A program made the position numbers and the translations under genes. A DNA stretch of 64,000 bases, taken from NCBI GenBank assembly GCA_009602735.1, contig WELA01000694.1, positions 456,986 through 520,985 of the forward strand. Direction: 5' to 3'. The DNA comes from Mesotaenium endlicherianum (taxonomy: Eukaryota). This document shows positions 1-64,000 of this stretch, one piece after another; within the stretch, counting starts at the first letter, position 1, and each line of letters begins with the position of its first letter. Under the pieces are notes generated by a model. It had not been told where the DNA came from. It saw only the letters and a list, made by a program, of their open reading frames with translations, and made no database searches.

Positions 1-334
1 TTCACTCGACGACGATGGACGTCGACGCAATCAACGACTTGCATTCCATTTGCGTTCGGATGCTTGACTCTTTTGACAACAGTAGTTACATCCGCGCTGG
101 GCTCCTTCACAATGAAGCAATTACACGTATGTTCCCCTACAGTGCAAGACCATTAGTATATTAACACTCACTGCAGCTCCTAATATATCCCTTTTCGTCC
201 ATATTCCCTTCACATGACTGTCGATGTGCCGCGTTGTACTCCAGAGTACAGATTTAGCAGCCAATGCCGGATACACATTATCACTTCAACACCGCTTACC
301 AAGTTAGTACTTGACTAATGACGCTTAACTGTTA

Positions 335-870
335 TATCGCCAATTTTGGAAGGACAAGAACCTTACCCAGAAATGGGCTTTTGAGGAGCAAAACCGTGCT
401 AGGGGTTTGAAAGTCCAGAACGAGGCTTCGGAAGCCAAGTTAGCCAATTTATCGTTAAGGAGAAAAGTTCAAATTGTACCTGTCGCCAATACAGACGCGA
501 TTGCATTAGCTACCGCTCTAAATAGGGCCTTGAGACAATTAGAAATTGGCCAGTGAAGGACCGCTGCTGAAGGAAATGTCGCATAATTTAGCAAGGTATT
601 TGCAAAGTCTATGTGCAGAGCCGTCAAACTGACTGACGCATATCAAAACTCTGGCACAAGACCGCCTGCCAGAAATTTTGCTGGTGGAAGCGCTTAGTAT
701 GAATAGACATGCAGAAGCACCGAGACGTTATCAGAAGAATATGGAAGCTGGAGATGACCAGCTTTATCGCAATTATTATCTGCGTCAGTTTTTAAGTTGC
801 TTAAAGCACACTTTCCTAAAGATTGTAGCACTAAGGTGCACCGCTATTTTTTTTTTTGAAATGAGTCGTT
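335..870 (+). pseudogene. Degenerate gag fragment related to the DNMT-Gypsy element at 32617-52869
   Basis: KNMEAGDDQL here matches KDMEAGDDQL at ~36175-36205. ggaaggacaagaaccttacccagaaatgggcttttgaggagc matches ggaaggatgaggatctcacccaggaatgggcgtttggagaac at ~35781-35823. Frameshifted and AT-shifted. Confidence 0.75.
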
Positions 871-1607
871 TTACGTAAGCCATTTAACAATTGAAAAAAG
901 ATGTCTATATCAGCAAGAAATCTTCATGGGGCTTTTTGGTGAACTTATTGATAAATAAAAAGACCACACAACTAGCTTATAAATACTCATAGTCAAATGC
1001 AAGGAACGAGCATCAATCATGAAATTAGTTTACTCATACATAAGCAAGGTGAGGAAGCATATTGAGCTCATTTATCTAGCTCAGTTATCTATTATACTTC
1101 AGTGAATATCATATCTATCAATTATACTGATTCATCACAATCTCTCCAACTTAAATTGTTGTCGTCTCGTACACGCACCTTGCTGACAAAGACAAAGCAA
1201 CAACATGAACAATCTCACGAAGACATGAAGTGAACCTGTATCATCAGAGAGTTTGTGGTCTGCGTGCGATTGGTTGCGGGGCCTTGCGACGGGCTGAGTT
1301 TGGCTCAGCGCGACCTTGACGCGACCCTGAGCGACTCCTCGCGAACGTGTGCGAGTCGGACGACGACACATTGTTCGGGCGACTAAAGACGACCTCTCGC
1401 GACGAAATTGTGCGAGCTACGGGCAGCTGGAAGGTAAGACGAGCGCCTCCAAGTCAGGATTGTATCGATGCAGGTACAAAGTAGAGGTTGGAAGGCAGCG
1501 ATGCAGGTACGGGCGGCTGCTAGTTGACATTTATCTATCGATGCAGGTACTCCTCCTTTGTTTCCCGTTGTGTTGTGCAGCGAGTATCAACCAAACAGCG
1601 ATCAAAA

Positions 1608-2634
1608 ATGGCTGCAGTTGTGTCAATAATGAAAGGCATAAAGGCTCCACGTAAAAAAAAAGCCTCGCAGAGGGGGAGTAGAGGTAGTAGATGTGGCGGT
1701 TGCACAGGGTGACGTGCCTGCCACCTTAGAAGTTTTAGCTGGCACGATAGAAGTTTCCGTGACTGTCACACGGGATGGGGGTGATATCACTGAGCAAGAA
1801 TTCAGGAAGCTTGGTGTTTATTTGAACCAGGCTTATGTACAAAGGGGGCTCTTTGGAAGGGAGACGGGTGGAACTTGTTTCCACGACCATGCTCTGGGGA
1901 TTCTAATGGTTAATTTGAAATTGGCTAGCGTTGTTACGAAAGACCTGAAACGGTTTATGGGTTGGAGTGCCGGGCCTTGGGGGAGGACGACTTTGGAAGG
2001 AAAGGGAATTCGAGTCCTTTTGAGGCTCCTTAGTTAGAAAGGGCTTCAAACTTTTGCGGGGATGTGCGGATACTGCACCAAAGATATGCATATCAACCCT
2101 AGTTTTTTGTTTGTGCAAAAAGACGTTAGCCATGAGATGATAGAGAAAGGTGGCGAGATATACATGATGTTTGGGGATGTGAAAGATAAGAACCGTGTGA
2201 GCATAGACATCAACACCATGTACGAGAGGGTGGGCCATTACTGGACGTAGAAGCTGAGGAGGGATGGCAAAAGGTATCCGAATACAGCTTCTGTGCTGTT
2301 GCATATGGTGAGGTCTGGGAAATATTATCCTCGCACCCACCATATCACACAGGGCAGGAGGGGCGTTAATTTGGCGAGGGACGAGTCCATGTTCATCACA
2401 ATGACGCGCCCACAGGAGACAAGAATTGAAAATATTTACATAGTTTTTTTGAATCACAAGAAGCCTGTGCCTGACATGCGTGGTGGCAAGTACTACAATT
2501 TGAGGGGGCCTGTGCTTGGCGAGCCTCGCTTGAGTTTTGACAGGCCATACCGTCTGAATTCGGACGCGAGGCACGGACATCCCGTAGATCAAGTCAGTCA
2601 ACCTACTATTCCTGACGTAGAGATATTTAGTTAG
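1608..2634 (+). pseudogene. Replitron-type HUH endonuclease (rolling-circle Rep-like transposase), disrupted
   Basis: ORFs 1693-2037, 2062-2250 and 2293-2634 share one frame, separated by TAG stops. Motifs: VSVTV (motif I-like), RETGGTCFHDHALG (HUH motif II), GLQTFAGMCGYCTKD (YxxK motif III) and C-terminal LHMVRSGKYYP. No helicase follows. A basic N-terminus from ATG 1608 probably joins through a frameshift in the A-run at ~1653-1661. Confidence 0.75.
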
Positions 2635-3113
2635 TAGTATGCACGCTTTTTAGCTTTATGCTTTTTGTGCACTGTAGCAGATGCACTGTAGCAGAATCAC
2701 TTTCTCGATACTTGCGATGTTCAGAGAGACGGCTGCTTTCCACTTTCAATTCAGTTTTCAAATTCCTGGGTGGTGGATTTATGGCGTCGATGCGTGCTTT
2801 TTGTCATTTTGTTGTTTTGAGTTTGTCGCTGCACGGTGTCGTTTGGGGTCGCTTCGTGGGTGGCATTTCCTCGCCTTCCCATAATGTTGGAATTGGGTAT
2901 CGATCCAGTGTCAACTGGTAGTTTGTGGGCTGCATGCGATCGCGCGCGGCGACCTGCGACGGGCCGAATTTGCTAGAGCGCGACGCCTATCGAGCGTGTG
3001 CGATTTGGGCGAATGCCCAATTTCCGTGCGAGGACAGGCGGACTTTTGCAAATGAATTGTGCGAGTACTGGCGGATGGGGGAAGGCATGTACCCTCACGT
3101 CACTTGTCGTCAG

Positions 3114-4633
3114 TGTCGCAACTGCTATCCACTTGACGGTGCCGCACGCGCAGCGCAAGTCACGGTCGCCCAGGTACGGGAAGTCAGCATTGACTCACCG
3201 ACCAGGGGACCGAGTCAGCGGTCATGTTGAAGTCGTTGTCACTGTCAAAGTGGTCACGACACGTCACACCCACACCCAGGACGGGATGGGGATGTGAACC
3301 GAGTGGTCAGCCGAAAGGCTAGGGGCATGGAACCAGCAATGAGCCAGCCCAGCGAGTGCCAAGAAAGGTACTGATCAATCGGCTATCAAGCCAAGTACAG
3401 CAGGCATGTTGCAAAGGGCGTTGTGTGCCGCCTCGGCTAGGCCCTCAGGTGACTGGTCACGGCCTGAACGTTCATCCTAAACGCTGCTAGCCAGCCACAT
3501 AGGCGTGATTATTAGCTGGAAGGCTAAGTGGTCACGCGCAACAATCCCAATGCATGCATGCATGCTGAATGACAACTTCTAAGCTATGAGAGAGCTGCTG
3601 GGTAACGACGGCATGCAAGCTAAGCGCTGTGACTAAGCACTGGTATTCTTGAAAGAGGACAGTGTGTGGTGCTTGTGAAAGGCACGAGTCCCGCCCGAAG
3701 CTGCCTCATCCTTGCTCGCATTGTTGTCAAAGGAAGCTGAAGAAGCAGAAGGAGTGCAAAGAAGAAGGAGTTTCCAAGGCCATAGAAGAACCGAGGTGCC
3801 ACGCTTCTACCGACGCTGGAAGATTTCTTCTTAAGTGTATCATAGAAAGGTTAGGCCTCAGGAGTTCCCAAGAGAGGATCTTGCTGGTGGAAAGTAGAGA
3901 GCTGCAGAATAGAATCTGTTAGGAGATTAGCGCAGATTGAGGTCAAACGCCGCAAGCGTGCGAGGATCATTTAAAATGGTGAGTGCTGTGTTAGTTTCCA
4001 AGTTCTCAGAAGTCTCAATGGTCGAATTGCTGATAGCAAGAGTATTATAAACAAGTAAAGCTCTCAGTGAAGAAGTGAGTGAGCCCAGCCAAGCAGTGAA
4101 GAGCTGTTAAGGTGCGGTGTTGAGCGAAGAGCTCAGACCAGGCCAGCATAGATGTGCAGTTCAGAGTTTTGTAAGCTGTGGCTTGTGGAAGTTAAGCGAA
4201 AGCCTTGAAGAGCGATATTCTTTGAACCTGGCATTGCCTGTTAAGTTGCTTCGACGTGATTTTTGCAAACTACAAACTTGTTCATTCTGTAAACCCTCAA
4301 CTTGGGCGAAAGCCTGTGTGGAAGTAAGACGCTTCTGTCCTACTTGTAAGGGAAACTGAAGATAAGCTATCTTTTCGAAAATTGCTGCTAAGTGTTGAAT
4401 GAGGAACTGGTTGAACATGGGAAGCACCGAGTGTGGGATGCCTGACCGCATGATGCAAGTGCAGGAAGACCAAGAATGGGTCAAACCCCAACTAGTTTGT
4501 CACCGACACACGTGCAAGGGACGATCAACCCGATCCCCACGTGCAGCGACGCACCGACACGTCAACCAAGTCGAAGGCACACGTGCTGAGAAGCCACGCA
4601 CGCGCCAGGGGTCTGACGCTGTTAGGCACAACA
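3114..4633 (+). mobile_element. Solo 'A+B' terminal repeat of the split-LTR DNMT-Gypsy family
   Basis: Starts TGTCGC, ends CACAACA. Flanked by 4-bp TSD TCAG (3110-3113 and 4634-4637). Colinear with 51352-52869. A = 3114-4341, ACT linker 4342-4344, B = 4345-4633. Confidence 0.92.
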
Positions 4634-5685
4634 TCAGTCGTGTTCGAGATGATTTGAAGCGGTCAAGACTTTGAGTGCGCCGGGCCGGCCCATGCACTGT
4701 TAATGTGCATCAAATGTCTTCGAAATCGTCATTCGACTGACACATTTTTTTTACATTTCTGTTTGGGCAGGGAGTCGCGACTGGCGAGCCATGGCCGCTG
4801 GCGATAGCCTGGAGGGGAGCGGGGGGCGGACGGGACCGAGGTGATTTCAATCAACGAGGTGAGTTCGTTCGACCCTCGCTCGTGTATTGAAGTTTCCGGG
4901 GTTTGTGGCGTCAATGCGTTGCTGTTTGTCATTTAGTGGTGTCGATGCGATGGTGTCGTGTATGGTCGTTTGGTCCGGGCCAATTCGTCGCCCCCTCACA
5001 AAGTCGAAAATGACCACTGATCGAGTATGAGAGAGCATGACTACCAACAGGGCATTTGCATTGAGCAAAAATCAGCAAGAAACTAGCACAAACCTTTGCA
5101 CCGTGACTTGAATCACGTCAGATTGGCATATCGACGGCTCAAGATCGAATTAAGTGCAACATCATAAACTTCAGCATCCTTGCCACCAACGTGTATGCTA
5201 GCCGTAGTTTTTGTGTGTCAGAAGGGCGGTATTTTGTAGTTTAGGAATAGACAACGCGCGAGAGAGAGCATACTACAGTGAACGCCTGCTGTCAAAAAGA
5301 CTTGGCAAAGTATTTTGAACTCCATGCGCTTCCACGAAGTCTGGAGCCCGAGAAGCGATTTCTCCAAGGACCATAGTAAAAGGTTAATTCTTACCTCAAG
5401 ACACCAATCCTTCGCATATCATTGGCTCTCTCACTTCAATATCTGTGAACAGTGCTTTCAAACACGCGTGCGAAGCATCGGCTCTTTTTGCCAAGTTTCG
5501 ACCACTTCGGTAGACACGCAGCTCGAGGGCCACCGAAAGGTTTCAATTGCGTCCTTCGCAATTTTTTGGGACATCGACGCCTCTCCTTCTATTTGACGTC
5601 CAAAATTTTGGTCGTCAATGTAGAAGTTCTCGCCGTTTCCCTCTCATTCCCTATTGTCAGCCAAAATAGCCTCCGCTATTCAGAA

Positions 5686-8660
5686 TGGCGTAGGCAGCAT
5701 CAATGTGCGAGCAGAGTTATCCCTTCGCTCTTAGCAATCATATTGTCGTCTATAAATTTGTTGTCCAACAAGATGCTAGTCATTACCAAGCTATGTTTCC
5801 CCCATTTCCTCTCGGGCAACAACCCACTTTGCCTTGGGGTACTCTAGAATCCGTGGCTGTCTCTTCCTCCCCCTTATTGTCTGGGAGTGCACTCCCTGTG
5901 AGCTACATTCCCCAAAACCAGCAACAGCGAAGTGTGCAGTACGTACCTTCGCCCTACGCCCAAGTACCACTGCGATCTCCAAGACTGGTGTCTACCCTTG
6001 GCGCTCCAACCTTCCCGGTAAACCCTTTATCTCAATCATCTGTTAATGTACTGCAAAATTAAGCAGCTTATTGCAGTATTTGAGGGGCCTTGTCGAAAAA
6101 TAATTTTGTTTCCCTGGGCTATTCATGTTCATGTTCATGAAAGCTAAATTTCTAAATTGTCCCAGCAGTCACTGCCTGCACCGTTGTTTGTAGCCCCTCA
6201 TTACTTCCCTTATCTAATGTCTTCTGTGACTGTGGTCTTCTCAGGCGGTCAATCACAACGTCGACACTGCGCCCCTCCAACAGCATACCATTGGAATGGA
6301 CAACAACAAGTCACCAAACTATCCGGTAAAGTTCTCAAACAAACCCCTGTGGTGTGTAAGAAATTAATTTCACGCTTGTGCATATCATGCCCATTTCAAT
6401 TGATGTGTGCTTCTTGCATTTATGGTTCATGTGATACACAGGCACATTCTTGCAAGTGCCTCATTACCTGTATCTTTCTTAAACTTACCATCATGACTTT
6501 TCCTATGTGCGTGATTTGACACAGGATCTCGGCCACAACGGGAACCAAGTGTTCATCCAACATAATCCTATTGGCATGGACAACAATAACAGCGCGCGAG
6601 TGCCTCATGTGGGTTTGCCGTTGTTACAGGCTGCCAATGGCACCCCACCTGCTGCTGCTGGATACTCCTCTGCACCAGTTGCAGCAGCTGAGGTACTGTG
6701 CTTTTTAGGACTGTTTGGGACCTCCTTTTATTGCTATGATGGACAAGTTTTAGTATTAGTTTCGGCATGTTTATTACACCTGCTTAATACCTGTTATGTT
6801 CAACTGCTTCTCCCTGTTATGCATATGTCTTGCTTGCTTCGAACCTCGCCATGCGTTGCACACTTTTCCTACCCTTTTACCGCACCTTTTTTTCACCTGA
6901 TTGCCATGCTACCACCTCGTATGCTGCTGTTAGGAATTTATTTTCTTGTGTGCTCTCAACCTAGCTGTCTCTGTTTGCTGCTTGGATGCGCATCCTTCTT
7001 CTGTGCTATTCACCTGCTTGCACATGCTTTTTTGTTTGCTCTGAGCCTTGGCGTGCATTGCACCTATTTCCTCCTTTTACACAAAGCTTTTTCCCTGTTG
7101 TTCACCTGCTTGCGCTACTTTTCCTACTGTTTTGGTACTATCTCTTGTATGCTCTGAACCTTGCTCTGAACTGCACGTTCATTTTAATTCTTAATGTGTT
7201 CAAATAGTACTACGCCTGTTGTTTTCCATGATACCTCTTGCTAACATATACTTTGCACCCCATCGCAGGTAAATCCTCTGGCAGGGCAGCTTCAGGCAGT
7301 CAGCAATACAGTGGCTCAACTTCCTCTTGCCAGAGTCGTGCCAGCCTTGGCTACAGCTCGTCCCCTGGCCAAGATTCCGTGGACAGCCAGCTGTGTCGAG
7401 AAGCTCATCATGGTGCACTGTGAGTATTTGGATGAGCAGAGGCGTAAAGGCAACCCTCACCTCAAATGTGTCACTGACAAGGATGAGTGGAAAGCCATTA
7501 CCATGTCCCTGGGGCAGGCCACTGGCATCTACCGTACCAGTACTTCGGTGAAAGGCAAGTTTCAAAAAGTCTCTAGAGCTCTCAAAATCATATTTGACTA
7601 CAACCTGCATGTCCCAACTGGTCAGGTTATTGGGAGATGACTGATGCTGAGCGCAGAGCTAGGTGGGACATGGATGGCAATTGGCGTGATGAGACTTTGT
7701 ATGAGTTTTGGTACCCCTATGCTTAGAGCAGGGCAGAATTTGTTAATCCCGGTGAGCAGGATCATAATGACCTCATGAATCAGCAAGACTTAGCTAGGGC
7801 TGCTGAGCGTGCTAGAGCTAGAGAGGAAGCAGCGACTGCACCTGCTGCAAATCCTTCCGCTGACGTTAGTGCGGGCCCTCGTGCGGGCCCTCGTGAACCT
7901 GCCAGAGGTAGAGGTATAGGTACAGCGCCATCTTCAGCTCGTGCTGTGCCTGCTATAGTTACGGCTGGTAACACTAATTCCATCCCTTTTGTTTACGCAG
8001 AGAATGGGGGTGTACCTGCAGCAGTTGATTTTGAGGACAGTGGGGATGATAGTGAGAAAGATGCGTCACCTGCCAGGCCTGCACGAGCACCTGCTGCTTC
8101 GCGCCCTTTACCTTCAGCTTCTCCTGAACCTCCTGCAGCTCCTGACACACCTGGAACCAAGCCTAAGGACGCAACTCAGCCTCCGAGTGGTAAGCGTCTT
8201 AAGCAAAGTGCTGGTAGGGCCCGTGCTGACATGGCCTCTGCTAGTGATAGGCATGTCATTATTCTAGAGAACATGCAACTAACAACTGCTGATCAAGTTC
8301 TTGCGCAAAGAGAGCAGATTGATGCACAAAGGCAGGCCTCAGCTGACCAAAGAATCGCAGACCTTGCTAAGTTAGCACTAGTGCAGCATTTAGCTGATGC
8401 AAAATTAGCACAGCAGAATCACCATATGGAAATGCAGATGGCGCAGTTGACGGCTTAAATAGAGATGCAGTATAAAATGTTTAGCCAAGAGCCTTTTTTC
8501 CTATGATAATGGGCAGCAAGGTTTCATAGCTGCAATGAACAGGCTTGCTGACAGCAGGGCTGCCAGCAAGAGTTCCACGCCCACTTCCGCTGTTGTAGTT
8601 GATGATGAAGCATCTCTTGGAGATAAGCCTGCTAGTGGCTCTGCTAGTTCATCTAAGTAG
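5686..8660 (+). pseudogene. Myb/SANT-like (trihelix) DNA-binding protein, the PIF/Harbinger accessory gene, disrupted
   Basis: KIPWTASCVEKLI...DEWKAITMSL...RTSTSVKGKFQKV followed by YWEMTDAERR (trihelix pattern) at ~7370-7700, then an Ala/Pro-rich linker and a coiled-coil tail. Contains stops and a frameshift. Upstream exons are approximate. Confidence 0.7.
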
Positions 8661-8888
8661 TACTGTGCTTTTATTTTGTAATTTTTTATTCTTCGGTATT
8701 ATTGTCTTTGTGAGAATACAGATTGTAATGTAGTTTATTTAAGTAATTTCAATTCATACTCATTGTTTTGTTGTGCTACAAATGTGTCTTGTTGCCCTCT
8801 CGGCTTGCTCAAATATTACTTTGCTCAACTATGCTATTCAAAGTACATATTGCCTCACATTTCATTATGTTGTGGCTGCCATTGCAGG

Positions 8889-9450
8889 CTTGCCTTTATT
8901 GCGTGCTCGCACAACTTTGCCTACGCCAACACCGTATTTCTCCATGACTAAGCTGAGGCAAAGTTACGGACTGACATCTCGTCTAGGTGAGGCTAAACTA
9001 CGCAAACAACTGCATAATTTAGAGTATGACTTAGCAGATATCCTCTTGATAGCACACGCTGTACAGAGTCGTTGGAGTGTTGTACCACCTCCTGATTGTA
9101 AGATGTATCGCTATCCAAAATTGGAGGTGCACATGATAGAGTTTCAAAAAGTTGCTACTGAGTTGCGTAGCGCCATTGCCTACAAAGAGAAAGCACTTGA
9201 TGAGTGGAAGCAAGACATTGTGGTATAATGCGAGTTTTGCTCTTTGCTACATAGAGTGCAAGCGGTTCAAGTCCCTGCTCTTGTGGCCTCTTTCAACCTA
9301 CACAATGTCTTGCTTGAGTTCTCTGCTCGGTTGGGTGAGAGCCTGTTAGGCGTACACGGTGCTGTGAAGGCGCGCAACATGAAGAGAATACTTACACGGG
9401 TAGCTAGGCAACGCAAAGTTGCATTGTCCGCAGAGTATGTCGTATTATAA
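8889..9450 (+). pseudogene. Unknown helical ORF inside the Harbinger element (one in-frame stop)
   Basis: ORFs 8773-9228 and 9244-9450 share a frame across a TAA. Protein-like composition. Possible tgcag acceptor at ~8888. Confidence 0.35.
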
Positions 9451-10399
9451 ATTGTGTAGGTTTTACGACATACACTCAAGTGGATATTTGCTACTTTGTC
9501 ATATTTACCAACCAGTATGAGGTTGCCTTCAGGAGCAACACTTTATGTTTGAATGGTGTATTTGTATGTAATTGGACCCTATATATGAATCTAAAAGAAA
9601 GAGATCTTGCGTGTGAAACGGAATGTCAATTAATGAGCATGGTATTAATAAATTGTCATAGTCAACCATGTACAATTCTTGAACATGTACAAAAATGAAC
9701 TTGTATAAGTCATCATAACGAGGACTACTTCCTCCTCACTGCACTTGTATGAAGCAATATGAACATGAATTGAAGTTGAACTCAATCATGGCAGTACTGT
9801 CATGACGACGACGACGGAGCGCCCATGACGAAGGCCGCAGGCGCCGACATCGACGTCCTTGCAGGCCCGGCTTGCCCCGCGCTGACACCTGTCAGCAGCA
9901 ACGCGACGAGTCTTCACTGGCTGACAGGTGGCAGGTCCCAAGCCTGCGCAGTCCTGACCGCCAACTCTGCGATCGGGCCCACCGACGGGTCCACGCAGCA
10001 GCTAGCGCAGCCCTCGCAGGCGCCGACACACGCGCCCATTTCGTGCACTGTTTTGCTGGCGCCAGCAGAGCTGTACAGCGCCTGTATAGCGACAGGTGGC
10101 GCCCTGGCACGAGTCCGCCAGCAGGCCACTCCGGCTGCAGCTTCAGCAGTCGTGCGTGTTACATTTGCGCGGACGTGCGCAGTGTTGCGTACAAGCACGC
10201 AGCAACGGGACAGCCGCCCGCTGCTGGCTGCTGCTAGCAGTAGGTCCCAGCAGCCGCCGCCACGTGTCGCGCACATGCTGGCCAAAGTGCTGACTTTTGG
10301 CACCAGCATGGCCAGGCGCACACGCCCATTTGGGCCGGCGCCACGAACTGCGTTGTGCACGTTCGGCAGCAGCGCAGCTGGCATAGCTCTGACAGCAGC

Positions 10400-11620
10400 T
10401 GCGCACATGCACCGCCACATGGCGTGCGCACGCAGCCCGGCACAGCGAGGTGCGTCCAGGCGACCGCGACTGGCATCCCCGCATGGGGGGGGCACCCTGG
10501 GCTGCGCTGCGCAGCCAAATCGCCGTTCGGAGCCCCGACGGTGCGCTCAGGCCCGCGCACAGCCAGGGCTTAAACCCTGGCTGCGCACAAAACCCCGACG
10601 CACGCGCAACTTGCGTTTCCTTGTTCGCAACGTACGCACGCGCCAAGGAGGGGGCGCCACAAGCTTCGTCCGGAGCAGCTGCACCCTACGCTCTTGACGA
10701 ACCAGCGTCACGTCAAGGGGGTGCCAAGAGCACTCTGGAGGCGCCACGTAGCAGCCCAGCGGCAGCGCCGCATACTGCGCGCAACAGCGCCAGGCACATT
10801 TGCGCACGCGCAAACAGCGCAGTCGGAGGAGCGCATCGACAGCGCCGCTGGTCAGCGCCCCCGCATGAGCACAGCGCTCGCAACAGCTGCGCACACGTCG
10901 ACACGTGTCATGCGCACACGCCCCAGCACGACCAAATGCGATCTGGCGATCGCGACCGGCATTCTTGCGCAAGGGGGGGCATCCGCGACTACGCTGTGCG
11001 ACCCGACCGCCAGCCGGAGCTCCGACGACACGCTCACAGTTGCGCACAACCAGGGCTTAGCCCCTGGCTGCGCACAAAACCCTAATGCACACGCAATTTG
11101 CGCTGCCGGGGTCGCGACGAATGCACGCACCAGGGGGGGGGCGCCACAAGCTTTGCCCGGTCCCGCCGCACTCCACGTCACCGACGGACTGGCGTTACGA
11201 CGCGTCCACCTCAGGTGCTGCCTGGGGGTGCCACTTGGCAACCCCGTAGCAGCCCCGGACGCTACGCACAGCAGCGCAAGGCGCGCTTGTGCATGCGCGG
11301 CCGATACCGCATCAGCGCGACCAGCGCAGAGGGGGGCGTACAGCGACGGTGCTACAGCAGCGCCAGCGCTAGGTGCACCAGCACCAGCACCACTCGCAGC
11401 GCCAGCGCCAGGTGCGCCAGCGCCACCCGCAACGCTAGTGCCAGCGCCAGCGCCAGGTGTGCCACCTTTAACGCCAGGTGCCTCAGCGCCAGCGCCAGTG
11501 CCAGCGCCAAGTGCGCCACCGTCAGCGCCACCGCCAGAGCCACCTGCAGCGCCAGCACAAAGTGCGCCAGCACCAGCGCCGCTCGCAGCGCCAGCACCAG
11601 GTGCCCCAGCGCCAGCGCTA
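10400..11620. repeat. GC-rich block with an imperfect ~480-bp-spaced duplication and a (GCGCCA/GCACCA)n minisatellite
   Basis: ~10400-10700 resembles ~10880-11180 (both contain caNccagggcttaNNccctggctgcgcacaaaaccc). Hexamer array at ~11355-11620. Confidence 0.7.
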
Positions 11621-12268
11621 GCACTTTGCGACGCGTCTGGCCCCGTTGTCGCCACGCGTCGGGCTCCGCAGGCTAAGCACAGGTCCGGCCAGGCACATAC
11701 CAGGTTGGGCGCAGGTGCGTCCATGGACCGGGGAAGGTTTGGCCCGGACTTGCTCTGCACCTTGGCAATGGCATTCCCGCCACGGCCGTCACACGCGCCC
11801 CGGCCTGAAACTACTCTCGCCTGCTGCGCCAGCACGCTGGCGCACGCTACCACTTGGCAGCAGCTCAGCCAGCAGCTCAGCAGCTGATGCGCACCCGACC
11901 GCCTAATGCACAAGAGTAGGTAGAATTGCAAAACATGCACATAATTGACAAGTCTGCAAAATGAAAAGAGCACACACAAATTCACGTGAATGATGGACAC
12001 ACAACCTGTAGCACTGAGGTGATTTAACAATGAGTAATGAAAGAATATAGTACAAATTTTACGAAGAAATTGAGCTAAATATACCATGCTGAAGTTAATT
12101 GCTACCTCCATTCTTTGAACCAATATGTTGTCGCTGTACTAAAAGACACATCTATAGAAGAGGCACTAGTTTAAATCCTCTCTCCATGTTAACCTAATAT
12201 TTACAAAAAGACCATTATTTGCTAGTATTGGTTGTTGAGCTCAACAAACCGCTGGCTCAAACAAATAA

Positions 12269-13774
12269 TCACCTCCATTTGTCATCTAATGTGGCCGTTA
12301 ATATGATGCACAAACAAAGCTCTCTCAAGCGAGTTCCTGCCGTTCTATCTCGTCCTCCACGCTCTGCATCTTCATGATTGGCTGCCCACGGGATCACCTC
12401 CCCTTCAGGAGGGTTGTCAATGCGCCTTTGCCATTCCTCATGAATGGCAAGGTTACACCTGACAAGAATTTGCATGTTATGCAAGATGCAGCAGCTCCTA
12501 AGCTGCTTTTCTAGAATTCCAGTTGCTGCTGAATGATTTACTCTACCTCCAAACATGTGCCACACACCCTTGAGGATCCCAAAAGCGCGCTCTATAACCA
12601 TGCGCGTAGATGACAAGCTAGTATTAAACAACTTCTGCTCGTCGCTAAGACACATATTGTTCTCTCTCTTGAATGGAACCAGTAACCAGTGGTCAGGTGC
12701 GTAGCCCCCATCAGCAACAATGTAGGGAGGGACAGGGTGGTCTTCCACAATAACAGAAGGACCCCTAAACAACCTCAAGTTTTGCCAGTTTTTCCTACTC
12801 AGCCAGGAACGCCTCAAGATGCGTTCATCATGCATGTTGCCAGCAGCACCTATGGCAACATCCAGAAACATGGCGTTGTGGCCTACGACTGCCTGCAAGC
12901 ATATGCTATAGTTAAAGTTTTTATCCCAATAAGAAGTAGGGTCTCCTTTAGCTGGCTTCTGGCACTCAATATGACTAACATCTAGGGCCCCCACACAATT
13001 GGGAAAGCTCCTGAAGCGACTCATTCCTTGTATGGCAGCCTGCAAAGGTTGGCCCATGAAAGGCATGCGTAGCAAGAAACCAAGCTCGTTGTTCATAGCC
13101 TTGTAGAACTTCTGGTCAATCTGGTAACAGGTCGTAACTCCTAGTCCAAAAAGTGATGACAGTTCCAGGTAGGTCATGCCAGATCCTAGCTTGGTAACAG
13201 CATACAGCACCATTGTAGGTACATCTATAGACCTGTTCAGGATGGAAGCAAAGCAGGGAGGAGGATGGGTACAAATGTATGGGGCTATGAGGCTCACTAT
13301 TATCATCCAGAACCGAACTTCAATGCGGAAAAGAGGCCGCCATTGTTCCGGATCCTGCGACGCAACGACCTCTTTGAGAGTGCGACTCCAGTGCGTAGTG
13401 CGTGGTCTAATGTACCATTGAGGGCCCTAAGCTTGCTGGAATAACAGCTGAATGCGTGCTTCTGTGAGGTCCGAGTCTAATTGCACAAGGGCGCTTTGAA
13501 AAACGGTACTGCCAGGGTATGTCAGAGGGAAATATAAGCGCTTGCCACTGGCAGAGGAGTGTACATCGAGGAGGTCAGTGAGGTGCTCCATGTCGTCGTC
13601 CGAATCAGGGGCATATGGAGTAAGCGATGTGTCCATAGGTTGGTCTACATCCGAATCACTGTCGGATTCGAACACCTCATGTATTGTTTGCCATGAGGCA
13701 TATGCAGCTACTACCAGATCGTCAACTAAACTGTCGTCTGAATTAGAGACAGAAGGCGAGTTTACACACGACAT
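12269..13774 (-). pseudogene. PIF/Harbinger (HARBI1-like, DDE_Tnp_4) transposase with one in-frame stop
   Basis: FPNCVGALDVSHI, YIVADGGY and FNTSLSSTRMVIERAFGILKGVW give the D-D-E triad. The same frame extends upstream through a TAG at 13427-13429 to an acidic N-terminus (ATG 13774). Confidence 0.9.
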
Positions 13775-15108
13775 CACATGGACTGTGAAGAAGAAGGAGC
13801 GGCCATGGACGAAGAGAGGAAGAAGAGTACAGAGAGAAGTGCACAGTGAGAAGTGCACAGAGGGGAAAGAGGGATATGAGAAAGCTAAGCCACAAGCGCT
13901 GCGCTTCGCTGTCGGAGACCTCTGAGCGACAGAAAGGGAGACGGTCGGCCTACAAGATGGTGAGGCTGGCAAGCGTTTAGGGCAGCGACCTACCCGTTTC
14001 CGAAATAATTTTACTGACCACGGCCAGTCGGTGCCTGTCGGTAGAGCTTTTTGAAAGACACGAAGCAATTTGCGTTTGTATTGAACATGTGCACCTTCGG
14101 ACAGCTTCGGAGCTCACAAGGTTTCTCCAAGTTCACGACGACAAAGCGCTTGCGTCAGAAAAATGATGTCATTGTCATCGAAGGTTTAGACATCAAAACT
14201 TCAGACTGCTCTCAATGCAAATGCGTTGTAAGAGAAGTAGAAGGGTGACATGTCTAGTTCTGCGTAATTGGTGAACGCTGCACGTCGGGGTAATCCCAAC
14301 GCCCGACGTTCTTCACTCACTTCAAGTTCCTAAAAATTTGGCGAGCTTGATATGCATTCTGAGCGCCCGGTTGACGGATCTGATGAATTGTCGTATTTGA
14401 ATGAGTAATTGTGCTACCGGTAACGAATTGGTTCACTGTCGTGTCATGTGATACAGCTGGAAACTATTCATGTCTTTAGACTATCTTTAGATTCTGTCAG
14501 GTGCTATTCAGGTATTTCAGCGGTCTACGGAGGTGGTCAGCAAAAGCAAAGGGTCGTGCAATAATTTTCGTGCATGCGGTCTGCCGCTCGGGAGCCCGGC
14601 CTTCAGGAATCCGAACAACTATAGTATACGCGAATTAATCCTAATTAGTCGTCGCCTCGCGTCGGTGTTTTCGCCTCGCATATTTTAAGGCAGCTCTCAT
14701 TAACCAGCACGGAAATTTGTTTGAAGTCGAGTATGAGTTCTGAAAAATATTGTAGCTATGGGTATTTTCAAAAATAAGCTAAGGTATCCACCACTTTAGA
14801 TTTCATATTGAGACAGCTTTCGCCGAGAAGATTTGTTCATTGAATCATATCGCAGTACATGGTAATCTTCTGCTGCTCACCTGTTACATACTTCCCAACC
14901 TATGTCATGGCTACCAAGAACCTGCGCCGTACCCAGGTGTACCGGCTGTCCTGAAGTCTCCTGTAATTTCGTTTGTTCCCGATGAGTAATTTACGCGGTT
15001 TATCCTCGTCTAATTTGTTGTGGCAGTTTTTGCAGCAGAGGCTTGTTCTTCGAAGCAGACTAGCGTCCTGGAAGTCAACAGAAAGTTGTCCGAAGTGGCC
15101 CAAATGGG

Positions 15109-15177
15109 TCTGGACTGGTCAGGGACTCTGGAGTCTGGACTCTGGACTCTGGACGCTGGAGTCTGGACTCCGGAATC
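15109..15177 (+). repeat. 7-bp tandem repeat (CTGGACT/CTGGAGT)
   Basis: ggactctggagtctggactctggactctggacgctggagtctggactccgga. Confidence 0.8.
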
Positions 15178-16292
15178 CGAAGCAGGCTTCGAGGAGTCCC
15201 ACCTGGTCCTATAGGGTCACCCGAGGACGGAAACTGACAAGCTGCTTGCGCACCCTATCAGCGGAATGCAGCTGCTCGCGGTCTGGTGTGTCGTGCAGTG
15301 CCTTCACTCGTGGGTAAGTCGAAGGAGCCTGCTTTGTTTTACACAGCACTGCACACCATACACCACACAGCACACAGCACACAGCTCAGTGCTGTACACC
15401 GTGAGAAGCAATCTGTGAAGCAAATCGATGCTTATTGGGTATGTTCGTGGTAGACCATGTTTTAAAACGTGCAAATTCGAATTGTCGTTGTTCGCAGGTG
15501 CATGGTTCAGTTGAAAGCTGGTTGAAAGTAAACTTTTGGCTTCAATACCACGTTGCACGGGACGTTTAGGATTGTCAGGGTGATGCTATATACATAAGCT
15601 GGACGGCACAGGTCCACCCTGGAAAACTGTGAAACAGTACGTGGAGGGGCGGTTGCCTGTGGCGTGTCCACACTTGCACAATCGTCACTGTGGATTCCCA
15701 ACTTTCATGCAACTTGGTTTGAGAGGGTCAGCTGGGACATTCAGCTCGTACAAAAGAGGTTACTAGCAACAATATTGAAACGTCGTAAACAATCTGAGAG
15801 GTTTTGAAGGAAAACGATAAGTAGAGTTGGCACACCTGGAAGCCATTTAAGAAACCTATTCCATTGCCTCAGAAGTAAGAAAAAAAAACTCGCGAAGCAT
15901 CTTATATAGCGGTGAAGAAGAAAGGGCTCTGGTGGTAGAAGGAGGGCGACATGGCGCAGAACGTAAGGACCAAGCTCGCTCTCTAATCCCTTTTCGTTGT
16001 CGGAGGGATTCGTTGTTGCCAAATTTACCCCAGACCCAGAGAAGGAACCGCATAGGCTGCCTTTGCGTTTGTCTGTCTTGCATTCAGACACACTATGTTG
16101 CCTACAGACCAGGATAAAAGAGGTGTTTTAGGCACGTCACAGGCTACAACACAAAACCCACAAACCATTAAGTTGATAGTAGAATAGGTCACATTTAGAC
16201 TTGCATCTGACCCAATTAAGAATATGTTCTGCGACCCAAAGCCCCCTAACTCTGCTTTCCTGACCTATCATTTCCATTTTCTTGCTTCACAA

Positions 16293-19200
16293 ATGGTGCA
16301 GGCTATACGTGTACTTGCGCTCGCCGCTTTTGTGGCGGTTGCTGCTGCGAGCGTGTGGGAGCCCTCCAGGGCTGGTTCGAACGTGTATGGCATCGACTAC
16401 TATGACGAGGACCCCGAGTGGTTCGAGGAGCACGCGGAGGCCGTGAGCAGCCACAGGGTGCTGGAGGAGAGGATCGCCAGCCACAACGAGAGGCGTATCT
16501 TGGCTGGACTGGACGGCCCCCCCCTCACCATGCCCAACAGTAGGCTTACTCTCTGTGTACCCTTCACTTGCTTGCTGGATTTCTTCGGAGTGCAATAAGG
16601 CCGGCCTGGTGGAGCCCCTCATGGCTTTGTATGTGCTTGCCCCGCTTTCTCTTCGTTCGTATCGCACCCGATGCAGCAGGACGCGTCACGCTTCTATGCT
16701 GACTCAGCGCTTTCTAGGCTTCTAGCAATGCTTTCTTCGTGTACTTGCATGGCCGCTCAGGACACAGTTCTTGCGTTGTCCAGTCCACGACGCCCTTGGC
16801 AGCTTGTCTCATCCGATCAACAGCATTTCTGAGACCTGCACCCACAATACGTTTGTTTCTGTTTGGCCTGCCAGGCACACTGCTGACCCACTGCTCACTA
16901 TCACTATCTGTCGGGTGTTGCCGTGTCTTGCCCAACCAACAGCTGCTGGGCCCTGCTCTGCCAATGTGATCTCCATGCAAGCCTCGACTCTGGCCGAGCT
17001 CAATGCGCGCGTCACGTACCCGCCCACGCAGACCGTGTGGGTCACCCTCACGGTCAGTGCTCATCGCCTGCCTGCACCTGCTTCCCAGTCTTGCCTTTGC
17101 ATGCATGCACTGTGATGCTCGTTGTCCTCGACCACAGGTATGCCTGTCCATACATTCTGGCCATACACGCCCATCCCCCGCGAGCCATTTTCGCGCAGAG
17201 GAGGAGGCGTGAACCTTCTGACTCGGCGTGGCCCTTCTGACTCGGCTCGCTGACTTTGGCTTTCGCCTGCTGCTGAGGCTGCCATGCATGCAACTGACTG
17301 CTGCCACGCTTTACTGTGGATATGCTCCACGATGGCTGGACCGCTGGATCGCTGCATGCTGACAGCGTGCTGTCGCTTGTGGATTTGTTGGTGTTCTCCA
17401 GAGCGACATTGTGGTGACTGCCTCGCTCGTGTTCGGCAAGAACTTCTCGTGCACAGTTGTCCAGTCCGCATACCCCGTAAGTTCGCCGCCCTCACCATGT
17501 ATTATTGTTCTTCAGTCGGGAGGTGGTCAATCTGATGCCAGACTGGCCTGAGCAACTCTTCCATGCAGAGCTCTCACTCCATGCCTGCTTGTGGGGCCTA
17601 CCATTTCGAAAGGTGCTCGTGAATGCACTGTCTGTTGTATACCACTATGCCTTGTCTTGCATGAATCATAGGCATGAGGACCATGTGTCATGCTTGTGTG
17701 ATTGCAACCTCCTCTTTCAATACATCTAATCTGTGCTCTGTTGCTTGTTTGTGCATCCATTTATCCAGACTGGCAGCACCATCTCCGCCCTCACAGACAC
17801 GTTCCCCCCCCTCGTCATCAAGGGAGCCAACAACATCCTCACCATCGGAATCAACGTCAACATTCCAGTTGGCAGTAAGTAGCAGCCTCTGTTCCCTGTG
17901 TCCTAATGCAGCTGCCCCTTGAGCACCTCCTCTAGCTATCTGCTCTTCCGCTCCGTGTGCGTAATCCCCCTCTCGTTGACAGACTGCTGTGCTGTTGCCC
18001 CGGCCCTCGGCCCTTTCCTTCCCACCCCCTCCCTTCTCTCGCCAGCACGTCTCCCCTGCCCTCCTGATAGTCTCCCTTGGTGTGATTGCAACAGGCACGT
18101 CTGGTTTCTGCAACATGAAGCCGTACGGCAAGGAGGTGCCTACCGACTTTGGAGGCACCAGGTTCATCTGCCCTGCCATCTTCGTCGACTGGTCGTGGGG
18201 CATCCAGATTACCCAGGTGAGCAGAACAGGCCCCCCTCGCCAGTCCACCTGTCCACTCAGCGTAGCTTTTGCCGCCTGCCTGCCTGCCTCTGCGGCCTCC
18301 AGCCCCTCACCTTTCACTTTCCTCTATTTTTCTCGTTGATTACATATATCTGTTCATGTGCAACATTTGTCCATGTGTTTGCAATGCGAGTGCGTTTTTT
18401 AATCTCATGCAAGCTTGGAAGCCTGCAGGGTGCTCTTAGCAACGGCAGTGCGCTTCTTCCTGGCTTTTCTGAACCTGTCGCGTGTGATCACGGTGGGGTT
18501 GCGCAGGCCACTGTGTACGGGCGCATCGATTTGACCAACATCAACAACACCGTCATTGACTCCTTGAACATGAACACCTACTTTGTGAGTTTTCCTAGAC
18601 GCCCCTTGCCCTTGACCCTATAAATCCCGTCCGCTGGCCTGCTGATGCAGTTCCATGTCATCGTATTATTTTTTATTATGTTAGGTAATTGTGAGTTGTT
18701 GTCGTGCTCTTGACTCTCACGACGCCAGAGCTCTGCATGCAGTACTGCTAAGCCCTTCAGCTTCCTTGAGGGCTGGATGTTGAGCGCCCTGCCCTGCCTT
18801 GCCCGACTGTAGTCACGACGTGTAGCACCTCACGACTGACGATATGACGATGTGCCTTTTTGCTGCTGCTGCTGCTGCTGCTGCTGCTTGTTATGACACA
18901 GTGGGACAATGCCACCATCCGCGTCATGAACACGGGCGACTCTCCCCTGCTTATTGGAGGCAACGTGTCGGTCACCAACAACAACATCACGGGTGCGTGG
19001 GTGGGAGTCATGGTGTACAACCACGCAGCCGGCGTGCTCGTCGCCAACAACTACATCTCGCGATTCTATCAGAACGGCATCCAGCTCGGTCAGGGCGTGC
19101 ACTTCGTCGGCGACGCCATGCTCAACACCGTCGTCAAGTACGCTCACTCTCCCTCCCTCACGTGCCTCCCAGACGTCTCTCTCGATTCACGCAGTACCGT

Positions 19201-21399
19201 ATGTGTCCTCTATCTGTAGCCCCTTGCGCGCTTCCTTCCATGCATCCGCCTCGGCTTGCCACCGCCGCACACTGTCTATAGAGTGCTGTCTATTGTGCCT
19301 GGTGTTAGTCCTACTTGCACCTTGACGTGTGTGTGCCTTCTACAGCATCCAGCCAGTGCATCCGGTGCAGCCTTGCAGCTAGTAGGCGGGCGTGGAGCGT
19401 ATTCTGACATCTGTTACCTTGTGTGAAACCTGGCAGCAACTACGTCATCACGCTGCCCACAGACATCAAGATGCCGGACAACGCGGGCATTTACTTCGAC
19501 CTGCACTGGGTGAACCCCGGCAACTACCTGTCGGGCAACTACATCCTCGGCGGAGAGCACTGCTACTACCTCGACTACGCCAGCTCCTTCATCACCATCA
19601 ACGGCGGCGTCTGCTACTATGTAAGCCTTTGCCTTCTCCCCCTCACTTGCTGTTACTGTTGCTTTCATACTTCAGAGTCAGTCTATGCGGTCACCACTAC
19701 TCAGCCAAAAGGTTGGACGATCACTGTCCCCAGTCCCGTCCTTCTCTGCTGCCATTGGACAAATGATAGACCAGGCTGACAGGATACTCCCAGCGTTTTT
19801 CTCGAGTCTGGTGTTTTTCGTGGTCCTTTCCTCCCGAATGCCTTGTCACTTTTCCCTCACATATCATCCCCTTGTGCTGCCTGCAGAACAAGGACGGAGT
19901 CAAGATCAACACCGGCCACGGCAACAACGTGACAGACATGCTGGTGGTGACGCCTCAGTCCCGCTCCGGCTGGATCAGCGCCCAGAACTACTACATCAAC
20001 AACTGCGCCCTCTGCCCCGGCTGCTACTGGGAGAAGGTCCGCCGTATGATATTCAACACCCCCATCTTCACAGCTGTAAGTCCTCGTTGCTTTCAAGCCC
20101 TTTCCCCCTCCTCTCCCCTCCCCCTGTCTTTCGCTCTCGATCTCCATCCTGTACCTTATCTGGTTCTACCTTTTTCATAGTACTTCTGGGCCCTTCTGCG
20201 TGGTTGACCTTACAAAGGGTTCCTTTGTTTCCGGTTGTTTTGTGCAGACCTTCCCCTATCTGAACGACTGGTGCTCCAGGACTCAGGTGTCCGGAGTGAC
20301 CTGCAACCCCGCCAGCGGAGTCACAGCTGACGTCACGGGAGCATGCAGTGGAATCCCCACCAACAACGTCCTCATGACATACGTCATCGACCCCAAGAAG
20401 GGCACCAACTACCCGTGAGTGTGCCCCCCTGGCCCCCCCGGCGCCGCCTCTGCGGCTACTCCTGTTGCCGCTGCTCCTATATTACGCCGCCGCAGGTGGC
20501 ACAGCTGCAGCTGCTACTGCTGCTGCAAGTGTTGGTGCTGCTGCTGGTGGTGGTGCATGAGCTGGCCAGTGCACCACCCAACTTTCCACGCTGGGTGCCC
20601 CTTCCCTTCTTTCATCCTTCTTCCGAAGCTCACCTGCTCTTCTCCTCTCGCATGCTTGCGCAGACTGGCGTACTTGAGCATCACGGGCGTTCCTGCGGTG
20701 CCAGACCTCAACTCCATGGCCTTCTCCGCCATGAACTCCACGGGCCTGGGCTTCAACAACCCCCAGGGCCTGGACTACGGCCTCAGCAGCGGATCGTCGC
20801 CCCTGCTGGCCAAGGAGCCCTCCTTCACGGCCGTCGCCATCGCCAAGGTGGGCCCGCAGCCGGTGCCCCTGACCCAGTACTACAGCTACTTCAACCAGCC
20901 CAGCCCCGTGTGGGCCAAGGTGTACACGTGGCCGCCCGTGGACTGCAACGTGCCGGCGGCGACGACCGGCACGAACTCGCTGAGCTCGTTCGCCGCCTTC
21001 TTCGGCAAGCCGCAGAAGAACCCCGCCACCGACCGCTCCAGCATGGACCCCACGATGAACAACATCAAGAACCTCGGCGCGCAGCTCCAGTTCGAGGCTG
21101 CCACCTTCCGGTCCTCGGGCCGCGCGCCCGTCAACGCGGACGTCACGGAGATCAAGGCGGACGGCAGCTTGAAGGCGGCCGGCGACGACGCGGCTGCCGC
21201 CCCGCCGCCCGCTCCCTCGGGCCCCCGTCGCCGCCGCCACCGCCGCCACCGCGCCCACAGGCCCCACCGCGCCCAGAGGATCCGCAGGGGAGGAGCCACT
21301 TTGACCAAGCTTACACAGGTCTCCAAGGCCACCGAGGCCACCAGTGTGGGCCTTTCGCCTCTTGCTGCCCTGGCAGCCATGGCCCGCCACGAGCCGTAG
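16293..21399 (+). CDS. Secreted right-handed parallel beta-helix (pectin lyase-like fold) protein, 10 exons
   Basis: Phase-consistent GT-AG exons: 16293-16539, 16943-17052, 17769-17874, 18095-18216, 18507-18584, 18902-19137, 19437-19620, 19887-20075, 20248-20414, 20664-21399. Signal peptide MVQAIRVLALAAFVAVAAA. Asn-ladder repeats (VSVTNNNITG, VLVANNYISR, NYLSGNYILG, YYLDYASSFITING). Strong C/G third-position bias. Confidence 0.85.
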
Positions 21400-24131
21400 A
21401 GGCCTTCTGAGATATCTGGCTGAGGCCTTCTGGGATAGACCCGCTCAAGCAGGCAGGCAGGCAGGCAGGCAGGCTGGGGCACTTCAAAAGGAGATGCTGA
21501 GAAGCCAGAGCACTTCACTTCACTTGTACCAGTATTAATCCAGGTTTACAACACATCGCGCGGGGGGGAATGAGAGAAGCCAGAGGTTGTCTCGAAGAGC
21601 TAACGAGGCCTCTGATTTTTCGAGTAGTTTTTTCTTGAGTTTTGCATTGGGGGATAGCCAAGCCAATCCCTTTGTAGGTAATGGTGGGTAAAGTAGTTGA
21701 TGGATAATTGTCGCATCTGACGATCCAAGGTTGAGACATTTTAGTGTCCTCGTGACAGGTGTGTCGGGGTTGGTCAATTTATATTCATTCTTTTATTCAC
21801 TTCTTTCCTGCCACGGCCAGCAGGTACTCCGCACACGTAGCTACATTCTCAGAATCACATCTGTAGAGACTGTCACCATTTCAGTGACAGCCGGCACACC
21901 CTACAGGGCAGGCACTTGGGAGCAGTGCAGAGCTATGGTACACCTATTCCATTCATTTGATAAACATTTGACATCTCTCTCTCTAGCAATTTTGCCGGGG
22001 ATTGACTGTGTATAGTAAAAGCTCTGTGCTTTGGGTGACATTTAGCGACCGGTTTTTGTTGGTGCACTTTTGAAGGTGTCTGTACTTATTATCCTTCAAT
22101 GATCAGTTTCTTTCTCTTTGTGTCCCGAGTTGCTTTCTGTTTCAGCCAGCTATGGTTGGTGAGGGTTATTTGCTTCGCAACTTTTAGTGCTAAAGCTAAT
22201 GTCATGCACCCTGTAATCTTCACACTTATGATGAGAGCCCATGTTTGGTGTAGTCATGTACCTTGCTTGCATGCTGGTGGAAATGAGAAACACCAGGGAC
22301 TTTGATAATCAGGGTGTTGAACAAGTGTGACGAGTTGGACTCTCTGTTTTTGTGGATGTTTGCATGGAAAGAGTAGAACTTAAGATGCTTGAAAGAATGG
22401 AAGAACCCCTGAATTGGAACCTGCTTGGGCTGAAGAGCATAGACTTATGCGTACAAGTTCTAGGGACTCCTCGCGATTGCTAAGCACAACATACAAGAAT
22501 TACATTCAGAGTGGACTACTTTCTTCAGCACTAGTCCTTGAAACCATCCACATTTGGAATAGGAGTAGCGCTTGAGCTTCCCGTGATGGCAGTAATTGTT
22601 TCAAAAAGGCAAGAAAAGCATGACTTTTGAACAGAGGATGGTCTGTGCACAGGACTGCTTTAATGAAAATTTCAATTCTGCAAAAGAGTGTACACATTGT
22701 ATATGGAGTAGCATAGCTATACATCTGAACATTTGTACATTTGTGTGCATGCATGTTCACATGAATGTGTTTGCATAACCGCAAGTTTTCACAGAAGTTC
22801 ATGTTTCTCATGAGAATAATTACGAATCATCACTCTCATCTGATGCTAATGAACACGTAGTCATGTTCAATAACACATGCATTTCAAGAAGGCTAGTTGC
22901 TTGTTCAAGATGTGTCATGTTTTTAAGATAATGCACTTTGTTCTCAACCTTGGACAGTGAAAGCGTTAGAAAGGGTTTAAGAAGCTGAACAAATCTGGAC
23001 AAGCGATATCGGCCTTGTTTATTATTTGACCAGCGACAGCCCATGCACACGTAAAATTCAACATCTAGAGTTACTTTCAGCATCTTGGTAGCCATACATA
23101 ACTCTTACCCAGTGGCAGCTCCTCGCTTATTGTCTTACACACCTCAAAGAAGTACTGCACCATTTTGATGTCCAAAATGCTTGGTGGATGCTTGGGATTA
23201 GAGTAAGTCGGGCACTGTGCAGAAGTGACTTGTTTGCACCTCTCATCAAGGTCGCATTTTGTTGAAGGCTAGAAAGTGCAACTTCCTGAAACTTCTGCAG
23301 GCGAGGCTCAAGTCTTCATAACTTGAATCGAGACAAGCGTTGATAATCTCAGCAGATACATACGGGTAACTTTGAATGTTTAGAATTCCATTAGACTGCA
23401 AGCCATCCCCCCAGCTTCTGCCGTACAAGAAGAAAATAGTGAGAGTTAATGCCATACATGCCGTATGGACGCAACTCCCAACATTTTCTTGCCAGGCTTA
23501 TACAAGCTTCGATATCCCCACAACTTATATGGCCGTAGGTCTCTTTCTGCGGCTCAACCTAGACGACTCAAGAGAACATTATCGACATCTAAGTAGGGAG
23601 TATCTATGTAAAATAATGCTTTACACCACTGCCATACGAAGACCCTGGTAAAGTACACAATCTTTCTTACTCACCAGGATCAAGAATGATGCACCACCTT
23701 AGGCCCAGACATTGGAAACTGAGGTCCACCAAGTTGCTCTTACCGAGCACCATACAGTTACCACCCTACCTTCCACTGACTGGGCCAACCCTTCACGTTC
23801 TTGCACATTGCTCCACCCTCCGGATTGTAAATGCTCTACTCACCTACATGCTTTCTGCTCTGAGGACTAACTCCTAATTTGGGTCGTATAAAGGACACCT
23901 ACTCTGCCCAGCTTTGCTGAGCAATAAATATAGCACACGTCACCCCCCAATAATTAACTCCTCAGGCATTTTCGCCTGGAAGCTCCTTGTCAACGCCGTC
24001 AAGCCATGGAGGGTGACCAGGTCAATCAGAGTTGACTGTTACCAACCGCGGCTGCCCAGGTTGACCAATGCCTCTCTGTGGACATTGGGCCTTGCCTAGG
24101 GGCAGCTAGGGGTAAACAGGGGTGAACATGG

Positions 24132-27100
24132 TCATATCCCACTCCACCTCCATGTGTCCCCAAGAATAGCAAGCTTGGTAGGCTCGTCAGGCTCGCATTT
24201 GTCAACCCACCGGTTAGCCGGCCACCCATCGGCGTTCCTGGACTGCATGTAGATGGTCATAGGCTTCATGGCATAGAAGGCTGCCGTCTTGGAGAACCCG
24301 GACTCGGTGATGACAAAAAGGTCGCAGTGTGAGAGGAGCGACCACTCCGCCACTGACGACTGGATGGCCTGGACCCTCAGGCTGTCATCTCCTATGAGCT
24401 GATTGTGCAGGGGCTCGATGTCTGTTGTCATAATCTGCGAGGGAGGGGAGGGAGGAACAGAAGAAACAAAGAGAGACAAAAGGCGCTTGAGTTCCACTTC
24501 GTGACAACAGGCAGGCATGGCTAGCTAGCGACAATGGCGAGAGGGACTCACATCGCAGGCAAGAGAATGTTCTTCTTGCCCATCATTAATCAGGTTGGCT
24601 GGCACACAGTGCATGGCTCTCCAAAGCCAGGGCAAAACATATAGAATGCGTCATTGCCGTGAACGTGTCCCACCCACAAGTCAAGACCAGCAGAAACCTT
24701 TATTTCGTAAAATTCTTGTTACTGTAAAGCTTGTGTGATGCTGTCTTCCGCTCATTCGTCTACCAATGGTATAACTTGCGGCTGGGGCTCCAGCAAGAGC
24801 TGAGGAAGACGCACAAGCAGTTGCACACTCCGTAAGTAGCTCAATATACAGAAAGCCACACTTGAATGCGTGAGCGCGGGCACGAATGCGTACCTTGTCC
24901 CCATAGGCCTCCTTGGCGGCCTGCTTCAAGTGGCTGGAGCTGCTGGTGAGGAGCCACACCACCTTCTGAGAAGGGGGGAACCAGAAGTCGGTCAACTTCT
25001 GCACGCGCGCAACGTTGGGAGACAACACAAGCACAAGGACATCGGTCAGTGCATGGTTGCAGAAGATCAGACTCCCTAGGGATTGTTGTGAGTTTGGGTC
25101 GAAGTAGCTGACCAGCGACTCTGAAATTGAAGCCGGCCACATTGCAGCCGGACAGACTGTGCATGTTTGGGGGCATTAAAACTAGGGACTCAGTCTCAGT
25201 CTGCCCCAAGCACTCCAGCTGCGAGAGTCTGGACCCGGCCTCTGGTGAGCGGAAGACTTCAAAAATGCGACACGGGTCCGGGTGCTCAAAATGGCCTCGG
25301 CAGACGTCCTCTGACACACCTCAGCAGGAGGTTTCGAGCGATCAGAGCCCAGGCTAATGGAAGACCCACATTCCCCCAAAAAATGAAGTTTCTACTGTGA
25401 GGCCAGCCACATCGTGTGCGCAAAGCTGCGCAGGCAAAGAAGGACACAACACGAGCACAGTGTATGTGCTGTGCCTCTCACCGTAGCGCAGTTGAAGAGC
25501 TTCTCGGTGCCTTGCATGAGCTGCTCCTGCGCCTCCACGACAGCTGTCTTGTTCGCCTTGTCCACCCACGAGAACTTGTCGCCCGCCCTGGCATGGATGC
25601 AGATGCTGGAGGTCTTGGGGGCCTCCAGCTGCTTAATGTAGGGCTCCACCATCTGTCGGACCTCGGGCTTTAGCCTGCAGGGTGGTCAAGCGTTGCTTAC
25701 GCCGTCAGTCGGGGGAAAAGAAAGCAGCTGGTGCCAATGCCTGAGGGGCGCATGCCTGCCAAGTTTTGTTTATTTCTGATGCTGCTGTGAGGGGGTTCAT
25801 GCAGACTGGGGGGGTCGGAAAAACATGCACTCGTGACAGGAAGGTCAGCACTCATAGCAGGAAGGTTGGCGCAAGCATTTCTGTCGAGCTGTCGACCAAG
25901 CTATCGTAAGGCCGTCGCATGGCCAGCCCCATGGCTGCCATGCAACACACCATTTTGTGCCACACTCTTTTGCATCCCACATGGGGACCAGATATAGCAT
26001 GGTGTGGAAAGATGCAGATGGCAGGTTCATTTATGTGACAGCCCGACATGCAATGTCAAATCTCTTGCTCTTGCGGATGCAAGACGCATCAACATATCTG
26101 CATGCCTTTTCATACAACGACACCACGTCCATGCCCTTCCACGCAAGGACACCACCACGGGACTGGCGCCAGGCTATGCACGCTCACAAGAGCCCCCCCA
26201 GAGATCCACAATCCTGACCCTTCTCTTACCGCATGAGAAAGCGCAGCAGGCAGCCGAAGGCGTAGGGCTGCTTGAGCCCCATCTCGGCCAGCTTGTCCTT
26301 CCAAGGTCCGCTCTCCGTCAGCAGCTTGGTGGTGATGCCCCTGTTCCAGTTCACCAGGATGTTGCCGGCGACGTCGAGCATCTCGAACCCAGCCTGGATC
26401 GTATTCTTGCCCTTGGGCACCTTGTCGTGGAGGTTGAGCAGGATGATGTCCTGGGGCTTGTAGGGGCGGTACACACCGAGCCGCCCGAGCCGGCGGTTGG
26501 CCTTAAGCTTCACGTCGGGCGAGAGGCGCCAGTCGATCGCGTTGGGCTCGAAGACGCTGTCGGCATAGGGCCAGTTCACGACGAAGGCGCGCTTGGTGAG
26601 GATGCTGACGAGGAACGTCGACACCATGCCCAGCAGGATGTCGCCCACACCGCCGCAGTCCTGGAACTTGGGGTCGCACGAGAACGTGAGGAAGCGCTGC
26701 GTGCCCGTGGCCTTGCTGTCGGCTCGCAGCGACTCCTGGAGCTTGGTGTACTCTTGCTGCCAGCTGCCGCAGACCTCGCTCATGTGGATGTCCTCGTTGC
26801 TGTCGGCGTCGAGGCCGTCAAACGGGTGCCGCTTCCACTTCGGCTTCGCATCCTGCACTCTCTCACGACAGAGCAATGTTTAGTGGGGGTCCGTCGCAGC
26901 AGAACCCACATGCAGGCCTTTATATTGCTTAAGGATGGAGACATTCCATGTGACTCTGATGAATGGCTCCAAGAACAAAACTTGCATGCATGTGTCTTGT
27001 GTGCGGGGTTTCATCTGACATGTTATGTGTGAGGGATCATGGGGTAGGGATGCTTAGTGTGCAGTGGAGGGGCGATATGATGTGTACCTGCACATCTGCT

Positions 27101-28088
27101 ACCAGGTTCAGTATGGCGGCATTTCCTCCCTTAGTCGCATTTGCCAGCTCGGCAATTTGTTGAGATAATGCAAGAGCCTCCTTCTTCTCAGCTGCTATCT
27201 TGGCCTCGAGAGCAAGGCTCTCGCTCTCCAGCGCATCCTTCCGTTTCTGCCACTTGGCCTCCTCATTCTGACTCTTCTTTTCCCACTGGATTGCGAGCTT
27301 CCTATGCCTGCTGGCAGCTCTCAGCCACTCCAGAGCTTCCACCTGGCTCTCGTTCTTCTTCGACCTGAGCTCAATCACTTTGGACTGAAGGAACTGCACC
27401 TTACTCGCTACTTCACCCAATGCAGCAGCATCAACCCCTGCCATATCTGTGAAATTGCCCAGTCCTTCGTCTCCAACATACTCTAGTTCTACCACCGGCC
27501 GTAGTCGAGAGTCCTCAAGAAGCTCTGCAGAGTCGGAGTCTTCCACAGTGAGCCTCTGTCGCATCCCCAAGGCAAGAGGCTGCAGAAGCAGTATACCTTT
27601 TTGCAGAGTGGTCTGCGCACATCATAATGCCAATGCTTTCGATTTATTTTTTTGCAACGACATGGCTATGGAAGGTAACAACATACAGTAGAGAAGTAAT
27701 GCAGAGATTGTAGACGTCAAAACATGAAGGTACAGACTCTAGCTGTACCCCGGACCACATCTACAGAGACCGAAGCATTCACTACTGAACTTATCACAGT
27801 ATAGACAACAGAGTATATAGTGAAGAGAAGCGTAAATTGAATTAAGGTGAACGGTTGGATGATTCTATGATTATTCACCTTCTCGGAAGGATCTGCGGAT
27901 TGATTCAGGAGCCATCGTAGTTCTGCATACTGACTTTGCAGCATGTAGCAGGCGCCCAACAGAAGAACTGTGGCCACTAGAGAGTATTGTAGCACTTGAT
28001 GACAAGCACTACGCGATCTTTTTCCTGCTCCCCCCTTCTGCTTTCTAACTGCCTTCTCCACTGGACCCTCATCAAGCAGTATGCTCAT
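24132..28088 (-). CDS. Type II membrane fucosyltransferase-like glycosyltransferase (GT37/GT23/NodZ-like GT-B fold), 6 exons
   Basis: Exons 28088-27879, 27579-27088, 26852-26230, 25674-25482, 24998-24894, 24434-24132. N-terminal TM helix and coiled-coil stem. Motifs GGVGDILLGMVSTFLVSILTKRAFVVNW, ICIHARAGD and EWSLLSHCDLFVITESGFSKTAA resemble GDP-fucose-binding motifs. Confidence 0.85.
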
Positions 28089-29255
28089 GACGACCGGATT
28101 TCTATGGTTATGCCTCACCCAGTGCTGCTTCGCCTCTTATTCCAGCCAACGGATCGAAGTGCACACAGATAGCAGGCCGAGACTTCTATGCCTGGTTAAT
28201 GCTCACAGGTGCCTCGTTAACAGTCTGTAGCACGAAAGCAACGCTATAACTGTGGCTGGGCTGTCTTGGGCCTTTACGTTGGACTTAAAATGCGTGGTGA
28301 CGTAGTTTTATATCCAAGTAAGTGTGAGAATATGTATCATAAGTTGTCTTCTGAGCAACTCTGAGACAGTGAATGCAAGTGATTGTCATGGCCCATGGGC
28401 ATGACACTCAAGCTCCTGTGTGGGGTATTATCTCGTCCGACAGATTCAGCCGTATACCAAGTTCTCAGCAGTTCTCAGCCTTGTTTGCTCCGCGATCAAA
28501 AACGGCTGGCGGAAACAAAATTGCCCTGGGCCACCAACAGATGCTCTGAGATATTGGAGTCAAACCGAAGTGAACCGCCGATGATGGCTGATGACAGCTG
28601 ATGACCCACTTGCTGTCGCTCAGCACCTGATCTCCAGTCAAGAAGGATGTACAAAAGTCAAAGAAGCTCTCCTGGGCCAAAAAAAGGTGGCCCCAATTTT
28701 GCAGGTCCGGACGAGCACCTTCGAGGACGCTGACTATCACGATTCACAACTTTGCAATGTATCACTTGCTGACAAAATGAGGCCAAACTGGCCAGAACTG
28801 ATACAGGGCCCGGTGTTACCTGGGGCAACCCCGGTGCGCGGTGCTGTGCGGTCGAGCGCGGCCAGATGGGAGTGCACAAACCTGATACAAACTGGTATAA
28901 ACTGGTAGTTGGATGCTCTTGCTCGCTCGTGTGAGAGTCTCAGTGCTCATGGGCACTTCGTGGAACATTATGGTGCTTCACTGTGCTTCATCACTGTTCA
29001 CATCGATCTCATCTTTGGCCGACAAACGCAATGGTTCGGCACTGTTTCGCCCAGTTTCAACAAGTAATCCTATTTGACCACATTAAAAGCACGCAAAAGG
29101 CAACGGATGTCCCTAAGCACCGTTGACCTTTCAAAGCTTACGATTCCAAAAGTGCGAGGTTGCGGCAACTGTCATTACAATTAAGACGTTCGCGCGCGTT
29201 TCAGGAAAAAGTTGTCGGACGTCGGAATCGCGTGACTCGTGCTCCAATGCACCAG

Positions 29256-30252
29256 GGGCAAATTACAAAACTAGCACTATGTTTCTTTTATCTCAAATCA
29301 TTTCAAAATCTAGCACTCTAAGTTTAGTTGTTACAAAACTAGCCCTCGCACATGTAAGGCGATTCCTCGTAGGACTTACACGAATAAATGACGTGCAACA
29401 CAAATTCGCACGCAACCCTACCTGACACTCCACTTCTCTCTTTCGGTTCCAAGATTCTCCACAACCATTTTCTAGCTGCCCAAACTGCCCCAACCTCTAT
29501 CTTGAAGTTTAGCCGCTCAGCCGCGTCTGCCTTACTGAGCTCGGCCTGCCCGCTCTCGTACTCGCGTAAGAGTTTGCATGTAATGGAGCTAGTTCGATCG
29601 CTGTGAGTTGACTTGCTACGCTAGCAGCTAGTACTAGTACGATTGAGTTGCTTGCGATTGAGCTGCTCGCCACCCGATGGGAGCTCGCTAGGGCCTCCTT
29701 GACTCCCCTCCTTTTTCTCGACCATTGTTTGCAAATTTGCAAACACACTACGTCTCTATTTTGTAATTCCCTGTGATGCGCTAACAAGCGTTGTTGTGCG
29801 CCTGTTGAGCGTCTCTATTTTAAACTACCCTGTGATGCGCTAACAAGCGTTGTTGTATGCCTGTTCTTGTTGTATTCCTGACATATGTCGTCGTGCCTAG
29901 CTATGCAGGCTAATCTATTGCCTTGCTATGTCTCCGCGCCTAAGTATAGCAGCTTATGGATAGGTCCTACTGCAAAGGTACAAATAATACCTATGAATCA
30001 ATTTTTTGGCGTCTTTGGGCAGTTTGGTTCGTGAATGTGGGTCAGTTAGAAAATGGTGCTAGAAGGTTTTGGAAAAGAAAGAGATAAGTGGTGCGTAAGG
30101 TAGGCTCGCGTGCAAATTCGTGTGGCACGTCATTTATTTGTGTGAGGCCTACGTGGAATCGCCTTACATGTGCGTGTGCTAGTTCTGAATGAAACTTCGA
30201 GTGCTCAATTTGAAATAAACAAAACTTCAGGTGCTAGTTTTGTAATTTGACC
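29256..30252. mobile_element. Mutator-like MITE with long TIRs (copy 1)
   Basis: Ends gggcaaattacaaaactagcac...gtgctagttttgtaatttgacc. TIR similarity extends ~190 bp. Interior is the reverse complement of 31031-31870. No TSD recognised. Confidence 0.8.
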
Positions 30253-33200
30253 TTCAAGCTCACAAAACGTGCTCCGGCTTTTGTTAGGACCAAATGCCCC
30301 AAAGTACGTATTTTGCAAAATTTTATTTGGGACGAGTGCGCCCAAAGCACCCGGTTGTTGTTATCGGGAAGATTGGCCCAAAAAGTTGGCCGAATTTAAC
30401 CACACGGATTGCAACACCATGGAGAAAGGTGGCCGATGGCTGCAGGTGGAAAACATGAAATGTAGTGGGATGCGCTAGAACAGATGCTTATACTATTAAT
30501 ATGGTAGAATAATTGGTAATTTCGATCTTTGTTGAACTAGATTTGTCGTTTGTATCGCAAATAGCCTCCTCACGCAACCTATAATTCCTCGCGAATTGCG
30601 ACTACAAGCTCCATAAATGGCAGATGGCAACACATGTATTCTTTCATGTGAAGGATTTGCATGTCGCTTGAAACATGCTCGGAGGTGTCCGGAGGTCTTT
30701 GTGTTGGATATTGCTTTTTGGTGGTTGTAAGCAGGTCGTGACTCGTAATATGTCACTTTTTGTATCAAATGTGTTTGATGACGAAGTCTCACGTAGTGCT
30801 ATATATAGATTTTTAACAGATACTAATTTAAAGTAACACAAGCTCTATTCTTCTCGTGTCTAAAGCTGCTTCTTCTTTCATGTAACAATAATCCAAAATA
30901 CCAGGTAGATGAAGAGCGCCATACATTTATTTTGAAATGCGCACGGAAAGAGGAAGAAAAGGGGGTGTCCGACCTACTTTCGTGTCGATTAAACACAAAC
31001 CCATTGACGTGTTGACACGATAATAACTAGGGACAAATTACAAAACTAGCACTCAGAGTTTCGTTCATTACAAAATCTAACACATAAAGTTTTGTTTATT
31101 ACAAAATTAGCACTTGCACATGTAGGGGGAGTCCACGTAGACCTCACACAAATAAATGACATGTCACACGAATTTGCAGGCAACCCTACCTAACACACCA
31201 CTTCTCTTTTTTGTTCCACAATCACTTTACTAACTGACCCACCTTCACAAAGAGAACTCTCCAGAGACGCCACAAAATTGGTCCACAGCTATTTTTTAAA
31301 CCTTTGCAACAGCACGTAACCTGCTACACGTAGGCGTGTAGACAAAGCAATATTTAGGCTGCATAGCTAGGCACAACGACATATGGCAGGCATACAACAA
31401 CAGGAATACAAGAACGCTTATTAGCACATTACAGGCAAGCATAAAATAGAGACGCTAGTGTGTTCCCAAATTTGCAAATAATGGTCGAGAGAAAGGAGGG
31501 GAGTAAGGGAGGCCCTAGCGAGCTCTTATCGGGTGGCGAGCAGCTCAATGGCGAGCAACTCAATCATACGGGTTGCTAGCGTAGCAAGTCAACCCACAGC
31601 GATCGAACTACCTCAAATACATGCAAAATTATTAAGCGAGTACGAGAGCGGACAGGCCAGCTCAGTAAGGCAGACGCGGCTGAGCTTAGGCAAAATTGCA
31701 AGATCGAGGCTGGGGCAACTTGGGTCAGTTAGAAAAGTGGTTGTGGAAACTTTTGGAACCGAAAGAGAGAAATAGTGTGTTAGGTAGGCTCGCGTGCAAA
31801 TTCGTGTGGCACGTCATGTATTCATGTAAGGTCTACGTGGACTAGCCTTACATGTGCGAGTGCTAGTTTTGCAATTAGTTTGAAAAACACTTCTAGATGT
31901 GTAGTGGAATACATCAATTTTTACCATCGATTTGCGCCACTATACCAACTTTAACAATCGATTTGTGCAAGCTGGACAGAAATATATAGATTCTGCCAAT
32001 TTGGACAAAAAGGCCATTTTTCGTCTCGAACACCTCAGGATATAAAGCAATAAGAACACGGGCTTTTCTTATCGCTAGGTCCAATCAGCAAGCTTGTGTA
32101 AGATAGGCTTGACACGAATAAATGAGGGTATGAAATCGTTGCTCTTAATGTACGCTTTTTGTTTTTGAGGAGAGAATCTTGGCTTTTTAGACAAAAGTTT
32201 TGAAGGGATATTAATCTGAAATTGAATCCAAAAGTTGAAGGACTGAAGGGGAGGGCCGAAAAAGCTTGGGCTTGCAAAAGAAACGCTATAAGATCCGCGG
32301 TTTAGAGTTTATGGTAAAGATGTAAAGATTTATGCTTGCAAAATTTTTAGAATTTCAAAAGAAATGAAAATAGCTGCTCGTATAGGTCACTGAAATTAGC
32401 CACATGGTCACTTCACTTTTTTGCTTAGAAAAGGCTGTCAAAAGACATTCGTGTGGAGATAGTTTGCACGACTTATACGAGATAACTTAAAGTGCTCGAT
32501 GACACTCGCTACAACGTAAACAGTGAGAAAGCAGCAAAAAAAAGTTCAGGACGAAAAAGTGGCGTTTTTGTCTAAATTGGCAGAATTTGTATTTATTTAT
32601 GTCCAGTTTGAACAAATGTCGCGACTGCTATCCACTTGACAGTGCCGCACGCGCAGCGCAAGTCATGGCCGCCCAAGTACGGGAAGTCAGCATTGACTCA
32701 CCGACCAGAGGACCGACTCAGCGATCATGTTGAAGTCGTTATCACTGTCAAAGTGGTCACGACACGTCAAATCCACATCAAAGACTGGATGGGGATTTGG
32801 ACAGAGTAGTCAGCCGAAAGGCTAGGGGCATGGGATCAGCAATAAGCCAGCCCAACGAGTGCCAAGAAAGGTACTGATCAATCGGCTATCCAAGCCAAGT
32901 ACAGCAGGGATGTTGCAAAGGGCGTTGTATGCCGTCTCGGCCAGACCCTTAGGTGACTAGTCACGACTTGAGCGTTCATCCTAAACGCTGCCAGCCAGCC
33001 ACATAGGCGTGATTATCAGCTGAAAGGCTAAGCGGTTACACGCAACAATCCCAATGCATGCATGCATGCTCAATGACAACTTCTAAGCTGTGTGAGAGCT
33101 GCTGGGTAAGGACGGCATGCAAGCTAAGCGCTGTGACTAAGCACTGGCATTCTCGAGAGAGGACAGCGCGTGGTGCCTGTGAAAGGCACGAGTCCTGCCT

Positions 33201-33374
33201 GAAGCAGCCTCATTCTTGCTCGCATCATTGTCAAAGGAAGCTGAAGAAGCAGAAGTAGCGCAAAGAAGAAGGAGTTCCCAAGGCCAAGAAGAGCCGGGGC
33301 GCCACGCTTCTACCGACGCCGGAAGATTTCTTCCTAAGCTCGCATCATTGTCAAAGGAAGCTGAAGAAGCAGAA

Positions 33375-34584
33375 TGTAATGAATCAGTTCATTATTTATT
33401 TAATTAACTGCATATATAAATATAACACTAAATAAGTGTTATGTCTATATACTCACATGTGCGAGTTCATCTAAATGAATGTATGTCGATGTAATGCGAG
33501 TTTACTTACTTTGTCAAAAAGGTCAGCAGGATGACTTTTGTACCATAGTGTAGTCTGCTGAGATTTATATATCAGTTATATATAGGATCTAATAGCAGTA
33601 GGTTGACATATAGTAAGCTCGCTTGATATTAGTCAATATACTTAGCTTCAGTACGCAGAGGATAGACATATTCATTTAGATTGTTATTTGTAGATTGGCA
33701 CATGTGACCGAAGTATACTGAAAGTCGGGAGGTCGACTGAGATTCGGTAAACCGATGTCCTACCAGTGTGGTTGAATCCTGGGTAGGCGGAGCCGTCGTC
33801 AGTCAACTGAACAGTTAGGACTTCAGTCAACCGACCAATTAATATGGTCGTTATACCTAGATCCGTGGGCCCCAACTTAACGGGTTTCCCACGAAACGGC
33901 GCACCTTGCGCCGTGGTCAACCAGGTGGTCACTAGGTACATAGCAGGTTGGGATCTCGTGGTCCCTCATTCTGGACAGTAGGCTTTGCAGTCGGATTTCT
34001 ACTTGCAAGTGATGTGTGCACTTTTTGGGTTTGTTCTAATGACCAGCCTTCACAAAAATTGCCATGACTGATTCGTTTGCGCTCCATTTTGAGCGAACTA
34101 GAACTTTTCGGAAAGGTCTCGTCAAGATGCATCCGTTGCTGTTAAGTTTGCTCAATTTGGAGTAGTATTGACAGAGTTATGCCCTCTGACACTTCGGGGT
34201 CACACAACGGACAGATTCCATGGTTTTTGCACCTAAGTCAGTGGGATGTGTTTGAGCTACTTTATGGTCATCTGAATGAGAGCGCCTTTGCTATTCAGTC
34301 CCCTGATGTTGTGTATGTGCTTACACATGCTTGTATGCCTGGTAGGCAAGAGGTCAAGAGTTTCTAAAGGAGAAGCTCTAGTCCTCAAGCTCGCCTCTTT
34401 CTTGTGCCTCGTATTCGTGTGCAACTATGGCACACTACGATAAGTGAGTCAAGGGTTATAGATGAGTAAACGGAATTCATTATAAGGGCGAAGATCGCTC
34501 CCTGATTTCACACGCTTCCACCTATCTCTGATCTTTTATATTTAAATGAAATATATTAATCTTGAATAAGCAAGATTCATTTCA
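33375..34584. mobile_element. Solo LTR of an unrelated family inserted in A1
   Basis: TGTAATGAATC...GATTCATTTCA termini (10/11 inverted repeat) and 5-bp TSD CAGAA (33370-33374, 34585-34589). Confidence 0.85.
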
Positions 34585-35180
34585 CAGAAGTAGCGCAAAG
34601 AAGAAGGAGTTCCCAAGGCCAAGAAGAGCCGGGGCGCCACGCTTCTACCGACGTCGGAAGATTTCTTCCTAAGTGTATCATAGAAAGGTGAGACCTCAGG
34701 AGTTCCCAAGAGAGGATCTCGCTGTTAGAAAGTAGAGAGCTGCAGAATAGAATATGTTAGGCTATTAGCACAGATTTGGGTCAAAACGCCGCAAGCGTGC
34801 GAGGATCATTTACAATGGTGAGTGCTGTGTTAGTTTCCAAGTTCTTAGAAGTCTCAATGGTCGAATTGCTGATAGCAAGAGTAGTATTAACAAGTAAAGT
34901 TCTCAGTGAAGAACTGAGTGAGCCCAGCCAAGCAGTGAAGAGCTGTTAAGGTGCGGTGTCGAGCGAAGAGCTCAGACCAGGCCAGCATAGATGTGCAGTT
35001 CAGAGTTTTGTAAGCTGTGACTTGTGGAAGTTAAGCGAAAGCCTTGAAGAGCGATTTTCTTTGAACCTGGCATTGCCTGTTAAGTTGCTTCGACGTGATT
35101 TCTGCAAACTATGAACTTGTTCATTCTGTAAACCCTCAACTTGGGCAAAAACCTGTGTGGAAGTAAGACGCTTCTGTCCT

Positions 35181-35196
35181 ACTTCTGAGAACTTGG
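35181..35196 (+). promoter_or_regulatory. Putative self-priming primer-binding site
   Basis: ACTTCTGAGAACTTGG directly follows A1. It is the reverse complement of CCAAGTTCTCAGAAGT inside A (16/16 at 3998-4013; 15/16 at 34837-34852 and 52237-52252). Confidence 0.7.
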
Positions 35197-35209
35197 TTGA
35201 TTGGTTTAG

Positions 35210-36925
35210 ATGAGCAAGAATTCCCAAGTCAGTTGGGGATTGAAGCCTGTGAAGGCTGCCGGTGTTCAACCTGGAAGGGGACCCAGAGAAATTCAACTGT
35301 ATATGCGGTTGAAGAGTGGAAGACTCTACCACTCTGTGGAGCCTGCAAAAAGTTCTGATTCTAGCCAGAGTCCACGAGAAAATGAGACGTCTGAGCATAC
35401 TGACAACCGGTGGAGTGAGCAACCGTCGAGAGACGACTCTCGTCATAACTCCGCAAACGGTGAGAACCCAGTTAACACACAAGCCTATGCACCTGATTTG
35501 GGCAGAAAGCAAGACGTGTGGGGAAGAGTCAGTGAGTCCTGTTCATCGTTCAAAATGGCTGGTGATGATCGGGATGAAGATCCTAAGTTCAAGCTGTCTG
35601 CAAAGGGTTTTAGCGGACGAACCAGCGGAAATGGTCTCACTTTCGAAGAGTTTGATGAGATCTATTGGGCAGAATTCTTTGAGAAGATTTGGAAGGACTC
35701 TTCTTATACGCAATCCGTCGCATTTATAGGCTTGGTTCAGTTCTTGGACAAGGATGCCCTGCTGTTATATTGCCAATTCCGGAAGGATGAGGATCTCACC
35801 CAGGAATGGGCGTTTGGAGAACAGAAAAGGGCTAGGGATTAAAAATTCCAGAAAGAGGCTGCGAAAGTCCGAATGTCCGCTTTATCTTCAGGAAGAAGAG
35901 TGACAACTGCACCTGTTGAGAGCATAGACCTAGCTGCACTAACACGAGAATTAACAGAGGCCATGAGGCAACTCACTGAGGGCCAGCGGAAGGCTGCCAC
36001 TCAAGATGATGATGCCGGCTCTGTCGCAGAATTGCGAAAGGTGTGTGCAGAACTGTCTGAAAGGATTGCTAAAGCTCAAGAACAAGTAACACGCAGAGCT
36101 ACACCTCTCAATGGTCAGCAAAGCGATAGCGCCACGACAGAGGCAAGCCATGCGCAAGCCTTGGCTAGCTGTCGTAAGGATATGGAGGCTGGGGATGACC
36201 AGCTAGACTCCACGCATTGCCTGCGTCGTTTCTTCAAGTTGCTTGTAGCACGATTCCCAGAGGATCGCAGTCTTAAGGTGCACCGTTATGTGCATTTTGT
36301 TCGTTAGAAGAACGAGACAGTCATGGAGGTCAAATCCAAAATGGTAGACCTCGCCAAAAAGGCAAAAATATACGAGCCCACAATAGTGGCTGACAAGTTT
36401 TTGTTGTGCTTGGGCAAGGAAACAAATCGTGAAGTCAGGCCACATCTGTTCGCAAAGCACGGGATTGACTGGGACATCGACGAGGCGGCTGAAATAGCAC
36501 GTAATGTCAAAGAAGGTTAAGTGTGGTATAAAGAGGCTTCCAGGACGCTTATGGCTCCTGAGAGGAGAGAGGAATTCTCTTTGCCTAAGGCCAACAGCTC
36601 TAATTTTCAGCTAAGAAAAAGAGCGGGTCTTTCAATAAGTTTGCTGAGCACGCCAACACTACTGAAACAGCAGAGAGTTGTTGGAATTGCGGGAAATCAG
36701 GACATCAGAAGAGAAACTGTGCGTACCCAGATGCTAAGCAACTATCCGCTAGCAAAGCGCAGATATGCGCACATTGCAGTAAGAAGGGACACTCAAAAGA
36801 TGAGTGCTGGTCTAAGAATCCAAATCTAAAGCCGCCCTGGGCAAATGCTGCCACGAAAGAGGCAGACAGAGAGAAAAAGAAAGAAAAGAGTGGCTCCGGT
36901 AACCGCAAGGGTAACCAGAAGCTAT
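35210..36925 (+). pseudogene. Gag with two CCHC zinc knuckles (stops and frameshift)
   Basis: Same-frame ORFs at 35210, 35873, 36323 and 36521. CWNCGKSGHQKRNC and CAHCSKKGHSKDEC at ~36679-36807 lie in a shifted frame. Confidence 0.8.
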
Positions 36926-37253
36926 GAGTGCAGAAATCGCTGAGTTGAAAGCGCAGTTTGCGAAACTAAATGCGCCCAATGCCTACAATGATGCAGATAT
37001 TGCAGAAAAGACCGTCTGCAAAGGCGAGAAGCGGCTGCCTGAAAAGGCTGTGAATGCAACGGCTGCCGAGCAAGCAGATCACAACCGTCTGGTGCCAAGG
37101 AATGCTGGGAAGCTTCCTCAGACTTTTCGGAACACTCTGGATGAAAACGAGATCTCGCAGCTACAACAAACCAGGCCCGGGTTGCGCAAGACATTTAGTT
37201 TTTCACTGGAGAAGCTGAAGGCCTTGGTGGAACATCGGATCTAGCATGCTCCT

Positions 37254-37919
37254 TTGCTTTCTCTCGCTGATTTGCATATCACTTACCTATTTACGGTTGA
37301 AGAGGCCGGACATCAGCTGGATATAGCTGAGGAAGGTGCAAATAGCGCCTCATTGCCCACCAATTTTAGCACCGTGAGAGTGCAAAATAAGGATGGTGCA
37401 TTGATCTTCAACAACTGGGCAGCTCCCAACATTCTGTTGGATACAGGCGCACAGCCAGTCTTTTTGGGAAAACGAGCTGTGAAAGCTCTAGGTTTGACGA
37501 CAAGGGACCTGAAAGAGAGTCCTTTTCAGTTGAGAATTGCCTCAGGACAAGTCTCAAAGTCTTGTGAGATTACCCGCAAGCCTGTGAAAATCACAGTAAA
37601 TCCAGGGAAACCTGAAGAGGCGTCACTATTCATGGAGTGCCTAGTGATGGAAGCTGAGAACTATGATGTTCTCTTGGGAACAGAAGCACTGATTCCCTTG
37701 GGTATGATCATTAATCTGCGGAAACAGAGAGTGACTTACCAGTCAATAGATAGGCAGCCGGCAGGAGAAATTCATGTGAAAATGGTTTGCATAGGAGAAG
37801 CAAACTACGGACTGCTAGACTGCTACGTTAATGACAGGTACCCAGAAGCCAGCGACAACCTTATGAAGCAAGAAGAGGAAGGCTATACAAGCATCAACAT
37901 GCCAACACCCTTGGTATAG
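37254..37919 (+). pseudogene. Retropepsin aspartic protease domain of pol
   Basis: ILLDTGAQ and YDVLLGTEAL motifs. Confidence 0.85.
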
Positions 37920-38079
37920 CAAACCGGGATCATGAAGCAGCTGGAAACTGTGAGTAACAAGGACCACGGCCCGCAAGAGTTGCTGCCAGTACCCTACCCA
38001 GATACCTCCACTGCAAATCTGATGCCTGGAGTGGAGCCACTGCCGCAAGGCATTGTCAGGATGGAAGATCCTTTCCGCA

Positions 38080-39030
38080 AAAGGGGCGTGGTGGTGTTGG
38101 AATTATGCGCCGGACTTGGCTCTGGGACCATAGCATTGATCCAGCGAGGAATACAGGTGGTCAAAGTCTTGTATGTGGACAACAATGACCACGCTTTTCT
38201 AGCATTCCAAGAGGTCATAAATCAGATGCGGCAAATGCATCATTTTAAAGGGTTGGCGCCCGCATATAGCAATGTCGAGCGCATCGCCGGAGGCAACATT
38301 ATGAACGTGAAGCCTGAAGACCTGTATGGCTACAGGATTGATTGGATCTTTGCTGGATTCCCTTGTCAACCATTTTCTCAAGCTGGAAACAGAAGGGGAT
38401 TCGATGATCCACGAGCACAACATTGGGGATGGATGGTGATAATCATCAGCATGCTGCGAGAATGACAGCACTATGACCCACCTGTGTTTGTGATTGAGAA
38501 CGTACATCCAGGAATGGATTACAAGCAGATGAAGCCGGGAGAACCATGGTTGATTTTCGACTCCACTTTGGGTCATCATGTGCTAATCAACGACGCCAAG
38601 CACGGAGGATTATCCCATAGGGCCAGGATATTTTGGACCAACGGCATGTCTATTGAGGTTCTGAGAGAAATGGAGGACATTACACGGCGATCACCAACGG
38701 CATTGACATTGGAAAAGGCACTGGTGGTGTGTACCAGACCAGTGACCAGGAGGGATTCCTATTCACAGTGTGTCATTAACGAACCAGGCCAGCCAAGAGT
38801 GGTACTGCCAACCTTCACAGCATATCTAGGATCCCGAGCCTTCATAGGAGGTGGACCAGGAATGGTCAAGGACATGCATGAAAGAGACGTCGTGTGGAGA
38901 GAGCCTACCGTGGTGGAAAAGGGCAAATGCCTTGGAATACCCGACACCATAGCTCGGCATATAGCCGGTGCCGTAGGGTCGGATGAAGCTGCAAAGATCT
39001 TCGGCAACATGATCGGGCAGCACTCCATGA
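38080..39030 (+). pseudogene. C5 cytosine DNA methyltransferase domain in frame with pol (one internal TGA)
   Basis: Motif I VLELCAGLG, IV AGFPCQPFSQAG, VI VIENV, VIII HRARIFW and X IFGNMI in canonical order. Same frame as the protease and the RT N-terminus. Confidence 0.9.
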
Positions 39031-41282
39031 CTTGGTTGGTGGAAATAATCATGACATGGCAACAGTTGACCTTCACTGACAAGCCTATGCCGAGACCAAG
39101 ACCAATGACAATTGGGTTCAATTTGGTGCCAACATTTGATCAGAAGGCTATCAGAACGGCACATCAGCAACGAGAAGAATACTGGGTGCAAAGACACGCA
39201 GCGGAAGCCGCTGTAGACAAAGCATTCAAGGGAGGTAGGGTGGCAGAACTGATGAGATGTCAGGATCCGTTGGACCGGATTGATAACCGGACCAATGAAT
39301 TACAAGCACCTCTGGAAAGAGAGGATACATCCATGAGAGATCCGGTGCCCGAGCAGGCAGCGCCGCTACCAAGAGTAGAAGACGATACGCATGGCACCCC
39401 ATCATCTGGGAGAAACGCCACTCACAGCCAGATTTTTGGGAGCTCACCTCCCGGAGCAACGACATCAATACGTGAAGAGACCCTAGAAGAGGCCAAGTCA
39501 GGGTATGATACCCCCCTCAGCCTAAGAGCAGCTGGGCACAGAGACTATTGGCAGGACAGCTCAAGTAGCTGAAAAGCCAACCAAAAGTGTCCATCGTCTT
39601 CACCAGAGCGAGCGTCGTTACGAGACATGTCAGAAGAATCCGAGAAGACGGCTCCTGAGCCTACAGCCAAAAATACTGGATACTGCCTAAACCAAGTACT
39701 AATGCAAGAACGCCAGTGCAATCTTGGTGAATGGGCCGAAGAGAGTAGCCAGAACTTGGGAGATTCTGGAGGGTCTGCAAAGACCATATGTCTCGAAGTG
39801 ATATTCGAAGAACGCCAAGAGGAGTTGGACAAGAAACTGTCTACAACACCTGCCTTGATGAGCCCAGAGCCGCAGGCTAAGAGGCAACAGCAGGGTTCAG
39901 CCAGTGAAACAGCTGAATCCATTGCAAGGCAAATCATGGAGCACCTCCTGGACGCAGACGCTCGACAACACAAGGAAAGGGAAGTGGCTAAGGCGGCAAG
40001 CGCTCTGCAATCAACCATCGTCAACATGGCGAAGCTCAACACAGATAAGGAAGGAGAACCGCCACCACCCGGAGCGGAGAAATCAGTTGAAGATGAGGCA
40101 GAGATGCCAGACCTTCCACGGTTCGACCTGCCGTCAGTCACCAATGAAGAGGAGACTCGGGAAGAAATTCCACGTTTTCCTACCCCAGAGCTGAACCTGT
40201 TGGAGCTATAAGAGCTCAGAATGGATGATTGGGTGGCCGACCACTTGATGATGGAAGGACCCAGCCCGGCCGATCTTTACAACGATCTAAGGTCGCCCAC
40301 ATCCAGCACTTCACCCGCCAGTTTTCCAGCACCAGAAGCTACCCCACATCAGCTACAACAGCCGCAGGAAGTGGCTGCCTGCACTGCTAAGGTGGAACCA
40401 ACACAAGGAAATCCTCACGGTCGCGCAAGCAGACTAAGAAAGGTGGCCCGAGAAGGGAATGCACCTTTTAGGCGGATGCTGATGCGTTATCTCAAGTACA
40501 GGGGAACAGCTCAGAGAGAAGGGGTTCCGAAAGGAACTACGGCTCCTCCTCCGCAACCTATCCTGGAGATTCTGCAGAGAGAAAGAGAGGATGGCTTAAT
40601 TTGCAAAGCCATGGCATTGGGAATTCACATTCCCATGGTGCGTCCCTCATCCACTGGAACGTGGGAGAAGGACAGTTCAGCTCTTAGGACACCTGCAATG
40701 TTTGAAAGAGAACTGGTAGTGCTGAGAAGCACCATAAGCCGCTTGACAGCAGAGAATGCTATATACGCACAACTAGATGCGGCTCAAAGATCGCAGACTG
40801 TGACACAAGCATGGATGGTTACGCCATCAGCCAGGGAGGAGTTTGGCACAACCGTTGCGCGCATAGCTACCATTGAGCGCGAGTGGGGTTGGACAATCGA
40901 CCCCAAAACAGATCCAGCAGGGTGGCCTTTGCCAAACCCACCCCCACCATGTGAAGAAGGAGGAAAAGGGACCAGCTGGACTGCAGCCGATGAAGAAAGA
41001 TTCTAGAGGCAGCCCATCCGGAGGCGTCTGACCTACTCCACGCAACAAGAGAGGCGACGATCTATCAGAAAATGTAAAAGGCCTAAGAAGCAGGCCGCCG
41101 AGCCTGAGACAGCGGAGGAGCAAGCTGCAAAACCTGCCACTTCACCGCCTAACAATCAGGCAGAAAAGCCTGAAGGCCAGGATGAGGGCGGAAAACCCCC
41201 ACCTGGACCCAAAGAGTAGCAACTACTGGATGCCTGTGTTGGGAAAAAGCAGCCAGCAACTGAGGTTTTCACCATTGAAAAC

Positions 41283-42594
41283 ATGGCCTCAGCCCAACAG
41301 AGTGCACAAGTAGGGAGGCTGCTTAAAAAGCACCACAAGGTGTTTGCTTTTACAAAAGAGGAGATTGGTAAAACCACTGCCAGTATGTGTGAGATCACAT
41401 TAACTACTGATAACCCAGTCAGACTTGGGCCGCATAAGCTCAGTCAGACCGAATGGGACTGTGTGGAGAAAGCTTGCCAGGAGCTGCACAAGCTCGGCAT
41501 GATCGAGAAATCAACCTCCATACATGGAGCTCCCACGATAGTAGTTACCAAGAAGGACGAGGATGGCAATTATACAGCCACTCGTATGTGTGGAGACTAC
41601 AGACGACTGAATCTTCACACGGAGCTAGACAGCTATGTGATGCCTACACCAGAGCGGATCTTTGCGATTGCTACCACCGGGAAGGTGTTCAGCATCATCG
41701 ATCTACGCCAAGGTTTCAACCAGATCCTTGTGAAAACAGAAGATTGAGGTAAGACCGCATTCTGGGCCCAATGGGAACTTTGGCAATGGACGGTAATGCC
41801 GTTTGGGCTGAAAAATGCCCCAACCTTCTTTCAGAGAACTATTGATAAAGTGCTGGAGGGGCTGGATTTTACAAAACCATACATTGATGACGTAGTGGTA
41901 TTCAGCAATTCCATAGAGGAGCACCTCGAGCACTTGGCGCAAGTGGTCAGCGCCTGGAGAAATTCCAGATGACGCTGCACCCTGGAAAGTGCAGATTCTT
42001 TGAGGCACATGTGCCTTACTTAGGACATGAGATTGGGAACAATGCTATGTCCCCTCAGGTTGTAGAGACTGAAGCCATTTACAAAATACCTGCACCAGCA
42101 AATGTGTCTAAGCTGAAAGCTCTGTTAGGACTAAGCGGATGCTGTTGTAAATTTGTGAATAATTATAGCAAAATTGCTAAACCCTTGACAGAAATCTTGA
42201 AAAAGGACATACCGTTTGTGTGGACGGATTCCCAGGAGAAGGCCATGAACGAGCTCAAGGAGCGGCTAGTAACAGCCCCAATCTTGCGAACACCTGACTA
42301 CTCCAAGCCGTTCAATCTACACACCGACTGGAGTCGTGTGGGAATTGGCGCAGTACTCACTCAGGCCGAAAGTCCTAGAGAGGAGTACTTCATTGCCTAT
42401 GCCTCGCGCTCTAACAACTGAGCGGAGAGCAACTACTCATCCTACGAAGGAGAGCTACTGGCAGTGGTTTGGGCTGTTGCACATTTCAGAGAGTATCTAT
42501 GGGGAAGACCCTTCACGCTGATCACAGATCACTCGCCATTACTCTGGCTGATGAAGAATTTAGACCTCACTGGTAAATTGGCTCGTTGGGCTCT
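41283..42594 (+). pseudogene. Reverse transcriptase and RNase H (disrupted; continues at 49328)
   Basis: RMCGDYRRLN, IDLRQGFNQI, VMPFGLKNA, YIDDVVV, LHTDWS, IAYASR, LITDHSPL. GKLARWAL resumes as KLQEY after the nested element. Confidence 0.9.
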
Positions 42595-43882
42595 TGTAGT
42601 GAAACAGATAGATAAAGTACTTAGTGAAATAGAATATTTTATTCATTCAAGACAAGGATCTTTGAACACAAGTGGTAGCTTCTTGAAAGAGATATGGCTT
42701 CTTGAAAGTTAATATATTTCTGGATTTTGGCAAGTACAAGAGTGATTCTGGAATGTCTTTCTATGTTTTAGCTCTTGTTTATATACTTGCTACATAAGTA
42801 ATTTCTAGGAAAGTGTATGTTGATGTGTTGGCACCCAACACATCCCAAAACTTGCCACCTCTTTCTAGAATAATGTACACATGTCCTTTTGACCTAAAAA
42901 TGGCACATCTGACTTTTGCCACATGGAGTTCTTCTAGGTCTTTCCTCTAACTTCGAAAATGCCTTGGAAGGTTCAAAGGACATGAACCAAGTTACTAGAG
43001 TACCTATTCACACTTGACTCCACACAATACTACTCCAAATATATTTGAAAACATTAAAATATATGCAAACTAATATATAATAACTCAAATCACTACATCA
43101 CCCCCCCGATAGAAAAAGCGACGTCTCGGCGCGTCAAGTCAGGTTTTACACATGTGGAGCAAACTAGTCAAAAGTTTCAAGTCAGATGCCACACATGTGG
43201 AGAGGACTAGTCAAAGGCGCCAAGACAGGTGCTACCCATGTAAGGTAGACTAGGCAAGGTCGTAGGTGGTGTGACCTTATTGGCTAGCCTACTCCTTAAT
43301 GATAAAGAAAATTGTACAAGTTGGCCCAGAATCTGCCACGAACTCAAAATTTCATAGCGTCCACATAATTGCTCCAAATCTAAAAATTTGAGTGCCAAAC
43401 GGATTGCGTCGGAGAACTCTACCGGGTCACCAAATTTGAGAGCATTCTCATTTCTGGAGTGTCGTTGAGAGCTGAGAGAGTAAGCACTCNGAGAGAGTAA
43501 GCACTCCTCCAAATCAGTGCAAAAACTTCTGAAAATCATAAGTCCTTCTATACTTCTTTAAATACTGCAAAGTAAGTCTCAAAATGGGCGCTGTAAGATG
43601 TTCTACCAGAGTCTTGAGTTTAAAGCATTCCAAGTTCAGGGGAGGGCACAATGTCAGAAGGCATATTCTGCCCTAACAATGCCAGCAGCCTGACCCTCTT
43701 CTACTTGAAGCATCATATCTCTCTCACCAGTGCTTCAAATTGAGCAAACTTGGACTCTAAATGACCGGCTACTCATGGACTATAGCCAGGTAAATTTTCA
43801 GAATTTATTATGCAGAGACCTATCACCAGTAGCAGTTTTAGTTTTCTGTCCAGAAACTGCGAGAAGAGAAGAGTGTCTAATG

Positions 43883-46800
43883 TCAATTTTTCCTCTTTCT
43901 TGTTCTTGCAGGCTGCCTCCAAGGGGTCTTCTGCTGCTTCTTGATGGTGGCAGGCTGCCTCCCTGAAGTCTTCGGGCTTCTAGTAGAGAGACTTGGGGCT
44001 GGTCCAAGATGGGGGTTGGCGGCATGGAAGCGCTTCAACTTTCTCTGAACTTTGTCAAGGTAGTGCGCCGCCACCCAACTATTCTCCGAATCTGGATATC
44101 CTTTCCACTTGATCAAGTATTGCTGCTGTCTCCTGAAATTTCTCATAGCCACTATGTCTTCCACTTCGTACTCCAAATGATCATCCACTATTGTTGGGGC
44201 TGGTGGGGTTGTCACACGTCCTGGGAACTTGTTGTCGGGTTGCACATATGGCTTGAAGAGGGAAGCGTGGAATACGGGGTCGATGTGCATAGTCTGGGGA
44301 AGTTCTAGCTTGAAAGCAACGGGGTTGACTTGCTGGATAATCTTGAAGGGTCCCAAATACTTGGGAGAGAACTTGCTGCCGGCAGGCCTGTTGTTCAGGG
44401 AAATGTTCTTGGATGATAGTAACACGTTGTCACCCACTCTGTACGTAATTTCTCTTCTGGATCTGTTCGCCACTCTTGCTTGAGCATCTTGCGCGTGTTG
44501 TAGAGCTTTCTTCGCTGCTGTAAGGGCTGCTTCTAATGTCTCCATAAAATCTGTGGCTGCAGGTACTTCATCATGGCCAGCCGTGAAGCTCAGTGGCGTG
44601 GTCGGATGGAAGCCATAGTTGAGGAAGAATGGGGACTCTTGGGTAGAGGCCTGCGTAGTGTTGTTGTAGGCAAACTCGAGGGGGGTCAAGTACATGTCCC
44701 AGTCTTGCTCGAGGGTAGACACGTAGGCCTTTAGAGAGGTCTTTAGGGTACGATTCATACGCTCGGTTTGCCCATCTGATTGTGGGTGGTATGCGGTAGA
44801 CATATCCTGCGATGTACCCAAGTTCTTGAAGAGATTTTTCCAGAAATGGCTTGTAAATCTTGGGTCTCTATCTAACATTCTTGATGGTAGTCCATGGAGT
44901 CGGAAGATGTTGTCAAAGATGAGTCTTGCAAGTTGTGGTGTTGTAGCCTTAGTCGTCGTGGGAATAAAATGAGCCATCTTGGTAAGTCTGTCCACCGCCG
45001 TGAGTATTGCATTATGGCCTCGAGGTGTCACGGGCAAGTCCACGATAAGGTCCATTGAGATGTCCGTCCATTGTCTTTCGGGGATTGGTAGTGGTTGGAG
45101 GAGTCCTCCCGCCTTTTGCGATGATGGCTTGATTCTTTGGCATGTGTCACAGCTCCTGCAGTACTCCTTGACTTGCTTAGACATGCCTGGCCAACAATAA
45201 GTCCTAGCTAGAACGCCCGTGGTCCTTNTGCAATAAGTCCTGGCTAGAACGCCCGTGGTCCTTAGGATTCCGAAGTGTCCTCCAAGAGGGTTGTTGTGTG
45301 CTTCTCGTAGAAGCAAGAGCCGGAGGTCTATGTCATTGGGAACACATCTCTGGCCCGTGTCTTGCCTCACCCAATAATTGCCTTCTTGCTTCTTGTTTGG
45401 GTCCAAGGTTGCTTCTCCGTTCTTGTAGTAAGGGTCTTTTTTATAGGCGGCTGAAAATTGAGCTTCCAGATCTTTCTTCAGCGATGTCATCACTGCGTTG
45501 AATTGCAGTCTTGAGAGGGGGTCAGCCGGGTTTGTCTTGTCGGGCTGGTACTGAATTGTGATGTTGTATTGTTGCAAGTATTCGCTCCATCTTGCTTGTC
45601 TCCTTGAGAGATACGGCTGCGTCTGGAGGTGCTTTAACGCTTCGTGATCCGTGGTAACCAGTACCTTGCGTCCTTCAACGTAGCAGCGCCAAACCTTCAA
45701 GGCATGTACAATCGCCAATGCCTCTCGCTCCGTGGTTGTATAATTTTGCTCGGCTGGATTTAGCTTCCTTGACTCGTAGGCGATGGGCTGCAGTCCCTTG
45801 CCTTGGTCTTGAAGCAGGATTGCTCCTATTGCATAGGAAGATGCATCGGTGATGACGTGGAAGGGCCAATCTGGGTTTGGACTTGGGAGTGTGAGCACCG
45901 GGGATGTGGTCAATCTTCGCTTTAACTCTTGAAATGCCTCTTCCTCTTTCTCGGTCCATGTATATAGCCTGTCCTTCTTGAGTAGATCTGTCAGGGGGGC
46001 TGCTATGTGCGAGAAGCCTTGGATGAATTTTCTGTACCAATTGGCAAATCCCAAGAATGACTGGAGTTCTTTCTTGGTCGTGGGGGTTGGCCATTCCTCC
46101 ACCACCGTGGTCTTCTTGGGGTCTATCTTGATGCCATCAGCAGTCACGTGGAGACCTAGGAACTCCACTTCTTGTTTGGCAAACTCGCATTTTGACTCCT
46201 TCGCAAACAGCTTGTTTTGCTTCAATACTTCAAGGACTTCTTTCAAGTGTCTCGCATGCTCTTCAAGGGTCTTGCTGTAGATAAGGATGTCATCGATGAA
46301 TACCACCACAAATCTGTCCAACATGGGCTGAAATATGGTGTTCATCATAGTCATGAAAGTTGCTGGCGCGTTGGTGAGTCCAAATGGCAGGACCATGAAC
46401 TCAAAATGTCCATATCTTGTCCTGAATGCCGTCTTCTCTATGTCCGGTTCTGCGATGCGAATCTGGTGGTAGCCGCTCCGTAAGTCAATCTTCGTGAAGT
46501 ACTTGGCTCCAACCAGCCGGTCCATGAGCTCATCCATGCGCGGCAGCGGGTATCGATTCTTGATGGTGATCTTGTTGAGGGCGCGATAGTCCACACACAT
46601 CCTCAAGGTACCATCTTTCTTCTTGACAAATAGCACCGGGGCTCCAAATGGCGACTTGCTAGGTCGAATGAAGCCATGCTCCAGTAGCTCCTTGATTTGC
46701 TTCTTGACTTCGTCTAGCTCCGTGTATGACATTTTGAACGTAGGCCGAGAGATGGGCTTGCTTCCGGGCTCCAACTCTATCTTGTGGTCTACGAATCTTT

Positions 46801-47581
46801 TGGGGGGTAGGCCCTTGGGCAATTCCGGGGAGAACACTTCTTTGTAGTCCTCTAAGACTTCTTGTATCTCCTTGGGAACGGGGCTGCCTTCTTGACTCTC
46901 GATGTCTTTCTTGATGTCTTTTGGCGTGATCAAGGCCAAAAGAAGCTCGTGTCCCTTTCTCACAAGTCTTTTGAGTTGGAGGGCGGACAATAGTATCTCG
47001 TGTGCCGGCTTCTCGATGTGTTGGGTCTGGATATTCTGGATTGCGCGCAAAATACAGATTCTTGAAGTGATGTCATTCTTGATCTTGATAGTACCGGTCC
47101 TCCAATCAACTTGGGGGTTGTGCTTGGTCAACCAAGGCGTCCCTAGAATGACGTCGTACTTGCCCAATTGCATGGGGGAGAACACTACTCTATCCTTGAA
47201 GGACTTGATAGAGAGTGCCAAGGGATACGTCTTCTTGGAAGAGGTAGTATAGGAGAATCCATCGGGCATCATAATCTCCTCATTGTGGTCAAGAGTTCGC
47301 ATAGTAATACCGTGCTTGGTGGCAAAATCTGCAGCAATGAAGTTGCCTTGAGCTCCGCTATCCACCAAGATGTGGACCTTCTCTCCTCCAAGGTTACCTC
47401 TCAAACTCATTGGGGCTGGAACGTCGTCTTCAACGGGGGTCTCCACCTCACTTGGCGTGTTGCCTTCTCGTGAAGTGGGTCTTGGGGTGGTAGGCTCCTG
47501 GCCTACCGGCGCTGTCCGTTTTTTGACAACTTTTTGGGGCATGAAAGTGCACGATGGCCCTTTTCCTTGCAATAGAAGCAT
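43883..47581 (-). CDS. pol: Chromovirus Pol: protease, RT, RNase H, integrase, chromodomain
   Basis: [34 protein letters not shown]...DRD...GQTER and YEVEDIV...YLIKWKGY...NSW. Confidence 0.93.
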
Positions 47582-48819
47582 AGTCCAGCCGTCATGAGAG
47601 CTTCTTTTTCAGCCGGGGAGAGTCTTGCTTTCACTCCTTGCTAGTTTCTTGCATCATAAGTGTCATTGGAGGGTCTTCCACTCTTCCAGGCAGCCGCGGG
47701 GTCCTTTTTAATAACTCCGATTTCTATGGGTGTGGGTCCAGATTCGGATGTGGAAGGGGTTGCGTACACCCACGTCGCCGGAACCCGTGAAGATGGAGGC
47801 ACGGAGTGCTTGAAATCCAAGATATCCACCTTTTGGGCCACTTCAATGATCCTTGAGAAGTCCGTCAAGTCGCGTAATTCCACTTCCTTTGCCACCTTGG
47901 GCTTGAGGCCAAAGATGTAGCGGTCAATCTTCTCCTCGAGAGACATGTTGGGGATCTCAAGAGTGAGGGTGTGAAATCTGGATGTATACTCTTGAACGGA
48001 CGTCGTTTGCTTGAGATGGTGGAGCTTTCCTCGGGCAATCTTCTCCGCATTGATGGGCATGAATTGCTTCTTGAGGGCCTCATGAAAATCTGCCCATCTT
48101 GCTTATGATGGTGGGGGCTCTTGGCCGAGCATGGGGTGCGCCATAGCTTGATATATAGCCGCTTGATAGTTACGCCACCATGATGTTGCTGCTCCTCTAA
48201 GTAAGGTAACAGTAAAGGGAACGTAGTCCTCCTCGGGTACTTCAAGGAATGCGAGGTACGTCTTCACTTCGTAGAGCCATAAATTCAGGTTGGCACCTTT
48301 TTCGGGGTTGAAAGTGTCGGGTTTGCCGGGCTTGATGAGTTTCCTTGCTCTCGTTGGCTCTTGTGGAGGCGCTTGAGCCGGGGCTGGATTTTGAGCATTG
48401 CTCGCAATAGGGGCAACTATGGCAGCCATAGCTTCTCTTGACGCTTGCACGGTTGCTTCATAGGTGGCCAAGCCCACTTGGTTGTGGACGGTGATTAGGA
48501 AGGCTGCCCACTCATTTGCGGGAATCCCTTGTGGTGGGGTCAACTTTGCTATAGCGGCTGCCACGGGATTTGACGGTGCTCCTCCTTGTGGTGCTTCTTG
48601 TTGTTGCAGATTCCTTGAGTAGGCTCTCCCATCGGCGCTGGAGGAGGGTGTACTCCTCCTTGTGGTGCTCCTTGTTGTTGCAAATTTTCTTGAGTGGGCT
48701 CTCTCATCGGCGCTGGAGGAGGGTGTCTTGGAGAGGAAGGGCTTCCTTTGAAAGCTTGCTGTTGGTCTTGAGGATCGGCCATCTTCTTGTGCTACCAAAG
48801 TGCCTAGCTCCGATACCAC
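47538..48819 (-). pseudogene. gag: Chromovirus Gag with CCHC knuckle (two in-frame stops)
   Basis: Retrotransposon gag motifs (LRGAATSWW, LKQTTSVQEYTSRF, YIFGLKP). [14 protein letters not shown] at ~47539-47580 is in the same frame. Confidence 0.85.
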
Positions 48820-49327
48820 TGTAGTGAAACAGATAGAGAAAGTACTTAGTGAAATAGAATACTTTATCTATTCAAGACAAGGATCTTTGAACATAAGTGG
48901 TAGCTTCTTGAAAGAGAGATGGCTTCTTGAAAGTTAATATATTTCTGGATTTTGGCAAGTACAAGAGTGATTCTGGAATGTCTTTCTATGTTCTAGCTCT
49001 TGTTTATATACTTGCTACATAAGTAATTTCTAGGAAGGTGTATGTTGATGTGTTGGCACCCAACACATCCCAAAACTTGCCACCTCTTTCTAGAATAATG
49101 TACACATGTCCTTTTGACCTAAAAATGGCACATTTGACTTTTGCCACATGGAGTTCTTCTAGGTCTTTCCTCTAACTTCGAAAATGCCTTGGAAGGTTCA
49201 AAGGACATGAACCAAGTTACTAGAGTACCTATTCACACTTGACTCCACACAATACTACTCCAAATATATTTGAAAACATTAAAATATATGCAAACTAATA
49301 TATAATAACTTAAATCACTACAGCTCT

Positions 49328-50975
49328 CAAGCTCCAGGAGTACGAGATGACAGTGATACATCGAGCAGGTATACTCAACAACGACGCCGATGGACTCAGC
49401 AGCAACCCCAAACCCATCCGTAGACGACAGAACGGGAGCTCGAGAAGACGAAGATCCGAGCAGCCCAGCAGAATTGGTCGCCTGCCTGGCCGTAATGGCT
49501 AGAATGGTAGCATCAGGAGAAGCTGAGCCTCTACCTCTGTTCAGTCCAGAGATCCGGAAAGATCAAGCCACTATGCATTGGCTGAAGATGGAAGTTCATA
49601 TAGAAGGATTATCGGCGAAAGAAAAGGACCAGGTGGGCCATTGAGCTAAAAGGTTTTGCTGGAAACGCAATAACCTCTTCAAGATTGAAGAAACTGGTCA
49701 CGAAAAGTTAGTGCCAGAACCCACCAAAAGACGAGCTCTGGTGCAGGAAATGCATGAGAATACTGGACACTATGGTGTCAAGAGAACATACAGTCTTCTC
49801 GAGCTGTCTAACTGGTGGAGGGGCATGAAGCAGCAGTGTGAGGATGTGATCAAGGCCTGTAAAAGCTGCAATCGCGTCAAGGCTGGTTTTACGCAGCAAC
49901 ACCCACACCTGCAACCTCTGCCAATCATGGGCCTAAGATACCGGTGGAGCTGCGATCTTGCAGGTGAGCTACCGCTGTCTAAGCGAGGTAACAAGTACAT
50001 TTTGGTCATGATTAAGCATTTCTCTAAGTGGATAGAGGTGGTGCCTCTAACTGCTAAGGAAAGCTTGGGGACCGCGGAATCGCTCCTCAATGGTGTGATT
50101 GTACGTCATGGAGCCCCAGCAGAAGTGCTGACAGACCAAGGGTCTGAGTTCCAAGGATCTTTTCAGAAACTCCTGGGCAAATGCTTCATTGACCATCGCA
50201 CTACGTCTAGAGACCACCCACAAGCAGATGGTCTGGCAGAACGGATGGTGCAAACCACTAAGTCTACTTTGCGCAAATTTTGCCTTGAGCATGATAAGCG
50301 TGATTGGTATCTGGCCCTGCCATGGCTGGTTATGGGTTACAAATTTAGCAAGCAAGCTGCTTTGGCGAATTACTCGCCTTATCAGATTCTGTTTGGAAGA
50401 AGTCCAGTTGTGCCCTGCAGCATCAAGCAGGAGATGGAGCAGGTGAAAGACCTGGACAACCCTGATGAACTGCTAAAGGTCATGTTGCGCCGCAAGGTGT
50501 TATTTGAGCACATGATGCCTGCGGCCCTGGACAATCTGAATATTGCACAGAAAAGAGACACGCAGCGTTACGCCAGGGCGCGAGATGGGAGCTACCGCCT
50601 GCAAATGACGCAGATCCAGGAAGGAGACTTCGTCTACCGCAAGCGCCAGACCAAGACCACCATTGACACCAATTCAGGTGCAGTAATCTTACGCGTGAAA
50701 CATGCGTTCGACAATGGTGTGTTGGAAGTGGAAGGTTCTGATGGTAAAACCATGAGAGATCACGTGCAGAACTGTTCGCTGTGCCACTTGCCTAATATCA
50801 ATCCTACGGTTAAGACTGTGCCCGAGGAATTGGTGCCAGTCACGCCTTGTGCCAGCTGCAAAGTGCTGGATGATTAAGAAGCAATGGTAACTTGCGATAT
50901 GTGTGGTGCCCGTTGGCATCTTCTGCATTGGTGAAGAAGAGATTCTGGCAGGACGGTGGGAACGTCCTAACTGCC
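49328..50975 (+). pseudogene. DDE integrase with a degenerate C-terminal PHD finger
   Basis: HENTGH...CKSC zinc site, WSCDLAG, LTDQGSEF and DGLAERM. Then CASC...MVTCDMCGARWH...GRWERPNC (C4HC3-like) with a stop and frameshift. Confidence 0.88.
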
Positions 50976-51044
50976 TTCCCATAACTCCCAGCGACAGGGC
51001 CAGGTTATAAAAGCTTTCAGCAGAAAGGCAGGGACGCCTCAGCT

Positions 51045-51056
51045 GAAAGGGAGGGG
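51045..51056 (+). promoter_or_regulatory. Polypurine tract
   Basis: GAAAGGGAGGGG immediately before TGTAAGGG (start of B1). Confidence 0.85.
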
Positions 51057-54000
51057 TGTAAGGGAAACTGAAGACAAGCTATCCTTTCGAAAATTTCTGC
51101 TAAGTGTTGAATGAGGAACTGGTTGAACATGGGAAACACTGAGTGTGGGATGCCTCACCGCATGATGCAAGTGCAGGAAGACCAAGAATGGGTCAAACCC
51201 CAACCAGTCTGTCACCGACACACGTGCAAGGGAGGATCAACCCGGTCGATCCCAACGTGCAACAACGCATCGACACGTTAACCAAGTCGAAGGCAGACGT
51301 GCTGAGAAGCCACGCACGCGCAAGGGCTCCGACGCTGTTAGGCACGACAGCTGTCGCGACTGCTATCCACTTGACGGTGCCACACGCGCAGCGCAAATCA
51401 TGGCCGCCCAAGTACGGGAAGTCAGCATTGACTCACCAACCAGAGAACCGAGTCAGCGGTCATGTTGAAGTCGTTATCACTGTCAAAGTGGACACGACAC
51501 GTCAAACCCACATCTAAGATTGGATGGGGATTTGGACAGAGTAGTCAGCCGAAAGGCTAGGGGCATGGGATCAGCAATAAGCCAGCCCAGCGAGTGCCAA
51601 GAAAGGTACTGATCAATCGGCTATCCAAGCCAAGTACAGTAGGGATGTTGCAAAGGGCGTTGTGTGCCGCCTCGGCCAGACCCTTAGGTAACTAGTCACG
51701 GCTTGAGCGTTCATCCTAAACGCTGCCAGCCAGCCACATAGGCGTGATTATCAGCTGAAAGGCTAAGCGGTTACAGGCGACAATCCCAATGCATGCATGC
51801 ATGCTCAATGACAACTTCTAAGCTGTGTGAGAGCTGCTGGGTAAGGACGGCATGCAAGCTAAGCGCTGTGACTAAGCACTGGCATTCTTGAGAGAGGACA
51901 GCGTGTGGTGCCTGTGAAAGGCACGAGTCCTGCCTGAAGCAGCCTCGTTCTTGCTCGCATCATTGTCAAAGGAAGCTGAAGAAGCAGAAGGAGCGCAAAG
52001 AAGAAGGAGTTCACAAGTCCAAGAAGAGCCGGGGCGCCACGCTTCTACCGACGCCGGAAGATTTCTTCCTAAGTGTATCATAGAAAGGTGAGACCTCAGG
52101 AGTTCTCAAGAGAGGATCTCGCTGTTAAAAAGTAGAGAGCTGCAGAATAGAATCCGTTAGGCTATTAGCACAGATTTGGGTCAAAACGCCGCAAGCGTGC
52201 GAGGATCACTTAAAATGGTGAGTGCTGTGTTAGTTTCAAAGTTCTCAGAAGTCTCAATGGTCGAATTGCTGATAGCAAGAGTAGTATTAACAAGTAAAGC
52301 TCTCAGTGAAGAACTGAGTGAGCCCAGCCAAGCAGTGAAGAGCTGTTAAGGCGCAGTGTCGAGCGAAGAGCTCAGACCAGGCCAGCATACATGTGCAGTT
52401 CAAAGTTTTGTAAGCTGTGACTTGTGGAAGTTAAGCGGAAGCCTTGAAGAGCGATTTTCTTTGAACCTGGCATTGCCTGTTAAGCTGCTTAGACGTGAAT
52501 TCTGCAAACTACAAACTTGTTCATTCTGTAAACCCTCAACTTGGGCAAAAGCCTGTGTGGAAGTAAGACGCTTCTGTCCTTGTAAGGGAAACTGAAGAGA
52601 AGCTATCTTTTCGAAAATTTCTGCTAAGTGTTGAATGAGGAACTGGTTGAACATGAGAAGCACTGAGTGTGGGATGCCTCACCGCATGATGCAAGTGCAG
52701 GAAGACCAGGAATGGGCCAAATCCCAACCAGTCTGTCACCGACACACGTGCAAGGGACGATCAACCCGATCCCCACGTGCAGCGACGCACCGACACGTCA
52801 ACCAAGTCGAAGGCACACGTGCTGAGAAGCCACGCACGTGCCAGGGGTCTGACGCTCTTAGGCACGACACAAACCGATTGTTAAAGTTGGTATAGCGGCG
52901 CAAATTGATGGTAAAAATGCGTTTATCCAATTTGTAATAAACAAAGCTTGAAGTTCTAGTTTTGTAATTTGCCCAATAACTAGCGATAACGCGTGTGAGC
53001 AGATGCGGAGGCATTTTTGATTTCTTTCATCGAGGGTGGTAGCCAATGTGTCTATTTCGACACTTTTGACGGGTAAAAATGACATTTTATTGTAAGCTTA
53101 GTTTTCATGAGGGCAAGCAAAAACGCTACCAACGATTTCAATTTTGACTGTGACGCGCTCGTCACGTGAACGAACGAAGTCAATTGCATATTGTTACTAA
53201 TGTACTATATGTCAAGTATCAGGCACTAACCAATGTAGTGTTGAATGTGCATTGTTTGCATGAATAGCACACTTAGAAATGATCATACTCTGAAAAAGCC
53301 AAGGCGATTTTCGGCTCCGGTAATCGTCTTCCGAAATGTATCACTTTTGTAAAAGGTATTTCGGAAAATAAATTTCAAACTGGTACCACTTATGAATTCA
53401 ATACTGAAACGCATCACGGTTAACTTCAGTCCGGGTCCAACTTCAATAAAGTTTCAATATTATTGTGGGGATGAGGCGATCTCATTATTTGAAATTATTT
53501 GACTGACCAGATCATTCACTCAAATAAGACGCGTTTCGGGTTGAGCCTGGACGCGCTTCGGGTTGTGCCCACCCGCTTGCAAATTTGCGCTTGCACTTTT
53601 GGGGCGTACGAGGGCGGGTTTGTGCATTGTATGATTTTGATAATGAACACCGGTCCATTTGCTTGAGCCTATCTATGCACTATCGCGTGGCACAGTTGTC
53701 CAAGCATGTCCACTACCTCCGCATCCTACTTGACTGTACAACCAACTTGCTCACATACGGAGCAAGTGCCTATCTTCGCCCTTTCATCTCATTCGTGTGA
53801 GGGAGATGCTGAAGACAGGTTGGTGGACGCGCATACATGAAAAATTGGCGGAGGTTCGGGTAGTCGTGGGAGGTCCTTCGCTTTTAAACGTGATTTGATT
53901 TGGGTTAAAAACCAGCACCTTATTGGTGCAGCATCTAGGACACCGACAATTATTATTTTGTTCATTGATTAAAAAACTGCCCGGAAATATTTTCTTGTTG

Positions 54001-55140
54001 AACCCTTGGTTCATGTGTAAACAAATTTGAAACTTAAGGAAATTGTGAATCAGCAATGTAAAAAATTGAAAACGTTTCTGCACGGAAGACATTTTCAGAA
54101 CCGTGCTTCAGCAATTTGTGTTTTCCAGTATGGCAAGGAATTTGGGATGAGGAAACACAAATTTCTTGTCGATGTGGGGGGAAGCGGAGGAAGCCATCTG
54201 AAATGTGACTCAGACGAGCCTCCGAAGCGCTCAGAAATTACTGGAGCCTCAAATTCAGTACAACTAGCAGTGAACGCCCAGAAAAGTGGGCGTCACTATC
54301 ATTTCCGCGTCATTATTCTTCCGTTCGGCCCCTGCACTGTAAGAATACAACGACCCCAAAATGGGCAAAATGGGGCATGGCATTTTCCCCACTTGGGCAA
54401 GAAAAGTGGCGCTTGCCATTTTGTTCAATAAATGGCGGAAAATATGTACAAAATGGTGGCATTTTGGCCACTTCAAGCCATTTTACGACCAAAATGATTT
54501 GTGTCCATTTGCTGTACAAATGGCAGCATTGTACTAATAATGGCAGCATGCAATTTAATGACTACACATGGTCATGGTCCAGCCGAACATGAATATTTTA
54601 TAAATAAAAATGCGTCAAGTCTTACAAAGTGGCACTTTCATAGGCTGGAAAATGCCTCCAGTCTATACGAACAATAACTGCCAGGCATAACTGTTGCTCA
54701 TTCTTCGGAACTGCACAACACTACTCTAAGATTGAGCCACCTACATACAACTAAATCCTGACTACTAACCTTAAAATTAAAGGTCTCTCTAACCATCCTA
54801 CAGGCTGCATACTTCTAAGCTACCAGCACATAATTTAGGACATAATATAGGAGCTCGCACCACACATAGACACACACAAACAGTACACACAAGCACTCAC
54901 AGGCACACACTTGCAAATGCGTGCACGAAAAAAGAAAGAAGGTGCGCTCATATACACGCGCTAAGAGGCACAAAAGCATCTAGAGAGGGAGGCATAGAGA
55001 CAAAACAGACACACATGGGTACGCGTGAGCGCAACAGAATAATGTGGGGGCTTGTGGAGGGAAAACAAGATGGGGTGGCTGGAAAGGCTGAGGTATGGGG
55101 GAGGAGGAGGGGAGCATGTTGATATTTATCTCTCGACCTG

Positions 55141-57626
55141 CTATTTTAGGAACCTGCTTGGGTTCAAGAACCTCTGCCAGACTCCTGCATGAGACTCAAT
55201 GGAGGGGGGCAATCGGGCAAGGCGGGACCAAGTTAACAACGCAGCTGAAAGATGAACAGTAGCTTGATATTTACTTAACTTTTTTTGCGTGCCTCCCCAC
55301 CGCTCCTCCTCCCTCCTCCCAAAAAACGGCATGCTGGAAGGCCAGAGATAGGTTTGGACAGCTGTTTTTGGGTTGGTGGCGTGCGAGGGAGCCAGCGGGG
55401 AGGGAGGAGAGAAGGAAGGGAGCGTCGGTGGGGCAAGGGGGGAAAGGGGGCGGGGAAGAGAGGAGGATGGGACAAGAGCGAGCAGGGAGAACGAACGAAC
55501 AAGCAAACATACCAAACGCTCTCACACACACATGCACGCATGCACGCATGCACACACTCACACACACACGCATGCGCACACGGCACAGACACGCACGCAC
55601 AGGCAACTTTGTAGCGCAGGGAGTGGAAGTAGCCCTGGAGCCAGTGCTTGCTCACCGCGTACACGACTTGCGCCGGTAACGGCTTTTTTCCAGCCGCGCT
55701 GCTCACCTGCCCCCCCCCACCCCCACCCCCCCCATCTCTCGCACCCACCCAGCCACCCAACCAGCATGCAAGCACGCAAGCAGCCCTGCGCATGAGCAGA
55801 GGTGGGTTGCTCTCCAATTCTCTCTCGCCTTCAATCTCACCCTCTCCCTCTCCCTCTCCCTCTCCCTCCCCCTCCTTCCCATCTCCAGCACCCAGGCCTG
55901 CTTCCAATCCGCCGTCCCTTCTCTTGGTCTCTTCCTCCTTTCATTGTAGCTGGATAAGCAGGCAGGCATGACCCCTTAGGAAAGGGAGCTCTGTGATGTT
56001 ATGAAAATAGGAGGAAGGCAAGCAGGCAGGCGAGCAGCAGGCAGGTAGGCGGGGATGGTGAGGGGCATGAAGCGGAGGGTGCCAAGAGGGCCTCGAAGGG
56101 TCCAGACTACAAGAGGCACAGCAGCACAAAGAGCATGAGGAGGAGGAGGAGGAGGAGGAAGAGGAAGAAGAGGAGCAGGCACGGGGGATGACAACTAGCA
56201 GGAGGAAGAGGAGAAGGCCGTGGGGATGAGAGGGGCGGNACCAGCAGCCTGCCTGCCACACACAGAAACCCCCCATTTCATGTAACTTATTTGCTAAAAA
56301 TCAGTTGCCATTTACACACTAGAAGGTGTATCATCCTCTCATCAAGAAGCAACTGTGTGAAAGGGGAGGAAACGAAAGGGAAAGGTGCATGAGATTATTT
56401 TCTCAGTCTTGCTCTCACTCATCATGCCATCCTCCTCCTCCCTGCCCACTCGCCTGCAGTCTCCCACTCTCCTCAAGTGCGCAATACACCAATTTTCCAT
56501 GACCATACTCTGGTATGTCTCAACTATCCGCATCAGTTGCCGGCACACACATCCCCACACCACCACCTCTGGCACAGGGACTAGCATATGAAAGGGTTTG
56601 GAGCGTTCTTTGAGGCTGACTTCGCAAACACTTGGAGATTTTTGTGTAGCACAAGCATGCACTCTGAAGAAAACATAACGTTGACGTCCTGCTACCTAAT
56701 CTGGGGGCTCCTCCATCCTTGCCTCTCCCCCTTCAACTAGCCCTTCTTGATTGCACGACATTAACTTAGCAGCGGAATAAGAAGGCTCCAAAGAAACAGA
56801 CATGCAGGTAGATTGAAGGGGAACGGAAGCTTTTGGGGGTGGAGGAAGAGAGGGCTTACAATTCCAGTTGCTGAAAAAGATGCACCCTCACTTTGCAACT
56901 GCAAACCTGTTATCCCTCCCTTCAACTATTGTACATGGCAAGTACAAGGTTAGGTACAAGGACTGAAGCGGGTCTGTTTCTTGCTACAGAAGAAATAACA
57001 CGAAAATGTTAAGTAAATGTCAAGTCATTCCTCAACTCTCTAGCCAAATGACAGGATCATAATAAGGGGGTAGTTGCAAGAGGGTGAAGGAGAAGGGACC
57101 CATGACAACCTCCTTGCTTTTCCGCTCCATACCCTCAGCCTTCCCCTGTTTACCCCCCTCCCTGCCCCTCCTTATGCCCCTTTGCCCTCCTTCTCTCAAG
57201 AGCAAACAAGACCACTGGATGTGACAAAATCCAATCACACTGGCACTCACTCACACCCACAAACTCTAGCACCGGGACAAAGGTAAAGGACACATCGAAA
57301 ACATTTTGCAATGCAGAATTTTTCTCACGCCCTTTTTTCTCACGCCTGCAGGTCTTTGTTTCGAAGTAAGGTGCACCTTTAAGCCAACAATTCCATTGGA
57401 CGCTGCTGTCTACCTCCTTCATCGTCACCTTCCCCCTTCAATTAGCTCTTCTCACTGGCACGTCAATCCAACTTGAAAAAAAATTATTGAAGAAGAATAG
57501 CTACAAGAGAAAGACGTGAAAACAAAGGCAAAAGAAGCTAGGAGGGGAAAAAGTGGGGGGCTCGCAAAGCTAGTTGCTGACATCGCTGCACCTTCGCTTT
57601 GCAGATACAACTCTGCAAACTTCCAT
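55141..57626 (-). CDS. Possible small multi-exon gene of unknown function, divergent from RPAIN
   Basis: Candidate exons 57626-57582, 57428-57377, ~56568-56455 and ~55706-55608. The first three are phase-compatible. Introns are microsatellite-rich like those of neighbouring genes. No family recognised. Confidence 0.35.
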
Positions 57627-58475
57627 TGTACTGTCCGTGCTATCTAGGTATACGAGCACAAAAAGAAGAAGAGATGAAATAATCTTTAACTTGTGTAAGA
57701 GAGAGCAATTGTGAAAGGGGGATGCGGCAAGTTTTGTCTGTCGAACCCACTTCAAGCCCTCGCGCCCGTGCTCGTTCACGAAAGATAACGAGTGTGGTGG
57801 CTTGTACGTTCCTTGGCGTACACGTCAGTGCGGAGCACCCTGAATGGCGGGTGGATGGCCTGGGCGCCAGTTTTACAGAAAATGTTTCTAGAATGTTTTT
57901 ACCTGGTAAATGATTCGCTCCATATTTCACCGAAAATTAGAAAGCGCCCAGGTAGATTGACTACTTTCATAAATTTTGTTCGACCATTTGGATTGCCATT
58001 GCCCGGCATTGCTCATTTGTACGCCACGAGCAGCCACTTGGGTTGACCATTTTGGAATAATGTTTGCCACGAGCCTGCCACGAGCTCGGTCGGATGGCGC
58101 GTGAGAGATTGCCGGAGCCAGTTCTTTGCCACGCCCATTTTGGCCGGCCATTTTCGCGTTAGACTTTTACAAGTGTGGGCTTTTTTAGAGTGCAGGGACA
58201 ACGACGAAAAGCTGCAATTAGCATGGTACATGACTGCATGTGAGACCCTTTTTAAGGCGCTTACTAGCACAAACTTCTTCCTGAGAGTGCGCTTCAAGAA
58301 TCTTTTCATCTTTGTGCTGCAGGTAGTCGCCTATTATGTAAAACACAAGTGTGGCTTCTTAGAGCATGACATTCCCGTGGTTGAGCTTATTTTATTGTTG
58401 TGGTAATATAAGGTCAGTTTCATACTTCTAAGTAGAAACCTACCTTCAAATCTGACGCAGCTAAAGCATCTCAAA

Positions 58476-59439
58476 ATGATGACGAGGAAAAATTTCCGCC
58501 ATCCTTTCAGTACGAATGGAGCTGTCTTGGAGGTTCCGTCTTCTCCTTGGAAAGAAAAGGTCCCCGGAGAGTCCCTACCTTTCTCCATTGATATCTGCAC
58601 CGTCAGATAAAGTCCTAATCCTCGCGTTCTTTTGTTTGAGCTTCCAGTCGTGGAGCTCACGACTTATGAATTTACACGTCGTGGGCATCTTTCTCAATTC
58701 TATTTTTTTTGAGTCTTCTCTTAGCTTAATGAAAGGTGGAAACTTCTTGCAGCGCATGCTGCATCTCCCCAAGGTTTATTATTCTTGCGCAACTTTAAGT
58801 TGCACCTTCATCCAGGTGGTCAAAGTGTCGAACTTGGCAGACTCAATGCAGACATGCTACAACATATGAAGATGTGGAACGTTGTTTTTCTGGTGACACC
58901 TTCCTGACTCCAATCTCTCCCTTGATTTTCTCTGTGGACACCTGGAAACTTGGGATGAGAGAACAGCTGAGGCAGGGCTGCATGCAACGAGTACAAAGAG
59001 AGCGAGGCAAGCTCTTGTGGAGCTTGCGCTCTGCTGCTGCATCACCCTCGACAACGCCTGACTCGCAGGATATCAAGAGCTGCCAGGTAACTCGGCCTTG
59101 GAGGTCACCTGTATCACGAGTTGAGTGCACGAAGCTGCGACAGTCAGCAACCAATGAGTACTACTATGGTGACGGTGCAGTGGTGCACACTCTCCACGTA
59201 CCCTGAACTGAAGAGCCCTCACTTACCATGCCAGGACATTCTTACATGCCCGCCATGTGCCGGCCCATGGGCTTCTGCTGAGGACGAGAGGTGTGTCTGG
59301 TTGTGGTGCTGAGGTTTGAAAAGCCAGTCAGCTGACGCGCTCCAGGCAGGCCTTCGAATTGACGAAGCGTGCAGGATTGAGAACTCACGCACACATGCAT
59401 GTACATGCACACACGCGCGCGCGCGCGCGCGCACACACA

Positions 59440-59482
<43 letters not shown>

Positions 59483-62400
59483 ATAGGGTGAGGGATGGTG
59501 GTCGTCCCTTGCCAGGAACAATGCTTGTTGACTTCAGTCTGATGCTTGTTCTAGAAACAGGCCGCAATGACATCACAAGCAAGGGTCAGCTCTCCTCTGG
59601 TCTCTTTGGGGTTCCTGCATGGTGTGCCAGTCAGGCTTCCCTCTCTCAGCGCTTGCTCCCCCGTGGTGCCACGTGGCACAGGGAGTGGCAGTAACAGATG
59701 CACTACGCCGTATCTTGTCGGACGAGCTCCACGACCTCCAAGTGGCGAGCACAGCTTCCGCGTCAGAAAAGGGCTGCTTCTCGTTCTCCAGCGGCGGCGC
59801 CGCTGTGACAGCACAGCAGTCACCGCCGAGCTCCAGCGGCGCGCCAGATGTCCACATGAGAAGCAGTGAGGCTGAGGAGCCGCAGTCAGCAACAAGCTCT
59901 CAGGACAGACTCTGGGACTGGCCCACACCTGGTGGCGCAGCGGGACAAGGACACGTGGCGGCGTGGGAAGGGCTCTCCCCCAACGAGTACCGCGAGCTGC
60001 TGCTGGAGATGGAGCAGGCCTTGCATTCCGAGATAGAGACTGAGAAACGACGGCAAGGTGAGAGTACGCCCTGGCACCTCTGACCATGGAGGAGGAGGCG
60101 GGGTGGGAGGATGGGGAGTCGGAGGGAGGGGGGAGGGGGAGTGGGAGTGGGAGTGGGAGGAGGAGGGGAAAGAGGAGGAGGTGGGGCAGGAGGAGCTGGA
60201 GAAGCTGGGGTCGTGTGAGTCTTGAAGGACGCACATGCATGCATGCGTATGCATACGGTTCGTCCAATGTGTTGAGTGCGCGTGAGTCAGCACAGGCTCT
60301 GCCCCAGACAGACTCGCCCAGCAAGCTTGCAGGAGGTGTTGAGCCAGTCCTCAGCTGGCTGCAATCTCGTGGCGTAGCTGCTGGCCTCTTGCCGCGTGCC
60401 GTGTGCAGCTGTCGGAGGTTCCTTTGCTCGCTGCCGTGCCGTCACGACCCGCAGCAACGCCCCCAACATAGAAAGAAAGGAGATGGACATGCGCAGGCCT
60501 CCCTGTGCGTCAAAGAAAACCTTGTTGGCAACCAACTACCAGAAGCATCAGGGGTCTCATACGACCACGACTCTTCCTCTTCCAGCTCTCTGCGGAGGCG
60601 GAACTCCACCTTTGCGAGCTTGACGTTTGTGCCTTCCTGGGGCATCCTTCACAATGCGCTCTCTTTCTGAATGCTGTGTTGGGGTATGTGCGGCGGCGGC
60701 CGCGGCGGCGGGCGATGACGGTTTGGGGGGGGGGCGGGGGGCAACCGCTCGTGACAGAGGCTGCACTCCTGGAGCAGGCCGAGGAGGCGTTGCGGTTCGA
60801 CGAGGCGGCATCCCTGGCTGCCGCAGACCACTACGCTTCCCATGCGGTGAGCTTTCACCCAGCCAGCCAGCCAGCCAGCCAGCCTGCCAGCCAACCAGCC
60901 AGCCAGCCTGCCAGCCAGCCAGCCAGCAATTGGCCAAACTGCCCTGGGATCTAGCAGCAGTAGCAGCAGTAGCAGTAGCAATAGCTCCGCAGCACTCCCT
61001 TGCTTGCCCCCCTCCCCCACCTCTCGCCTCGGCCTCCCACACCCATGCATGGCCCGCCTGGTGGCCTGGCGGGCGGCGCATAAGCCCTCGAGCATTCGGA
61101 TCGGAGGCTCTCCTGTCGGTCAGTAGTCAATTGGGGGCTGCTTCTTGCAGGGATAGGCTCGTGGCGCATGACACGTGGCAAGCAATTGTCGTGCCGCCCG
61201 CCGTCTCAAGCAGACAGAGGACACCTGGCCCTGGCCAAAGTGTGTAACTCTGTGGGCTCGGATCACTTCACCCCCCCTTCGGGGAGGGACCTCATGGGTG
61301 TCGTCAGTGCCAGCGCCGCTACGTTCCCGTCAGCGTGCAGTTCGCAAGCAAGGGCAGGGCAGGGTGTGCCCATATACTTTTCTTTGCTTTCTTAGCTGGG
61401 AGCCCTCTGTCTTGAGCCTAGGGATCCTCCCTCCTCGAAACTCCGGTGCTTTCTCCCCCGCAAACGCCTCTAGCCTTTGAAGCGCGCGCACACGCGCTGC
61501 AGGCTTAGCAAAGGTAAGCTTGGGGCTGCTGGCAGTTCTGCACCTCTCTCAGCTCATCTCCGCTGCACCTGTGACGCGCCAAATCTAATGCGGCACCAGC
61601 TTGGCTTCCTGGCGGGCTTGCCTGAAGGCCATCCGCAAGGTTCCCAGGAAACACATTGTTGTTTATATTTATTGATTCATCAGAGCTTGAGAAGGCCGGC
61701 TGTTGCCAGATGTACGACTCTGAACGTGAAACCTAGAACCTCCCAAACCCTGACCCTGACCCTGACCCAGAACCCTAGACCCCCTTTTTTTTATTTTTTT
61801 CCCTCTGTCATGAAGAAGGGTCGTTTCCCTACTCTGTCAAGATTCTCGCGCCTTACATCTCAAACCATCCCTTTCCCACTTTACCTCTCTTTCCCGAGGG
61901 GCCCTGTTTGCGTGTGCAGGTGGTGTGCCCAATCTGCAAAGTGAAGCCTCTGCATCAGCACAGGGAGGTGATCTTCTGCAGCTGTGGTCTCTTCCGACTC
62001 AACACTCAATACGACCAGGTCTTCACCCTACCATTCCCCTTCCCCCTCCGGCTCAGTCCCCAAACCCGATCAGACCCCTCAGCCCCCCTCTAGCCCCCTG
62101 AACCCCCTTCAGCCCCCTAGCCCCAGCGATGATATATGCTTCTGTATGTGTGCATTGCTGCTGGCAGCACACTCGTGCACCTTAGTTGATCACTTTCTTA
62201 AATATTTTTTTTGCCTCCGTTATTGTGTTAGCACATGGAAAGAGGAGGAAGAGAATGAGACGGAAGGTCTGCAGAAGCAAAGTACTCTCACCCGTGCTAA
62301 GTCGAATGTAGGAAGTTTTTCTCTTCACTGATTGGTCAAAGCAGAGTTTCACTCACGGGAATTTCGCCTGTGCAATGTTCTGGTAATGATTGTCATCGTC

Positions 62401-62610
62401 GCTGACCGTTACTTTGTGACTGTTGTCTACCATGGGCTCCCTGTTCAGGTGAACTTGGAATTTTTGGGGGCGCGGCTTCAAGAATCGTTGCAAGAGCACA
62501 CGGATCTAGATTGTGCTCAAGCGCCTTACTTTACCATAGAAGAACATTTTGGTGTAACTGCGCTCTACATGCGGTGTTTATCATGTGAGTCCTTTAAGCT
62601 TGTTGTATAA
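58476..62610 (+). CDS. RPAIN: RPA-interacting protein (RIP/RPAIN), 6 exons
   Basis: Exons 58476-58559, 58967-59086, 59682-60057, 60758-60846, 61920-62018, 62449-62610. SPWKEK|LRQGCMQRVQRERGKLLW, EYRELLLEMEQAL and a C-terminal Zn domain CPIC...CSCG...EH...C...CLSC. Confidence 0.88.
59385..59484. repeat. (GC)n/(CA)n compound microsatellite (intronic)
   Basis: cgcgcgcgcgcgcgcgc followed by (ca)n. Confidence 0.9.
60858..60927. repeat. (CCAG)n microsatellite (intronic)
   Basis: Direct tandem array. Confidence 0.9.
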
Positions 62611-64000
62611 GTTTTTGTTCCACTTCCTTTCTGCTGGCTGTTCCCACCGAGCTTCTCGTTTCTGCCATGTTTTTTCTGTCCTATAGGTTCTATGTTGTGA
62701 ATGCAAATGAAGTGAGTCACACTTTGTGTTACGCCCTAGACATCACACAGGTGACCACAAAGTTGTGGCACATTGCTTTGAGTTTAAATGATGTTGCGTG
62801 AATACCCACAACACATGCTCCCATTTTGCTTGTCGAGCAATGTGAGCATGAGCATTGTTAGTAAAAGAAGTATACTAGACAAATGAAGCCCAAAAAAATT
62901 CGTCCCAAGCTTTTCTTATTCAAGGGAAGTCTAGGAGACGGTTATATGACGGACTCGTGAAAAGGATCAAGGAGTTAAAATCTGACCATTCTTGATGTAT
63001 ATTAGGAGAGCTTATTTGTCAATTGTGTGAAGTGTTACATGTGCATGATTTGTATCTTCTTTATTCTTTTATTTGACATGTGATGGTTCCAGGATGGACC
63101 CGAGACTTCTTAAAAGCTGGAGGTCTTAATAGTGTTACGGAATGCATTTGTTCCAATGACTTTCAAATGCCCGGTCTAATTTGGTGTGCCATATTAATCC
63201 CGGTTGCTATCTGGTTACAATATGCCCACATGACATCAATCACCTGTAATTGTACCTTGATGCTAACCTTTTGAAAGTGGTCCTTCAATATCGTAATTTG
63301 ACAAGATAGAAACTGCCATTGATTCCTTTACAAGCAATAAAAGTTGCAGGAATTCTATATCAACAGAAATGAATAAGTGTTGCCACCGCTCCATAGAAAC
63401 AAACGTCACCTAGCTTGTGATGTTTACATATTATTACTATACTTTTGGTATGCATTGTAGCGATATAAGTTAGCACATATTAGTTCAATTGCATACTCTG
63501 ATACTTTTGAATATTTGTAGAGTGATTTCGTGTGGATTGAAGTGTGATTAGATGCTCTAGTGACTTGGTTCATGTCCTTTGAAATTATAAGTATGACCTA
63601 GAAGACCTCCATGTGGCGGAACTCAAATATACATTTTTTAGGTCAGAAGGACATACGTACATCATTGTAGAAAGAGGTGCAAGTTTTAGGATGTGTTTTT
63701 GGTGTCCATACATTAACATGCACCTTCCTAGAAATTCCTTGTGTAACAAGGGTATAAACAAGAGCGAGAATATAGAGAGACGTTCTAAAATCTCTCTTCT
63801 ACTTGCCAAGATCAAGAAAGATATTAACTTTCAGATATTAACCATCTTTTACAAAAAAACTACGACTTGTGTTCAGAGGTTCCTGTCTTGAATAGATAAA
63901 ATATCTTATTTGGATGAGTACTTTATCTATCTGTTTCACTACACGCATGCACGCACACAATTACAAACCTCCCGGTTAAGTATGTTACTCATCTGGTCCC

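Follow-up and report, generated by a model that had tools for sequence, protein, structure and literature searches.

In a 64,000-nucleotide stretch of the Mesotaenium endlicherianum genome (the window), we found a decayed Ty3/Gypsy element that carries a methyltransferase and is bounded, as integrated, by the two halves of a palindrome lying inside its long terminal repeat (LTR), so that its integrase likely cuts there and not at the cDNA ends. We lean slightly towards a route in which the natural cDNA ends would first be joined, as a 2-LTR circle, before the internal palindrome is cut. More broadly, we put at about even chances that an old algal/early land-plant Gypsy clade has shifted integrase attachment away from the cDNA ends and onto an inherited mid-LTR palindrome, with joined cDNA ends (2-LTR and 1-LTR circles) as the normal substrate, the choice of the upstream palindrome built in, and an integrase core that has one residue fewer than that of Ty3 and foamy virus.

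Structure, proteins and priming of the element

Self-BLAST and junction print-outs of the window give the order A1-internal-B1-GC-A2-B2 (Table 1), as described in an earlier note on this DNA. A1 and A2 are 96.3% identical (1184/1229, with the 1.3-kb A1 insert set aside) and B1 and B2 93.4% (270/289). The borders read CAAA/TGTCG on the left and CGACA/CAAA on the right, and the element is housed in one arm of an inverted repeat, the other arm of which has a single CAAA-equivalent at the site; thus, the 4-bp CAAA is a real target-site duplication (TSD), and the ends and TSD given earlier hold. These ends are, as had also been noted, the halves of CGACA-GC-TGTCG, with the central GC (51350-51351) missing. 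Since the element has 10 perfect 12-bp palindromes, a palindrome by itself is weak evidence; what goes beyond chance is its position exactly at the B/A boundary and its conservation in four other families.

The purine tract GAAAGGGAGGGG adjoins the start of B1 (TGTAAG), and the internal region begins directly 3' of A1 (...TGTCCT) with the primer site, supporting the earlier definition of the LTR by replication as B-GC-A, whose cDNA ends are without the usual terminal CA. The A2/B2 joint at 52580/52581 has zero extra bases, and that of the solo unit has three, the start of the primer site. In the window, B1 and B2 have diverged more than A1 and A2 (6.6% against 3.7%, p=0.03; 12 private changes in B1 and 6 in B2), which equal age does not predict. 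Within A1, a 119-bp stretch is duplicated in tandem, and an insert is nested there. The nested chromovirus and the solo A.B unit, the latter flanked by a separate 4-bp TSD, are additions to the earlier note.

Table 1. Features of the element and its surroundings, in window coordinates
Feature	Positions	Strand	Evidence or remark
Solo A.B unit, same family	3114..4633	+	92-95% alike; 4-bp TSD TCAG
Uninterrupted inverted-repeat arm (empty site)	31917..32031	-	
Left TSD CAAA	32613..32616	+	one copy in uninterrupted inverted arm 31917-32031
A1, integrated left end (TGTCG...), likely distal U3 + R + U5	32617..35180	+	self-BLAST, junctions
Unrelated solo-LTR-like insert in A1's duplicated stretch	33375..34584	.	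TG...CA; 5-bp TSD CAGAA
Likely transcript 5' end and self-primer	34837..34852	+	complementary to primer site; start site inferred
Equivalents of self-primer site	52237-52252; 3998-4013		in A2; in solo unit
Primer-binding site, immediately 3' of A1	35181..35196	+	pairs with 34837-34852
gag region with CCHC knuckle	35210..36924	+	zf-CCHC 8e-6; disrupted by stops and frame change
Aspartic protease	37245..37916	+	PF13975, 1.7e-7
C5 cytosine DNA methyltransferase domain, pol frame	37920..39100	+	PF00145, 6e-13; interrupted by stop; 3' limit approximate
Reverse transcriptase and first part of RNase H	41220..42594	+	stops and frame changes
Nested conventional chromovirus, outside the system	42595..49322	-	503-bp LTRs 98% alike; 5-bp TSD GCTCT
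Integrase: HHCC finger, rve core D-D-34-E, then PHD-finger remnant	49645..50874	+	
Polypurine tract (PPT) adjoining B1	51045..51056	+	junction print-outs
B1, proximal U3, terminates CACGACA	51057..51349	+	
Putative internal attachment palindrome	51345..51356	.	CGACA-GC-TGTCG
A2	51352..52580	+	
B2, integrated right end (...CGACA)	52581..52869	+	
Right TSD CAAA	52870..52873	+	

The pol order protease-RT-RNase H-integrase is that required of Ty3/Gypsy, the integrase has both HHCC and DDE motifs, and the integrated ends show the TG...CA termini and a TSD within the 4-6 bp of that group. Two complete terminal direct LTRs, with the primer site after the 5' LTR and the PPT before the 3' LTR, are lacking: neither integrated end has a complete LTR, and the PPT and primer site lie away from the integrated ends. 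The split layout thus makes the element Gypsy by its proteins and, by its structure, no canonical LTR element. The best solved relative of the integrase is Ty3 Gag-Pol (5e-29), and its best match is Klebsormidium nitens protein P0001 (51%), which we do not equate with KnitGypsy-Dnmt3. Unlike the Ty3/Gypsy elements used for comparison (Ty3 and the self-primed Tf1/Tcn1 type), it has a PHD finger in place of a chromodomain, and between its second D and E it has one residue fewer than Ty3 and foamy virus do; the D-34-E spacing occurs in 82/82 pattern-matching homologs (of 120, 38 being without a pattern match). The methyltransferase lies at an equal position in related loci, and a search with it returned 13 weak unnamed matches (E 1e-6 or worse), which place it neither inside nor outside the Dnmt3 clade. 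No tyrosine recombinase was found in 51 window ORFs and 70/80 ORFs of three related copies, a search that decayed fragments of <75-80 aa could escape; the DDE integrase is the sole integrating enzyme found, in agreement with the earlier note.

The primer site pairs 16/16 (one G-U) with the self-primer segment in both MFE and centroid folds, and a TATA-like box lies ~27-30 nt upstream of that segment. A complement of the primer site is present within A in 12/13 related loci, with a TATA-like box upstream in 5/5 of those examined. This complementarity and the TATA-like box suggest that priming is likely self-priming, from a transcript whose start we infer; two RNA runs, with 17 and 53 mostly divergent reads, are uninformative on expression or start site.

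Recurrence of the layout among relatives

Full-length copies were compared across 80 metagenome loci from short-read assemblies, the best 80 of 567 relatives from half the collection; a search of IMG/VR gave no relative. Compared with these relatives, the repeats of the window copy are much longer, and it has ~2 kb more between methyltransferase and RT. The layout A-int-B-GC-A-B is found in the window and in 8/12 related insertions with both ends visible, and it is common to two other families whose integrase identity is 44-54% and whose LTR DNA is unrelated. The spacer is 2 nt in 28/28 B1/A2 junctions (27 sites), 27 of them having GC or transitions thereof. Moreover, the GACA-GC-TGTC palindrome is kept in these two other families, and its core 3' of the PPT is identical in five families with otherwise unalignable LTR DNA. 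The TSDs are sequence-diverse, exact at 4 bp in 5/12 insertions and one transition off in 4/12, and a clear TSD is lacking in three (L010, L012, L078). Right ends of the form PPT-B-flank, with A2-B2 missing, make up 20/46 distinct right ends, the right end being unscored in 24/80 loci (contig ends, truncation or other families).

The mirror layout, A.B-GC-A-int-B, occurs in 0/12 insertions with both ends visible, and among two-LTR products in 0/8 (p=0.008 under an even cut). Copies of conventional structure, which the earlier note had set against its reading, were looked for through PPT-A and B-PBS joints, giving 5 loose pattern matches in the 80 loci, none at an A or B copy. In one sequenced sample, possibly the window's own source (runs X1 and X3), unrelated flanks stand exactly before 51352 in 41 and 55 contigs; since these data cover 15 of 84 joints and, of the roughly 700 loose ends, 21, the reads do not establish the absence of conventional joints in this organism. 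Assembly collapse could still be the origin of A-int-B copies, against which stand nine sites present in 2-3 assemblies, none of which switched class (0/9).

The A/B joints vary among copies, holding between 0 and 5 bases of primer-site or PPT-like sequence or short duplications, and some have ~18-nt insertions (L027, L057), one of which duplicates A sequence from close by; such insertions are reminiscent of end-joining repair. From this variability and the primer-site bases, the A/B joint looks like an end-to-end cDNA join. Primer copies are likewise retained at the ends of Tf1 cDNA (PMC11042837). Within a single locus, B1 and B2 share private variants with zero class-fixed difference, and their within-locus distance is 0.107 compared to 0.146 for cross pairs, with 0/20000 permutations as low, in 18 loci that exclude the duplicates L011, L023, L029 and L038 and loci with incomplete B, and that count one site twice (L003 and L022), which only weakens the contrast. 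This closeness leaves separate inheritance of B2 via RNA unsupported, and later gene conversion could be a partial source of it.

Proposed route and its alternatives

All steps of the preferred route are read from integrated copies. A transcript would begin at about 34837 inside A1, and its 5' end would fold onto the primer site and self-prime. Reverse transcription would then yield linear DNA with B-GC-A at both ends, the two natural ends of which would be imprecisely joined to form the A/B joint. At CA-GC-TG the integrase would nick each strand 3' of CA, producing 2-nt 5' overhangs that resemble processed retroviral ends, and would insert these 4 bp apart; the TG/CA ends, GC loss and 4-bp TSD are the observed correlates. 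In the weakest step, cutting would be confined to the palindrome of the upstream LTR, a possible reason being that, once the second strand transfer has occurred, this LTR is made double-stranded before the other and is where integrase loads. A-int-B copies would come from one-LTR circles cut likewise.

A free circle has two equal palindromes, from which the mirror layout is expected, so its absence demands an extra asymmetry. The 20/46 PPT-B-flank right ends, the three insertions without a clear TSD and the excess of B1/B2 over A1/A2 divergence in the window also count against the route. Of the circularise-then-cut reading in the earlier note, the palindrome ends and the end-to-end-like A/B joint are supported, whereas a covalent 2-LTR circle formed before integration stays a proposal.

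The strongest alternative, which we consider unlikely but by no means negligible, does away with the circle: the integrase cuts the palindromes of linear cDNA and inserts both new ends, so that the natural ends form a break inside the insertion, which host end joining converts into the A/B joint and repeat annealing into A-int-B. It yields the same ends, TSD and imprecise joint and accounts for the many A-int-B right ends; if mirror products are mostly repaired to A-int-B, the two classes should be ~1:1, which fits the 26:20 (p=0.46) and 8:4 (p=0.39) observed. However, it requires a chromosome break at every insertion, and mirror products must nearly always collapse while direct ones mostly do not. 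Improbable in our judgment is that reverse transcriptase made the A/B joint, the finishing plus strand jumping from the right cDNA end to the left end and recopying B, with integrase trimming at the palindromes nearest the ends. Such a jump would be one-sided, as the absence of the mirror requires, and would keep a variable number of primer-site bases, but the ~18-nt joint insertions, one copied from nearby A, speak against it.

Movement like that of PAT/Ngaro by a tyrosine recombinase, its own or supplied in trans, is very improbable. The A1-B1-A2-B2 repeat order is identical (PMC4157794), but the ORFs searched hold no recombinase match, the DDE integrase is conserved, and the TG/CA ends, 2-nt loss and sequence-diverse 4-bp TSDs point elsewhere. 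Least probable of all, and already largely refuted, is misassembly, or the rearrangement at one locus of an ordinary (A+B) LTR element: the related loci are short-read assemblies and the solo unit with TG...CA and TSD resembles an ordinary solo LTR, but the layout repeats in two other families, sites hold their class between assemblies, the loose conventional-joint matches lie at no A or B copy, and the same layout is in print for Klebsormidium (PMC5890265).

Known systems and implications

It has long been asked whether insertion by a DDE integrase can normally start from circular cDNA; retroviral circles are mostly regarded as dead ends, with junction cleavage reported as a side route. Because the whole clade appears to insert only via the internal site, this question becomes testable with a short CA-GC-TG substrate and the natural enzyme. 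The PAT/Ngaro repeat layout evidently needs no tyrosine recombinase to arise, and LTR finders will miss such elements or set their limits wrongly. Practical use as a tool is also conceivable for an integrase that inserts circles at an internal site of 12-16 bp.

The layout is already in print, as one sentence in the Fig. 4c legend on KnitGypsy-Dnmt3 of K. nitens (de Mendoza et al. 2018), which gives it the repeat structure of DIRS elements (PMC5890265). The window element shares with it Gypsy domains, a cytosine methyltransferase in the pol frame and DIRS-like repeats; the palindrome, TSD, primer and integration mechanism are absent from the available portions of that paper's text (PMC5890265). 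The pathway that the earlier note thought undescribed for Ty3/Gypsy thus has a published layout, whereas an internal-palindrome route as the normal one was not found in the literature searched, whose scope left out most subscription papers and Repbase. The predicted self-priming resembles that of Tf1/Tcn1 (PMC6317226). The split direct repeats are those of PAT/Ngaro/VIPER (PMC4157794), from which the element differs in its DDE integrase, TG/CA ends and variable 4-bp TSDs.

In foamy virus, integrase cuts each strand of the circle-junction palindrome 3' of CA, which gives a 2-nt 5' overhang (PMC1180852), the geometry predicted for the window element, and cleavage of circle-junction palindromes is reported for HIV-1 too (PMC4372172). 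In these viruses the palindrome is formed where the natural ends meet, and its cleavage regenerates ordinary linear DNA (PMC1180852, PMC4372172), whereas in the window element it is inherited mid-LTR, the natural junction is non-palindromic and the product would be permuted. This junction cleavage, the KnitGypsy-Dnmt3 layout, the C5 methyltransferase in pol and the likely self-priming site are points absent from the earlier note.

Element layout and ends

The split arrangement A1-internal-B1-GC-A2-B2, which an earlier note had read from the window, is borne out by self-comparison and junction inspection. A1 holds a tandem duplication of 119 bp and a nested solo-LTR-like insert of 1.2 kb; with these excluded, A1 and A2 are 96.3% alike, and B1 and B2 are 93.4% alike. 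The termini are CAAA/TGTCG on the left and CGACA/CAAA on the right, and the 4-bp TSD is real, since the target 4 bp are present only once in the intact arm of an inverted repeat whose other arm holds the element.

Features of the window (window positions)
Feature	Position (strand)	Basis or observation
A1	32617-35180	self-comparison and junction inspection
Internal region	35181-51056	self-comparison and junction inspection
B1, then GC	51057-51349	self-comparison and junction inspection
A2	51352-52580	self-comparison and junction inspection
B2	52581-52869	self-comparison and junction inspection
Solo A.B unit, second family member	3114-4633	TSD TCAG
Tandem duplication in A1	33220-34673	split by the solo-LTR-like insert (TG...CA ends, 5-bp TSD)
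Intact inverted-repeat arm	31917-32031	
Long inverted repeats	29250-32031 and 52868-52974	~75-94% alike, foldback or DNA-transposon type; element inside one arm
Low-complexity coding stretch	39100-41200	~2 kb in frame, between methyltransferase and RT
Integrase (HHCC finger and rve core)	49645-50874	
Nested conventional chromovirus	42595-49322	within RNase H
LTR related to the chromovirus's (77%)	63456-63943	inverted
DDE_Tnp_4 transposase frame	12272-13426 (-)	Harbinger/PIF-like
Likely host-gene piece	26229-26879 (-)	weak match, xyloglucan fucosyltransferase
Likely host-gene piece	55278-55940 (-)	weak match, short-chain dehydrogenase

The layout across the clade

The observation is confirmed in the window, and comparison with 80 metagenome loci (the best of 567 relatives; integrase identity 44-54%) shows that it holds across the clade. 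The same order occurs in two families whose LTR DNA is unrelated to that of the window (0 BLAST matches) and mutually unrelated. Twelve distinct insertions show both ends: eight are A-int-B-GC-A.B and four A-int-B, with none of the mirror layout (A.B-GC-A-int-B) and none conventional; their 4-bp TSDs are exact in five, one transition off in four and not clear in three. A 2-nt spacer separates CACGACA-like and TGTC-like halves at all 28 scored B1-A2 junctions (27 sites), and it is GC (7) and its transitions, i.e., AC (10), GT (6) and AT (4), with AA once. Two further families (L001 and L034) have the same palindrome core downstream of the PPT. A pattern scan of the 80 loci for PPT-A or B-PBS joints gave five loose matches, all of them away from A and B copies. 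A2-B2 is missing from 20 of the 46 distinct right ends. In one sample under the window's species label, 41 and 55 contigs have unrelated flanks that stop exactly where A starts.

Several individual loci add detail. The GC-rich L034 has a perfect 16-bp palindrome past its PPT (1620-1637, core GACA-GC-TGTC), and a related family has a solo A.B unit that resembles the one in the window and bears the 4-bp TSD CAAT (L054 6131-6625, L055 15245-15724). Tandem 15-bp subrepeats, each with the end motif CACGACA, close B in L008 (2940-3100) and L019 (9173-9335); single copies are one subrepeat short, with the motif still terminal.

The layout and the methyltransferase are already published for KnitGypsy-Dnmt3, which has Gypsy domains and, per the figure legend, a DIRS-type repeat arrangement (de Mendoza et al. 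2018, PMC5890265). No description of the palindrome, the TSD, self-priming or a mechanism turned up in the text of that paper as accessed or in searches of openly available papers.

Priming, the two joints and integration

The 16 nt directly past A1 are complementary to a stretch within A that lies 344 nt upstream; the 14-nt match in this pairing has a chance expectation of 5e-6. The same pairing occurs in 12 of 13 related loci with different sequences, and a TATA-like box lies ~20-30 nt upstream of the pairing site in all five related loci inspected, in window A2 and in the solo copy. This complement inside A, with the box upstream, points to Tf1-type self-priming and a putative transcript start there. 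Since the PPT adjoins B1, reverse transcription by the standard LTR pathway would place B-GC-A on both cDNA ends.

B1 and B2 are closer within a locus than across pairs (0.107 vs 0.146; 0 of 20000 permutations as low) and have private variants in common, with no class-fixed difference, so both derive from one template or were later homogenised. The B/A joint is exact; the A/B joint is inexact, with no extra bases, AC or ACT in the window family, and 0-5 primer-site or PPT-like bases or ~18-nt insertions in others. Tf1 cDNA ends likewise retain primer-site and PPT copies (PMC11042837). Thus, A/B looks like natural cDNA ends newly joined to each other, and B/A like the site used by integrase.

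Integrase very probably acts at the internal palindrome. Cutting CA-GC-TG after CA on both strands would yield two ends with 2-nt 5' overhangs, which match processed retroviral ends in form. Foamy-virus integrase makes such a staggered cut on its own circle junction (PMC1180852), and HIV-1 circles can be linearised and then integrated (PMC4372172). The earlier note's model, in which end-to-end circularised cDNA is cut and integrated at this palindrome, is preferred over every other single reading, yet it is incomplete; we lean towards the substrate being a closed 2-LTR circle. Its symmetry is a weak point: a circle would carry two equal palindromes, yet none of 8 two-LTR products has the mirror form (p=0.008). 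Our tentative explanation is that integrase would load at the upstream LTR because that LTR would be the first to become double-stranded, so that only its palindrome would be cut. B1/B2 divergence above A1/A2 divergence (p=0.03) is a further misfit, specific to the window. The main rival, which we consider rather unlikely, has linear cDNA cut at the palindrome and its leftover ends repaired after insertion; it predicts the same integrated structures as the circle model. Right ends without A2-B2 could come from 1-LTR circles, double cutting, B-B recombination or break repair.

Coding content

The window copy is decayed. Pfam recognises a gag zinc knuckle, protease, C5 cytosine methyltransferase (6e-13), RNase H and HHCC/rve integrase, and RT was recognised by translation and by tblastn against relatives. 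The earlier reading of an rve-type integrase without a visible tyrosine recombinase agrees with these searches, since the latter had no match in 51 window ORFs (at least 75 aa, both strands) or among 70 of the 80 ORFs in three related copies. Named relatives of the integrase, at 40-54% identity, belong to Klebsormidium, Closterium, Calypogeia and Riccia. Among 120 homologs of the core, 38 did not match the pattern and all 82 that did have 34 residues from the second D to E, one fewer than in the aligned Ty3 and foamy virus integrases; speculatively, the shorter spacing may be connected with the internal cut. The low-complexity stretch has no Pfam match and no tblastn match among the 23 related loci listed. 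The nested chromovirus has a primer site that by eye is not tRNA-like, and a 1241-aa pol frame with a chromodomain at its end.
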